Virus record (IMG/VR): IMGVR_UViG_3300038595_000016
Strand: one strand, 5' to 3'
DNA from: a virus
Length of the DNA stretch: 39,387 nucleotides
In this document: piece by piece, positions 1-39,387 of the stretch
How the letters are laid out: each line of letters opens with the position of its first letter
How positions within the stretch are numbered: position 1 is the stretch's first letter
The notes under the pieces: model-generated
The model's database searches: none
What the model was told of the DNA's origin: nothing
Seen by the model: the letters and a program-made list of their open reading frames with translations, nothing else
Made by a program: the position numbers and the translations under genes

Positions 1-127
1 GCTCTTGGTTCAATAGGAAAATCAGCCGGTCAAGCTGGTATTCAAATTCAACAATTCGTTGGTCAGGTGCAGATGGGCACAAGTCCATTGGTAGCAATGT
101 CGCAACAAGCGGCTGACTTGGGTATTG
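1..127. repeat. Terminal overlap: bases 1-127 are an exact copy of 39261-39387, so the window is one 39,260-bp genome unit opened inside the tape measure gene
   Basis: Read directly: gctcttggttcaataggaaaatcagccggtcaagctgg...ggctgacttgggtattg occurs at both ends. The ORF frame is continuous across the junction. Confidence 0.95.
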
Positions 128-3100
128 TTCTTGGCGCTCCGCTACTTGGTGCTATCACTGGTATAGCCGCGTCTCTTGGTACAGTTTTATTGCCATCGCT
201 TTTTGATGCTGACGATGCAACAGATAAGTTAAAAGAGACGCTTGAAGCGATCGACAAAGTTGCAGTTCAGGCGGCTGGCGGGACATTTACGCTGACCGAA
301 GAAATTGCACGTCTTGCTAAAGTTTCAGAAACAGCCGCAAACGCTCAAATTGCGCTATCAATCACAGAGGCAACACAAGCCATCAATCTAGCCAGAGAGT
401 CAGCGAGTGACGCGGTATCTGAGCTGGATGATTTGTTTAATGGCTTTGACGTTGTGTCAACCCCTGACATGATTGACAAGCTAAACGCAGCGATGGGGCG
501 CACAGGCCTGTCTGCGTCCGAGTTAATAGAAACTACAAATCTTTACGCCACTGGATTAACTCAAGTTAAATCGTTCTCAAAGTCTTTAAATAACAGCCTT
601 GGAACAACAACCGAGCAGTCGATTCAATTAATCAGGGCTGTATCTCAATTCCGCTCAGGTGGTAGCGTTTCAGACCTTGCTAATACATTTAGTGAAGTAT
701 CACTTAGCGCTAAAGGAGCTACAAAAGAATTTCAGTCTCTAGCAGTTCAACTTAACGCAATGGCGCTGACAACAGAAAAATCAGAGTCAGTGCTAACTCT
801 GCTGAAAGAGGCGATGGGAGACCTTGACGGAATTCTAAATAATTCAGAGTCAGCCGTTAACGATATAATCGATTCGTTTGTCATGAAAACCGAAGCACTT
901 CACGCTGACGAAGTTCAAATGGCGAAAAACATCGCAATGCAAGCGGCTGGCGCTGATGCCACTGAAGCAGAAAAGGAAAAGATAGAGTCCGCCATTGATG
1001 CCTACTACAGGAAGCTGAACGCAATAAGAGCGGAGGAAAAAGCCCAACGAGATGCTAGGGTTGAGCGAGAGAAAGCAGCAAGAGAGGCGGAAAGAGAGGC
1101 TGAGGCGATTCAGCGCGCGGCAGACAAACAAGCACAAGCCTACTCAAGATGGATTGAACAGGTTAAAAATGCAGTTGACCCAACAATCAAGCTGCAAGAG
1201 GAAATCTACGACCTTTGGCTTGCTATGTTTGCTGGTGATATTGATGAAGATGTAGCAACGGCAAGAATAAAGCAACTTGAAGAGCAAATTGCTAGCTTTA
1301 AAGACGTAGCGAAGGATTCAGACGTCAACCCATACGAGGGGTTGGCAAGCGGTGCTATGGAGTACCTCACTGCTATTCAAATGCTTTCTAAGGACGGCTC
1401 GGACTCATTCAAAGAGCTAGAGAGAGCCATTGCAGCGTTAAGTATCACTCAATCGCTGGCGACTGGTAATATTGCAGGTGCGATCGCATCCGGTGCGAGC
1501 TTGCTTACCACTTTCGACAAAGGTCTTGGTGATGACATTAGCGCAGAGATTCAAGCTAACCAAAACCTTGATGATTTAGGTGAAAAAGCGGACTCAATCT
1601 CTATAGCCACTAAAACGACCGCAGACGCTACCGATAAGCTAGTCGGCATTAACACTAAGATGCTAAACGCGCTAAAGACCGTTCAAAATGGCATTACTGG
1701 CGCGTCTGGAATGGTTGCTAGGGATAGAGCAAAAGCGTCAATTGATATTGGCGGCCTTGGCATTCTTGATAACCTGCTAACGTCTACTGGCCTTGGCAGC
1801 TTCTTGACTGACGCGCTCGACATATTCAATAAGTTTACATTCAACTTCTTGGGAAGTGTTGGTAGTAGCATATTCAAGTCCATTGGCGGCCTGCTTGGTG
1901 GCTCATCAAAAGTAAAAGATGAGGGTATCAGGATTATTGGCGGGTCTCTATCCCAGCTAATGGACGATGTAACCGTTCAAGCATTCCAGAAGGTTAAATA
2001 TAAAAAATGGAGATTTGGTAGCAGCAAAACAAAAACCAAGTTTATTGACGCTGGTAACTCGGTAGGAAACCAATTCTCTTTAGTTTTTGAATCAATAGCC
2101 GACTCGGTTGCGGCTGGTGCTGACATTTTAGGTATTAGTCAGGATGAAATTGAAAAGAGAATCAACTCATTCAGGATTTCAACCCAGACAATATCACTCA
2201 AAGGGCTAAGTGCTAGTCGTCAACAAAAAGAGATAGAAGCATACTTTAGCAGAGTTTTTAACAATCTATCTGTTAGTGTTATCCCATTTATTAGAGAGCT
2301 TCAAGTTGCTGGTGAGGAGCTTGGCGAGACGCTATCTCGCGTAGCAACTCAAACATCAATCGCTGAATACTTGATTGATAACTTCGGTGTGACGTTCGCC
2401 GACAAGGTGGCAGACCCTAGAGCGTTTGCTATCGCTGCTGATAACTTGGCTAATTTCGCTGGTGGAGCTGAGGCGTTAGCTGAGCAAGTCTCATCGTTTA
2501 CCGATGCGTTTGCTAGCGACACAACAAAACTAAACATCTATCAAGAGTCATTGGTTGGAGCTCTTCGTGATGTTGGGCTGTCACTACCAAGCACATCCGA
2601 GGGTTTGTTTGATTTAATGTCATCGCTGGATGGAACAACGGAAGCGGGACAAGAGCAGATTGCAACTCTGTTAAAAGTAACAGGCACGGCAGACGCTTAT
2701 TACAAATTGCTAGATAACACCGCAGGGAGATACCGAGAGGCGGCAGAGTCACTATTTGATGTTAGCTTTGCGGTGGAAAAGGTTGCTCTAGATTCAGCGG
2801 TGGCTGCTGCTAGATTGGGCGATTTTAGTTTGGCTGAGGCTTTGGATTTGAAATCGCTGACTCCTTCTAAAAGTGATTTCTCTTCGCTAATTGATTACAA
2901 TGTTGCAAGAGCTGAGACTGCTGCGAAGCTAAACGAGCTGGCAGACCTGCAAACAGGGAAAGTGTCAGTTGACGAGAAGCAGTTAAACGTCCTTGAGCAA
3001 ATTAGAGACTCATTGCAAAACCAAGCAACGAAAGAGGCGGACGGCTCTATGATTTCAAAATTAACAGAGCAAATGACAGCGCTTAAATCAGAGTTCCAAG

Positions 3101-3153
3101 AGGTATCTAGACAGTTAAGATACGGAACGATTACAACAACTCAGGAGGCATGA
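1..3153 (+). CDS. Tail tape measure protein, C-terminal 1050 codons (the 5' part is at 39144-39260 across the junction; full length about 1089 aa)
   Basis: Longest ORF, with Ala/Gln/Glu/Leu-rich coiled-coil composition. It lies after the tail chaperone pair and before the distal tail genes. Position 1 is in frame with ATG 39144. Confidence 0.9.
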   Translation, partial: ALGSIGKSAGQAGIQIQQFVGQVQMGTSPLVAMSQQAADLGIVLGAPLLGAITGIAASLGTVLLPSLFDADDATDKLKETLEAIDKVAVQAAGGTFTLTEEIARLAKVSETAANAQIALSITEATQAINLARESASDAVSELDDLFNGFDVVSTPDMIDKLNAAMGRTGLSASELIETTNLYATGLTQVKSFSKSLNNSLGTTTEQSIQLIRAVSQFRSGGSVSDLANTFSEVSLSAKGATKEFQSLAVQLNAMALTTEKSESVLTLLKEAMGDLDGILNNSESAVNDIIDSFVMKTEALHADEVQMAKNIAMQAAGADATEAEKEKIESAIDAYYRKLNAIRAEEKAQRDARVEREKAAREAEREAEAIQRAADKQAQAYSRWIEQVKNAVDPTIKLQEEIYDLWLAMFAGDIDEDVATARIKQLEEQIASFKDVAKDSDVNPYEGLASGAMEYLTAIQMLSKDGSDSFKELERAIAALSITQSLATGNIAGAIASGASLLTTFDKGLGDDISAEIQANQNLDDLGEKADSISIATKTTADATDKLVGINTKMLNALKTVQNGITGASGMVARDRAKASIDIGGLGILDNLLTSTGLGSFLTDALDIFNKFTFNFLGSVGSSIFKSIGGLLGGSSKVKDEGIRIIGGSLSQLMDDVTVQAFQKVKYKKWRFGSSKTKTKFIDAGNSVGNQFSLVFESIADSVAAGADILGISQDEIEKRINSFRISTQTISLKGLSASRQQKEIEAYFSRVFNNLSVSVIPFIRELQVAGEELGETLSRVATQTSIAEYLIDNFGVTFADKVADPRAFAIAADNLANFAGGAEALAEQVSSFTDAFASDTTKLNIYQESLVGALRDVGLSLPSTSEGLFDLMSSLDGTTEAGQEQIATLLKVTGTADAYYKLLDNTAGRYREAAESLFDVSFAVEKVALDSAVAAARLGDFSLAEALDLKSLTPSKSDFSSLIDYNVARAETAAKLNELADLQTGKVSVDEKQLNVLEQIRDSLQNQATKEADGSMISKLTEQMTALKSEFQEVSRQLRYGTITTTQEA

Positions 3154-4880
3154 TTGTGACCTTAAAGGTTGTAAATCCAATAGAGGTAACTGACGCGGTT
3201 TTAATCGCGTCAGACATACCAGAGCCAGATCTATCGCAAGGCGAGGAGTCATGGCAAGATGAAGCCGCAAGGATTGTGGTTGGCAATTTTGTGTTGCCAT
3301 CAGGGTACGGAAGGCTTCACCACATAATGCAAAATGATTTCGGTGAGTATTACTTGTTAGTGCAGGCTTTCCCCGGCACTGCATATAAGATTGCCAAGTA
3401 TGATGCTGATTACAATTTCATTTACGATTATGGGGATTTTGCGGATATAGTAAACGTCGATCCTCTAGCTGAGCCGGAAGGCATATCCAATAACGGAAAC
3501 ACGGTTTATGTTTTTTGGAAGGTTGCCGGAAATAATTACTATGAGCAGCTTATAACAAATATAGGTCAGGAGGGTGGCGTACCGCTTGCTTACACCACAT
3601 CAACTGGTCAATTAGCAAACATTCCAGTCGAGGTTAAAAGCGCTAACAGAACTTTCTTTACAGTATCATCAGGAAATAAATTTGTACTATTCAGCGACAA
3701 CCAGAGCGGGGACGATTATGAGGAAGTCAGGCTATACAGGATTAACCAGTCAGGCTCTTTAGTGTCTTCTGTTAGTACTGGCATTTCTGCTGGTAATGCG
3801 CAATATCTCTCATCAAACAAAGATGGTGGTGTTATTGCCACAGTGAGCACAGACTACTCAACAGAGCAAACTGATTTTATTGAGTACGACATTGACTTAA
3901 CACCAACAAAACTTGGTAGCGTTAAGTTTTCAAAGTATTCAAGCGTTCCAGCAAGGATTACTTCTTATTTTGAAGGTGCAATAACATGGGCGATAAACAG
4001 TAAGCTATCAGCGGTAACAAACGCAGAGTTTACCGCCTTATCCAGAACAATCACTAATGCCGGTGCTTACAAAGCTGGCGATGAAGTAATTAGAGAGACA
4101 AATCACAGGAAGTACAGGTGTTTAGTTTCTGAGACATTTAGCGACCCAGCTGACAACTCGGACGAATCATCTACTGCAGAATGGGTTGATATAGGGCCAA
4201 CCAACAGATGGGCAATGTTTGACGACAAGACTACAACACCAACAGTATCAACTTCGGATTTCTCTGTAACGTTGAGCGCATCGGAGTTCGTTGACTCTAT
4301 AGGCTTGTTCGGGATATCAAACGTAGACTCAATAACAACGGTAATTAAAGATTCGCTAGGTGCTGAGATTTACAATCAAAACAGGTCGCTTATTGATGTG
4401 ACAACTGTTTATGACCACTATACATATTACCTTTATCAGCTAATTTATGTTAGCGATGAGTTTATTGATGGGTTGCCTGTAAGCTACAACCCAGAGATAA
4501 CGCTTACTTTTCATGGCTCAAACATGAAGGTTGGCGCTGCTCCCTTTGGGTTTTCCAAAGTGATAGGAACAGTTCACGCAGAGGGAACAAAAACAGACTC
4601 GATAAATTATTCAAGGCAGGAATATGATGAGTTTGGGGAATTGACTTACATTCAAAGGCCATCAGTAAATCTAAACACTTACGCTGTTTTTTCTGATATG
4701 TCCACAAACCCATATATTCAGAAACTAATAAAAACGCTGTCTGGCAAAAGCGCCATGTGGGTTGGGGATATAGGAATGGGTCAAAAAATGATAACATACG
4801 GAGTATTCGAGAGAAGCCCAGTACCATACCAATACCCAGAGCACATCAAATACGAAATCACAGTAAGGGGATCTATATAA
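3150..4880 (+). CDS. Distal tail / tail-tip (host-specificity-like) protein
   Basis: 576-aa ORF with an ATGA start/stop overlap with the tape measure gene. It is the only large protein between the tape measure and the fibre. Function is inferred from position and beta-rich composition only. Confidence 0.5.
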   Translation: MIVTLKVVNPIEVTDAVLIASDIPEPDLSQGEESWQDEAARIVVGNFVLPSGYGRLHHIMQNDFGEYYLLVQAFPGTAYKIAKYDADYNFIYDYGDFADIVNVDPLAEPEGISNNGNTVYVFWKVAGNNYYEQLITNIGQEGGVPLAYTTSTGQLANIPVEVKSANRTFFTVSSGNKFVLFSDNQSGDDYEEVRLYRINQSGSLVSSVSTGISAGNAQYLSSNKDGGVIATVSTDYSTEQTDFIEYDIDLTPTKLGSVKFSKYSSVPARITSYFEGAITWAINSKLSAVTNAEFTALSRTITNAGAYKAGDEVIRETNHRKYRCLVSETFSDPADNSDESSTAEWVDIGPTNRWAMFDDKTTTPTVSTSDFSVTLSASEFVDSIGLFGISNVDSITTVIKDSLGAEIYNQNRSLIDVTTVYDHYTYYLYQLIYVSDEFIDGLPVSYNPEITLTFHGSNMKVGAAPFGFSKVIGTVHAEGTKTDSINYSRQEYDEFGELTYIQRPSVNLNTYAVFSDMSTNPYIQKLIKTLSGKSAMWVGDIGMGQKMITYGVFERSPVPYQYPEHIKYEITVRGSI

Positions 4881-5986
4881 TGCCTATAACACCGATAACA
4901 GAATACGCTGGAGACGTGCCAATCATAGGGCAGCCTCAGCCTACCTTTAACCAAAACGTATCTGACAAGCTGAACTACGACAAGCAATTATTTGGTGCTG
5001 GCGGAGAGTTTAACGTTGCGGTATCAGAAATTAACCAAACCGCAATTCAGGTTTCAAATGATATGGCTACCGCACAAAGTGCCGCTGATGTCGCTGTGTC
5101 TAGCGGGAATTTCAAAGGCTCGTGGTCCGTAGCGTCTGGGCCGTACGCGATTGGGGATAGCTTTAATCATAACGGGTTTGATTGGCGGTTAAACGTAAAC
5201 GTATCCAATGTGGAATCTAGTGAGCCTAGCGAGGCAAATCAAGACTGGTCTAAACTTCCATCGTCAGCGCAGCAAGATAAGAATACCGACGATATCTCTA
5301 ATATTGTTTCAAACCTACAGCTTGCTGAGTACGACCCGGACAGGGTTTACAGTTATGGCGAGCTAGCGCGAAGAACAATAAATGGAGTGCCAAGGGTGGT
5401 TCAGTGGCATTCAAATGTTGAGTCACTGTCAGGGAAAGACCCAGCCAATCCAGCCAATAGACGTGCTGGCTGGTCAGATGCATCAAAGCCTTTCTACTGG
5501 AAGTTTTTCACGGGCAAAAAGCCGGGCGAAACCATGGCGTGGGACGATGACGATTTGCCAGAAGAAATGCTTGTCGGAATTGGCCAGCAAATATCTGCGC
5601 TAACTTATCATGAAATCGCAGCAGCAAAACCGCATTGGGTAGACAGCTCTAACCCAAACCTGCTTAACATCCCAGACCGCCAAGGGCGATTTACCCGTGG
5701 CGCTAATGGTACAACGTGGATAGCTGGTCAAACACATGAGGATGCGATTAGAAATATTCAGGCTCAAATTATACCCACTAGAGATATTGATATAACCACA
5801 GGTATACCAATGGCTGGTGCCAGTGGTGCATTTTCAACCATAAAGTCAGAAGCAACTGCAAAGGTAGCTAATGGTGTCGCTGCCGTTAGAGATGTTGGTA
5901 TTGACTTTGATGCTTCACGAGTGGTTCCTACAGCACCAGAGAACCAACCTAAAGGCTTTATTGAGTGGAAGGGTTACGCATTATGA
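4880..5986 (+). CDS. Tail fibre protein with C-terminal tail-collar-like domain
   Basis: TAATG overlap with the upstream stop; starts MPITPITEY. The segment NIPDRQGRFTRGANG...GQTHEDAIRNIQ resembles the phage tail-collar motif (lPDlRGrF). Confidence 0.7.
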   Translation: MPITPITEYAGDVPIIGQPQPTFNQNVSDKLNYDKQLFGAGGEFNVAVSEINQTAIQVSNDMATAQSAADVAVSSGNFKGSWSVASGPYAIGDSFNHNGFDWRLNVNVSNVESSEPSEANQDWSKLPSSAQQDKNTDDISNIVSNLQLAEYDPDRVYSYGELARRTINGVPRVVQWHSNVESLSGKDPANPANRRAGWSDASKPFYWKFFTGKKPGETMAWDDDDLPEEMLVGIGQQISALTYHEIAAAKPHWVDSSNPNLLNIPDRQGRFTRGANGTTWIAGQTHEDAIRNIQAQIIPTRDIDITTGIPMAGASGAFSTIKSEATAKVANGVAAVRDVGIDFDASRVVPTAPENQPKGFIEWKGYAL

Positions 5987-6558
5987 TTACCAATTACTAC
6001 ACGTACGACAAAACCACGCTAGAAGTTGACCGTCAGCCTAAGAAGCTAATCAAACAGTCAGAAATGGATGAACTTCCAATGGCAGCTTTGCTTGTGAAAC
6101 CATTGGAACCTGCACAAGGTAAGGCTGTGGTTGTTTGTGAATTCGATGAAGCAGGCAGACCGCAATCAACCAAGTATGTTGATGACCATCGCGGAAAATA
6201 TGCTTACTCCACATCGCAACCATACCGAAAGGAAAAGGTCGATTATGTTGGAGAGATAAAGGAAGGTTGGACACTAAAGGAAAGAGCAACAGAATTCGAC
6301 GATTGGGTTAATGATGACTGGGTTACAGACGAATCAAAACTAAATGAGCACTTGGCATCAATAGAGCAGGTAGAAATGATGTCAGAGCTAAACTGGGTTG
6401 ATATTCAGTTAAAATATCACTCAACTGGAGACACAAAAAGAGCAACCATTAGCCTTGATTCTCTCAACTCTTACGCGATTAAGTGTAGGGACTACGTTCA
6501 AAATATCGACGGCGTATTAACTATCGTTGGTGATAAGCCGGTTAGACCAACTGAATAA
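5983..6558 (+). CDS. Tail fibre assembly chaperone (Tfa-like)
   Basis: ATGA overlap with the fibre gene. The MITNYYTYD N-terminus, size (191 aa) and position directly after the fibre are typical of fibre chaperones. Confidence 0.55.
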   Translation: MITNYYTYDKTTLEVDRQPKKLIKQSEMDELPMAALLVKPLEPAQGKAVVVCEFDEAGRPQSTKYVDDHRGKYAYSTSQPYRKEKVDYVGEIKEGWTLKERATEFDDWVNDDWVTDESKLNEHLASIEQVEMMSELNWVDIQLKYHSTGDTKRATISLDSLNSYAIKCRDYVQNIDGVLTIVGDKPVRPTE

Positions 6559-6587
6559 ATCCACACCTAGGCATTAACTTTGCAAAG

Positions 6588-6632
6588 CCCCATAATGACA
6601 ATGTACAATACTGTTATTATGGGGTTTTCTAT
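6588..6632 (+). terminator. Hairpin plus T-run after the tail fibre module
   Basis: CCCCATAAT (6588-6596) pairs with ATTATGGGG (6616-6624), loop 19 nt, followed by TTTT. The large loop makes it weaker than the other terminators here. Confidence 0.4.
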
Positions 6633-6633
6633 T

Positions 6634-6909
6634 ATGAGCGGAATGATGTCGGAAGTTAACGAGCGGCTAGCAAGAGTCGAACAAAGTCAATTACACCAAG
6701 AAAAACAATTAGATAGGCTGGTTGATGTGACAGAAAAATTGGCTAATGTTCACAGTCGCATGTCAAATATAGAGAGGCGCGTAGATGGTCACGACTTGAA
6801 AATTGCAAACAATGAAAAGCAAATTGCAAAATGGACGTTGATTTGCTCGATTGCTTTCGGATTGCTTGCAACTTATTTTCCTGAATTAAAGACTATTGTT
6901 GGACTCTAG
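6634..6909 (+). CDS. Coiled-coil protein with a single C-terminal transmembrane anchor (function unknown; possible lysis or exclusion role)
   Basis: ORF 6580-6909. I prefer ATG 6634 because it follows the hairpin, but the start is uncertain (alternatives 6595 and 6580). The C-terminal WTLICSIAFGLLATYF segment is hydrophobic. Confidence 0.5.
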   Translation: MSGMMSEVNERLARVEQSQLHQEKQLDRLVDVTEKLANVHSRMSNIERRVDGHDLKIANNEKQIAKWTLICSIAFGLLATYFPELKTIVGL

Positions 6910-6917
6910 CGGCTGCA

Positions 6918-7250
6918 TCAAAGGTCGGACTCCTTTACAAAGGTGCCGTTAATCATTTTGCCTTTGCGGTCTTTAATATCTAGCCATGCAGTGTACAAAC
7001 AATCTTCAAGCGTATAGCCCTCTCGCTCACAAATGTTAATTAACACAACCAGCATGTCTCCAATGTCATCACGACAGCACTTGCCGCGAGAAAGGTTTCC
7101 GGCTAATTCTCCGGCCTCCTCAATTAGCTTGGTGAACTGGCTAAAGTTGTTTGCGCCTTCAACAAGATTTCTATCATGGTGCCACTTTGAAATGCTTTCG
7201 ACCAGCATTGGTAGGTCTGAGTTATTCATGCTGTCATTTACCTGTTCCAC
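6918..7250 (-). CDS. mazG: MazG-like nucleoside triphosphate pyrophosphohydrolase
   Basis: WHHDRNL...EEAGELAGNL...DDIGDMLVVLINICEREGYTLEDCL matches the all-alpha MazG NTP-PPase motif pattern. The track start 7250 is GTG; ATG 7229 is an alternative. Confidence 0.85.
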   Translation of the reverse strand: MEQVNDSMNNSDLPMLVESISKWHHDRNLVEGANNFSQFTKLIEEAGELAGNLSRGKCCRDDIGDMLVVLINICEREGYTLEDCLYTAWLDIKDRKGKMINGTFVKESDL

Positions 7251-7390
7251 TTTTTCAAGTCCTCTCTATGCAATCTATTCGCTTGATACTTTGCCATCTT
7301 ACGCAGTCGCTCGTGACGGCTTCGGCAGCGTGGCTTTGTTACTGGTGGTGTGCTGCCTTTGCGTTTGCCTCTGTTATACTTGCCTGAAAT
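7238..7390 (-). CDS. Candidate 50-codon highly basic ORF with no canonical start (ATT 7390 after a strong SD)
   Basis: AAGGAGG at 7402-7396, then 5 nt, then ATT. Open frame ISGKYNRGKRKGSTPPVTKPRCRSRHERLRKMAKYQANRLHREDLKKWNR, in the same frame as the stop of the upstream gene. Confidence 0.25.
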   Translation of the reverse strand: MSGKYNRGKRKGSTPPVTKPRCRSRHERLRKMAKYQANRLHREDLKKWNR

Positions 7391-7402
7391 AAGCGCCTCC
7401 TT

Positions 7403-7873
7403 TTAAGCTTCTACTTCTATCTCAACAAGCTGAGACGAGTCTAAATTTAGATAATCAATTGCGTCCTGTTTATTTACAAAAGCATGCGAGCAAATGCGAA
7501 CATTTCTACATCCGCCAAGGGTTTCATGCTTATCTGTTTTTACTGCGATCCATAACTTTTCTTTGCGTGGTTTAGCTCGCAATACGTGGTCACATTGCAT
7601 GAATACGCTACCAGTGACCCACCCTCTCACCTGATCGTAATCAACCCACTCATCATCTTCAAATGTTGCGTTAATCTCTACTTCTCCACCGTTGAGCCAG
7701 TGCAAACAGGTCTCTTTGTATTGCGGAAGGCAAAGAAAGAAATCAATGTCTGAATTTGCTACCATTGTATTAAGACTGCTTTCTGTCCACTCTTGGCCAG
7801 AATTTAAAAAGACCACCAAATCCATGTTATCCACTTTAGCTTTAATCATTGGTGAGTGTTTATGCTTTGCCAT
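7403..7873 (-). CDS. Hypothetical accessory protein, paralog of 38725-39051
   Basis: ORF 7403-7879. ATG 7873 has GGAGG 8 nt upstream. MAKHKHSPMIKAKVDNMDLVVF...FFLCLPQYKETCLHWLNGG aligns with the 39051 protein. Confidence 0.8.
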   Translation of the reverse strand: MAKHKHSPMIKAKVDNMDLVVFLNSGQEWTESSLNTMVANSDIDFFLCLPQYKETCLHWLNGGEVEINATFEDDEWVDYDQVRGWVTGSVFMQCDHVLRAKPRKEKLWIAVKTDKHETLGGCRNVRICSHAFVNKQDAIDYLNLDSSQLVEIEVEA

Positions 7874-7906
7874 TACCATTTCCTCCTATCTCGTTGGTAT
7901 GAACTA

Positions 7907-7949
7907 ACTATACCCAATCCGAACCAAGTGCGCTGTGACCGACTTCACA
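7907..7949 (-). promoter_or_regulatory. Class II CRP-type promoter for the 7873 gene
   Basis: Perfect TGTGAccgactTCACA at 7934-7949, then exactly 21 nt, then TATAGT (plus-strand coordinates 7907-7912, read on the minus strand). No -35 element. Confidence 0.7.
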
Positions 7950-7973
7950 AAACAAAAAACCCGCTTTCGCGGG
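7950..7973 (-). terminator. Rho-independent terminator ending the 8716-8042 transcript
   Basis: CCCGC-gaaa-GCGGG (7973-7960 on the minus strand) followed by TTTTTTGTTTT, which runs into the palindrome. Confidence 0.7.
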
Positions 7974-8041
7974 CTGTGGGATTAGGTTATTTATTGCACT
8001 CAAATACACCGAAGAAAGATTTCCACTAAAAAAGAAAAAAA

Positions 8042-8716
8042 TCAATAAGGGTGGATAATATTACTGTCTAGAGCCTCCTTCCAGTTTAATAATGCCTGTT
8101 TAACTTCATCTCTATCCTGAATCATTGCAAGCTCATATGCTAACTCAGACTTTCTCTTTCTCCATGCTAGGTGGGCCTCAATCTCAGTTTCGAAATATCC
8201 AAGGTGCTCCATCTTTCCGGTTACTGGGTTGCAACACTTAGAGACAAACTTTCCATAAGGTTTGTACATGCTGGCTCCTATCATATACATACCTCTAGCT
8301 CTAAAATTATCAGTTGTAAATGAGTTGACCTTACGAGTAACAAATATACACCGGCTAGGTGAGTATGTTTTGTTTGGTGCGGATATTAGATCTTTATCGA
8401 TCTCATAATTACCTCCGTCTCTTGGGTAGTTTTTGTCAAACCAACCAGCAAAACATTGGTAGTCGTGCCATTCATCACATACTGAACAGCCTCTGTAGCT
8501 TGGTCTTCTTTCAATTTCAGGTTCGTGATAACACCTCTTAAGCATGTTCATCCATTTTACATACGCCTTGGTAAGTTTAGAGCCATCTCTAGTCTTATAT
8601 CGACCTCCTGAGTTGTATCCCAGCCCGTAAATCCTACCGACTACCTTTGCCTTTCTTTTGCCTGTGTTTTTTGACTCTGCACTTGTTGCTACAAACTTTT
8701 GCTTTTGCTGTCCCAT
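8042..8716 (-). CDS. Homing-endonuclease-like protein, paralog 1 (conserved W..M..RC core plus AP2-like C-terminal DNA-binding domain)
   Basis: AYVKWMNMLKRCYHE...YRGCSVCDEWHDYQCFAGWF...IDKDLISAPNKTYSPSRCIFVTRKVNS aligns with the ORFs at 19708 and 37149. C-terminal HLGYFETEIEAHLAWRK is AP2-like. Confidence 0.6.
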   Translation of the reverse strand: MGQQKQKFVATSAESKNTGKRKAKVVGRIYGLGYNSGGRYKTRDGSKLTKAYVKWMNMLKRCYHEPEIERRPSYRGCSVCDEWHDYQCFAGWFDKNYPRDGGNYEIDKDLISAPNKTYSPSRCIFVTRKVNSFTTDNFRARGMYMIGASMYKPYGKFVSKCCNPVTGKMEHLGYFETEIEAHLAWRKRKSELAYELAMIQDRDEVKQALLNWKEALDSNIIHPY

Positions 8717-8762
8717 AAAACAATTCTCCGCAAATTTCGCATTTCTTTTCAGTAATCGCCAT
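8634..8762 (-). CDS. Small zinc-ribbon-like ORF (42 aa) overlapping the start of 8042-8716 in another frame
   Basis: GAGG 8 nt upstream of ATG 8762. Translated by hand: MAITEKKCEICGELFYGTAKAKVCSNKCRVKKHRQKKGKGSR, with a C..C-N12-C...C pattern. Confidence 0.4.
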   Translation of the reverse strand: MAITEKKCEICGELFYGTAKAKVCSNKCRVKKHRQKKGKGSR

Positions 8763-8779
8763 TTCCTTACCTCTTAATA

Positions 8780-8808
8780 ATTGTAATGATTTATCGTTAC
8801 ATAGTCAA
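8780..8808 (-). promoter_or_regulatory. Sigma70-type promoter for the 8762/8716 genes
   Basis: On the minus strand: TTGACT (8808-8803), 17 nt, TACAAT (8785-8780). Confidence 0.6.
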
Positions 8809-8811
8809 CAG

Positions 8812-8845
8812 TAAAAAAGCGCAGCCGAAATTCCATAACTGCGCT
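8812..8845 (-). terminator. Rho-independent terminator after the 9162-8953 gene
   Basis: AGCGCAG (8845-8839) pairs with CTGCGCT (8824-8818), loop 14 nt, followed by TTTTTT. Confidence 0.65.
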
Positions 8846-8952
8846 CTCTTTGTGTCCACTGATTCTCACATCTGCCAAAGGGTAATTGCGCTTCTCAGCG
8901 TAAGTTCGCTTTCTGTGGCCTGTTCACACATGAAGCTGATTTAATAACCACC

Positions 8953-9162
8953 TTAGTAGTCTTTAGGTTGGACGTTTACCTTGTCGCCTTCATAAGCTCT
9001 CTTTATTTCGGCGTAGAATTTATCGTCGTGCTTGGTTTTTGTGCTTTTCACAATTTCACCAGCTAGGTAGAAAAACGCCCACTCGATAACTTTTTCGCTA
9101 GCAAATGACATTAACAGCTTGGTGCCAAATGCCAACATCGCTTTTATAAAAACTTGAATCAT
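8953..9162 (-). CDS. Small membrane protein, candidate holin
   Basis: 69 aa with two hydrophobic stretches (IQVFIKAMLAFGTKLLMSFA, VIEWAFFYLAGEIV) and a highly charged C-terminal tail. It is the next gene downstream of the endolysin. SD AGGAAGGG. Confidence 0.35.
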   Translation of the reverse strand: MIQVFIKAMLAFGTKLLMSFASEKVIEWAFFYLAGEIVKSTKTKHDDKFYAEIKRAYEGDKVNVQPKDY

Positions 9163-9225
9163 AATACCCTTCCTAAAAATGCGTATTGATTTGTCATTGG
9201 TATTTCTTTGGTAACTAATGCAATC

Positions 9226-9684
9226 TTAGATAAGATCACGATATACATCATCAATAGACTCTCCTTTAATTACTCGTGCGTGACGTTTTGCGCGGTTGGG
9301 TGAATCACTACGCGCCCATTTCGAATCTAGCGCCTCTGTAGCGGCTTTTTCCATATCGCCAACTGATAGGGCAGAGATCATCTTTTTGAAGCCTAGAAGA
9401 CCTTGCAAGCCTAACTGGTAGCACATTGATACGAGAATGTCCTGCACATCTTTGTGCTGGTCGATAAACCATGCGTACTGGCAAAGTTTTGCTTCTTCTT
9501 TCAGTGCGTGGGATTCAAGCCACAAACGCGCTACAGGCTCAGGGATTTCACAATCGAAGTGGTCAATATTGGCGTTTTTATCTGCCAGCTTAATTCCATA
9601 GCCAATAGTCGGATATCCAAGGGAATCTTTGTACGGCTTGGCTCGAAAACCCTCTTCGAATGCAATTACTTTTGTAAAACTCAT
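9226..9684 (-). CDS. Endolysin, glycoside hydrolase family 24 (T4/lambda-type lysozyme fold)
   Basis: N-terminal IAFEEGFRAKPYKDSLGYPTIGYGIKL matches the E-x8-D/C-x5-T lysozyme signature (EG.r..aY.D..G..TIGYG). Confidence 0.9.
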   Translation of the reverse strand: MSFTKVIAFEEGFRAKPYKDSLGYPTIGYGIKLADKNANIDHFDCEIPEPVARLWLESHALKEEAKLCQYAWFIDQHKDVQDILVSMCYQLGLQGLLGFKKMISALSVGDMEKAATEALDSKWARSDSPNRAKRHARVIKGESIDDVYRDLI

Positions 9685-9860
9685 TATTTGACCTTAATCA
9701 ATAAACGTTGCGAGCCTAAAAACAATGGCTCGATAGTTGAAACAAAGCCGCTGCTATACGGCAATTTAATCATAACACTTTCGTTATTCATCCGCATTCC
9801 GTCTACAATCTGCCCTTTCTTGTAGTCGTGATAATTGCGGCAGAACTGATACTTTGTCAT
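9684..9860 (-). CDS. Hypothetical 58-aa protein
   Basis: Hand-translated MTKYQFCRNYHDYKKGQIVDG...LIKVK. GGAGG lies 6 nt upstream. TAATG overlaps at both ends couple it to its neighbours. Confidence 0.6.
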   Translation of the reverse strand: MTKYQFCRNYHDYKKGQIVDGMRMNNESVMIKLPYSSGFVSTIEPLFLGSQRLLIKVK

Positions 9861-9955
9861 TACAAACCTCCAAAATACACGCCAGCGATAACGGCAAGGA
9901 ACCCTGCCAGGCTAAGTGCGGTTGTGATTGCTTTCATTGTTTGGTCAAAATTCAT
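9860..9955 (-). CDS. 31-aa single-pass membrane peptide in the lysis cluster
   Basis: MNFDQTMKAITTALSLAGFLAVIAGVYFGGL. ATGA overlap with the upstream gene and TAATG overlap with the downstream one. Confidence 0.5.
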   Translation of the reverse strand: MNFDQTMKAITTALSLAGFLAVIAGVYFGGL

Positions 9956-10521
9956 CTAAACACCTCTGATAATAGTTTGTTTCTGTCCAACGTTGCAGCT
10001 TCAGGTTGATACTTTGTTGCCTGTCTTTTATCGCCAATGCCCACAAGTTTAATCTCTCGGTTGGATTTCATGTTTCGCTTATGGATTATCAGTCCTAACT
10101 GTTCAATCTGATACATGTAATCGCTAACACCATTTCGACGGAGTCCTGTTAGTTCGTTAATTTCGCTATAAGTCAGGTATCTATCGCGATTATTGAACAA
10201 TACCGTGATTATGTCGAACTTAGTATTACCTAGAAATCTACAACGCCAGCGCAAATCCTCCCACTCAACGTTACTCTCTACAAAGTCATCATCGCAAATG
10301 TATTCCCTTTGATATACACCCTTAACAAGCTTGTAGAATATCTGAACGCCACTACCATTTTGCTTTGTCTTGATATGGATTTTTGCGCCTAGCTTTTTAG
10401 CGACGCGACGAAGTTTTGTTTGCGTTACATTTCGCGCAACGTTCAGCATTAGCGATAAGTCAACCGTTGAGTGATATCGCTTAAATAACTGTTCGTACTC
10501 TTTCATCCTTTGCAGTCCCAC
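9952..10521 (-). CDS. Winged-helix (MarR-like) DNA-binding protein, putative transcription regulator
   Basis: 189 aa. C-terminal half DIITVLFNNRDRYLTYSEINELTGLRRNGVSDYMYQIEQLGLIIHKR has a wHTH pattern. Confidence 0.55.
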   Translation of the reverse strand: MGLQRMKEYEQLFKRYHSTVDLSLMLNVARNVTQTKLRRVAKKLGAKIHIKTKQNGSGVQIFYKLVKGVYQREYICDDDFVESNVEWEDLRWRCRFLGNTKFDIITVLFNNRDRYLTYSEINELTGLRRNGVSDYMYQIEQLGLIIHKRNMKSNREIKLVGIGDKRQATKYQPEAATLDRNKLLSEVFR

Positions 10522-10688
10522 GGCTTAAATGATTGAGGGATATTTAAAACCCTCATTTCTTTCTGCACGGTCTTGTGGCAACACATGCATTCTTCGGCTA
10601 TTTGGTCATAGTTTCGAATGTGCGGGTTGTTAATAATAAACAGCCTCACCATGTGCGAATCGTAGCCGTAATCTTTTCTAGCGCCCAT
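10503..10688 (-). CDS. Small HTH-like protein (61 aa; start uncertain)
   Basis: ORF 10503-10808 overlaps the upstream ORF. ATG 10688 follows GGGAAAG. Contains NYDQIAEECMCCHKTVQKEMRVLNI. Confidence 0.45.
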   Translation of the reverse strand: MGARKDYGYDSHMVRLFIINNPHIRNYDQIAEECMCCHKTVQKEMRVLNIPQSFKPWDCKG

Positions 10689-10887
10689 TGCTTTCCCACA
10701 CAAACAGGTCATAGTTAAATTCAAGGTGCGAATATGATGCATCAATCTTTGTTCCCATAACCACGAAAGAGCCTTGTTCATCGTCCCACTGGAAACGAAC
10801 TGGAACAAGCCCGCTACTAATCGCTACAAACTGCTCGCAGATATTGCCGTTAACTGGCGGGTATTTGCTTGTGATTAGGTTAGACAT
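10678..10887 (-). CDS. Hypothetical protein (69 aa)
   Basis: ATG 10887 is preceded by GAGGTGAG and gives an 8-nt overlap with the upstream stop. Confidence 0.6.
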   Translation of the reverse strand: MSNLITSKYPPVNGNICEQFVAISSGLVPVRFQWDDEQGSFVVMGTKIDASYSHLEFNYDLFVWESNGR

Positions 10888-11179
10888 ACTCACCTCGTGC
10901 TTTTGATAGTAGTTGGTTGATTTGTTTTTTGAATCGTTGGCATTCATCATAATCAGCCATTTCTTCTAGTAATCCGTACAACTCCGGTGCCGCCGCGATT
11001 AGGTGGGCGTTGGCTTCAAGCTCCGGATTTGAGTCTTCACCCTCCATTTTATAAACCACCTCGGCAAAACAGTGGTGGATAGAGTCATCATAATCACGTT
11101 TAACGCTAATTGCCCAGCAATCATCATTCCAATTAGCGTCTTTTTCAATAAACCACTCACCTTTAGTAAAATTACACAT
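10880..11179 (-). CDS. Hypothetical phage protein with the NAHLIAAAPELY motif
   Basis: ATG 11179 lies 7 nt after GGGGAG. ANAHLIAAAPELYGLLEEM is a motif recurrent in small phage proteins of unknown function. Confidence 0.65.
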   Translation of the reverse strand: MCNFTKGEWFIEKDANWNDDCWAISVKRDYDDSIHHCFAEVVYKMEGEDSNPELEANAHLIAAAPELYGLLEEMADYDECQRFKKQINQLLSKARGEYV

Positions 11180-11357
11180 TAACATACTCCCCACTCTGAT
11201 TGTTATGGTTAACAAACTCGCTTGCTACGAAGTGGGCAAAGCCAGCGTTACGGCCTAGATGGTACTTAGGCGTGTACTCGGCTTTGTTTTCTACCTGTGA
11301 CCACTTCTTTTCTAACTTGGCTAGATTCGCCTCTTTAAATTCAATCAACTTGCTCAT
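11172..11357 (-). CDS. Hypothetical protein (61 aa), first gene of the 11357->8953 operon
   Basis: ORF track; an AAGGAAAAG SD-like purine run lies upstream of ATG 11357. Confidence 0.6.
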   Translation of the reverse strand: MSKLIEFKEANLAKLEKKWSQVENKAEYTPKYHLGRNAGFAHFVASEFVNHNNQSGEYVNV

Positions 11358-11389
11358 TACTGCTTTTCCTTTTGTCTTGGTATGAGCTT

Positions 11390-11432
11390 AATATACAAAA
11401 AGACCGCGCATCTGTATGTGATGGCGGTCACG
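11390..11432 (-). promoter_or_regulatory. Class II CRP-type promoter for the 11357 operon
   Basis: The minus strand reads cGTGAccgccaTCACA (11432-11417), then 21 nt, then TATATT (11395-11390). One mismatch in one half-site. Confidence 0.6.
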
Positions 11433-11450
11433 GTTTTGGATTTAAGGCAA

Positions 11451-11474
11451 ATAAAAACCGCCCGTAGGCGGCTT
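11451..11474 (-). terminator. Rho-independent terminator after the SSB gene
   Basis: CCGCC-tacg-GGCGG followed by TTTTTATTT on the minus strand, 4 nt after the SSB stop codon. Confidence 0.7.
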
Positions 11475-11477
11475 ATA

Positions 11478-11831
11478 TTAAAATGGAATTGAGTCGTCAT
11501 AGTCCTGTGGCGGCTCGTTGTATTGCTGCTGTTGTTGTTGGTCCTGTTTCTGCTGTTGCTGATACTGACCCCAGTTCTGTTGTTGCGGCTGAGCCTGCTG
11601 TTGATCTTTCCAGAATACCTTAGCGTTACCAAGTATTGCGCCTTGCTGTCCAGCTTCGCGATCTTCTTTGCTAACTGCCTGGGTTATCATCCCACTATTT
11701 CCGAACTGGTCTAATTGATCAATATCAATGAAAACCTGAGCGTCGAGGTAGGTTCCTTTTTGACCTTTAAATAACTTTGATTTATCTATTTTTGTTACGT
11801 CAATCTTTAGCGTCACGCCTACTTTAGCCAT
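11478..11831 (-). CDS. ssb: Single-stranded DNA-binding protein (non-canonical N-terminal domain, poly-Q linker, acidic DDSIPF tip)
   Basis: Starts MAKVGVTLKIDV at ATG 11831. The linker is QQQAQPQQQNWGQYQQQQKQDQQQQQQ. The C-terminus DYDDSIPF matches the SSB partner-binding tip (DDDIPF). Lies in the recombination module. Confidence 0.65.
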   Translation of the reverse strand: MAKVGVTLKIDVTKIDKSKLFKGQKGTYLDAQVFIDIDQLDQFGNSGMITQAVSKEDREAGQQGAILGNAKVFWKDQQQAQPQQQNWGQYQQQQKQDQQQQQQYNEPPQDYDDSIPF

Positions 11832-12369
11832 TTTGTTTTGCCTCTTTTCTTGCTCCCCACTGGAAGCGCACTTGGTTGTTATTGTCTTTAGCTGCAAGGA
11901 ATGAGATTTTACCACCTGTAAACTCTGCATACCAACGCCACTCTTTTAGTTTAAAGTTCCAGGACGTTGTTTTTTTGCCTCCCCTGTCCTGTATTTCATC
12001 TGGTTTTAACTTAATGCTTATTTGTGGATAATCATAAAGCTCACGACCTATGCCCCAATTAAAGCAAGCCCGCTTAAAAGAATCACTAGCCAGCCCTTTT
12101 TGAGCTTCAGCGTTTGACTCTGTACCAGTATCCTCCTTGCTTACCCATTGCTTCTTTGACTCGTCCCATATGGAAACGATGCAGTTTTTATTGTCTCTGG
12201 TATGCTCTCGCTTCCAGCCAAAAGGTCCGACAACATCATCTAGGCGCTGCTGGTCAACCCTTGCGTTTTTGTAAGCTAGAATTGTGGCGTACCCGCCATT
12301 GTTTACTGACTGAACCCTAAACTCTATATCATTAATAGATAGCGGCTCTGAAAGTTTTTTAATGTCCAT
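11824..12369 (-). CDS. Rad52/Sak-like single-strand annealing protein
   Basis: ATG 12369 (MDIKKLSEPL...). The motif KGLASDSFKRACFNWGIGRELY resembles the Rad52-family signature (..KRAa..fGIGRyLY). Flanked by the exonuclease and SSB. Confidence 0.7.
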   Translation of the reverse strand: MDIKKLSEPLSINDIEFRVQSVNNGGYATILAYKNARVDQQRLDDVVGPFGWKREHTRDNKNCIVSIWDESKKQWVSKEDTGTESNAEAQKGLASDSFKRACFNWGIGRELYDYPQISIKLKPDEIQDRGGKKTTSWNFKLKEWRWYAEFTGGKISFLAAKDNNNQVRFQWGARKEAKQNG

Positions 12370-13087
12370 TGAAATTAATCCTATTGTAAACACTGCGTAA
12401 TACTCGCACATCATCTTCGCAGTAGCTAATCACATCTTCTGGCTTTGTGATCCATGTATCATAAACTTTCGAACCGTCCATCCCTTCTGTTTTGCCCTTA
12501 ACACCAAGAGAATTAGCAAGATTGTCTAGCGAGATTCTGTTGCCATAACCACACCAAGCCTCCATAGTGCAGTAGATATCTCTACCATGTCTTGCGTGAG
12601 GGTTGAAGTAAACGGGCGGTTTAACACCATTTATAACGCTGCGATGCCATATGAACGGGATATCAAATTTTGCGTAATGGGCGACAAAGCGCCACTCATG
12701 TGATCCAATCGAATGAGATAGCCATTCCCAGAACTCTTTTAGCAACTGCGCCTCGCTCTGATTTAACTGACTAAATGAAAATATCTCATCATCTTCTATG
12801 GCTGATGAAATCACACAAATTTCACCTTTCGCACCATCAAAAGATGTTTTCAGCCACTCGGCTTCGCCTTGAATTTTGGCCTGTTCACTTCCAAACTTTT
12901 CAATCCAGTCCTGTTTTAGCTCGTCTACAGTCTTATATTTAGCGTCAGCACCGTAACCAAGCGCGTCAATTAGCTTCGGCTTAGTCAGGCCAGTCGGAAC
13001 CTTGATGGATTCCTTGGCTTTTTCAATAAAGCTATCAATACCGTTTAGCTCCGGCAGGGTTTCAATGTCAGTGAACACATTAAGCAT
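12359..13087 (-). CDS. DEDD-family 3'-5' exonuclease (PolB-exonuclease-like)
   Basis: Exo motifs FTDIET (I), HYAKFDIPFIW (II) and YCEDDVRVL (III) in the order expected for the RNase-H-like DEDD fold. Confidence 0.7.
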   Translation of the reverse strand: MLNVFTDIETLPELNGIDSFIEKAKESIKVPTGLTKPKLIDALGYGADAKYKTVDELKQDWIEKFGSEQAKIQGEAEWLKTSFDGAKGEICVISSAIEDDEIFSFSQLNQSEAQLLKEFWEWLSHSIGSHEWRFVAHYAKFDIPFIWHRSVINGVKPPVYFNPHARHGRDIYCTMEAWCGYGNRISLDNLANSLGVKGKTEGMDGSKVYDTWITKPEDVISYCEDDVRVLRSVYNRINFNGH

Positions 13088-13247
13088 TTACAGTCCTCGC
13101 ATCTTCAATTTGCTGTTTTTCGTACTCAGCAGCTGCAGCATCATTAACTAATTTGCTAATAAAAGCGTAAACTCCAAGTTCATTGCGTCTTGCCGCGTCC
13201 TTCAATAACTGGTATGTGTTTTTGTCTAATTGATTTAAGTCAAACAT
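13080..13247 (-). CDS. Hypothetical 55-aa protein, first gene of the leftward early operon
   Basis: AAAGGAGG lies 4 nt upstream of ATG 13247. MFDLNQLDKNTYQLLKDAARRNELG... Confidence 0.65.
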   Translation of the reverse strand: MFDLNQLDKNTYQLLKDAARRNELGVYAFISKLVNDAAAAEYEKQQIEDARTVNA

Positions 13248-13270
13248 ATGACCTCCTTTGATTTGAGATA

Positions 13271-13339
13271 AGCATAACCATAAGCCGACTAACTTACTGT
13301 GACGAACCTCACAAAACAAAATACCCGTTGCGATATAAT
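13271..13339. promoter_or_regulatory. Divergent early control region: one palindrome serving back-to-back promoters
   Basis: Perfect TGTGAcgaaccTCACA at 13298-13313. The leftward -10 TATGCT (13276-13271) is 21 nt away and the rightward -10 TATAAT (13334-13339) is 20 nt away. Neither has a -35. Confidence 0.7.
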
Positions 13340-13360
13340 TACCACAACCAAGGAGGCTAT

Positions 13361-13963
13361 ATGAACTCAAAGAGAAAATGCGCTTACTGCAAGGAGAGAA
13401 AACCTGCAGCAACAATGTTTATTCGCGGCACTCAAGCATTCTGCAGTAAAGAGCACTACATCGAATACCAGGTGAGCAACAAAGACAAGCTAGTTAAAAA
13501 AGGTAGGCAAATTAAACGAAAAGACATAGCCGAACGGAAGAAAAAGATTAAATCGGTTAATGACTACGCTGCAGAGGCTCAAGCTGCAGTTAATCTATAC
13601 ATCAGATTAAGGGATTACAACAAACCATGTATTAGTTGCGGCTGCAGTAAAGTGTCTGTTTTTGGTGGTTATCGTGGTGCAGGTGGTTGGGATGCTGGTC
13701 ACTATCGCTCAAGAGGCGCTGCAGCACACTTGAGATTCAACCTGCTAAACATCCACAAGCAATGCGTAAAATGCAATAGGGATAGGTCAGGTAACGTGGT
13801 CGACTACAGAATCAGACTAATAGAGAGAATCGGTATAACCGCAGTCGAATCTATAGAGTCAAACAACAAGCCAAGAAAATTCACCATAGAATACTTAGAG
13901 AGAATCAAGCGCATATTTAATCGAAGGGCGAGGCACTACAAAAAACTCAGAGACTTAAACTAA
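13361..13963 (+). CDS. ninG: NinG/Rap-family recombination endonuclease
   Basis: GGAGG lies 5 nt before ATG 13361. KRKCAYCKERK...FCS..H, then LYIRLRDYNKPCISCG...WDAGHYRSRGAAAHLRFNLLNIHKQCVKCN..SGN, matches the lambda NinG pattern. Confidence 0.85.
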   Translation: MNSKRKCAYCKERKPAATMFIRGTQAFCSKEHYIEYQVSNKDKLVKKGRQIKRKDIAERKKKIKSVNDYAAEAQAAVNLYIRLRDYNKPCISCGCSKVSVFGGYRGAGGWDAGHYRSRGAAAHLRFNLLNIHKQCVKCNRDRSGNVVDYRIRLIERIGITAVESIESNNKPRKFTIEYLERIKRIFNRRARHYKKLRDLN

Positions 13964-13968
13964 GCAAG

Positions 13969-13993
13969 GGCTGCCGATGGCGGCCTTTTTTAT
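13969..13993 (+). terminator. Rho-independent terminator after ninG
   Basis: GGCTGCC-gat-GGCGGCC (one G-U pair) followed by TTTTTTATT. Confidence 0.6.
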
Positions 13994-14033
13994 TGCTCGG
14001 CTGAAATAAATTAAAATAATTGTCCAAAAAAGC

Positions 14034-14062
14034 TAGACACCGGTACAGCTTTTCAATACTAT
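14034..14062 (+). promoter_or_regulatory. Sigma70-type promoter
   Basis: TAGACA (14034-14039), 17 nt, TACTAT (14057-14062). Confidence 0.5.
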
Positions 14063-14101
14063 AACCATATCGAAACGAAACACATAAACGGAATCAACAT
14101 C

Positions 14102-14518
14102 ATGCTAAACGTAAACATTGAAATCATCGAAAACACTAAATACTACTCAACTGTAGATGCTCGCGGAAACTCAACAATGGTTTTCGTTTGGGATGGTCAA
14201 ATGCATGTTCAAACAAACAGCTCGCCAGCACGTTGCGTTGAAGATGCAAAGCGCCTATCAAAAACAGCTAAAGCGCTTATTGAATACGTAAGCGCAATCA
14301 AGGAGGACGAGGAAGATATTATAGAAAATCCACGTTACGCAGCATTCAAAAAAGCTCACGGCGAACAACCAAACTACGTTTACATGGATTTTATCAATAA
14401 AATGAAAATACTTTTCTGTGGCGACCTTTACGGAAGTATTTCAAGTCATGATGATTTTACGTTGTTTATTCAAAACAACGCTAACAAATACGAGGTAAAA
14501 AATGATGCACTTAATTAG
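14102..14518 (+). CDS. Hypothetical protein (138 aa)
   Basis: ORF track; first gene after the 14034 promoter. No recognisable motif. Confidence 0.7.
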   Translation: MLNVNIEIIENTKYYSTVDARGNSTMVFVWDGQMHVQTNSSPARCVEDAKRLSKTAKALIEYVSAIKEDEEDIIENPRYAAFKKAHGEQPNYVYMDFINKMKILFCGDLYGSISSHDDFTLFIQNNANKYEVKNDALN

Positions 14519-14843
14519 GGCTTTAAAGGATCTTGATGAAATTACCATTTCAAGGTGCTTGGCGATCTCTCTAGGCTGGGAGGTATACGGGGAATCAAGC
14601 GAGGGTATTTGTGCTGACAAAAAAGCCATTGGATCTTTTAACATTAGTAACTGGTCAGACATTATGCCAATCGCCGTCGAACATAACGTTTTCTTTGAAG
14701 TAATTTCCACGCATGGGCTTACCAAATACAAAGCGTCTCAATTCCTAAGTAATGGAGGTCATGATTACACCATGTACGGCTCAACGCCTCAAATAGCTAT
14801 AGCGCTATGCTTAATTCACATTCAGGAGGATAAAGATGGTTAA
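14502..14843 (+). CDS. Hypothetical protein (113 aa), possibly DUF2591/NinX-like
   Basis: GAGG lies 6 nt before ATG 14502. The N-terminal L..LDEITISRCLAISLGWEV pattern resembles that family, but this is weak. Confidence 0.6.
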   Translation: MMHLIRALKDLDEITISRCLAISLGWEVYGESSEGICADKKAIGSFNISNWSDIMPIAVEHNVFFEVISTHGLTKYKASQFLSNGGHDYTMYGSTPQIAIALCLIHIQEDKDG

Positions 14844-15024
14844 CGTGCACTGGATGAGCGACATTCAGCTTGCTGGATTGCTTTTTCAAGAGAAGCTTTA
14901 TTCGCAAGTGTCTTTTAGTGAGTGCGAGCATAAAAAAGGGTTCAAGTTATTAGTTACATGTAAAGATCTTGATTCTGCAATTGAAAATAAAAACGTATGG
15001 GTAAAAGACATTGAAGAAATATAA
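14836..15024 (+). CDS. Hypothetical protein (62 aa)
   Basis: GGAGG lies 6 nt before ATG 14836; overlaps the upstream stop. Confidence 0.6.
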   Translation: MVNVHWMSDIQLAGLLFQEKLYSQVSFSECEHKKGFKLLVTCKDLDSAIENKNVWVKDIEEI

Positions 15025-15148
15025 CGGCCTACCAAAGGCAACTTACTACCGCCGACTTAAAGAGTGGACGCTAACGCTATACGACAAAGACGGCAAAGCG
15101 TACCACGTAAACCCTAAGATGGTAATGGAGAAGAAAAGTGGAAGTTAA
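15011..15148 (+). CDS. Candidate 45-aa HTH peptide (TTG start)
   Basis: Hand translation MKKYNGLPKATYYRRLKEWTLTLYDKDGKAYHVNPKMVMEKKSGS. LPKATYYRRLKEW is HTH-like. Weak SD. Confidence 0.3.
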   Translation: MKKYNGLPKATYYRRLKEWTLTLYDKDGKAYHVNPKMVMEKKSGS

Positions 15149-15254
15149 ACAATCCTCTTTCGGCTTTTGGTTTATCTACCTAAATGATGAACCAATAAGC
15201 GGAGGAACATTAGACAAGCAAGCAGCAATTGAAGAAATGGAGTTAATGAAATGA
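15138..15254 (+). CDS. Candidate 38-aa ORF (GTG start)
   Basis: GGAG lies 7 nt before GTG 15138. Ends in an ATGA overlap with the 15251 gene, which suggests translational coupling. Confidence 0.35.
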   Translation: MEVKQSSFGFWFIYLNDEPISGGTLDKQAAIEEMELMK

Positions 15255-15940
15255 ACCAACTAATGACAAGTAACCAACCGCTAACAATGAGTAGTCTAGA
15301 TTTTCTTGAACAAGTTATAAATCCAGCAAGAGTGAAAAACAATGAGAAAGAAATACGAAACAACGTATTCTTTCACAGAGTTGTTGATGAGTTGGATTTA
15401 GATCCAAGTACGTGCAAAGATATTGTATGTACATCACCATCAAGAAACAGAACATATACAGCGAAAGGATTTGATTTAAATCAAGACCAAATGATGCTTG
15501 TAGGTATGCGAGAGTCAAAAGCAGTGCGAAGAAGCGTACTTGAAAAAATTAAACAATTGGCAAGTGAAGAATCACAACACCCACAAATACCGCAAACATA
15601 CGCAGAAGCATTACAGCTAGCAGCAGACCAAGCAAAACAGATCGAACTTGCAGCGCCTAAAGTTGCTTTCGTGGATAACCTAGTTGATCGCACTGCTTTA
15701 ATGAATGCGTCACAAGTAGCACAGAAACACAAAAAGTCAGCCATCTGGCTAAACAAGATTCTCACAGAGCTAAAGGTTTACAACAAAGCAATCAAGCGCG
15801 GCAAGGTATTCCAGCAATGGTTTATTGATAAGGGCTATGGAGAAATGAAGCAAAGCGAAGAAGGTTACTCTCAAGCTATGTTCACAAACGCTGGTGAGAT
15901 TTGGATTAACGAGCAGCTTTATAGTGAGGGCCTAGTGTGA
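15251..15940 (+). CDS. Antirepressor-like protein with KilAC/ANT-type C-terminal domain
   Basis: C-terminal APKVAFVDNLVDRTALMNASQVAQKH...LNKILTELKVYNK...QQWFIDKGYGEMK follows the KilA-C (ANT) pattern. The N-terminal part is Rha-like. Confidence 0.65.
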   Translation: MNQLMTSNQPLTMSSLDFLEQVINPARVKNNEKEIRNNVFFHRVVDELDLDPSTCKDIVCTSPSRNRTYTAKGFDLNQDQMMLVGMRESKAVRRSVLEKIKQLASEESQHPQIPQTYAEALQLAADQAKQIELAAPKVAFVDNLVDRTALMNASQVAQKHKKSAIWLNKILTELKVYNKAIKRGKVFQQWFIDKGYGEMKQSEEGYSQAMFTNAGEIWINEQLYSEGLV

Positions 15941-16155
15941 TCACAGAACAACAATACGCAGCGTTAAACGCACTTGCTAGGCGTTGCAACAAAGAACTTA
16001 AACAAGTGGACACCAAAAATTTACCGCTCTTAAAATCAATCACAGATAGATTTGCAGAGCAATCAAAACTAATCGGATTCAGCAAAACAGAGCTATTAGT
16101 TCAGATTGGCCGCATTAACGGTAAATTGGTTGATAGAAGATTAGACGGATATTGA
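15937..16155 (+). CDS. Hypothetical protein (72 aa)
   Basis: GTG start in a GTGA overlap with the upstream stop. Confidence 0.55.
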   Translation: MITEQQYAALNALARRCNKELKQVDTKNLPLLKSITDRFAEQSKLIGFSKTELLVQIGRINGKLVDRRLDGY

Positions 16156-16163
16156 GACAAATT

Positions 16164-16184
16164 GAGGCTTCGGCCTCTTTTTTA
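16164..16184 (+). terminator. Rho-independent terminator
   Basis: GAGGC-ttcg-GCCTC followed by TTTTTTA. Confidence 0.75.
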
Positions 16185-16187
16185 TAG

Positions 16188-16216
16188 TTGACAATGACTA
16201 CAAATGATATTAATAT
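16188..16216 (+). promoter_or_regulatory. Sigma70-type promoter with consensus -35
   Basis: TTGACA (16188-16193), 17 nt, TAATAT (16211-16216). Confidence 0.6.
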
Positions 16217-16243
16217 GGCATCACACAACAAAGAGAGGTGTTC

Positions 16244-16378
16244 ATGAGCGATAAGATAAAACCAACTAGCGTTAGGATTCCAGAGTCACTTAAAAAGAAG
16301 CTTGAACAGAAAGCCAAAGAGGAGGGTAGGAGTTTTAACAACATGGTAAATAGACTTCTTTCAGAAGCGGTAGCATAA
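16244..16378 (+). CDS. Ribbon-helix-helix (Arc/CopG-type) DNA-binding protein, 44 aa
   Basis: MSDKIKPTSVRIPESLKKKLEQKAKEEGRSFNNMVNRLLSEAVA shows a beta-strand then two helices, the typical RHH layout. AGAGAGG SD. Confidence 0.7.
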   Translation: MSDKIKPTSVRIPESLKKKLEQKAKEEGRSFNNMVNRLLSEAVA

Positions 16379-16432
16379 AAAAAGCCCCGCTTGTCATGCG
16401 AGGCAAATGATCACTTATCGAGGTAATTATAC

Positions 16433-16600
16433 ATGACAAAGCCATATATTAACACATATGAGAACCAGAACGGCGACATTGTTCTTGTTTACATTGAAGA
16501 AGTTAACGTAGGAGAGCAAGTTGAACCCTCCTACATTGTATTAAAAAAAGATCATGTTGATGAAGTTTTGCAGTCAATTGAAGAATTCATTGGTGGCTAA
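16433..16600 (+). CDS. Hypothetical acidic 55-aa protein
   Basis: GAGG upstream of ATG 16433. Hand-translated MTKPYINTYENQNGDIVLVYIEEV... Confidence 0.5.
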   Translation: MTKPYINTYENQNGDIVLVYIEEVNVGEQVEPSYIVLKKDHVDEVLQSIEEFIGG

Positions 16601-16602
16601 TT

Positions 16603-17304
16603 ATGGAATATATTCAGGTTAAAAATTGGGAAAACTTCCAGCATTACAAAGATAGAACTCCGCCATGGATTAAGCTGTATAACCACCTTCTTGATGACTT
16701 CGAGTTTTCATGCTTGCCTGATGCTAGCAAAGCGCACCTGTTATCGATATGGCTGCTAGCAAGTCGCACCGGGAATAAAATACCTAACAACCCAAAGTGG
16801 ATTGGCAACAAAATCAACGCAACTGATGATGTTGACATTGAGCTATTGATAGATTTAGGTTTTTTAAATGTAATTTCTAACAAAAACAATGAGATACAGG
16901 AACCGGAGCAATATGCTAGCAATATGCTACAGGAATCGGAGCAAAATGCTTGTCTAGAGAGAGAGGAGAGAGAGAGGAGAGAGAGAGCAAAGAAAGAGAA
17001 AGAACAACGCATCGAAGATGCTTTTAATAAATTTTGGATTTCCTACCACAAAAAGCAAGGAAAGGCTCAAGCTCTAAAAGCATTTAAGGCAGCAGTTAAG
17101 CGTGAAGGAATAAAAGAAATTGAAGAATTTTCTGAGATGCTAATCACAGATTGCAAGGAAAGGATTTCAGTTAAGCAGTTTGGTTTTGATAATCTTAACG
17201 GTGCAACTTACCTCAATAACAATCGCTGGGAAGATGAGAAAGCATCAAACCAAGAAAGCGTTGAGAGTTACGTAAAACCTGATTGGATGCGTGGTATCAA
17301 ATGA
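16603..17304 (+). CDS. Replication initiator/organiser-like protein
   Basis: ATGA-coupled to the primase-helicase gene. N-terminal WENFQHYKDRTPPWIKLYNHLLDD and C-terminal FNKFWISYHKKQGKAQALKAFKAAV resemble phage replication-protein motifs. Internal repeats are listed separately. Confidence 0.5.
   Translation: MEYIQVKNWENFQHYKDRTPPWIKLYNHLLDDFEFSCLPDASKAHLLSIWLLASRTGNKIPNNPKWIGNKINATDDVDIELLIDLGFLNVISNKNNEIQEPEQYASNMLQESEQNACLEREERERRERAKKEKEQRIEDAFNKFWISYHKKQGKAQALKAFKAAVKREGIKEIEEFSEMLITDCKERISVKQFGFDNLNGATYLNNNRWEDEKASNQESVESYVKPDWMRGIK
16895..16950. repeat. Two 23-bp direct repeats (iteron-like), 33-bp period
   Basis: TACAGGAACCGGAGCAATATGCT (16895-16917) and TACAGGAATCGGAGCAAAATGCT (16928-16950), 21/23 identical. 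AATATGCTA is also duplicated between them. Confidence 0.85.
16956..17004. repeat. 49-nt polypurine tract (one pyrimidine), (GA)n-rich
   Basis: agagagagaggagagagagaggagagagagag c aaagaaagagaaagaa; encodes EREERERRERAKKEKE. Confidence 0.9.
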
Positions 17305-19175
17305 GAATTACAGTAAAAGAAATTTCAGACCGTCTTTGGTCAAGTGTTGATAGAGTTTGCAAGCACCTACTTCCAAACGGCAAGAAAGAAGCAAATGAAT
17401 GGTGCGTTGGCTCAACTGGTGGCGAGAGCGGAAAGAGCTTAAAGGTAAACCTAGCAGGTAAAAACAAGTGGACCGACTTTGCGAGCGGAGAGGGTGGAGA
17501 CTTGCTTGATTTATGGGTGTTAGTCCGAGATATCCCGCTTCACGACGCAATAAAGGAGGCTAAAGAGTTTCTTGGTATAAAAGATGATGAGCAGTATTTC
17601 AACAAGCCAAAAAAGGAATACAAAAAGCCAGACCGCTCAAAGATACGCGCTAGCGGCTCTCTATCTAGAGAATATCTAAAGACTAGGGGTATTTCAGATG
17701 CCGTTATTGACGCATTCAAGGTTGTTGATTGTGTTGTTTGGGACCATGACAACAAAAGAGAGGTTTCTGGTATCGCCTTTCCATACATAGACTCTGAAGG
17801 TTGCTTTTTTATCAAGTCTATTGGCATTGAGCGCAATAACGGGAAAAAGATTATTAACGCATCAAAAGACGCAAAGGCCGGTCTTTTTGGCTGGCAGTGC
17901 TTCCCTAAAGATATTAGAGCTTTAATTATCTGCGAGGGTGAGATTGATGCAATGTCATTTGCCGAGTATGAGATACCAGCATTAAGCGTTCCATTTGGTG
18001 GAGGGAAGGGAGCAAAACAGCAATGGATTGATGAAGAGTTCCACAACCTAGATAGATTTGATGAGATTGTTATTTGCATGGACTCAGACGAAGCAGGGCA
18101 AGAAGGGGCTTATGAGATTGCAAAGCGACTAGGTATTGAGCGATGCAGAATAGCAACTCTGCCTAAAAAAGACGCCAACGAGTGCTTACTTTCTGGCGTG
18201 ACAGAGGATGAGATTTGGAACTCTCTTGAAACTGCCAAGTTTTTAGATCCAGAAGAGCTGGCGGAAGCTGGTGCGTTTATTCAAGACACGATTGATGCAT
18301 TTTACAGAACCGAGCAAGGTTTATTTCAAAGCCCTTGGGAGGGTCTTAACCATAACTTTAAGTTTAGGGACTCAGAGATAAGCTTGGTTAATGGTGTGAA
18401 CGGTCACGGTAAGTCTCAAGTGGTTGGTCACTTAATGCTTGAGGCAATGAGGCAGGGCGCTCGTTGTTGTGTTGCATCTATGGAGCTAAAGCCAGGCATT
18501 CTACTTAAGAGGCTTGTTAGACAGGCTACTTGTGCCCCATTACCACCAGAAGATGAGATTCGAGGCGCTTTTGACTTCTTTAATGAAAAGCTATGGCTTT
18601 TTACGCTAACTGGAACGGCGAAGTCGGACAGATTGCTTGAAATATTTAGCTACGCAAACAGAAGGTATGGAATTCAACTGTTTGTTATCGACTCGCTAAT
18701 GAAGTGCGGGATTGGTGAGACAGATTATGACGCACAAAAAGAATTCATGGATAAGTTGTGTGACTTTAAGAACAAACATAACGCTCACGTAATTCTAGTT
18801 ACCCACTCAAGGAAGGGAGATAACGAGGAAAAGCCAACGGGTAAAATGGATGTAAAGGGGACCGGTGCAGTAACAGACCTTGCCGATAATGTGTTTATCA
18901 TTTGGCGTAATAAAATCGGAGAAAGGGCTAGACAGGATTTAATTGATGGCGAAAAGGTGACAGACAAAGAAAAGGAATATGCAGAACTGCCTGGAGCCTT
19001 ATTGATTTTAGATAAGCAGCGAAATGGAGAAGGATGGGAAGGTAAGGTTGGGTTGGATTTTGATGTTAACTCAAACCAGTATTTGCCAGTCGGTCAAAAG
19101 TTTCCTTTCAATTATGTGATGGGTGAATCAGACGAGTTTATCCAGCAAAGATACAATAAGTCTGAAATCTACTAA
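17301..19175 (+). CDS. Bifunctional primase-helicase (Toprim primase domain plus DnaB/RecA-type helicase domain)
   Basis: N-terminal WTDFASGEGGDLLDLW, Toprim-like ICEGEIDAMS...CMDSDEAG, Walker A GVNGHGKSQV and Walker B LFVIDSLMK. Confidence 0.85.
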   Translation: MRITVKEISDRLWSSVDRVCKHLLPNGKKEANEWCVGSTGGESGKSLKVNLAGKNKWTDFASGEGGDLLDLWVLVRDIPLHDAIKEAKEFLGIKDDEQYFNKPKKEYKKPDRSKIRASGSLSREYLKTRGISDAVIDAFKVVDCVVWDHDNKREVSGIAFPYIDSEGCFFIKSIGIERNNGKKIINASKDAKAGLFGWQCFPKDIRALIICEGEIDAMSFAEYEIPALSVPFGGGKGAKQQWIDEEFHNLDRFDEIVICMDSDEAGQEGAYEIAKRLGIERCRIATLPKKDANECLLSGVTEDEIWNSLETAKFLDPEELAEAGAFIQDTIDAFYRTEQGLFQSPWEGLNHNFKFRDSEISLVNGVNGHGKSQVVGHLMLEAMRQGARCCVASMELKPGILLKRLVRQATCAPLPPEDEIRGAFDFFNEKLWLFTLTGTAKSDRLLEIFSYANRRYGIQLFVIDSLMKCGIGETDYDAQKEFMDKLCDFKNKHNAHVILVTHSRKGDNEEKPTGKMDVKGTGAVTDLADNVFIIWRNKIGERARQDLIDGEKVTDKEKEYAELPGALLILDKQRNGEGWEGKVGLDFDVNSNQYLPVGQKFPFNYVMGESDEFIQQRYNKSEIY

Positions 19176-19666
19176 TGAGCATGAAACAACTAACAGAGAA
19201 CTACGGAGCCAAGATAATGGCATATGAACAACTAATAACGTCGCCAGAAGGATTGCATGAGGTATCAGGGTATGTTTGCGATCACTTTGAAAATGGCGGC
19301 GGGGCGTTAAAGCTCAAGATTACGAGTAGCGGCAAGAGGTCGCTATCTCAGAACTCCTTCCAGCACGTTATATATGGCGAGATTAGCCAGTATTTAGTCA
19401 GCAAAGGAAGGAGCGAATGGACTCCAGATTTTGTAAAAAAGAACCTCAAAAATAAGTTCTTGGGATGGAAACAAGAGCCATTCGTAGACATCAAGACTGG
19501 GGAGAGGCGCGAGATCTGGACACTAAGAAAAACAAGCGAACTTGATAAAGGTGAGTCGATGAATTACACAACTCAAATTCTTGATTGGGCCGAGTCTATT
19601 GGTTGCAGTATCAAAATTCCAGAGAGTTGCGAGTACAGAGATTGCTTGAATGAACAAACAAACTAG
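19175..19666 (+). CDS. ninB: NinB/Orf-family recombination mediator
   Basis: KRSLSQNSFQHVIYGEISQYL and LRKTSELDKGESMNYTTQILDWAESIG parallel lambda Orf's RSLDQNRKLWACLGDVS and GQSTSRMRVGEFAELLELIQAFG. TAATG overlap with the helicase gene. Confidence 0.7.
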   Translation: MSMKQLTENYGAKIMAYEQLITSPEGLHEVSGYVCDHFENGGGALKLKITSSGKRSLSQNSFQHVIYGEISQYLVSKGRSEWTPDFVKKNLKNKFLGWKQEPFVDIKTGERREIWTLRKTSELDKGESMNYTTQILDWAESIGCSIKIPESCEYRDCLNEQTN

Positions 19667-19707
19667 TACATAATGCAATTGCAAATAATCTAATTTTGGA
19701 GTGTAAA

Positions 19708-20349
19708 ATGAAAGCTAAATATTCAGTTGGGGATAGAGTTAAAAATAGGCTTGGCGATTATATGGTAATCGAGTCTTATGTTGATAGGTTCAACATAAAA
19801 GTAAGATTCGAGAAAACTGGGTACACTAGGATGACATCATCTAGCCACCTAAGCTCTGGTCATGTTAGGGATCACATGTTGCCAAGCGTGTGTGGCGTTG
19901 GAATTTTGGGCGGTAGTTACTGCTCTGGAGGAAAGCCGAAGTCATACAAGGTTTGGCATTCGATGATATGTAGATGCTATGACGAGGGTAATAGTTACTA
20001 TCACCGGTACGGAGGGGTTGGGGTTTCCGTGTGTGATGATTGGCTTTTCTTTCCTAATTTCAAGTCGTGGTTTGATGATAACTATATTGATGGCATGCAA
20101 ATAGACAAAGATCTTTCTGGGTCTAAGGTTTACTCTCCAGAAACGTGTGTTTTTATATCAAGGACAGAAAACACTAAAGAGATGCTATCCAGAAGGAATC
20201 CAAAACCATTTAAAGTAAAAAAGGATGGGGTGATATACGAAGGTGATTGTAGAAAAGACTTTATAGATGCAAATGGGCTTACTCAGTCATCATTTAGCAG
20301 GCTCTTGTCTGGGAAAATAAAGTCACACAAGGGTTTTGTTTTGGCTTGA
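19708..20349 (+). CDS. Homing-endonuclease-like protein, paralog 2
   Basis: GGAG lies 7 nt before ATG 19708. SYKVWHSMICRCYDE...YGGVGVSVCDDWLFFPNFKSWF...IDKDLSGSKVYSPETCVFISRTENT, with a C-terminal ...GKIKSHKGF DNA-binding tail shared with paralog 3. Confidence 0.6.
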   Translation: MKAKYSVGDRVKNRLGDYMVIESYVDRFNIKVRFEKTGYTRMTSSSHLSSGHVRDHMLPSVCGVGILGGSYCSGGKPKSYKVWHSMICRCYDEGNSYYHRYGGVGVSVCDDWLFFPNFKSWFDDNYIDGMQIDKDLSGSKVYSPETCVFISRTENTKEMLSRRNPKPFKVKKDGVIYEGDCRKDFIDANGLTQSSFSRLLSGKIKSHKGFVLA

Positions 20350-20469
20350 AATGACTTTTTACATGAATCAAATTCATCAATGGTCAGTTAATGCGGGCTT
20401 TAGGCTATCAATGCCAGAAGATTCCGAATACCACCAAGCAATGCAACAACAAAACCAATAGGAACAACC

Positions 20470-20943
20470 ATGACGGGAAGACCAAAAGCGCTGGGTAAAT
20501 ACACGCAAGAAGAAGTAAGACAAAAAGTATTAGAGCTTGGCGCAATAAACAAGGCCGCTAAGTTTTACGGGGTAAGCGACAGAACCGTAAGCATCAAGAT
20601 AGGGAATTTTAATCATCGTGGAGTCAAGCCTGAGCACATTAAGGAAATTCGAGCTATGGCAAAGAGCCACACGAAAAAGAATATTGCACAGCTACTTGGG
20701 TACACGTGGAGACAGATTGACTGGGCAGCTAGGCAGAACGGCATAAAATTCTCAAACTCAAGAAAGCCAAGATGGAATAGTGAGTTGACATACTACGAGA
20801 TGCACAATATGGATTTAATCGTTAAGCAATACCCATCAATTGAGAAGTGTGCGGAGGAGCATGGCGTTTGCACGAGAACTATTGATAAGCACATTAAATT
20901 ATCAAGAGAAGCTAGGAAGTGTGAGGTTGGTCACGGCATTTAG
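20470..20943 (+). CDS. DNA-binding protein with three HTH-like repeats (candidate transcription regulator)
   Basis: INKAAKFYGVSDRTVSIKI, KKNIAQLLGYTWRQIDWAARQNG and SIEKCAEEHGVCTRTIDKHIKL. Confidence 0.55.
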   Translation: MTGRPKALGKYTQEEVRQKVLELGAINKAAKFYGVSDRTVSIKIGNFNHRGVKPEHIKEIRAMAKSHTKKNIAQLLGYTWRQIDWAARQNGIKFSNSRKPRWNSELTYYEMHNMDLIVKQYPSIEKCAEEHGVCTRTIDKHIKLSREARKCEVGHGI

Positions 20944-20962
20944 TGGTGTTACTGCCTATCAT
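20920..20962 (+). promoter_or_regulatory. Class II CRP-type promoter inside the 3' end of the 20470 gene
   Basis: TGTGAggttggTCACg (20920-20935), 21 nt, TATCAT (20957-20962). Followed by an SD and ATG 20991. Confidence 0.55.
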
Positions 20963-20990
20963 ATAACCATCAAATCAAGAGGGCGGAATT

Positions 20991-21137
20991 ATGGACGGCT
21001 TTATTGTGACAACGCTCAAGGAAGCAAAAGCTAACGGGAATCTTAGAGAGGAATCATTGCGCATGGCTGGATTGCTTGATATGGAATTCAACCAGTTTAT
21101 TGAAGAGTTGGATATAGCATGGATGTTCGAAGATTAA
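20991..21137 (+). CDS. Hypothetical 48-aa protein
   Basis: AGAGGG SD. Hand-translated MDGFIVTTLKEAKANGNLREESLRMAGLLDMEFNQFIEELDIAWMFED. Confidence 0.5.
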   Translation: MDGFIVTTLKEAKANGNLREESLRMAGLLDMEFNQFIEELDIAWMFED

Positions 21138-21277
21138 CGGTTAAGGATTGGTTATATTGCCGCAGGATTGGCTGTCAGTTGAGCTATGCAGCATATCTGG
21201 CGTTTTATGTGGATAAAGAGGAAAACATAAAACGCGTTGTAAGCGCCTATATGCGTCATTTTATGAGTAAGCGGTAG
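21119..21277 (+). CDS. Hypothetical 52-aa protein
   Basis: Overlaps the previous ORF. MDVRRLTVKDWLYCRRIGCQLSYAAYLAFYVDKEENIKRVVSAYMRHFMSKR. Weak SD. Confidence 0.4.
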   Translation: MDVRRLTVKDWLYCRRIGCQLSYAAYLAFYVDKEENIKRVVSAYMRHFMSKR

Positions 21278-21340
21278 GTTTGCTTGTCTTTTGGTTCAAT
21301 CGCGCCCCAGATAACGCAGGGGCGCAAATATCGAGGGTTT

Positions 21341-21493
21341 ATGACTCTATTTCAATACGAACGGAAGTTTTACGACGAATTGATTGACAACTGGCGCGGT
21401 GGAAGTTGGAAAGAATACGTCAAAGAGTGCTATCGGGAATACATGGATAGCATTGAAGAGGCGAAAATCGCAGAGTGGGAGAGCAGGCAGTGA
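21341..21493 (+). CDS. Hypothetical 50-aa protein
   Basis: GAGGG lies 3-4 nt before ATG 21341. The upstream part of track ORF 21284 is a GCGCCCC/GGGGCGC hairpin. Confidence 0.55.
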   Translation: MTLFQYERKFYDELIDNWRGGSWKEYVKECYREYMDSIEEAKIAEWESRQ

Positions 21494-21837
21494 TAGATGT
21501 ATTTTTAATAATGGGTTCAATACATTTGGACAACCAGCACGATTACAATGAAACGAACCCGGGCATAGCAATCCGACATGAGCACGCCGTGGCGGGCATC
21601 TATGAAAACTCGTTTAATGACACGTCGATATTTGTTGGGGGCGATAAACATTTGAACTATGGTGATTTCGAGTACGGCGCAATGGCTGGCTTAGTGTCGG
21701 GCTACGAGGAAAGCTGGACGGTTGATGGCATGACGGCATTTGTTGCGCCTTATGTCAGCTATGATTTTAACGGTGTTAAGCCTACCGTGTTGTTGTTAGG
21801 AAATGCAATTACTTTCAGTGTGGGGATTGAATTATGA
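21490..21837 (+). CDS. Hypothetical beta-rich protein (possible small outer-membrane-barrel/PagL-like fold; weak)
   Basis: GTG 21490 lies in a GTGA overlap, 6 nt after GGGAGAG. Alternating-pattern segments GIAIRHEHAVAGIYE, FVAPYVSYDF and TVLLLGNAITFSVGIEL. Confidence 0.5.
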   Translation: MIDVFLIMGSIHLDNQHDYNETNPGIAIRHEHAVAGIYENSFNDTSIFVGGDKHLNYGDFEYGAMAGLVSGYEESWTVDGMTAFVAPYVSYDFNGVKPTVLLLGNAITFSVGIEL

Positions 21838-22052
21838 CCAAAGTAAAAATTGAAGATTTAAAAGTATTTCCAGCTGTAGCAGCTGTGATTGGCGAGGTCA
21901 GGGCTAAGGCGGAGTTGTTTAAGTTGCAGGGTGTTGAGTGCGATTTTGATGATTGGGTAGATCTAGATGAGGCATTTTATTGGTACAAAACCCCTCAAGG
22001 TTATGATTTTTGGTCTGATATTGATGACGGAGTAAACCCATATGCTGAGTAA
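21834..22052 (+). CDS. Hypothetical acidic protein (72 aa)
   Basis: ATGA overlap with the upstream gene. Confidence 0.65.
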   Translation: MTKVKIEDLKVFPAVAAVIGEVRAKAELFKLQGVECDFDDWVDLDEAFYWYKTPQGYDFWSDIDDGVNPYAE

Positions 22053-22284
22053 AGCCTTGCTACCTACCAAACTATGCGCCATTGAATTTAAATCAACACT
22101 TGATAGTTGGGGAATTCCAGCTCGAATGGTTGCAAATGCGAGTGGTACGCCATCTAAGCACGTGGTCTTCGATGGTAGCGCACTATCACCAGGTCAGATT
22201 AAAAACCTAGACGCGACTTTTGCACCATTGTATGTAAAAATCGACATTAACGACATTCGTTTCCTTAAGGAGATAAACCAATGA
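22042..22284 (+). CDS. Hypothetical protein (80 aa)
   Basis: ORF track; 11-nt overlap with the upstream gene. Confidence 0.6.
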   Translation: MLSKALLPTKLCAIEFKSTLDSWGIPARMVANASGTPSKHVVFDGSALSPGQIKNLDATFAPLYVKIDINDIRFLKEINQ

Positions 22285-22493
22285 GCAACACAGATAAAAT
22301 CGCAACACAAACACCAGAAGAAAAAGAAGCACTGGACGCAATCGCAAAGCCCTTATCACGCAAGCAGGTAGTTGCAATCAACCAACTTCGTGAGGCAATC
22401 CAAGCGTGCGAGCGCATCGGTATGCCTGTTTATCACGGCAAAAAGATGATTACAGGTGCTATGGCTGATAAAGGTGGGGTAGTGTTGTCGTGA
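22281..22493 (+). CDS. Hypothetical protein (70 aa)
   Basis: ATGA overlap; AAGGAG SD. Confidence 0.65.
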   Translation: MSNTDKIATQTPEEKEALDAIAKPLSRKQVVAINQLREAIQACERIGMPVYHGKKMITGAMADKGGVVLS

Positions 22494-22771
22494 AGGCAAT
22501 CGATCTACTAGAGCAAGGTAAAAGCATCATGCAACAGCGCGGTGCTGAATACGAGACTGACGGAAATCAAGAGCGTAGTTTTGACTCAGTTGCTGCGGCG
22601 TTTAATGCGATTACCGGTAAAAACCTGACGGCGGCTGAAGTTGCCTTATTGCTTCAAGTGCTGAAAGATGTACGCCAGTTCTCACAAGACCGATTGCACG
22701 AAGATAGCGTGATTGATTGTGTTAACTATGCCGCACTGAAAGGTGAAGAGTTGTATAAGCAGTATTCCTAG
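22490..22771 (+). CDS. Conserved phage protein (93 aa)
   Basis: GTGA overlap. MQQRGAEYE...ERSFDSVAAAFNAITGKNLTAAEVALLLQVLKDVRQ...HEDSVIDCVNYAAL resembles a recurrent phage family (DUF6378-like, from memory). Confidence 0.65.
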   Translation: MKAIDLLEQGKSIMQQRGAEYETDGNQERSFDSVAAAFNAITGKNLTAAEVALLLQVLKDVRQFSQDRLHEDSVIDCVNYAALKGEELYKQYS

Positions 22772-22790
22772 CTGGCATTGCTATTTATGG

Positions 22791-22814
22791 CCCCGCACTA
22801 GCGGGGTTTTTTAT
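22791..22814 (+). terminator. Rho-independent terminator ending the rightward early/middle arm
   Basis: CCCCGC-acta-GCGGGG followed by TTTTTTATTT. Confidence 0.8.
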
Positions 22815-22825
22815 TTCTTGTTAAG

Positions 22826-22834
22826 TGGTATAAT
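22826..22834 (+). promoter_or_regulatory. Extended -10 promoter (TGgTATAAT) heading the packaging/virion module
   Basis: TG at 22826-22827 and TATAAT at 22829-22834. No good -35. A leader of about 90 nt precedes ATG 22928. Confidence 0.5.
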
Positions 22835-22927
22835 AACCTTGCAGCTAGGTTTGGCCGCCGAAAACATGGGAGTCGTGACCCGTGCGCTGCAATCCTCAAA
22901 AATCACGTTAACTTACACGGAGTTAAT

Positions 22928-23554
22928 ATGGATAAATCAAACCTAAATCTTCACATCATAAATAGAAAGCAAGCTAAAGAGTTTGGCCTTCTAAGATACT
23001 TTACTGGTAAGCCATGTAAGCTTGGTCATATTGACGATAGGCTTACTTCCACTGGCGTTTGTAGAGAATGCTCAAAAGTAAACGGAAGAAAGAGCGACGC
23101 CAAAAGGCGTCAAAGCGAAGATAGAAAGTCTTATATGGAAAACTACCTCTCATCCTACAAGCAACCAGGGAAAAATGAGAAAAGCAGGGAGTGGTACAGA
23201 AAGAACGTTGAAAGCGAAAGGTTGCGGTCCATAGCTAAAAGAAAATCAAACCAACACTACTACCAAATGAAGTGTGCTGAGAGGCGATTAAAGATAAAGC
23301 AGCAGACTCCAGACTGGCCCACCAGAAAAAATATTCCATTAGTTTACCTAGCATCAAAAAGACTAAATCTTGAAGTTGATCACGTGGTTCCAATAAATTC
23401 AAAGTTTGTATGTGGCCTTCACGTTTGGGAAAACTTACAGCTACTATCCAGAAGCGAGAACGCTAGAAAGCTAAATGTTTTATGGCCTGATATGTGCGAT
23501 ACTAGCGATAAAGAATTAATAAGCATGGCTGAGGACTTCTACAATGAGCAATAA
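22928..23554 (+). CDS. HNH endonuclease (terminase-associated type)
   Basis: N-terminal YFTGKPCKLGHIDDRLTSTGVCRECS zinc motif. C-terminal LEVDHVVPINSKFVCGLHVWENLQLLSRSENARK is an H-N-H core. Overlaps terS. Confidence 0.85.
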   Translation: MDKSNLNLHIINRKQAKEFGLLRYFTGKPCKLGHIDDRLTSTGVCRECSKVNGRKSDAKRRQSEDRKSYMENYLSSYKQPGKNEKSREWYRKNVESERLRSIAKRKSNQHYYQMKCAERRLKIKQQTPDWPTRKNIPLVYLASKRLNLEVDHVVPINSKFVCGLHVWENLQLLSRSENARKLNVLWPDMCDTSDKELISMAEDFYNEQ

Positions 23555-23954
23555 ACAAAGAGGCAGAGGGGCGCCCACTAAGTACAAAGAGGAGTACTGT
23601 GACCTAATTGTAAGCATGGCAAAAGAGGGCGCTAGTTTTACCGAGTTCAGGGCTGCAATTGGTGGGGTGACAAGGCAAACGCTTCACAATTGGAAAGAGG
23701 CACACGACGAATTTTTAGACGCATATACGCGTGCAGAGGTCGAAGGTGAGGCGTATTGGGAAAGGCAGATGCGAAAGGACCTTATGTATAACAAGGAGGT
23801 AAATTCACCCCTAGTTAAACTTTACTTTGCTAATCGCTTCGGTTGGTCTGATAAAACAGAGACCAAGAACGACCACACATCTAGCGACGGCTCAATGTCG
23901 CCAGAGCGAAAAACACTAGATGACTTCTATGCAGATGACTCCAACTCTAAATAA
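23544..23954 (+). CDS. terS: Terminase small subunit
   Basis: GRGAPTKYKEEYCDLIVSMAKEGASFTEFRAAIGGVTRQTLHNWKEAHDEFLDAY...ANRFGWSDK is a typical HTH-type TerS pattern. Lies upstream of terL. Confidence 0.85.
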   Translation: MSNKQRGRGAPTKYKEEYCDLIVSMAKEGASFTEFRAAIGGVTRQTLHNWKEAHDEFLDAYTRAEVEGEAYWERQMRKDLMYNKEVNSPLVKLYFANRFGWSDKTETKNDHTSSDGSMSPERKTLDDFYADDSNSK

Positions 23955-25317
23955 GAACCTTAAGTCTTTCTGGAAAACAAAAGTTACACCGGATAACGAT
24001 CCGGTTATTGGTCGTGTGCTTTATGGAGGGCGCATGTCGTCTAAGTCGCATGATGCTGCTGGCGTGGCAATAGCAAGGGCAAACTACAGAGAGGAAAGGT
24101 TTTTATGCACTCGGATGTATCAGAACCGGATAGCTGACTCTGTTTACACCTTGCTAAAGGATAAGATTTCCTATTTCGGTCTTCAAAGCCAATTCAAGAT
24201 ATATGCTGACGCAATAGAGCACAAGTATAACGACTCTTTATTTAGGTTTTACGGTATAGCAAGAAATATCGACGAAATAAAATCATTTGAGGGTGCTACA
24301 GTATGGTGGAACGAGGAAAGTCACAATTTAACCGAAAACATGTTTACTATTATCAGGCCAACAATAATGCGCAACGAAGGCGCAGAAATGTGGTTTACAT
24401 TAAACCCTGGCGTGATGAGTGATTACAGCTACCAGAGGCTGATAGCCAACCCACCAAAGGGCTTTCTTGTTCGCAAGATTAACTATGATGAGAATGGCTT
24501 TCTTGGTAAGCAGGCGTTAATGGATATAGCCAATGAGTTTGATGAGGATTATGAACTTGCCGAGCACATTTATCTCGGAGTTCCATATTCTGACGACGAC
24601 CAAGCAATCATTAAACGCTCTTGGCTAGAGGCTGCCGTTGATGCTCATATCAAATTGGGTATTGATTTATCAGGTGGTAGAACGGTTGGTTATGACGTTG
24701 CTGACAGTGGCGACGATAAAAACGCGGTTGCTGTGTTTAATGGGTCAATATGCGATCACATTGAAGAGTGGAAAGCTGGCGAGGATGAGCTGGAAAAGTC
24801 AGCTATGCGCGCATGGTCATTCGTTCACGATGGCTGGCTTGTTTATGACTCAATCGGTGTGGGTGCTCACGTTGGTTCCACTTTGAACTCGAAGGGCTTT
24901 TTAAGTGGATACAGTAAGTTTAACGCTGGCGCAACCGTTGAGCGTCCCGATGATAAATACGCGCCTGACATTCGCAATAAGGATAAGTTTGAGAACTTAA
25001 AGGCCCAAGCTTGGCAAGATGTTGCGGATAGGCTGAGAAATACATACAACGCAGTTAACAAAGGGATGAAATTTGAGCCTAGCGAATTGATCAGCATATC
25101 AAGTGATATTGATTGTCTTGAAAAACTAAAAACAGAGCTTTGCACGCCAAGAAAAGACACATCGAAGCGTGGTCTTGATATGGTTGAGAGTAAAAAGGAT
25201 TTGGCGAAGCGTGACGTTGCGTCACCGAACAAAGCAGACGCTTTTATTATGGGCGCTTGTCCTCACCTAGTTAAGAGAGAACCACCAAAAACCGAAACCA
25301 ATGTGTGGTTGATTTAA
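23920..25317 (+). CDS. terL: Terminase large subunit
   Basis: Walker A-like VLYGGRMSSKSH. ATPase N-domain and nuclease C-domain lengths are typical, and it follows TerS. The start is ambiguous (ATG 23920, 23929 or 23935). Confidence 0.85.
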   Translation: MTSMQMTPTLNKNLKSFWKTKVTPDNDPVIGRVLYGGRMSSKSHDAAGVAIARANYREERFLCTRMYQNRIADSVYTLLKDKISYFGLQSQFKIYADAIEHKYNDSLFRFYGIARNIDEIKSFEGATVWWNEESHNLTENMFTIIRPTIMRNEGAEMWFTLNPGVMSDYSYQRLIANPPKGFLVRKINYDENGFLGKQALMDIANEFDEDYELAEHIYLGVPYSDDDQAIIKRSWLEAAVDAHIKLGIDLSGGRTVGYDVADSGDDKNAVAVFNGSICDHIEEWKAGEDELEKSAMRAWSFVHDGWLVYDSIGVGAHVGSTLNSKGFLSGYSKFNAGATVERPDDKYAPDIRNKDKFENLKAQAWQDVADRLRNTYNAVNKGMKFEPSELISISSDIDCLEKLKTELCTPRKDTSKRGLDMVESKKDLAKRDVASPNKADAFIMGACPHLVKREPPKTETNVWLI

Positions 25318-25319
25318 AG

Positions 25320-25335
25320 TGTGAGGTTGGTCACA
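25320..25335. promoter_or_regulatory. Perfect TGTGA-N6-TCACA palindrome 3 nt after the terL stop; no -10 at the usual 21-nt offset
   Basis: TGTGAggttggTCACA. The 18 nt AAGTGTGAGGTTGGTCAC are identical to 20917-20934. Confidence 0.5.
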
Positions 25336-25344
25336 AAACAGAAC

Positions 25345-25370
25345 GCCAGTGTAAAAGCTGGCTTTTTTTT
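25345..25370 (+). terminator. Rho-independent terminator after terL
   Basis: GCCAG-tgtaaaag-CTGGC followed by T8. Confidence 0.75.
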
Positions 25371-25373
25371 GTG

Positions 25374-25402
25374 TTGATATTCTGCGAGTGTCGCAGTATT
25401 AT
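25374..25402 (+). promoter_or_regulatory. Sigma70-type promoter for the 25437-26135 cassette
   Basis: TTGATA (25374-25379), 17 nt, TATTAT (25397-25402). Confidence 0.6.
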
Positions 25403-25436
25403 TTACTCATACCAACGAGATGAAGGAAACGGAAAA

Positions 25437-25607
25437 ATGAAACCATCAAAAGCAAACGCAATCATTAACAAAAACCTTAAAGGTGTTTTTATGCAGTCAG
25501 TGATAAAAAGTAAAGGTTGGAGTCAGTTAGAGGCTAGAAGTCGCCTAGTTGAATTTGTTACCACTAACCACGGTCTTTCTCTAAAAGAATTTATGGACTT
25601 AAAATAA
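25437..25607 (+). CDS. Hypothetical 56-aa protein
   Basis: AAGGAA SD. MKPSKANAIINKNLKGVFMQSVIKSKGWSQLEARSRLVEFVTTNHGLSLKEFMDLK. Confidence 0.55.
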   Translation: MKPSKANAIINKNLKGVFMQSVIKSKGWSQLEARSRLVEFVTTNHGLSLKEFMDLK

Positions 25608-25723
25608 TGACAGTTTGTGGATGGTTTGTATTTATTACCCTAATAGGAGGGCCGCTTATATGTGTTGTGGTGATTTTGTTTCTTGCGTATTTAAAGAAAA
25701 TTGGAGTTTATCATGGAGAATGA
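25607..25723 (+). CDS. 38-aa strongly hydrophobic peptide (single TM)
   Basis: TAATG overlap with the upstream stop. Hand-translated MTVCGWFVFITLIGGPLICVVVILFLAYLKKIGVYHGE. Confidence 0.45.
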   Translation: MTVCGWFVFITLIGGPLICVVVILFLAYLKKIGVYHGE

Positions 25724-25961
25724 AATAGACCTTCTAGCCAATTACATTGACAAGGTTGACTACGCGAATACTTTTCACGATATAGCTGGAGAAAGAAAAC
25801 ATTCAATAGCAAAGATTGCTGGCGATAGATTAAAAATGCTTAACGACTTGCTTTGCACTATTCATCGAGATGGTGGTCAATATATTGCTGAGCATGGTTA
25901 CAAAAAAGCAACCGAAGACGCGTTAACGATAGCTTCTAGACTTGTTCAAGAGGGCGAATAA
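25713..25961 (+). CDS. Hypothetical 82-aa protein
   Basis: GGAG lies 7 nt before ATG 25713. Confidence 0.6.
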   Translation: MENEIDLLANYIDKVDYANTFHDIAGERKHSIAKIAGDRLKMLNDLLCTIHRDGGQYIAEHGYKKATEDALTIASRLVQEGE

Positions 25962-26135
25962 ATGACCCCATCCCAACGAGCAAAGGAGCTAGGCTGTCGT
26001 AGCCTGGCTCAAGTTATCAAGTATTCAGAAGTACCAGAGCGCACGCTTCACGACTGGTTCAAAAATTACCCCAAGCGGTTTGATATGGCTTGTATTTACA
26101 CGCGAGAAGTTAAATATGGGAAGTTGGTTGTGTGA
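25962..26135 (+). CDS. 57-aa HTH-like protein
   Basis: Hand-translated MTPSQRAKELGCRSLAQVIKYSEVPERTLHDWFKNYPKRFDMACIYTREVKYGKLVV. Its TGA stop lies inside the 26131 palindrome. Confidence 0.5.
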   Translation: MTPSQRAKELGCRSLAQVIKYSEVPERTLHDWFKNYPKRFDMACIYTREVKYGKLVV

Positions 26136-26173
26136 CAACCATCACAGACAAAACAAACCACACCCTCTAAACT
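26131..26173 (+). promoter_or_regulatory. Class II CRP-type promoter for the 26205 cassette, nested in a terminator
   Basis: Perfect TGTGAcaaccaTCACA (26131-26146), 21 nt, TAAACT (26168-26173). The -10 is the loop of the terminator hairpin. Confidence 0.5.
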
Positions 26174-26187
26174 GAGGGTGTTTTATT
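26161..26187 (+). terminator. Rho-independent terminator
   Basis: CACCCTC-taaact-GAGGGTG followed by TTTTATT. Confidence 0.75.
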
Positions 26188-26204
26188 GATGTGGAGCAAA
26201 ATAA

Positions 26205-26795
26205 ATGAAAGTTGGTGACAAAGTTAAAGTTGATAAAATTGGCGGGTTTTACCCCACTTACAAGGAGTGGGCTGAGATTGTAGGGGCTAAAAGATGGACT
26301 AATAACAAGTACCCAGAAAGCATGGAGTTTGTTGTTGAGGCAATAGGCAATCACCTTACTGAGAGTATTACGCTCTACCTGTTGTCTAATGATGAGGGCG
26401 AATTTATCTTTGATAACATCCATAGCAATATTGCCACAGTTAAGCGCACACGCACCGAATACGAGAAGGTGACAGAGTCTATCTTTGGCTTGCGCGATGA
26501 GTTTGAGCGCGGGGAGTTGTATACTAAGAAATTCAACCAAGAGTGGCACCAAATAAAAACAGAGGAGCAACTTGGTAACTTACTATCAATGAACGACGAC
26601 CCAACCAAAAACGGAATTTACAGAAAAGTCGAAAGAGAGATTGATTGGCGTGTAGATGCTGATAGCTACTTTTTGAAAACGAAATATCTAGGGATTAACT
26701 GCACTATCGAAGAGGCAATTACACGTAGTGATTATTGCGATGAATTCCTCGAACTATGCCGCGTCGCCCTTCGTGCTAATGGGGAGATTGAGTGA
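26205..26795 (+). CDS. Hypothetical protein (196 aa)
   Basis: GGAG lies 9 nt before ATG 26205. No recognisable motif. Confidence 0.7.
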   Translation: MKVGDKVKVDKIGGFYPTYKEWAEIVGAKRWTNNKYPESMEFVVEAIGNHLTESITLYLLSNDEGEFIFDNIHSNIATVKRTRTEYEKVTESIFGLRDEFERGELYTKKFNQEWHQIKTEEQLGNLLSMNDDPTKNGIYRKVEREIDWRVDADSYFLKTKYLGINCTIEEAITRSDYCDEFLELCRVALRANGEIE

Positions 26796-26935
26796 TGAAA
26801 GTATACGCAAAAGATAAAGATGGAAAACTACTAGCCGGTACTGTGAAAAATTTCACACCAGAACTGTATAGTAAGATTCAGCAGGAAATGAGACAGCACG
26901 GCGCGGTATCAGCAGTACTAGTTTGCGTCAAGTAG
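26795..26935 (+). CDS. Hypothetical 46-aa protein
   Basis: TGATG overlap, with GGGGAG 8 nt upstream. MKVYAKDKDGKLLAGTVKNFTPELYSKIQQEMRQHGAVSAVLVCVK. Confidence 0.5.
   Translation: MKVYAKDKDGKLLAGTVKNFTPELYSKIQQEMRQHGAVSAVLVCVK
26842..26857. promoter_or_regulatory. Perfect intragenic TGTGA-N6-TCACA palindrome with AT-only spacer
   Basis: TGTGAaaaattTCACA, preceded by GGTACT. No -10 at a 21-nt offset on either strand. Confidence 0.4.
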
Positions 26936-26966
26936 ATTAGCCACCATTACCAAACCTTGCTAAAAT

Positions 26967-26995
26967 GCCTCTATATCAAACATAGAGGCTTTTTT
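26967..26995 (+). terminator. Rho-independent terminator ending 1 nt before the portal ATG
   Basis: GCCTCTAT-atcaaac-ATAGAGGC followed by TTTTTT and then ATG 26996. The 3' arm supplies the only SD (AGAGG). Confidence 0.75.
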
Positions 26996-28423
26996 ATGCT
27001 TACAGTAACCTACCATCCAGACTATCTCGAAAACGCCCCTCAGTGGCTGCGCAATTGGGATTGCGTCATGGATAACATCAAGCGCAAGAAACAAACCTAT
27101 CTGCCAAACCTTGGCGCTATTCCACCTGAAGCAAAGACTGACCCAAAAGTAACCGCACTTGCTGCCAAGATTGAGAAGGATTGGGAGGATTTAACCTGGC
27201 GTTTGGCTAACTACGTTAACATCGTTAACCCTACTATGAATGCGATCACTGGCGCCGTGATGCGCCGCGAACCAGAGTTCGATACGGTGGACAATCCGGT
27301 GTTAATGGGCTTGCGTGACAACCTAGACGGCAAAGGCAACGGCATTGACCAAGAGTGCAAACAGGCGTTAAACGCACTGCAATGGGGCTCTCGCTGTGGT
27401 TGGCTGGTTCGCTCACATCCAGAATCGGCAACAATGGCGGATTGGAACAAAGGTAAAAAGCTACCTACGTCCGCATTCTATGACGCATTACATATCATTG
27501 ACTGGGAGGTTGAATATATCGACGGTGAAGAAAAGCTGACCTACTTGTCATTGCTTGAGGATTGCCAAGAGCGAGACGGAGGCACGTATGTTTCAAAGCA
27601 AAAGTTGATTAACCACCGCTTAGTTAACGGACTTTGTGAATACCAGGAAGTGACGGACGACGAATACACCGATGAGTGGACACCTGTTTTAATTAATAAC
27701 AAGCAGTCTGATACAATCCCGTTTTTTCTTGTATCCTCGCAATCTAACGAATGGGCGATTGACTCCACGCCGTTAACATCACTGGCTGAAATCTCGCTGT
27801 CTATCTATGTTATGAATGCCTATTCCAACAAGGCCATGATTTTAGCCAATGAGGCTAAGTGGATGGTTGATATGGGTGATATGGATAAGACAATGAATGA
27901 GGAAATGAACCCGCTTGGCTTCACGCTCGCTGGTCGTATGCCTTACTACGTTAAGAATGGCGATGTAAAGGTTATTCAAGCCCAATTCTCACCAGAGACA
28001 GAGAACAAGGTAGAAAAACTATTCGAGCAAGCCGTTAAGGTTGGTGCAAGTCTATTCACGCAACAATCAAACGAGACAGCTACAGGCGCGGCTATTCGCT
28101 CAGGCGCATCTACTGCAAGCATGGCAACCCTTGGTAATAACGTAGAAGATACGGTGCATAATATGCTGCGTTTTATCATGCGCTACTTTGAAGGTACTAA
28201 TCTGCATGTGAAACCTGATGAGTTGGTGTTTAAGTTGAATCGTGATTATTTTGATGTTGAGGTCAATCCGCAGATGCTACAGGTGGCTTACGCGGCTATG
28301 ATGGAAGGTAACTTGCCTCAAGTGTCATGGTTTGAGTTATTAAAACGTGCGCGTGTTGTCCGTGGGGATATGTCAAAAGAAGAATTCGACGAGCATATAG
28401 CGGAGCTTGGTTTCGGAATGTAA
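26996..28423 (+). CDS. Portal protein
   Basis: 476 aa. It is the first large ORF after terL and lies upstream of the Mu-F-like head protein. The N-terminal YHPDYLENAPQWLRNWDCVMD resembles portals of the DUF4055 type (from memory). Confidence 0.7.
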   Translation: MLTVTYHPDYLENAPQWLRNWDCVMDNIKRKKQTYLPNLGAIPPEAKTDPKVTALAAKIEKDWEDLTWRLANYVNIVNPTMNAITGAVMRREPEFDTVDNPVLMGLRDNLDGKGNGIDQECKQALNALQWGSRCGWLVRSHPESATMADWNKGKKLPTSAFYDALHIIDWEVEYIDGEEKLTYLSLLEDCQERDGGTYVSKQKLINHRLVNGLCEYQEVTDDEYTDEWTPVLINNKQSDTIPFFLVSSQSNEWAIDSTPLTSLAEISLSIYVMNAYSNKAMILANEAKWMVDMGDMDKTMNEEMNPLGFTLAGRMPYYVKNGDVKVIQAQFSPETENKVEKLFEQAVKVGASLFTQQSNETATGAAIRSGASTASMATLGNNVEDTVHNMLRFIMRYFEGTNLHVKPDELVFKLNRDYFDVEVNPQMLQVAYAAMMEGNLPQVSWFELLKRARVVRGDMSKEEFDEHIAELGFGM

Positions 28424-28430
28424 AAAGAAA

Positions 28431-28450
28431 GGGCCAATTAAGGCCCTTTT
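28431..28450. terminator. Bidirectional terminator between the convergent portal and 28452 genes
   Basis: GGGCC-aattaa-GGCCC, flanked by an A-run upstream and a T-run downstream. Confidence 0.75.
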
Positions 28451-28451
28451 G

Positions 28452-29120
28452 TTATTGTTTGCGGTAGCCGACGCTTTCAGCTAATTGAATGTAAACGCTC
28501 TGCCATTCATCGCGAAGCTCCGCCCATGTGTTTGGTGTGCCTGCAATGTCATGATTCATTTCTATACTACTCATTAAATCATAAATAGCCTTGCCGTTTT
28601 CAATTCGCTCACGCTCGGCTTTTTGTTCTGGCGTTTCTGGTTTGCGTAGCTCCTGATAATTCAAGTCGATAATCTCAAATTCAGAATGTTTGTAATCTCC
28701 ATTGTTTTGCACAACTACAGTTTTATCGTTATTTGCTACCACAACGCACGGAACCCAATATCCGCCACGCTTTCCTTTCCACTCACACTCGACTCCAACC
28801 GGCGGCAATCCATTACCGCACCAATCAACTTTTGATTTCAGCCCTAACCACTCATCAAGCTGGTCTAGGGTGATTTCTTGGGCGTCAATACCGTAATTAT
28901 CATTGTTGTCGTAAAGCACTGTAATATTATCGTCGTCAACTCCGAAATAATTGAAATGGGTATCATACGCATCTTGGTAGCTGTGTTTTCTGTTTGTGTT
29001 CACGATACATTCATCAGCAACCGCCCCAGCATCAACACACTTATCAAAAGCATCTTGCACCATTTGCGGCGTAATGTCGTCGGTGATGCGGATGTAGAAT
29101 GGTTTTACTTTATTTGTCAT
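28452..29120 (-). CDS. Hypothetical accessory protein (222 aa), reverse-oriented in the head module
   Basis: ORF track. Central DWCGNGLPPVGVECEWKGKRGGYWVPCVVVA suggests a small beta domain. No functional motif recognised. Confidence 0.75.
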   Translation of the reverse strand: MTNKVKPFYIRITDDITPQMVQDAFDKCVDAGAVADECIVNTNRKHSYQDAYDTHFNYFGVDDDNITVLYDNNDNYGIDAQEITLDQLDEWLGLKSKVDWCGNGLPPVGVECEWKGKRGGYWVPCVVVANNDKTVVVQNNGDYKHSEFEIIDLNYQELRKPETPEQKAERERIENGKAIYDLMSSIEMNHDIAGTPNTWAELRDEWQSVYIQLAESVGYRKQ

Positions 29121-29382
29121 TGTTTTGGTCCTTTAGTTGGTTTAGTAGCGACTCAGCGTTGCTGATAATGTGAATAATATCCTTTTTGCAGTTGTCTGGA
29201 TTTACAAGTCTTTCCAGTACCTCTCGCAACTTCGCATTCTCTTCGGTAAGGCGGTCGTGATTATCAAGTATCAGTGCGGCCTGCCTCGCTTCTTCTGGCG
29301 TGTCGCCGTCAATCATGAGTGTTGCCTCGCCATTAATCCAAACGCAATCATCAACCGGAGATATCCGCATGTTGTATTTCAC
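29110..29382 (-). CDS. Hypothetical accessory protein (about 90 aa), coiled-coil C-terminus
   Basis: Track ORF 29110-29388 (TTG). GTG 29382 lies 7 nt after GAGGA. 11-nt overlap with the downstream gene. Confidence 0.65.
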   Translation of the reverse strand: MKYNMRISPVDDCVWINGEATLMIDGDTPEEARQAALILDNHDRLTEENAKLREVLERLVNPDNCKKDIIHIISNAESLLNQLKDQNNDK

Positions 29383-29412
29383 ATCCAAGTCCTCATCGTT
29401 TGTGTTTCATGT

Positions 29413-29455
29413 ATAATAACCCCATCATTCGAATTTATCTGTGAGGCCCGTCACA
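29413..29455 (-). promoter_or_regulatory. Class II CRP-type promoter for the reverse 29382-28452 cassette
   Basis: Perfect TGTGAggcccgTCACA (29440-29455), 21 nt, TATTAT (29418-29413 on the minus strand). The site also covers the SD region of the + strand gene starting at 29457. Confidence 0.65.
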
Positions 29456-29456
29456 A

Positions 29457-30524
29457 ATGGCAGAAACAGCACTGGCAACAACGCTATCGCATGAAATAGC
29501 ACTTATCCGGTTTAGTCGGTCACTTGGTCGTAATGCACAGACGCATATTGACGCGATTATGAAAGCGCTGCGTGAAGAGTTGCTATCAACCGATACAATC
29601 CCAACAAAGAAGCGCCGTGATGAGCTTCTAGCGCTTGTTAATGAGCTAATTGGTGTAGAGCTTGGAGGCTGGTCAGAAGAACTAGAGAGCGAGCTTGTTG
29701 CGCTTGCTAAGGAAGAGGCGAAGTTTCATCAGGCTTCGCTATCGAATCTAATTGGTCAGAAAATCGCACGACCAACGCTAGAGTCGATCATTAAGACTGC
29801 ATTTAACACTGAGATGGTTTTAAACAACCAAGCCTATACAGTCGATGAACGCATCAAAAATTACAATGCAAACTCTGCTGATAGAATTAAGCGCATTGTT
29901 ACTGGTGGCTGGCGTGACGGTTTGACCACTTACGAAATGAGCCAGCAGATTACAGGCAGACAAAACTCATCGGTTAGCAACCAGATGAAGCGCGGGTCAT
30001 TTACGTTAGCTAAGGACGTGACAAGTCACATTTCGTCAACCGCTAAGACTTCGGTTGGTATGGCTAATCAGGATGTGGTAATTGGTGAGGCTGTAGTCGT
30101 TACACTCGATAGTAGAACAAGTCCAATTTGTCAGCGTTTGGGCAGTCTTGATGGTGGTGGCAAAAAATATTACTACGCGAAAGATGGATTTAACTTTCCG
30201 AGAAATCCTTTCCATTGGAATTGCCGTTCCACTATGCGCTATATCCTTTCCGATGAATTCGAAGAGCTAGAAGAGCCGCGCACAAGGCCAGCAGTTGTCC
30301 AGGGCAAGGCTAAGCGTGTGGATAGTGAAAAATCATGGCTTGATTTGGCTAAGGAAAATAAAAACCTTGCTATAGAGTCACTAGGTGAAGAAAGAGCGAA
30401 GTTATTGGAGGGCATGTCATCAGAAGAGTTTGTGAAACTTGCTTATGATCGCATGGGGAATCCAATTACTCTTGACCAACTTGTGGCCAAGAGCAAAAAA
30501 GCCGCTAGGATTTTGAAGAGATAG
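29457..30524 (+). CDS. Head morphogenesis protein (SPP1 gp7 / Mu F-like minor head protein)
   Basis: LDSRTSPICQRLGSLDG...NFPRNPFHWNCRSTMRYI matches the Phage_Mu_F signature (T..C..l.g...pP.H.nCRc). Confidence 0.85.
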   Translation: MAETALATTLSHEIALIRFSRSLGRNAQTHIDAIMKALREELLSTDTIPTKKRRDELLALVNELIGVELGGWSEELESELVALAKEEAKFHQASLSNLIGQKIARPTLESIIKTAFNTEMVLNNQAYTVDERIKNYNANSADRIKRIVTGGWRDGLTTYEMSQQITGRQNSSVSNQMKRGSFTLAKDVTSHISSTAKTSVGMANQDVVIGEAVVVTLDSRTSPICQRLGSLDGGGKKYYYAKDGFNFPRNPFHWNCRSTMRYILSDEFEELEEPRTRPAVVQGKAKRVDSEKSWLDLAKENKNLAIESLGEERAKLLEGMSSEEFVKLAYDRMGNPITLDQLVAKSKKAARILKR

Positions 30525-30529
30525 GAATT

Positions 30530-30549
30530 GGGAGCTTCGGCTCCTTTTT
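30530..30549 (+). terminator. Rho-independent terminator
   Basis: GGGAGC-ttcg-GCTCC followed by TTTTTCTTT. Confidence 0.8.
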
Positions 30550-30554
30550 CTTTA

Positions 30555-30597
30555 TGTGACCATTATCACAACATTGCCACATCAGCTAGGGTATAGT
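30555..30597 (+). promoter_or_regulatory. Class II CRP-type promoter for the 30627-31265 cassette
   Basis: Perfect TGTGAccattaTCACA (30555-30570), 21 nt, TATAGT (30592-30597). GGAGG SD before ATG 30627. Confidence 0.7.
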
Positions 30598-30626
30598 TTG
30601 TGCTGTTGGATTAATGGAGGCTACAA

Positions 30627-30941
30627 ATGAAAAACAACAAAGTACGCATGAACATTTCACGCGAAATGCACGAATGGTTTACCGCTATTGATGGGAAGAC
30701 TAATGATGAGAGAATGAGGCGAGTTATTGAAATAAATGACGACTACAAAGCCTTGTTAGTCAGAAGCAATAAATTGGAAAAAGCGCTACAAGAGTCTCGC
30801 AAGGTTAATCGCGAGTGGTTCGGAAAGATGATGATGTATCGTGCGAATAATTCCATCCTTAAAAGCCTGTTTGTGTCGTCAGTGGCAGCATCAATCATTT
30901 CTGTTGGCTATCTAGCCTATGCGCAAGGGTGGTTTTTATGA
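30627..30941 (+). CDS. Hypothetical tail-anchored membrane protein (104 aa)
   Basis: Soluble coiled-coil N-part and a C-terminal LFVSSVAASIISVGYLAYAQGWF TM segment. Confidence 0.7.
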   Translation: MKNNKVRMNISREMHEWFTAIDGKTNDERMRRVIEINDDYKALLVRSNKLEKALQESRKVNREWFGKMMMYRANNSILKSLFVSSVAASIISVGYLAYAQGWFL

Positions 30942-31123
30942 AAGTAAGCGAATTGTGCGGAGTTGGCTCATCAAGTGCCGCAAAAGGATTCAAAAAAGAT
31001 GCAGAACAGCGCGACATGATTAAGCATCGAGAAACCAAGCGTCGTGATATTGAAGATATCAACCAATTCATGGCAACGCTGGCGGAGATATGTCCTGAAT
31101 ACTACGGGAGCAAAAATGATTGA
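30938..31123 (+). CDS. Hypothetical 61-aa protein
   Basis: ATGA overlap with the upstream stop. Confidence 0.6.
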   Translation: MKVSELCGVGSSSAAKGFKKDAEQRDMIKHRETKRRDIEDINQFMATLAEICPEYYGSKND

Positions 31124-31265
31124 CCAACGCACGAAAGGCATATGCAAAAAGCGCGCGACATTCACAAATGCGCCTTCATTCAAAGAGCATCAAGAGTTTA
31201 TGCGTGAGTCTAGTCGCGCAATGTGGAAGAAGTACATAAAAGATATTAAAGACAACCGCCCATAG
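31116..31265 (+). CDS. Hypothetical basic 49-aa protein
   Basis: GGGAG lies 5 nt before ATG 31116; 8-nt overlap with the upstream gene. Confidence 0.55.
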   Translation: MIDQRTKGICKKRATFTNAPSFKEHQEFMRESSRAMWKKYIKDIKDNRP

Positions 31266-31278
31266 TGGCGGTTTTTCT
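31254..31278 (+). terminator. Rho-independent terminator overlapping the stop of the 31116 gene
   Basis: AACCGCC-catagt-GGCGGTT followed by TTTCTTTATTT. Confidence 0.75.
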
Positions 31279-31282
31279 TTAT

Positions 31283-31310
31283 TTGATATGCGTCACAGTT
31301 TTGCTATAAT
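31283..31310 (+). promoter_or_regulatory. Near-consensus sigma70 promoter with no ORF downstream
   Basis: TTGATA (31283-31288), 16 nt, TATAAT (31305-31310). A TTTGA-N6-TCACA near-palindrome (31282-31297) overlaps the -35 and spacer. Confidence 0.65.
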
Positions 31311-31316
31311 TGGGTT

Positions 31317-31437
31317 GTTGATTGGTGTGGTAGCCGATAGACAAAGATAGGGTTTAGTCAGACTTATTGAGAACAAAAGCTTTCATCATTACGCCTTTGT
31401 TACTACCACCTCAGTAAGTCCGCCTAAGCCCTTTTTT
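31317..31437 (+). ncRNA. Candidate ~120-nt phage sRNA (about 33-nt 5' tail, long imperfect hairpin, U6)
   Basis: 31350-31371 pairs with 31410-31431 (20 of 22 pairs, counted by hand) and 31372-31380 pairs with 31393-31401 (8 of 9). The GGG/CCC clamp is followed by TTTTTT at 31432-31437. Stops occur in all frames. Confidence 0.45.
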
Positions 31438-31635
31438 ATTGCCTTTCACACCCTCATATCAACCGCTTTCTAGCGGGCTTTGCACAGCGTTACCAAACCC
31501 GAACAATTTAACTATATGATGCTAAGCAATACGACTTTTGAGCCGAGGAAAAAGCAGGTTTCTAAGTGGTGATTATCGGCACGAAAAATAACGAATTGGG
31601 TCACTCCAAGTTTTTAGCCTAGTAAGTTAAACGTT

Positions 31636-31721
31636 ATGTGTCACACGAGCGACAACTCTATACTGTTCTGCATATTGTGATTGTTTAGACTACATCAAAA
31701 GGGCTTATTAATGTGTCACAC
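31636..31721. repeat. Two copies of ATGTGTCACAC (31636-31646 and 31711-31721), 75-bp period, inside the ORF-free island
   Basis: Read directly. The core TGTG-T-CACA is an inverted repeat. Each copy is followed 9-10 nt later by CTCTA(T/A). Confidence 0.8.
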
Positions 31722-31767
31722 CACTTAAAGGCTCTAATGACCACTATTCTTTAAATTTAGCCTACAG

Positions 31768-31811
31768 TTGCCTGTCAATGTTAAATGCCTTAAAATGTGA
31801 GCTATGACACA
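31768..31811 (+). promoter_or_regulatory. Sigma70-type promoter for the scaffold/capsid operon, with a palindrome copy abutting the -10
   Basis: TTGCCT (31768-31773), 17 nt, TAAAAT (31791-31796). TGTGAgctatgaCACA (31796-31811, one mismatch) starts at the last base of the -10. Confidence 0.5.
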
Positions 31812-31849
31812 GATTCGCGTTGATGATGTGGGAAAATGAGAGGCAACAA

Positions 31850-32500
31850 ATGGAACATTACATTCTTGAACAGCTTCAAGCCAATGGTTTTGAAGTAAAC
31901 GTACCCGAAGATTTCGACGTATCAAAGCTGGACGCAGTGATTGAGAACGCGCCGCAAACTGATGGGCTACGAAAGGGTTTAGAGCGAACAAAGACCGAGC
32001 TGCAAGGCTTAAAAACCGAACGTGAGGAAATTGAACGCGCTGCTGAACAGGCTAAGCGAGAGAAACTAGAAGCAGAAGGCAAGTTTGAAGAGCTACGTCA
32101 ATTAGACCGCCAAGAGCTTGAGAAGCTGCAATCTAGTCTTGTTACAAGTCGTGCAGAATCATTAAGACAGCAAGCTAAATCAAAGTTTAGCCAAGACGCT
32201 GACTTGATTGAATACGCACTGTCACAGCATATTAAGCCTAAGTTTGAGAATGGTCAGGTGGTTGATACCTTCGAGTTTAACGGCAGTCAGTACAATAACT
32301 TTGATGATTACTTTAAAGCTCTATCAGCTAACGACCAGTTTGCTTCGAAAATCAAAGCACCCGCATCAAGTGGCGCACACGCTGCTGGTGGTCAAGGGCA
32401 ACATGCGGTTACACCTCACCGCTCTAAGATGAGTGCGACAGAAAAGCGCGCGTATCAACAAGAGTATGGTCAGGAAGCATATTTGAAACTACCAAAGTAA
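31850..32500 (+). CDS. Capsid scaffolding protein
   Basis: GAGAGG lies 7 nt before ATG 31850. Glu/Lys/Gln-rich coiled coil (KTELQGLKTEREEIERAAEQAKREKLEAEGKFEELRQ), immediately upstream of the major capsid gene. Confidence 0.7.
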   Translation: MEHYILEQLQANGFEVNVPEDFDVSKLDAVIENAPQTDGLRKGLERTKTELQGLKTEREEIERAAEQAKREKLEAEGKFEELRQLDRQELEKLQSSLVTSRAESLRQQAKSKFSQDADLIEYALSQHIKPKFENGQVVDTFEFNGSQYNNFDDYFKALSANDQFASKIKAPASSGAHAAGGQGQHAVTPHRSKMSATEKRAYQQEYGQEAYLKLPK

Positions 32501-32511
32501 GGAATTAGCAA

Positions 32512-33459
32512 ATGGCTACTACAGTAAACTCTGATTTAGTAATCTACAACGACACGGCCCAGACTGCGTACCTAGAGCGCAACATGGATAACCTTGCCGT
32601 GTTTAACGAAAACTCACGCGCTGCGATTGGCCTGAACTCTGAGCTAATCGAAGGCGATTTGAAGCTGCGTTCGTTTTACAAGGTGGGCGGCTCTATCGCT
32701 GACCGCGATGTAAACTCAACTGCTACCGTTGCGGGTACTAAGATTGCCGCAGATGAAATGGTATCAGTGAAAGTGCCTTGGAAATACGGCCCATACGAAA
32801 CAACCGAAGAAGCATTCAAGCGCCGTGCACGTTCGCCTGAAGAGTTCTCTGAAATTATCGGTCAAGATATGGCAGACGCTACAATGTCAGGTTGGATTGG
32901 TTACGCACTAAACGCGCTGCAAGGTGCGATTGGCTCTAACGCTGGCATGAACGTATCAGGCGAGCTTGCAACCGAAGGCAAAAAAGTCCTTACTAAAGGC
33001 CTGCGCACGATGGGCGACAAAGCATCATCTATCGCAATCTGGGTGATGGACTCAACCTCTTACTTCGATATTGTTGACGAGGCAATCGACAACAAGCTTT
33101 ATGAAGAAGCTGGCGTAGTAGTCTACGGTGGCACACCGGGCACGCTCGGTAAGCCTGTTTTGGTTACTGACCAATGTCCGGCAACCAAGATTTTCGGTCT
33201 TGTAGCTGGCGCGGTAATGATTACTGAGTCACAAGCGCCAGGCATGCGTTCGTACATGATTGACGACCAAGAAAACTTGGCAATCGGCTTCCGCGCTGAG
33301 GGCACAGCTAACGTAGAAGTGCTTGGTTACAAATGGAAAACCAAAACAAACGTTAACCCGTCTGCTGCTTCACTTGCTACTACTACCAACTGGGAGAAGT
33401 ACGCAACGAGCGACAAGGCAACGGCTGGCTTTATCATCACACTAACAACTACGCCTTAA
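32512..33459 (+). CDS. Major capsid protein
   Basis: 315 aa. AAGGA SD. Follows the scaffold and is followed by a strong terminator. Composition and size are typical of HK97-fold coat proteins. Confidence 0.75.
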   Translation: MATTVNSDLVIYNDTAQTAYLERNMDNLAVFNENSRAAIGLNSELIEGDLKLRSFYKVGGSIADRDVNSTATVAGTKIAADEMVSVKVPWKYGPYETTEEAFKRRARSPEEFSEIIGQDMADATMSGWIGYALNALQGAIGSNAGMNVSGELATEGKKVLTKGLRTMGDKASSIAIWVMDSTSYFDIVDEAIDNKLYEEAGVVVYGGTPGTLGKPVLVTDQCPATKIFGLVAGAVMITESQAPGMRSYMIDDQENLAIGFRAEGTANVEVLGYKWKTKTNVNPSAASLATTTNWEKYATSDKATAGFIITLTTTP

Positions 33460-33479
33460 TGGTAAGTTGACTTTAACTA

Positions 33480-33503
33480 GGCTCCCATTGTGGAGCCTTT
33501 TTT
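33480..33503 (+). terminator. Rho-independent terminator after the capsid gene
   Basis: GGCTCC-cattgt-GGAGCC followed by TTTTTT. Confidence 0.8.
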
Positions 33504-33519
33504 ATATGAGGAATTTGCA

Positions 33520-34083
33520 ATGATTAAAAAGTTTTTAAACAGAGTGATACCCGGCACACCGCAGCAAATACTCACAGGTGAGTCATGGGATACTGCAAGG
33601 CTTAGGGTTGACGTTGGGCAGACAGGTTTTTGGGAGGGTAGAGAGTTTCGCCTTAACGAGCCAATTGATACATCATCAGCAACGTTTGTAATTAAGGTTG
33701 TATCACCAATTAATTTTGTGTTGCAGCTTCAAAGGTTGATGTCTGAAACTGGAAAGATTGAAATGAGAGCTTATCGCTCCTCTGATGGTGTTGAGAGTGG
33801 TACTTTTTCAGCGTCACCTTACTATTCGAATAACAACCAAATGTCAGGCGCGCCAGCGTACGTTGGTCAGATTCAAGTGTTAACCGGTGGAACATTTACG
33901 CCAACCGATATAGATTCTCAAAAGGAGAAGATTGTAGCCAAGGCAGCGACAGCAACATCTCAAGTTCAATCTGTAGGTGGCACATCCGCAAAAGAGCGCG
34001 GATTACCAGCGGAGACCTACTATCTCGTTTTTACTGGTGGCGGTGTTGGTATTTACGACCTAATACTCGAAGAGCGCCCATAA
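33520..34083 (+). CDS. Hypothetical virion-module protein (187 aa; possible head accessory/decoration protein)
   Basis: GAGG lies 8 nt before ATG 33520. The track start 33490 lies inside the terminator. Beta-rich. Confidence 0.6.
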   Translation: MIKKFLNRVIPGTPQQILTGESWDTARLRVDVGQTGFWEGREFRLNEPIDTSSATFVIKVVSPINFVLQLQRLMSETGKIEMRAYRSSDGVESGTFSASPYYSNNNQMSGAPAYVGQIQVLTGGTFTPTDIDSQKEKIVAKAATATSQVQSVGGTSAKERGLPAETYYLVFTGGGVGIYDLILEERP

Positions 34084-34088
34084 CAAAA

Positions 34089-34120
34089 GCCCCGCTGTGA
34101 TTGCGTGGCTTGGTTTGTGT
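34089..34120 (+). terminator. Possible weak terminator
   Basis: GCCCCGC-tgtgatt-GCGTGGC (one mismatch) followed by the T-rich ttggtttgtgtt. Confidence 0.3.
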
Positions 34121-34141
34121 TATACTGTGACCATTGTCTCA
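34121..34141 (+). promoter_or_regulatory. Extended -10 (TGtTATACT) abutted by a degenerate palindrome copy
   Basis: TATACT at 34121-34126 and TGTGAccattgTCtCA at 34126-34141. It shares TGTGACCATT with the 30555 site. Confidence 0.4.
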
Positions 34142-34156
34142 TTTGGAGAAATTAAA

Positions 34157-34654
34157 GTGATTATTCAAGACCCATCAAACCCGACCGCTGATGCTGATAG
34201 CATGGTAAGCGTTGCCGATGCGCGAGCTAGGGCGGTTAACCTAGGCGTTACACTACCTAAAGACGACACAGAGCTTGAAGTGGCGCTCGTTAAGGGTAAC
34301 GTGTACCTAAACTCGCTTTGTTACTATGGCGAGCCTGTGGTGGCTTTTCAAATGACGCCATTCCCCCGCACTGGCGTAGCAATTGGTGCAAACGAATATC
34401 CATCCGACCAAATCCCACAGCAAGCGATTGATGCTCAAATCGTTGCGGCTGCTTATGCTGCGAGTGGTGACATTTATACAGTGGTGGATAATGATAAGCG
34501 AGTTAAGCGTAAGAAGATTGATATTATCGAGACGGAATACTTCGGCAGTGAATCCGGCTCACAGTCAGGCAAAAAGGTAATCACTCGCGCTAATGAGCTG
34601 CTGGCGATGTTTACCTGTCCGGCTGATGGTAATTATTGGGCGCATTTGGGGTAG
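34157..34654 (+). CDS. Head-tail adaptor (gp6-like / DnaT-like domain connector)
   Basis: GGAG lies 8 nt before GTG 34157. SMVSVADARARAVNLGVTLPKDDTELEVALVKGNVYLNSL resembles the adaptor N-terminal pattern (s.aeAdaY...rg......e.aLi.A..yld). Confidence 0.55.
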   Translation: MIIQDPSNPTADADSMVSVADARARAVNLGVTLPKDDTELEVALVKGNVYLNSLCYYGEPVVAFQMTPFPRTGVAIGANEYPSDQIPQQAIDAQIVAAAYAASGDIYTVVDNDKRVKRKKIDIIETEYFGSESGSQSGKKVITRANELLAMFTCPADGNYWAHLG

Positions 34655-34657
34655 GTT

Positions 34658-35056
34658 ATGCAAACATACTTTGAAGATTACCAAGACGCACTGACAACGC
34701 TAAAAGAAGATGGCTTTGCGGTCAAGCTGATTAAGAAAGGCTTACCAGGCGGAGGTTATGACGAAAACGGCGATATCCAAGCGGTCGAGCCTGATATTGA
34801 TTATGCTGGCTACGGAATAACCACAAGCTTTAGTTCATGGCACATGAAGGAAGGCATTGCGCAAGCGGGTGACGTTAAGCTGATATTTGCGCCTGAGGTT
34901 ATGAGTGACGAATACATTACTTTCTACAACCAACTTCGCAACGGTGGCGATCGCATGTATGCCGAAGTGGATGGTGAGTTATGGCGTGTCGTTATGGGTG
35001 AGGAAGTAAGGCCAACGTCAACGCAGATTATTGCTAAGTTGCATTTGAGGCGATAA
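34658..35056 (+). CDS. Head closure / head-tail joining protein
   Basis: 132 aa, directly after the adaptor. Assigned from size and position; no strong motif. Confidence 0.45.
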   Translation: MQTYFEDYQDALTTLKEDGFAVKLIKKGLPGGGYDENGDIQAVEPDIDYAGYGITTSFSSWHMKEGIAQAGDVKLIFAPEVMSDEYITFYNQLRNGGDRMYAEVDGELWRVVMGEEVRPTSTQIIAKLHLRR

Positions 35057-35057
35057 A

Positions 35058-35085
35058 GAAAAGCCCCTAATGGGGCTTGGCTTTG
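35058..35085. terminator. Bidirectional terminator between convergent genes
   Basis: GCCCC-taat-GGGGC (35063-35076), with an A-run before and T-rich sequence after. Confidence 0.7.
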
Positions 35086-35097
35086 AGTCAGCCTTCG

Positions 35098-35541
35098 TCA
35101 AGCATCAATAGTGTGTTGCGCACCAATCCCTGATATAAGTTTGCTCAGCTCGGTTATATATTCGACTTTGCACCACCCCTCAATTTCGCAGATCATTAGG
35201 TCGCATAAAATATCATTCAGCAGTTTTTCCTTAAACTTTTGTCGTGCAAGCTCATTAACAGTTCTGGTATAAACCGCATCAATAACAACGGGCTCGCTCT
35301 TTGCGTGATCGTCTTTTTTGGCAATCTGAACTTTTGGCACATCACTTAGCAACCGTTTCTGTTGCGACTGAGTCCTTACAAGGATTTGCTTTCCACCTTT
35401 AAGCAGACTGCCATTTATTGCGAACTCATACCCGTTAAGTGGAGACCCACAAGATTTATCCATTCTGTAGCCTTCTGGCAAAAAATCATAAAGCGGATAT
35501 CCTTTGTAATTGTTCATTCCGTATTCATATGGCATTTTCAT
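35098..35541 (-). CDS. Hypothetical accessory protein (145-147 aa), reverse-oriented in the connector module
   Basis: ORF track. ATG 35541 or 35535 (the latter has better SD spacing). No recognisable motif. Confidence 0.75.
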   Translation of the reverse strand: MKMPYEYGMNNYKGYPLYDFLPEGYRMDKSCGSPLNGYEFAINGSLLKGGKQILVRTQSQQKRLLSDVPKVQIAKKDDHAKSEPVVIDAVYTRTVNELARQKFKEKLLNDILCDLMICEIEGWCKVEYITELSKLISGIGAQHTIDA

Positions 35542-35571
35542 CCCTTTTGGGTTGTTGTTTTGAACGCAATT

Positions 35572-35614
35572 ACTATAACCTCATTAAATCGGTTATACTG
35601 TGACGAACTTCACA
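35572..35614 (-). promoter_or_regulatory. Class II CRP-type promoter for the reverse 35541 gene
   Basis: Perfect, extended palindrome ACTGTGAcgaactTCACAGT (site 35599-35614), 21 nt, TATAGT (35577-35572 on the minus strand). Confidence 0.7.
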
Positions 35615-35638
35615 GTGTTGGAATTAAGCATGAGTTGG

Positions 35639-36058
35639 AGCAAAGACCTAAAAAACATCATCATTGAAAACAAGAATCTTACTGAGAGGCAGTTGCGGGC
35701 TGGGATGTTTGATGCTGCTAATACAATCATTCTTGGGTCGCCTGTTGGTGCGCCGGAGCTATGGCAACAGCCAGCGCCAAACTATTACCGTGCTGGCTCA
35801 TACCGCAGTAACCACCGGATATCAATCAACAAAATCACATCATTTGAGAAAGATATCACTAGCGAAGGCGGTGTTTTGATGGAATTGCAAGCGGATATAG
35901 CCAAATTTAAGATTGGTGAAACTCTATTTATGACCAACCCGCTACCATACGCAACCGCTATCGAATACGGGCATTCGTCACAAGCACCTGACGGTGTTTA
36001 TCGCCCAGCAGTAAGGCGGTTAATCAAGTTCCTAAACACAGAATTAAAGGTGAAATAA
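35639..36058 (+). CDS. HK97 gp10-family head-tail connector protein
   Basis: TNPLPYATAIEYGHSSQAPDGVYRPAV matches the gp10-family motif (n..pYA..iE.G...). ATG 35639 is preferred over track start 35600. Confidence 0.65.
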   Translation, partial: SKDLKNIIIENKNLTERQLRAGMFDAANTIILGSPVGAPELWQQPAPNYYRAGSYRSNHRISINKITSFEKDITSEGGVLMELQADIAKFKIGETLFMTNPLPYATAIEYGHSSQAPDGVYRPAVRRLIKFLNTELKVK

Positions 36059-36441
36059 TGACATTCCTAGACGCAGTAAAGGCTTTTGAGGATGACTTGA
36101 AAGCGAAAGTTAATATTCCAGTGCACAACAAAAACATCCCAACAGATGGCGTGTCTATGCGTGTTGCGCTAAATAATGCCGATGCTGATGGAATGTTTCT
36201 TAATAGTGGCGCTCGTGTGATGACTGGTCAGTTTAACGTTGAGATTAGTGAAAGCCTTGGTGTGAATAAGTACGCCATGATGGGTCATGCTAACAAAGTG
36301 CTGGCTATCTATAAGCGTGGTCATTCAGTGCCAGTGCTGGATAGGCGCGTGTTGATTCTACAATCCAACCAATCATCGTCATACCCAACCGAAGCACACC
36401 AAAAAATCAACGTGATTATTGATTTTCAGATTACTAAATGA
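36058..36441 (+). CDS. Tail completion/terminator-like protein
   Basis: TAATG overlap. 127 aa, between the gp10-like protein and the major tail gene. Position-based call. Confidence 0.45.
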   Translation: MTFLDAVKAFEDDLKAKVNIPVHNKNIPTDGVSMRVALNNADADGMFLNSGARVMTGQFNVEISESLGVNKYAMMGHANKVLAIYKRGHSVPVLDRRVLILQSNQSSSYPTEAHQKINVIIDFQITK

Positions 36442-36442
36442 G

Positions 36443-36470
36443 AAAAGCCCCGAAGTGGGGCTTTTGTTTT
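36443..36470. terminator. Bidirectional terminator
   Basis: GCCCC-gaagt-GGGGC (36447-36461) followed by TTTTGTTTT, with an A-run upstream. Confidence 0.75.
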
Positions 36471-37149
36471 ATTGTGGCAGTGTCCACCCCTTGTATGACT
36501 TTAGCCCTCCACAAGCAAGCATTGACATTCCGCTTCTGTTTATGCCGTTTTCTAGGCAGTATTTTTTTAGATTTTCCACTTCAACTTTTTCTCCCTCTGG
36601 GTTTATGAATGTATAGACTTTTCTTTGCGCCACAGCATTGTTCTCACTAAGCGTAAGAAAGCAACAAGCGTCTGGCCCATAAACCTTGTTACCCTTAACA
36701 ATCATATCTTTATCTAGGTGATACTCATTGCCGTCTTTTGGATAGTTTTCATAGAACCATCTTGCAAAATTCTGGAAGTTATGCCACTCAGGGCAAACTG
36801 TACACCCTTTGTAGGTTGGTTTGTTTTCTTGATATGCTTCTGAATAACACCTTTCGAGCATCAAGTTCCATCTGCTGTACGCTAGTGTGTTTTTGCCTTT
36901 GTGCGATGGCTGGAATTCACCATCTCCAATAAAACCAACGCCCTTAACTCTAGGGTTTAGCTTGTCAGTAACCGAGCCGATCCTTATGTGGCTTGCTTGA
37001 GCCTTTGTCTTGTAGCCTGTCGCCGTGAACAGGACGTCAACATCGGTTGCCCTGTTGTACCTCTCAATAACAAGCTCACAGCCGTCGTTCATTACGTGCT
37101 TGGTGCCGGCCATCATGTTGTCCGCAGGTCTAACCTTTCTCATATCCAC
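36469..37149 (-). CDS. Homing-endonuclease-like protein, paralog 3, reverse-oriented between tail genes
   Basis: AYSRWNLMLERCYSE...YKGCTVCPEWHNFQNFARWF...LDKDMIVKGNKVYGPDACCFLTLSENN aligns with 8042 and 19708. The N-terminal domain and C-terminal GGLKSYKGW tail are shared with paralog 2. Confidence 0.6.
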   Translation of the reverse strand: MDMRKVRPADNMMAGTKHVMNDGCELVIERYNRATDVDVLFTATGYKTKAQASHIRIGSVTDKLNPRVKGVGFIGDGEFQPSHKGKNTLAYSRWNLMLERCYSEAYQENKPTYKGCTVCPEWHNFQNFARWFYENYPKDGNEYHLDKDMIVKGNKVYGPDACCFLTLSENNAVAQRKVYTFINPEGEKVEVENLKKYCLENGINRSGMSMLACGGLKSYKGWTLPQ

Positions 37150-37175
37150 CTCTTAATTTATCAATGGCACGAAAA

Positions 37176-37203
37176 ATACTATGACACAATTTAGTGTTGT
37201 TAA
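37176..37203 (-). promoter_or_regulatory. Sigma70-type promoter for the 37149 gene
   Basis: On the minus strand: TTAACA (37203-37198), 16 nt, TAGTAT (37181-37176). Confidence 0.45.
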
Positions 37204-37228
37204 CAAGGTATTGTTTAGGTGGTATACT
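37200..37228 (+). promoter_or_regulatory. Sigma70-type promoter with extended -10 for the major tail gene
   Basis: TTAACA (37200-37205), 17 nt, TGgTATACT (-10 at 37223-37228). Its -35 overlaps the leftward -35 within the palindrome TTGTTAACAA. Confidence 0.5.
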
Positions 37229-37264
37229 CTTCATGTCATACTTAAACCTATAGGAGAGTGACTT

Positions 37265-37735
37265 ATGGCACTTGGTGATGAATCATCAATCTACAGCTCG
37301 ATCGGTACGACTTTAAGCGTATCAGCAACAACGCCAGCAACCTATGATGATACGGGTTTCGCTGCGCTTACATTCACTGAGGTTGGCTTGGTTGGTTCAA
37401 TCAGCTCATTCGGTGGTTCAACTGAAGTTAGTACGTTTAACGTCCTTAAATCAGGCAACACCGTCAAGCGCAAAGGCTTTACCGATTTCGGCACAATCAC
37501 AATCGGCATGGCTCGTGTATCTGATGATGACGGTCAGGTGTTGCTAAAGTCTGGCTTTGACGGTGCAGATAAAGGCAAGGTATTTAGCTATAAGCTAGAA
37601 CACCCTGCTGGCACTGGCCTGACTCAATACGGTACTTGCATTGTGACCAGTTACACAACTGACCCTCAAGCAATCGTACAGGCAGAAACATCGCTTGAGC
37701 TTGATAACGCAGTAATTGACGTTGTAACACCTTAA
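37265..37735 (+). CDS. Major tail (tube) protein
   Basis: 156 aa, Ser/Thr/Gly-rich and beta-rich. AGGAGAG SD. Followed by a strong terminator and then the chaperone pair and tape measure. Confidence 0.75.
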   Translation: MALGDESSIYSSIGTTLSVSATTPATYDDTGFAALTFTEVGLVGSISSFGGSTEVSTFNVLKSGNTVKRKGFTDFGTITIGMARVSDDDGQVLLKSGFDGADKGKVFSYKLEHPAGTGLTQYGTCIVTSYTTDPQAIVQAETSLELDNAVIDVVTP

Positions 37736-37748
37736 TTTCATGCGTCCT

Positions 37749-37779
37749 GCGCCTCTCATTTTGCGGGGCGCATTTTTTT
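37749..37779 (+). terminator. Rho-independent terminator after the major tail gene
   Basis: GCGCCTC-tcattttgc-GGGGCGC (one G-U pair) followed by A and T7. Confidence 0.75.
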
Positions 37780-37805
37780 CATTATTTGATTAAGAGAGGA
37801 ATCAA

Positions 37806-38288
37806 ATGACTTTTAACGTAGTTAACATGAAGCATCGTGAAGCACCTGATTTGTGGCTTCACATCAAAGACGCTGACGGCAACGAGATGTACGCAGACGA
37901 TAAAAATAAAAAACCTGTGCGCATTAAGTTCAAATCTATCCATGGTGACGTATTCCGCAAAGCATTTATGAAGATGAACGTGCGCCTGTCTCGCCTAAAA
38001 GAGGGCAAGCAGAAAGAATACGAAGAGCTTGCAAAAGGTGAGAGCGAGCTAACGCTAGAGCAAGTTGAAACCGAAGTAATGAATGCATTCATGCAAGCTG
38101 AAGACTTGGCAATTGATTTCATTGTTGAGATGGCGATCGATTGGGAAGGTTTCTTTAATGAAGACAATGAGCCTTTAGAGTTTAACGTTGACTACCTTCG
38201 CTTTGTTATCTCGCAGGTAGAAAACTACCACGTACTGCACCAAGTTCGAGAGGCATTTAAGGATAAAGAGGCTTTTACTATCGCGTAG
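37806..38288 (+). CDS. Tail assembly chaperone (gpG-like)
   Basis: Acidic 160-aa protein between the major tail and tape measure genes. AGAGAGGAA SD. Confidence 0.7.
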   Translation: MTFNVVNMKHREAPDLWLHIKDADGNEMYADDKNKKPVRIKFKSIHGDVFRKAFMKMNVRLSRLKEGKQKEYEELAKGESELTLEQVETEVMNAFMQAEDLAIDFIVEMAIDWEGFFNEDNEPLEFNVDYLRFVISQVENYHVLHQVREAFKDKEAFTIA

Positions 38289-38728
38289 CTGATAGCTGTT
38301 TGCTATACGCTGCGCATATTGGATGGCTAAACTCATCCGTTAAAGTTAGCGCTGGCAGGGATAAAAAGGAAAGCAAAACAAAACTCGAGTATTTCGGCTC
38401 GCATTCATTAATTGCCAAATTGCCAGACTTGGAAAAAGCATCATACATCGCCGAGCACTGGAATGATTGCGGGAAAGTAAGCTCTAACGGCTTTGGCATT
38501 AAGCAGCTAGATTGGCAAGAGGTGGAAAGCTACAGGAATCTAAACGGGTTGTCTGAATGGGAAGCTTTGATTGTTCATGCTATGTCACGAATGTACGTGT
38601 TAGCAAAAAACATGTTTGACGATGTGATGTGCGAATGTCCGTACCGATTTGAAGATAAACCAATGCTTGAGCTTCAATTGCTATCTGTGAATCCAATTGA
38701 AAGCACGAAAATAAATAAAGCCCCTTAG
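38267..38728 (+). CDS. gpT-like extension in the -1 frame of the chaperone gene (no SD, no in-frame ATG near its 5' end)
   Basis: The -1 frame is open from 38267. The zero frame stops at 38286-38288. The only U-run in the 22-nt overlap is GCU UUU ACU (38271-38279). Confidence 0.5.
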   Translation, partial: RGFYYRVADSCLLYAAHIGWLNSSVKVSAGRDKKESKTKLEYFGSHSLIAKLPDLEKASYIAEHWNDCGKVSSNGFGIKQLDWQEVESYRNLNGLSEWEALIVHAMSRMYVLAKNMFDDVMCECPYRFEDKPMLELQLLSVNPIESTKINKAP

Positions 38729-38746
38729 TTGGGGCTTTGTGTTTTT
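38719..38746. terminator. Bidirectional terminator containing the stop codons of both convergent genes
   Basis: AGCCCC-ttagtt-GGGGCT followed by TTGTGTTTTT, with an A/T-rich run upstream. Confidence 0.75.
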
Positions 38747-39051
38747 ATCAATTCCAAAATCTCACCGTCACACATAAAGTGGTGCGCTGTAGACCATTTA
38801 TACTCTGAGTGCGGCAAAAGATACTCAACTACGGATGATGTGTTACAAGAAGCTAAGCCACCATTTAACCAATGTAAACATTCTTTTTTGTACCGCGGTA
38901 GGCAGAGGAAATAATCAAACTCATCCTGAATTGGCAGTTGGCTGGTTTCACACCATGGATTGTCGATGTCGTAGCTATCTCTACAAAAAACCACCAAATC
39001 CATGTTATCCGCTTTAGCTTTAATCATCTCAGCATGCTTATGTACTGTCAT
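38725..39051 (-). CDS. Hypothetical accessory protein (108 aa), paralog of 7403-7873, inserted between tail chaperone and tape measure genes
   Basis: MTVHKHAEMIKAKADNMDLVVF...YFLCLPRYKKECLHWLNGG aligns with the 7873 protein. Confidence 0.8.
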   Translation of the reverse strand: MTVHKHAEMIKAKADNMDLVVFCRDSYDIDNPWCETSQLPIQDEFDYFLCLPRYKKECLHWLNGGLASCNTSSVVEYLLPHSEYKWSTAHHFMCDGEILELIKTQSPN

Positions 39052-39082
39052 CGTTTAATCCCGTCTAGTTAATCACCAAAAT

Positions 39083-39125
39083 ATAATAACAACCCGTGAT
39101 AGGTTATACTGTGAGCACAGTCACA
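39083..39125 (-). promoter_or_regulatory. Class II CRP-type promoter for the reverse 39051 gene
   Basis: Perfect TGTGAgcacagTCACA (39110-39125), 21 nt, TATTAT (39088-39083 on the minus strand). Confidence 0.7.
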
Positions 39126-39143
39126 GAATGGGAAATCTCAAAC

Positions 39144-39387
39144 ATGGCGGATATAGTTAATGTTGGTTTTAAGGTTGATACAAGTCAAATAGAAAAAGGT
39201 TACAACCGATTTAATAAAATGGGAAAGGTAGCGGAGTCTGCCGAAAAGAAAACTAGTAGCGCTCTTGGTTCAATAGGAAAATCAGCCGGTCAAGCTGGTA
39301 TTCAAATTCAACAATTCGTTGGTCAGGTGCAGATGGGCACAAGTCCATTGGTAGCAATGTCGCAACAAGCGGCTGACTTGGGTATTG
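39144..39387 (+). CDS. Tape measure protein, N-terminal part (continues at position 128 of the window via the terminal overlap)
   Basis: ATG 39144. MADIVNVGFKVDTSQIEKGYNRFNKMGKVAESAEKKTSSALGSIGKSAGQAGIQIQQFVGQVQMG..., in the same frame as ORF 67-3153. Confidence 0.85.
   Translation, partial: MADIVNVGFKVDTSQIEKGYNRFNKMGKVAESAEKKTSSALGSIGKSAGQAGIQIQQFVGQVQMGTSPLVAMSQQAADLGI
39261..39387. repeat. Second copy of the 127-bp terminal overlap (identical to 1-127)
   Basis: Direct comparison of both window ends. Confidence 0.95.

Follow-up and report, generated by a model that had tools for sequence, protein, structure and literature searches.

Phage activators such as lambda CI at PRM, Mor and C of phage Mu (middle and late promoters) and Ogr of P2 act from a dyad that overlaps the -35 region, the P2-type dyad (TGT-N12-ACA) lying near -55 and the Mu sites being centred near -43.5. 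In T4-type phages, Arbiol et al. reportedly described in 2010 the PeSLs, mobile regulatory cassettes made of a promoter and a stem-loop. Work in E. coli has established that a single CRP site is able to serve two divergent promoters. In Vibrio cholerae, CRP binds the consensus TGTGA-N6-TCACA and activates from -41.5 (PMC6050953) and, in coliphage T1, the pir gene is reported to have a single CRP-controlled phage promoter (PMC6737242).

The window analysed here, a stretch of 39,387 nt, is a nearly complete marine Vibrio siphophage of the phiHSIC/ValSw3-3 type. Its palindromic promoters share with class II CRP promoters (galP1, the synthetic CC(-41.5) and the V. cholerae regulon, PMC6050953) the same core, a centre near -41.5 from the predicted start, a good -10 and no -35. 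They differ from them in being dense, about one site per 3–4 kb, in a lytic or pseudotemperate phage, and in having, for many of the units, a terminator fused on the upstream side. The likeness to T1 pir is that host cAMP-CRP would feed into a siphophage decision; however, such control is reported in T1 for one regulatory gene (PMC6737242), whereas here about ten transcription units carry the site, among them those for recombination and ninG, an operon with lysis genes and the accessory cassettes. We found no published description of such a CRP-type promoter set in a phage.

A sequence-only reading of the window had listed nine perfect copies of TGTGA-N6-TCACA, and all nine were found where it had placed them, against 0.03 expected from dinucleotide shuffles (maximum 1), so that the enrichment withstands the shuffled control and the palindrome itself is confirmed as real. 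Copies with at most one mismatch number 16, against 1.6 expected, and the one-mismatch copies include those at 11417, 17133, 20920, 31282, 31796, 34126 and 37642. The scan with a CRP weight matrix that the same reading had proposed was carried out with a matrix built from 25 V. cholerae CRP ChIP-seq sites (PMC6050953, Table 1), taking the score of the weakest real site as cut-off. It gave 19 matches in the window, compared with 4.4 ± 2.0 in mononucleotide shuffles, and no enrichment in three unrelated or distant Vibrio phages. The nine perfect sites and the one-mismatch sites at 11417, 20920, 31282 and 34126 score 10.5–16.9, inside the range of V. cholerae sites bound in vivo (10.1–19.5), while those at 31796 and 37642 fall under the cut-off.

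The position of these sites relative to a -10 is equally a matter of direct observation. Ten promoter-like units carry a TAnnnT hexamer 21 nt from the site (20 nt for ninG), exactly as had been claimed, and none of the ten has a TTGACA-like hexamer 16–18 nt upstream of its -10. A ribosome-binding site and a start codon follow 20–35 nt further downstream. The class II CRP geometry proposed earlier holds: with a start 7 nt beyond the hexamer, the 21-nt gap places the site centre at -41.5. The predicted start is an A at six of the ten promoters and a purine at nine. The window and six of the relatives, seven genomes in all, together hold 226 oriented sites; TAnnnT occurs at 21 nt in 67 cases and at each other spacing from 10 to 31 nt in 0–15, mostly 4–8. 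The window shows no excess of conventional -35/-10 promoters (32 and 21 observed, 41.8 and 27.2 expected). The CTGTGA flank is asymmetric, the G after TCACA falling on the promoter side, and it looks promoter-related rather than part of the protein site.

On the leftward arm, the perfect site at 7934..7949(-) (TGTGAAGTCGGTCACA, minus-strand reading) lies immediately downstream of a terminator (7958-7975(-)) and is followed by TATAGT (7907-7912) and a predicted start at ~7900, from which 7879..7403(-), and probably also 7250..6918(-), would be expressed; it is syntenic in ValSw3-3, phiHSIC, pYD38-B and P23. The one-mismatch site at 11417..11432(-) (CGTGACCGCCATCACA; -10 TATATT 11390-11395, predicted start ~11383), also preceded by a terminator (11455-11474(-)), heads the leftward operon 11357..8953, which encodes a conserved 61-aa protein, a wHTH protein and lysozyme, and this site with its promoter is near-identical across all relatives. 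The perfect site at 13298..13313, which has no single orientation, is shared by two divergent promoters, an arrangement that is the same in ValSw3-3, K2 and 2E1 and that matches the divergent capability of CRP in class II systems. Leftward, TATGCT (13271-13276, predicted start ~13264) precedes the exonuclease, a Rad52-like annealing protein and 11930..11478; rightward, TATAAT (13334-13339, at 20 nt, predicted start ~13346) precedes ninG (ATG 13361) and onward. The view that the early operons rest on the motif does not extend to all early genes, since the replication genes are preceded by a sigma-70-type promoter (TTGACA-17-TAATAT, 16188-16216).

Many sites form part of cassettes in the order terminator, site, promoter, which delimit operons and accessory genes in reverse orientation. 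On the rightward and structural arm, the one-mismatch site at 20920..20935(+) (TGTGAGGTTGGTCACG), inside the 3′ end of ORF 20470-20943, has TATCAT at 20957-20962 and a predicted start at ~20969, ahead of 20991..21137 and a series of small genes that are conserved. The perfect site at 30555..30570(+) directly follows a terminator (30530-30545(+)) and precedes TATAGT (30592-30597, predicted start ~30604) and 30627..30941. Three perfect sites would drive reverse cassettes: 29440..29455(-) (TATTAT 29413-29418, predicted start ~29406) for 29388..29110 and 29120..28452, with a terminator at the end (28428-28449(-)); 35599..35614(-) (TATAGT 35572-35577, predicted start ~35565) for 35541..35098, ending at a terminator (35061-35078(-)); and 39110..39125(-) (TATTAT 39083-39088, predicted start ~39076) for 39051..38725, ending at a terminator (38717-38738(-)). 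On the plus strand, the head-morphogenesis gene has its ATG (29457) right next to the 29440 site.

Three of the nine perfect sites call for separate comment. The unoriented site at 25320..25335, 2 nt past the stop of the terminase large subunit and followed by a bidirectional terminator (25345-25362), has no -10 at 21 nt in the window; its K2 homologue has TATTAT at that distance, within a terminator loop. The site at 26842..26857(+) (TGTGAAAAATTTCACA) shows a different geometry, with TATAGT only 9 nt downstream and its left half-site, GTGAAA, 18 nt from the hexamer and -35-like, so that site and core promoter overlap upstream of the portal gene (26957). Both 25320 and 26842 are conserved sites that do not lie at -41.5. 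The third, 26131..26146(+), has TAAACT (26168-26173) ahead of 26205..26795, and this hexamer occupies the loop of a hairpin (26160-26181) that resembles a terminator and is followed by a T-run, which makes the unit a putative promoter embedded in a terminator. A -10 in a hairpin loop is found in 20 of 112 cases, many of those hairpins being terminator-like, and the design recurs in three lineages.

The one-mismatch sites had been taken to stand in equivalent contexts, which is right for 11417 and 20920 and wrong for 31796 and 34126, neither of which has a -10 at 21 nt or forms a promoter context in the window. The latter (34126..34141(-), TGAGACAATGGTCACA, minus-strand reading) has decayed with loss of function: in phiHSIC, pYD38-B, P23, 2E1 and ValSw3-3 the homologous site is perfect, has TATAGT at 21 nt and would drive a reverse cassette, while in the window the cassette and the -10 are gone and the site is degraded. 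The one-mismatch site at 31282..31310(+) (TTTGATATGCGTCACA) was rejected as a class II unit, since it overlaps the -35 and spacer of a near-consensus sigma-70 promoter (TTGATA-16-TGnTATAAT).

The motif was also looked for in related genomes, as had been suggested, and nine relatives carry 7–11 perfect sites each at syntenic positions. Comparison of the 44 distinct perfect 16-mers shows half-sites that never vary and N6 spacers that all differ, as predicted by selection on the two half-sites of a dimer. A second lineage, Vibrio phages 1.291.O and 1.047.O, whose portal is 21.5% identical, has 13–15 sites with the same 21-nt peak, and a third, siphophage metagenomic contigs with a portal ~26% identical, has the same promoters. 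The motif is lineage-specific: it is absent from the Vibrio siphophages pYD21-A, 1.176.O and 1.206.O, although their hosts also have CRP.

Which protein recognizes the palindrome? A phage-encoded dimeric DNA-binding protein activating from ~-41.5 would resemble lambda CI, Mu Mor and C, and P2 Ogr, in which a dimer site replaces the -35 before a sigma-70 -10 and one palindrome serves many promoters. Its gene could be transcribed early and without CRP, for instance from the sigma-70-type promoter at 16188, and the palindrome promoters would then form a middle class. At nearly every site none of the ten core positions varies, which is unusual for the normally degenerate sites of a host factor and would be typical of the operators of a dedicated phage regulator; spacers and flanks unlike those of chromosomal CRP sites, and the motif-less Vibrio phages, also fit such a protein. 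Within the phiHSIC lineage taken alone a phage factor is possible, because eight small conserved proteins co-occur there with the motif (9684-9860, 10678-10950, 11172-11357, 21284-21493, 22042-22284, 22281-22493, 30627-30941 and 30929-31123), and every genome of the lineage encodes at least one of two HTH proteins, 9952-10521 and 20470-20943, which had been put forward as alternative binders. However, none of the eight gave a DNA-binding-fold match in Pfam, PHROG or PDB, an 80-aa member weakly resembling an antifreeze/SAF-type domain. The HTH proteins are disfavoured: the first is absent from K2, 2E1, 1.198.B and 1.135.O, the second from ValSw3-3, phiHSIC and pYD38-B, all of which bear the motif, and both are missing from the second lineage, which keeps it. 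Profiles of the eight and of both HTH proteins found nothing specific in that lineage; a 64-aa family alone was found in both its phages, and it is also present in motif-less phages. The only proteins in all nine phiHSIC-type genomes tested and both second-lineage phages, portal and head-morphogenesis protein, also occur together in two motif-less phages. No protein family is common to all motif-bearing genomes of both lineages yet absent from motif-less ones. Thus, the phage gene that has to travel with the sites in the lambda, Mu and P2 systems was not found here, and a phage regulator would need unrelated proteins converged on the CRP consensus, spacing and position, which makes it unlikely.

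The same comparison points to a host factor without naming one, and a different protein of the CRP/FNR family might be considered, or an unrelated regulator whose recognition sequence overlaps. In favour of this are spacer and flank preferences unlike those of V. cholerae chromosomal sites: T directly follows TGTGA in 34% of phage and 68% of chromosomal sites (Fisher p = 2e-4), and the spacers have a G+C content of 50% and 33%, respectively. This difference beside the core puts the scores of most phage sites under the chromosomal median. Nearly all phage sites have a perfect core, as against only one among the V. cholerae ChIP sites compared (PMC6050953). Nevertheless, it is CRP specifically that has TGTGA-N6-TCACA as its consensus, the same motif emerges from ChIP-seq of V. 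cholerae CRP, and the sequence is TTGAT-N4-ATCAA for FNR-type sites and TGCGA-N6-TCGCA for competence-type CRP-S sites (PMC1635313). We consider another host protein quite improbable. To our knowledge, no other Vibrio regulator has a TGTGA-N6-TCACA site.

The palindrome might instead serve chiefly in DNA structure or recombination, as a short hairpin or as a junction for cassette exchange that marks module boundaries, with promoter proximity being secondary. Sites do stand at such boundaries, the window and K2 cease to be homologous precisely at the 3′ edge of the palindrome at 25320, near-identical promoters and 5′ leaders precede different cassette genes downstream of the site, and some conserved sites, such as 25320, lack a -10. 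As in PeSLs, compact units of terminator and promoter border variable accessory genes, at the same places as recombination junctions; PeSLs, however, carry ordinary early sigma-70 promoters, whereas the promoter here is predicted to be activator-dependent, at times with its -10 in a hairpin loop. A structural role leaves unexplained the fixed 21-nt distance (67 cases against about five) and the missing -35, a stem of 5 bp around a 6-nt loop makes for a weak hairpin, and regulatory cassettes can undergo exchange as a side effect of being conserved in sequence. We give this explanation very little credence.

Since no phage protein family tracks the motif, the HTH proteins are often missing and neither the window nor four relatives gave a convincing tblastn match to E. 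coli CRP, host cAMP-CRP, the factor preferred by the sequence-only reading, is the best explanation. It is favoured by three divergent lineages without a common regulator-like protein and by scores in the in vivo range. From the sequence comparison, we infer with a probability of about 0.7 that the palindromes are host cAMP-CRP consensus sites, around ten of them acting as class II activator sites. A CRP dimer would bind TGTGA-N6-TCACA centred at ~-41.5 and replace the missing -35 contact, bringing host sigma-70 RNA polymerase to a good -10 of the TATAGT or TATTAT type, with transcription starting ~7 nt downstream. Many cassettes would follow the order intrinsic terminator, CRP site, -10, ribosome-binding site. 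They would divide the leftward arm into three operons (recombination, lysis-containing and accessory), the rightward ninG operon would start from the same site as the recombination operon, and each reverse accessory cassette in the structural block would have its own activator-dependent promoter and terminator. If this is true, expression of these units would follow the host cAMP level and hence its carbon status, which phage productivity probably tracks as well. With about a dozen near-perfect sites at CRP-activating positions, much of the phage's expression is probably tied to the nutritional state of its host.

All nine perfect copies of the palindrome TGTGA-N6-TCACA that the sequence-only reading had claimed for the window were recovered, against a mean of 0.03 and a maximum of one in dinucleotide shuffles, and allowing up to one mismatch gave 16 sites where 1.6 were expected. 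The ten -10 hexamers attributed to such sites were likewise all found, on the strands proposed for them and at a distance of 21 nt, or 20 nt in the case of the rightward ninG promoter, with TATAGT, TATTAT, TATAAT, TATATT, TATGCT and TATCAT among them. At none of these ten promoters does a TTGACA-like hexamer lie 16-18 nt upstream. The base 7 nt past the hexamer is A in six of the ten and a purine in nine; the starts predicted at this distance lie near 7900, 11383, 13264, 13346, 20969, 26180, 29406, 30604, 35565 and 39076. Downstream of each unit of site, spacing and -10, within 20-35 nt, come a Shine-Dalgarno sequence and a start codon. For conventional -35/-10 promoters the window shows no enrichment.

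Megablast groups the window with Vibrio siphophages of the phiHSIC / ValSw3-3 / pYD38-B / P23 type, and because its size (39.4 kb, 42.9% G+C) is about equal to that of its relatives (37-40 kb) we take it as a near-complete genome; the hosts of related phages are Vibrio species. Tail genes occupy 67-6909. A leftward arm, from about 13087 down to 6918, carries an exonuclease, a Rad52-like annealing protein, small conserved genes, a winged helix-turn-helix (wHTH) protein, a lysozyme, an HNH-like gene and an accessory unit, and a rightward arm, starting at ninG (13361), carries an antirepressor-like gene, primase/helicase, small genes, terminase, portal, and head and tail genes, the structural block being broken up by several reverse-oriented cassettes.

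Is this architecture conserved? The sequence-only reading had proposed to look for the motif in related phages, and the nine relatives with a portal at least 75% identical each hold 7-11 perfect sites at syntenic positions. When sites with at most one mismatch were pooled from the window and six relatives and read both ways (226 oriented sites), TAnnnT stood at exactly 21 nt in 67 of them, against 0-15, mostly 4-8, for every other distance from 10 to 31 nt. With the transcription starts predicted from the hexamers, this spacing is exactly that of a site centred at -41.5. Among 44 distinct perfect 16-mers, in which the ten core positions are fixed by definition, every spacer is different; the fixed cores and varied spacers at a constant distance from the -10 mean that selection acts on a pair of half-sites recognised by a symmetric dimer.

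Not every site follows this layout. Of the one-mismatch copies said to lie in equivalent contexts, those at 31796 and 34126 lack a -10 at 21 nt. The counterpart of 34126 in phiHSIC, pYD38-B, P23, 2E1 and ValSw3-3 carries TATAGT 21 nt away and drives a cassette in reverse orientation; the window has lost both this cassette and the -10, and its site carries a mismatch. Two perfect sites, 25320 (just past the terminase stop) and 26842, are also without the 21-nt geometry, and at 31282 lies a sigma-70 promoter whose -35, TTGATA, makes up half of a one-mismatch site. A second geometry was seen in which the palindrome ends 7-9 nt before the -10, so placed that the left half-site (GTGACA, TTGATA or GTGAAA) is -35-like, 16-18 nt from the hexamer. 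It occurs at 31282-31310 and 26842-26872 in the window, at 12291 in P23, at 19076 in K2 and at 33559 in 2E1, ahead of portal, scaffold or tail genes, and a protein sitting on such a site would cover part of the core promoter and might act as a repressor instead of an activator. At 29440-29459, the ATG of a head-morphogenesis gene (29457) comes one base after the site (TCACAaATG), and the sole Shine-Dalgarno-like sequence of this gene, GAGG, lies within the spacer of the 29440 site, so that a protein reading the DNA site and the translation signals of the mRNA use the same bases. Homologues of this gene in ValSw3-3 and P23 are annotated as NAD-asparagine ribosyltransferase-like.

Which protein reads the palindrome? 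In V. cholerae, ChIP-seq and footprinting have given TGTGA-N6-TCACA as the CRP consensus and -41.5 is cited as a CRP-activating position (PMC6050953); the phage sites agree with CRP in their core, their 6-bp spacer and their position at -41.5. A weight matrix made from 25 of the best V. cholerae sites (PMC6050953), a species that may not be the host of the window, found 19 matches in the window scoring at least as high as the weakest of the genuine sites; mononucleotide shuffles gave 4.4 ± 2.0. The nine perfect sites of the window and its one-mismatch sites 11417, 20920, 31282 and 34126 have scores in the span covered by the V. cholerae ChIP-seq sites. Enrichment was similar in the phiHSIC lineage and in a second lineage, Vibrio phages 1.291.O and 1.047.O, and no enrichment by this matrix was seen in the motif-less phages pYD21-A, 1.176.O and 1.206.O. 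As at class II CRP promoters, a CRP-type core is combined at ten promoters of the window with a sigma-70 -10 that has no TTGACA-like partner. The proposal that these are CRP sites draws on core, spacer, -41.5-type spacing and matrix scores, but two secondary features depart from the CRP pattern: the base after TGTGA is T in 34% and C in 32% of phage sites, compared with T in 68% of V. cholerae sites (Fisher p = 2e-4), and spacer G+C is 50% compared with 33% in chromosomal V. cholerae sites. Pyrimidines are still favoured after TGTGA, and where the core is perfect, selection at the secondary positions may be looser. Because this departure from chromosomal sites is real, we hold our confidence that host CRP is the predicted binding factor at about 0.7, an interpretation supported by indirect, convergent lines.

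Other readings of the sites were rejected. The right half-site, xTCACA, cannot serve as a -35, since 21 nt exceeds the spacer length that sigma-70 tolerates. The LexA box reads CTGT-N8-ACAG and the sites read (C)TGT-N10-ACA(G), with the wrong spacing and asymmetric C/G flanks. The dyad of the P2 Ogr type was also set aside, for a mismatch in spacing.

A protein encoded by the phage itself was the other candidate of the sequence-only reading. A tblastn search with an E. coli CRP sequence against the window and four relatives returned tape-measure noise and no homologue. The 189-aa wHTH protein (9952-10521) occurs in ValSw3-3, phiHSIC, pYD38-B and P23 and has no homologue in the motif-bearing K2, 2E1, 1.198.B, 1.135.O, 1.291.O and 1.047.O, and it is rejected as the factor; the double-HTH protein (20470-20943) is rejected in the same way, being missing from ValSw3-3, phiHSIC, pYD38-B and the second lineage, and within the phiHSIC lineage its distribution is complementary to that of the wHTH protein. 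Eight small proteins are common to every phiHSIC-lineage genome, and none of them has a Pfam, PHROG or PDB match pointing to DNA binding. An HTH suspected from sequence in the product of 22042-22284 found no support; the sole PDB match of this protein is weak and to an antifreeze-type domain. Neither the motif nor the eight core proteins are found in 1.176.O and 1.206.O, which have related structural genes (portal 24-32% identical), or in the unrelated pYD21-A. For the phiHSIC lineage taken alone, a phage-encoded factor would therefore still be a tenable explanation.

What bears on this alternative is the recurrence of the same promoters elsewhere. A scan of IMG/VR with TGTGA-N6-TCACA-N21-TATAGT returned phiHSIC-like contigs together with multi-unit contigs that have few or no homologues of the window's proteins. 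One of these (L042) belongs to the second lineage, which has isolates in 1.291.O and 1.047.O, phages of Vibrio cyclitrophicus with a portal only 21.5% identical to that of the window. Allowing up to one mismatch, these two hold 15 and 13 sites, and TAnnnT stands at 21 nt in 6 and 7 cases, respectively, with 0-3 at other spacings. A third group, of metagenomic contigs (L037, L031, L044 and L023), has a portal about 26% identical, the same promoters and no isolate match; Megablast of L037, and of another contig, L045, against isolated phages gave no match. When profiles built from the eight core proteins and from both HTH proteins were run over every reading frame of the other-lineage genomes, nothing specific emerged; the sole family present in both second-lineage phages (64 aa) is also present in motif-less phages. 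In the reverse search, the 1.291.O/1.047.O proteins found in all nine phiHSIC-type genomes tested were the portal and head-morphogenesis proteins alone, both of which are also in two motif-less phages, so that no family is common to both lineages yet missing from the motif-less phages. With no shared regulator, a phage factor would need unrelated proteins that had independently arrived at one 10-base consensus, one spacing and one promoter position, and a host factor is far more economical than a phage-encoded one.

The palindrome also occurs in other settings. Three unrelated metagenomic phage contigs with 38-39% G+C and no isolate match, L045 (IMGVR_UViG_3300042521_001055), L012 and L036, carry nine perfect sites in 13 kb, two and two, respectively; most are followed not by a -10 at 21 nt but by a second conserved element, ATGTCCGATTTG, 6-8 nt on, which makes this a different composite element built on the same palindrome. 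Contigs L022 (30-176) and L030 (5939-6085) have a tandem array of four TGTGAA-N4-TTCACA-type palindromes about 40-48 bp apart, interspersed with AACATCG repeats; the array looks iteron-like, possibly an origin, and is unlike the promoters.

If host CRP is the factor, the mechanism would be the following. Class II CRP promoters are textbook material: cAMP-CRP would bind the site and touch RNA polymerase in class II fashion, standing in for the -35 contact, and the T-rich tail of the terminators that precede many sites would lie where the alpha C-terminal domain sits at such promoters. Units under CRP control would be the recombination operon, the ninG operon, the 30627 unit, the operon with a conserved 61-aa protein, the wHTH protein and lysozyme, the small-gene run before terminase, and all reverse-oriented accessory cassettes. 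Replication and structural genes also have a few near-consensus sigma-70-type promoters (16188, 25374, 31283 and 37200), so that the phage is probably not wholly CRP-dependent. A wider scenario, in which marine Vibrio siphophages of at least three divergent lineages gave up the -35 at most non-structural promoters for consensus-strength host CRP sites, with host cAMP gating infection, is advanced here tentatively, and we consider it somewhat improbable in its full extent.

The sites are also parts of larger cassettes. Intrinsic terminator-like hairpins lie immediately upstream of the 7934, 11417 and 30555 sites, and a terminator closes each of three reverse cassettes (29388..28452, 35541..35098 and 39051..38725); this layout splits the leftward arm into three units, each opened by terminator, site and promoter. 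At 13298 one site serves divergent promoters, those of the recombination operon and ninG. Of 112 promoter-type sites, 20 have their -10, at exactly 21 nt, inside a hairpin loop (stem at least 6 bp), the stems being often G+C-rich and followed by a T-run, and such cases recur in three lineages: at 26131-26181 in the window, where TAAACT occupies the loop and the hairpin is G+C-rich with a T-run behind it, and at 24578 in P23, 1380 in K2, 5601 in 2E1, 6238 in contig L037 and 2134 in 1.047.O. The arrangement looks like a promoter inside an intrinsic terminator, in which upstream transcripts would stop at the hairpin and activator-dependent ones would begin inside its 3' arm. Similarity between the window (25320-25335) and K2 (1380-1395) spans the 3' end of terminase and the entire site, with the identical spacer GGTTGG, and ends at the 3' edge of the site, a break that suggests that modules are exchanged at the sites or cassettes. 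One promoter and leader, 'TCACAgtataac...ggtTATAGTaattgcaa', is repeated ahead of different cassette genes. PeSL-like mobile cassettes join a stem-loop to a promoter, flank variable genes and mark recombination junctions; with the terminators upstream of three sites, the 25320 junction and one leader before varied genes, the units here are candidates for this class, of putative mobility.

Several further observations concern the window's gene content. Three ORFs, 8042-8716(-), 19696-20349(+) and 36469-37149(-), stand at three different module boundaries. All match one region at the start of the phiHSIC record with 41-56% identity, where ORF1 is annotated as an HNH endonuclease, and also share matching loci in ValSw3-3, 1.291.O and 1.047.O; they look like paralogues, and their three positions suggest homing-endonuclease-like mobile genes. 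Pfam gave no match for any of them. The first genes behind the palindrome promoters 7934 and 39110, 7403-7879(-) and 38725-39051(-), have clearly similar N-termini (KHKHSPMIKAKVDNMDLVVF vs HKHAEMIKAKADNMDLVVF), match the same loci in ValSw3-3, phiHSIC, pYD38-B, P23 and 1.047.O, and likewise look like paralogues. Downstream of the window's best sigma-70-type promoter (31283-31310, TTGATA-16-TGnTATAAT) and upstream of the scaffold gene, about 500 nt (31311-31820) have no plus-strand ORF of at least 31 aa. Within them, 293 nt (31463-31755) match, at 77% identity, a part of Vibrio phage 1.176.O that has no ORF and adjoins two tRNA genes; the proteins of 1.176.O are just 25-44% identical to those of the window. 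The window stretch holds ATGTGTCACAC twice and has no Rfam match, and its folding energy does not improve on that of shuffles (z = 0.06).

Single CRP-controlled phage genes are known, such as pir of T1 (PMC6737242). The motif is not described in the ValSw3-3 or vB_VnaS-L3 papers, nor did full-text searches find it; a prior mention in the 2005 phiHSIC genome paper is possible. As far as can be told, a phage group whose regulated promoters mostly sit on consensus CRP sites in terminator-site-promoter cassettes has not been described before, and if the reading is true it would be a clear case of a phage basing most regulated promoters on one host global regulator and not on its own factors. Replicating phage DNA, with 10-15 consensus sites per copy, could then titrate CRP off host genes, and the terminator-CRP site-promoter units would be portable insulated expression cassettes driving accessory-gene shuffling; being compact, they could be useful as Vibrio natriegens synthetic-biology parts. 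ValSw3-3 and vB_VnaS-L3, which belong to this group, are of interest for phage therapy in aquaculture, where efficacy could vary with the available carbon sources. phiHSIC is the classical model of marine pseudolysogeny, and cAMP gating would offer a molecular mechanism for its nutrient dependence, making the nutrient-dependence of marine phage production and 'pseudolysogeny' simple to test. If CRP drives these promoters, a common marine Vibrio phage type would read the carbon status of its host through promoter architecture.

Follow-up and report, generated by a model that had tools for sequence, protein, structure and literature searches.

A candidate mobile cassette of a promoter and a two-domain, pseudoknotted RNA upstream of a phage scaffold gene

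What does a phage encode in a stretch of DNA without open reading frames (ORFs) that lies directly upstream of its scaffold gene? The window analysed here is the whole viral record IMGVR_UViG_3300038595_000016 (39,387 nt, one strand, 5′ to 3′), and the island in question spans positions 31266-31849. The original prediction was a stand-alone ~120-nt Hfq-type trans-acting sRNA or RNA antitoxin that ends at a U6 run, targets mRNAs of host or phage by base-pairing of its 5′ tail or apical loop, and has no relation to the remainder of the island. We favour another reading, to which we give a probability of about 0.5: the island carries a horizontally mobile cassette of a sigma-70 promoter and a ~443-nt + strand RNA with two domains and two pseudoknots, an ornate RNA of the GOLLD/ROOL kind that would work by the mechanism set out below. 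That the cassette is a genuine conserved structured-RNA element, of which the predicted hairpin is merely the 5′ domain, we regard as very probable.

An insert with its own promoter

No ORF of any size was called in 31266-31849. The earlier statement that the + strand has only short ATG ORFs also stands, except that the longest has 20 codons (31288-31350) and not 17; neither strand of the island holds an ORF of >30 codons. Alignment with cassette-less relatives gave both junctions of a precise 479-bp insert (Table 1). The closest relatives, P23, vB_VaS_L1, and phiHSIC, lack the cassette, and at their empty site ...GGCGGTTTTTCTTT runs straight into GCCTGTTGCCTGTCAATG, the two points between which the window has 479 bp. 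Outside the insert, as part of the phage backbone, lies the terminator that closes the upstream operon; it is identical in these three phages, where GCCTGTTGCC... follows it directly. On the other side, the native scaffold upstream region has a promoter-like TTGCCT-N17-TAAAAT (31768-31796) and a palindrome, TGTGAGCTATGACACA (31796-31811), and the scaffold gene, whose protein matches PHROG 206, starts with the ATG at 31850. A promoter for a non-coding product between morphogenesis genes had been called unusual; we find instead that the site is a hypervariable accessory slot of the phage family and that the island is a horizontally acquired insert. Because close relatives live without it, the cassette is dispensable for basic growth.

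Table 1. Features of the island and its borders in the window
Feature	Position	Strand	Basis or remark
Intrinsic terminator of upstream operon, AACCGCCCATAGTGGCGGTT + TTTTTCTTT	31254..31280	+	Terminator scan (31254-31273)
Cassette (promoter and non-coding RNA), between terminator and native scaffold-gene upstream region	31281..31759	+	Junction alignments, BLAST
Palindrome copy TTTGATATGCGTCACA, overlaps -35 and spacer	31282..31297	.	1-mismatch copy of TGTGA-N6-TCACA
Sigma-70 promoter: -35 TTGATA 31283-31288, TG 31302-31303, -10 TATAAT 31305-31310	31283..31310	+	11/12
Domain A, ~121 nt	31317..31437	+	Fold energy, pair counts, covariance model R1
Domain A, weak 5′ hairpin P0	31321-31338	+	Paired in only 66% of cells
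PK1 5′ strand GUGGUAG, P0 loop	31327..31333	+	Perfect complement of 31403-31409
Domain A, P1	31350-31357/31424-31431	+	
Domain A, P2	31361-31372/31410-31421	+	
Domain A, P3	31373-31381/31393-31401	+	
PK1 3′ strand CUACCAC, 3′-side internal loop between P3 and P2	31403..31409	+	
U6 run, end of domain A	31432-31437	+	
Domain B	31438..31511	+	
Domain B, hairpin CCGC/GCGG	31463-31476	+	Register uncertain
Domain B, helix 1 CGGG-UUUG/CAAACCCG	31474-31482/31494-31501	+	100% paired, 3 pairs changed on both sides
Domain B, conserved single-stranded CGAACAAUUU	31500-31509	+	
Domain C core	31518..31697	+	RNAalifold and covariation
Domain C, closing helix GAUG-CUAAGCAAU with AUUGUUUAG..CAUC	31518-31530/31680-31696	+	11/14 pairs compensated
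Domain C, GCAGG/UCUGC	31554-58/31667-71	+	
PK2 5′ strand UAAGUGGUG	31563..31571	+	9-nt perfect complement of 31719-31727
Domain C, GCAC/GUGU	31579-82/31638-41	+	
Domain C, AUAACG/CGUUAU	31588-93/31632-37	+	
Domain C, hairpin UUGG[GUCACU]CCAA	31596-31609	+	
Domain C, hairpin UUUAGC[CUAGUAA]GUUAAA	31613-31631	+	
Domain C, hairpin GAG[CGACAA]CUC	31647-31658	+	
3′ hairpin AGGGCU/GGCUCU (helix 8), loop with second AUGUGUCACAC box	31700..31735	+	96.7% paired
PK2 3′ strand CACCACUUA, in 3′ hairpin loop	31719-31727	+	
Conserved 3′ end: UCUAAUGA, mini-ORF, AU-rich UUUAAAUUUA	31733..31759	+	Alignments, right junction
Mini-ORF AUG ACC ACU AUU CUU UAA, within conserved 3′ end	31737-31754	+	
Native scaffold upstream region, outside cassette	31760..31849	+	~89-92% identity to P23, vB_VaS_L1, phiHSIC

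The TTGATA-N16-TATAAT promoter predicted directly after the terminator is present, with 11 of 12 matches and a TG-extended -10; judged from its position, transcription would start at ~31317. The distance from TATAAT to GTTGATT is fixed in nearly all homologs, and two cassettes (L139 and L146) have TTTGCA-18-TATAAT. The TTTGA-N6-TCACA near-copy of a palindrome reported over the -35 and spacer was likewise found, one mismatch away from TGTGA-N6-TCACA, a motif with 16 sites in the window vs 1.6 expected. This copy is common only to the vB_VnaS-L3 cassette and is missing from the other cassette lineages.

Outside the window, BLAST matched 47 phage records, all from Vibrio or Listonella, and in ~39 of these deposited genomes the cassette lies in a gap without an annotated feature. 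Carriers belong to at least 4 unrelated genome types, with the cassette at 70-80% identity, genomes of 36-49 kb, and differing neighbour genes. Additionally, IMG/VR yielded ~12 true matches and JGI metagenomes 5. On this sequence comparison, the promoter and the structured RNA appear to move between unrelated phages as a unit, as a non-coding "moron". A scan of 185,579 species-representative bacterial genomes with the exact domain-B pattern gave 25 matches, apparently by chance and none from Vibrio, and a host gene copy was dropped as a candidate. We found no description of the cassette RNA family in the literature. In Rfam 15 the window has no match, whether gathering scores or a limit of E = 10 are applied, and 10 homolog loci have none with gathering scores or with E up to 0.5; low-score matches such as rimP and sraL are noise.

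Structure of the two RNA domains

The hairpin originally predicted forms domain A. Positions 31350-31371 pair with 31410-31431 at 20 of 22 positions and 31372-31380 with 31393-31401 at 8 of 9, and the U6 run directly follows the GGG/CCC base, all as stated before. The fold of 31317-31440, at -41.5 kcal/mol, is more stable than that of any of 200 shuffles (z = -5.75). Relatives show compensatory changes, so the hairpin withstands the check for conservation and covariation by which it was to be judged. The covariance model of domain A, R1, scores 91 bits forward vs 17 reverse. In the model-fitted alignment, 86.4% of cells in the nested helices pair vs 66% in shuffles, and 38 of 43 pairs have changed on both sides vs 13-20 in slid controls. 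R1 locates domain A upstream of every B/C-type domain that it can detect and finds no domain A in the cassette-less relatives.

Domain A contains a pseudoknot, PK1, between the loop of the small 5′ hairpin P0 and an internal loop of the long hairpin. Of 20 distinct homologs, 19 keep this topology with perfect pairing, through compensatory changes that amount to at least 14 sequence versions, and the two strands average 6.7 complementary bp within a sequence vs 3.8 bp in cross-pairings between sequences. Both pseudoknots were judged in this way, per sequence and by self vs cross complementarity; MAFFT and covariance-model alignments shift the loop strands by 1-3 columns.

The remaining ~320 bp of the island, left as spacer in the original prediction, proved to be conserved structured RNA sequence, which we divide into domains B and C. 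Its structure comes from covariation only, among ~10-22 related sequences in partly structure-fitted alignments, in which 21 of 43 predicted pairs are compensated (1-5 in slid controls) and 93.7% of cells pair vs 79.8% in shuffles, with none of 500 shuffles reaching the observed value. Single-sequence folding gives z = -0.36 for the + strand of B+C, and the - strand folds better (z = -1.83). Helix 1 of domain B reads GCAAUUUA/UAAAUGC in phage 1.003.O, and helix 8 has 2 pairs changed on both sides. A second pseudoknot, PK2, joins domain C to the loop of the 3′ hairpin and occurs in 11 distinct compensatory versions among 22 homologs, e.g. UUCGAUGG/CCAUCGAA and GAUGGAUUG/CAAUCCAUC. The conserved 3′ end abuts AAGGA and the next gene's start codon in most homologs; in the window, the insert stops at that point. 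All helices are intact in the window, some with compensated pairs specific to it (e.g. CUAAGCAAU/AUUGUUUAG and GAG/CUC), which we count as evidence that selection on the RNA structure probably continues here.

The RNA is encoded on the + strand, as seen from the excess of G:U over A:C cells (59:8 in B+C, 42:16 in A), the forward R1 score, and the location of the promoter and of the tRNAs in related cassettes on the same strand. A perfect 11-nt pairing of 31425-31435 with 31697-31707 was rejected, as homologs keep only AAAAG/CUUUU of it.

Transcription through the cassette and its alternatives

Four lineages, with L139/L140, L146, and L030/L037 among the carriers, have 2-3 tRNA genes exactly between domains A and B; the window has no tRNA or tmRNA by ARAGORN. 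In three tRNA-bearing lineages the tRNA starts at the base directly after the domain A model match, and the sole + strand promoter upstream of the embedded tRNAs is that of the cassette. These tRNAs have no other promoter, and so their expression requires read-through or processing at the hairpin-U6. The claim that this terminator-like element is the end of the unit was thus not upheld: tRNA genes and the conserved second domain of ~320 nt follow it, promoterless. A strand-specific, structured RNA of ~120 nt driven by the promoter is still predicted here, and the tRNA 5′ end that abuts the U-run in tRNA-bearing homologs would give a discrete-looking product. The cassette 3′ end has no terminator in any lineage, and in at least 10 lineages the next gene's Shine-Dalgarno sequence and start codon follow it directly, a topology of an mRNA leader rather than of a free-standing RNA gene.

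In our preferred reading, that of an ornate GOLLD/ROOL-like RNA, transcription would begin near 31317 and its first ~121 nt would form domain A, in which the loop of the small 5′ hairpin pairs with the internal loop of the long hairpin (PK1) ahead of the terminal U6. The hairpin-U6 would be a leaky terminator or a processing boundary, so that part of the transcripts stop there as an RNA of ~120 nt. Others would enter the ~320-nt B+C region and form the closing helix, the multi-stem junction, and PK2. Without a 3′ terminator, transcription would proceed into the downstream gene, here into scaffold and major capsid. In phages that bear tRNAs, an RNase P cut at the tRNA 5′ end would free domain A with the same 3′ end as termination does. 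The RNA domains would most likely function by themselves, as stable folded RNAs that are accessory, phage-borne, and tRNA-linked. A main role as a free-standing functional RNA rather than as a cis leader we put at slightly below even odds. More doubtful still is the idea of a new class of ornate phage RNA with a mechanistic tie to tRNAs, in which the universal 5′ pseudoknot domain is a protein-independent antitermination or anti-Rho module that licenses an untranslated RNA operon, with an exchangeable 3′ domain that is catalytic or self-assembling, a compact analogue of GOLLD and ROOL. The 3′ domain is replaceable, since other 3′ domains are found in 1.131.O/L031, 2.095.A/F89, 1.135.O, and 1.039.O, and a single conserved trans function of domain C is therefore not guaranteed.

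It is possible, if rather unlikely, that the cassette works in cis, as a ~440-nt 5′ leader that travels with its promoter and a translation-initiation region. Domain A could then act during transcription, as an attenuator or as a protein-independent processive antiterminator or anti-Rho element like HK022 put or EAR RNA. In that role it would carry RNA polymerase past its own hairpin-U6, past the tRNAs and B/C, which are not translated, and past terminators further downstream. The 3′ end, with its hairpin, mini-ORF, AU-rich tract, and Shine-Dalgarno sequence, would set the translation of any downstream gene. Such a leader would agree with domain A being always promoter-proximal and the most widely retained module, with the read-through that tRNA expression demands, and with the missing 3′ terminator and the orientation of the cassette, which is always that of the next gene. 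It would also account for the ...UCUAAUGA..UUUAAAUUUAAGGA-N5-8-AUG arrangement that adjoins the start codon in vB_VnaS-L3, NF, 1.003.O, 1.265.O, 1.016.O, L013, L030/L056, L031, and Seahorse (and, with a GUG start, in L070) and for the mini-ORF of AUG, 4 codons, and UAA, which has a constant length in six lineages but is broken in NF (AUG ACA UAG). However, the next genes downstream are unrelated (methylase, HNH, T5orf172, phosphatase, tailspike, hypothetical protein, scaffold) and do not form one functional class as for a riboswitch or attenuator, so that a gene-specific sensor is unlikely. No alternative antiterminator pairing was found: folds show no upstream competitor of P1, and the one alternative partner of its 3′ strand (31697-31707) lies downstream and is unconserved. 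Processing of tRNAs would sever domain A from the mRNA. Both in the window and in V. breoganii phages, AAGGA is missing and the next gene starts not at the cassette end but 85-100 nt further on, yet all helices are kept, and a multi-helix pseudoknotted fold of ~300 nt goes far beyond the usual needs of a leader.

An Hfq-type sRNA or RNA antitoxin, as first proposed, is improbable. It would explain the strong promoter, the stable hairpin, and a U-run of at least 6, and with the tRNA 5′ end abutting the U-run a discrete product of ~120 nt is plausible in every version of the cassette. The free 5′ tail of 33 nt that was to serve as a seed is, however, engaged in P0 and the covarying PK1, and its sequence varies freely among homologs, with compensation. 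Apical loops of domain A are unlike between subfamilies (CAUCAUUACG is kept, within one subfamily), and no unpaired seed is conserved across the cassette family; the conserved single-stranded CGAACAAUUU of domain B has no complement elsewhere in the window. Moreover, the covarying 320 nt downstream always accompany domain A. An antitoxin is further opposed by the lack of ToxI-like tandem repeats and of any ORF >30 codons on either island strand, and by frame-breaking indels in homologs.

A role of the DNA itself (as operator cluster, replication or packaging site, or recombination hotspot) is very improbable, and so is a decayed protein gene with incidental RNA structure. The TGTGA-N6-TCACA-like site on the promoter, two identical ATGTGTCACAC boxes 75 bp apart, and the missing thermodynamic signal of single B+C sequences would fit such readings, but slid and shuffled controls do not reproduce the compensatory double substitutions in long-range helices and two pseudoknots, G:U exceeds A:C on one strand, and both boxes are paired strands in which the variable position covaries with the opposite base. 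In related cassettes the transcription unit also contains tRNA genes. A protein gene is contradicted by homolog indels of lengths not divisible by three and by stops in every frame.

Several local resemblances, inspected by eye, were also dropped. GGGUCAC..UAGCC matches Qrr sRNA in part and without an Rfam match; the rrn/lambda boxA shares just AACAAUUU, and its GCUCUUUA core is missing; GAGGAAAAAGC (RNase P CR-I) and AGACUACA (group I intron R element) are unconserved; a likeness to group II domain V is limited to a 5-bp stem; and no P1 complement of an HDV-like or theta ribozyme was found 3′ of the tRNAs.

Comparison with known RNAs

Large, intricately folded RNAs of bacteria and phages are to our knowledge rare, with GOLLD, reportedly described by Weinberg et al. 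in 2009, and ROOL as the two known phage-associated classes. We know of no function assigned to either 9 to 17 years after description, partly because the systems are hard to handle. Dozens of Vibrio phage isolates with culturable hosts carry the cassette (Nahant collection, NF, Seahorse, vB_VnaS-L3), and the natural sister phages with and without it (P23, vB_VaS_L1, and phiHSIC on the minus side) are ready-made genetics. If an antitermination module indeed precedes an ornate 3′ RNA, cultivable phage-host pairs would allow a direct test of what tRNA-linked phage RNAs do.

Among smaller RNAs, Hfq-dependent sRNAs share with domain A a dedicated promoter, a length of ~120 nt, and a 3′ hairpin with U-run like a Rho-independent terminator, whereas domain A lacks a conserved accessible seed, has a pseudoknotted 5′ region, and is followed past its "terminator" by tRNAs and a second RNA domain. 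The stable RNAs of the T4 tRNA cluster (species 1 and 2, rnaC/rnaD) are ~120-140 nt long and encoded last in a large tRNA cluster; they are small stable phage RNAs co-transcribed and processed with tRNAs, as the cassette RNA would be in our reading. The lambdoid late leader (PR′ - 6S RNA - tR′) has a strong constitutive promoter and a short structured leader at a terminator before the late genes, and HK022 put RNA consists of two simple stem-loops of ~70 nt that act in cis without protein. Both resemble the cassette in a strong promoter and a structured leader that ends at or crosses a terminator ahead of late or structural genes. No obvious Q protein or qut feature stands out for the cassette. 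In contrast to domain A, put is not a pseudoknotted 120-nt fold, and neither system continues into a conserved 320-nt structured domain or tRNAs. The promoter-proximal position of domain A fits a put/EAR-type RNA, with no Rfam match to any family, EAR included. The Vibrio phage ICP1 has an ORF-less island of ~1 kb by its late genes, and its ~800-nt non-coding RNA is the most abundant phage transcript (PMC7567579). ICP1 has no tRNAs and, judged by its absence from the 47 BLAST records, shares no sequence similarity with the cassette.

The nearest counterparts are GOLLD and ROOL, phage RNAs near tRNA islands; the linker that joins the 5′ and 3′ regions of GOLLD sometimes holds tRNAs (PMC12286853, PMC5737381). 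ROOL is a large RNA of phages and prophages, complex in fold, frequently encoded close to tRNA islands, with several pseudoknots and no known protein partner (PMC5737381; PMC12286853), much like our cassette RNA, whose family is so far confined to Vibrio siphophages and has no Rfam match to ROOL. GOLLD, whose structure was solved by cryo-EM (PMC12286853), is likewise borne by phages or prophages and has 5′ and 3′ regions, a linker sometimes with tRNAs, and multiple pseudoknots; PMC7567579, relaying Harris & Breaker, reports that phage production does not require it. It differs in being >800 nt long and in its modularity, as the 5′ domain of the cassette RNA is universal and the 3′ domain exchangeable, the reverse of GOLLD. 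The cassette RNA also has a conserved promoter within its unit and a 3′ end that abuts the next ribosome-binding site, and it matches no GOLLD model even at E up to 10. Set beside the >500 nt and the multiple junctions and pseudoknots of that class, it has ~443 nt, two pseudoknots, and one multi-stem junction and is smaller than GOLLD or ROOL, and no covariance model of the class matches it, while being phage-borne with tRNAs adjacent or inside is common to all three. The best reading by analogy is that the cassette RNA is closest in layout to GOLLD and ROOL but not homologous to them, a smaller RNA with the same hallmarks: phage-borne, with tRNAs between its domains, pseudoknotted, and dispensable.

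Genome setting, spread and modularity of the cassette

The phage of the window belongs to the phiHSIC-like Vibrio siphophages, and its ORF-free island at 31266-31849 lies directly upstream of the scaffold gene. The original prediction for this island held up in its main sequence features: an intrinsic terminator (31254-31273), the promoter TTGATA-N16-TATAAT (31283-31310; 11/12 matches, with a TG extended -10), a TTTGA-N6-TCACA site overlapping the -35, and a hairpin of 20/22 and 8/9 pairs with U6 directly after it are all present. The island is ORF-free as claimed, except that its longest ATG ORF has 20 codons, not 17. Using alignments with the cassette-less relatives P23, vB_VaS_L1 and phiHSIC, we were able to place the insert limits. 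In these relatives a shared terminator ...GGCGGTTTTTCTTT is followed immediately by GCCTGTTGCCTGTCAATG..., their native scaffold-gene upstream region; in the window 479 additional bp (31281-31759) lie between the two, starting at the -35 and finishing ...UUUAAAUUUA. The phage vB_VnaS-L3 carries this insert too, at the identical site, together with an extra DNA methylase gene. Small-ORF content between the MuF-like and scaffold genes differs in each relative (window 30530-31265 compared with loci L005, L006 and L007), which makes this interval a hypervariable accessory ('moron') slot within the head module of phiHSIC-like phages. A non-coding unit does sit between morphogenesis genes, as had been remarked, but its oddness is reduced since the site is such a slot.

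BLAST with the island matched 47 phage records, all with Vibrio or Listonella hosts: about 8 match flanking genes only, and about 39 align with the non-coding part (70-80% identity); the gaps of 500-770 bp in which these matches fall nearly always lack an annotated feature. Carriers belong to at least four genome types: V. breoganii phages (36-38 kb), V. lentus, V. cyclitrophicus and F12/F13 phages (41-49 kb), NF, phiV208 and Seahorse, and a phiHSIC-like pair. Cassette neighbours vary among them (methylase, HNH, T5orf172, Ser/Thr phosphatase, tailspike, hypothetical proteins); the cassette always shares the strand of the downstream gene and usually that of the upstream genes. By pattern scan, IMG/VR yielded about a dozen true copies and the JGI metagenomes five, while 185,579 bacterial species genomes gave 25 matches, all apparently chance and none in Vibrio.

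The cassette is modular. Separate record subsets match its 5' domain A (31305-31449), its middle domain B (31426-31511) and its 3' domain C (31511-31760) by BLAST match span, and the nearest relative of the window is vB_VnaS-L3 for domains A and B, and the V. breoganii and IMG/VR copies for domain C. In 1.131.O (L147)/L031, 2.095.A (L143)/F89 (L145), 1.135.O (L144) and 1.039.O (L148), other ~300-nt domains replace C; the promoter and domain A are retained, domain B usually is, and several (1.131.O, L031) keep a GGUCUAAUGA-type 3' end. These replacements amount to domain swapping within the cassette family.

Features of the window, with predicted RNA pairings given as 5' strand / 3' strand
Feature	Position	Strand	Detail
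Terminase large subunit	23920-25317
Portal	26957-28423
MuF-like head-morphogenesis protein	29457-30524
Three small ORFs			between MuF-like gene and island
Scaffold	31850-32500		downstream of island
Major capsid	32512-33459
PK1 (domain A pseudoknot)	31327-31333 / 31403-31409	+	GUGGUAG / CUACCAC
Domain-B helix	31474-31482 / 31494-31501	+
Long-range closing helix	31518-31530 / 31680-31696	+	11/14 pairs compensated
Inner helices and three hairpins		+	conserved loops GUCACU, CUAGUAA, CGACAA
3' hairpin	31700-31735	+
PK2 (3' hairpin loop to core)	31563-31571 / 31719-31727	+	UAAGUGGUG / CACCACUUA
Mini-ORF	31737-31754		same position in homologs; after conserved UCUA; AUG + 4 codons + UAA; M-(I/T/N)-(T/S)-I-(I/L/V)
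TGTGA-N6-TCACA, perfect	7934, 13298, 25320, 26131, 26842, 29440, 30555, 35599, 39110
TGTGA-N6-TCACA, 1 mismatch	11417, 17133, 20920, 31282, 31796, 34126, 37642

Predicted structure of the cassette RNA

The domain-A stretch 31317-31440 folds at -41.5 kcal/mol (z = -5.75). The free 5' seed tail that had been proposed ahead of the hairpin did not survive comparison: its sequence is structural and variable among homologs. Of 20 distinct homologs, 19 have a run of 5-8 nt in the 5' region that is the perfect Watson-Crick complement of the long hairpin's asymmetric 3'-side internal loop, giving the pseudoknot PK1. We observe at least 14 sequence versions (e.g. GUCGAAG/CUUCGAC, GUCGUGU/ACACGAC, UGAGACC/GGUCUCA, GUGGAAAC/GUUUCCAC), with a mean complementarity of 6.7 bp to the RNA's own partner vs 3.8 bp to the partners of other RNAs. 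R1, a covariance model built on the nested helices, finds domain A on the + strand in most cassette loci and in none of the cassette-less relatives, scoring 91 bits forward vs 17 bits reverse in the window; its misses are the divergent copies of NF, L008/L100 and 1.116.O/1.085.O, in which inspection by eye shows a domain-A-like sequence with PK1. In the R1-derived alignment, which is fitted to the model and contains some reverse-strand rows, 86.4% of cells are paired and both sides have changed in 38 of 43 pairs, compared with 13-20 in slid controls; P0, the small hairpin at the 5' end, is weak (66% paired). Domain A is a pseudoknotted RNA rather than a tail plus hairpin.

Two further complementarities involve domain A. 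In one subfamily its apical loop AUCAUUA (31386-31392) is complementary to the conserved 3' motif UAAUGAU (31734-31740), a match that spans 6 nt in the window but 7 in vB_VnaS-L3; the other subfamily has no such match, and its loop repeats the GUCACUU motif of the domain-C hairpin loop. Also, 31425-31435 (3' strand of the long hairpin and U-run) is an 11-nt perfect complement of 31697-31707 (5' strand of the 3' hairpin), of which homologs keep AAAAG/CUUUU only; it could allow the full-length RNA to fold in another way, or be chance.

For domains B and C, the case for structure is covariation among related sequences, and single-sequence thermodynamics in the window gives no signal (z = -0.36), the - strand folding better. 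With 10 homologs as input, RNAalifold gives 43 predicted pairs, with compensatory double changes in 21, vs 12.9 in shuffles (0/500 reach the observed value) and 1-5 with slid partners; 93.7% of cells are paired vs 79.8% in shuffles. PK2 occurs in 11 versions in 22 homologs, and its pairing makes the two identical ATGTGTCACAC 'boxes' paired RNA strands, not operators. The excess of G:U over A:C cells (59:8) points to a B+C RNA from the + strand. Overall, covariation rests on a modest number (~20) of independent sequences.

Predicted transcript ends, linker tRNAs and promoter-associated repeats

Several carriers encode tRNAs between domains A and B: Trp and Arg(UCU) in 1.116.O and 1.085.O; Trp, Arg and Gly in Seahorse; Ser(GCU) and Arg(UCU) in two IMG/VR contigs. 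In three lineages the tRNA starts at the next base past the domain-A model match (L146 1247/1248, L030 2281/2282, L037 936/937), and ahead of the tRNAs the cassette promoter is the sole sigma-70-like promoter on the + strand. Since tRNAs past the hairpin-U6 appear to be served by this promoter alone, the U6 presumably cannot be an efficient transcription end. RNase P cleavage at the tRNA 5' end would free domain A and leave it the 3' end that termination would also produce, so the proposed discrete ~120-nt product may still exist, but inside a larger RNA operon. NF (L003) has ~140 nt between A and B (~2871-3010; similar in L008/L100) that include a 7-bp stem resembling a tRNA acceptor (GTGTCTG...CAGACAC) and, twice, the T-loop-like motif GGTTCGA; ARAGORN and Rfam call no tRNA there, and this stretch may represent two degenerate tRNAs or some tRNA-like element.

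None of the loci examined has a terminator after the cassette. A conserved end, UCUAAUGA - mini-ORF (2 to 7 or more codons) - UUUAAAUUUAAGGA, leads directly into the start codon of the next gene in at least 10 lineages. The insert of the window stops just short of the usual AAGGA position, and the scaffold ATG lies 90 nt beyond the insert end, preceded by its own promoter-like site (31768-31796) and a palindrome copy (31796-31811). The mini-ORF, constant in length in six lineages, longer in three and broken in NF, could act as a uORF coupled to the downstream gene, or be just an RNA motif.

The CRP-consensus-like palindrome TGTGA-N6-TCACA has 16 copies with at most one mismatch in the window vs 1.6 expected, a set that looks like operators of a phage-wide regulator or host CRP. 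Many copies lie at gene boundaries, one (29440) just ahead of the MuF-like ATG at 29457, another (30555) past a terminator, and that at 31796 coincides with the predicted start of the native scaffold promoter. The promoters of other cassette lineages have their -35 and spacer within an inverted repeat, such as a 12-bp stem ACCCACC...GGTGGGT in Seahorse (L146 1078-1108) or CCCCAC...GTGGGG around the -35 in V. lentus-type phages; such repeats may serve as operators specific to a lineage or as upstream terminators.

Possible functions and known RNA families

Comparison among homologs shows the cassette to be a mobile promoter plus predicted + strand RNA with two covarying domains, two pseudoknots and optional linker tRNAs, and its distribution shows it to be apparently dispensable and accessory. 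The finding first made in the window is real, and is more than one single sRNA. Transcription would begin at about 31317, with partial termination or processing at U6 and read-through into B/C and further downstream.

We tentatively favor, at a probability of roughly 45%, a free-standing functional RNA or RNA pair of the GOLLD/ROOL kind, because the fold is elaborate, the RNA is more conserved than any protein gene common to these phages and is indifferent to which gene is downstream, the window RNA stays intact though the usual adjoining ribosome-binding site is lost, and the layout resembles that of GOLLD, which consists of a 5' region, a tRNA linker and a 3' region (PMC12286853). The main rival, a cis-acting leader in which domain A provides antitermination or anti-Rho activity and the 3' end translation control, agrees well with the missing 3' terminator and the ribosome-binding site embedded at the cassette end; we regard it as somewhat unlikely, and it is compatible with a free-standing RNA, the two not being mutually exclusive. 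The originally proposed stand-alone Hfq-type sRNA or antitoxin, now without its seed tail, is improbable, and a DNA element or decayed gene is very hard to credit.

Rfam 15 gave no family match for the window and ten homolog loci, and we found no description of this RNA family in the literature. The cassette offers an experimentally tractable way into tRNA-linked phage RNAs. It resembles GOLLD and ROOL in context and layout; however, it belongs to neither, as their models do not match and the cassette RNA is smaller. What also sets it apart from GOLLD and ROOL is that its promoter is conserved, its 5' domain (pseudoknot and U-run) universal and its 3' domains exchangeable, and that it ends in a translation-initiation region.
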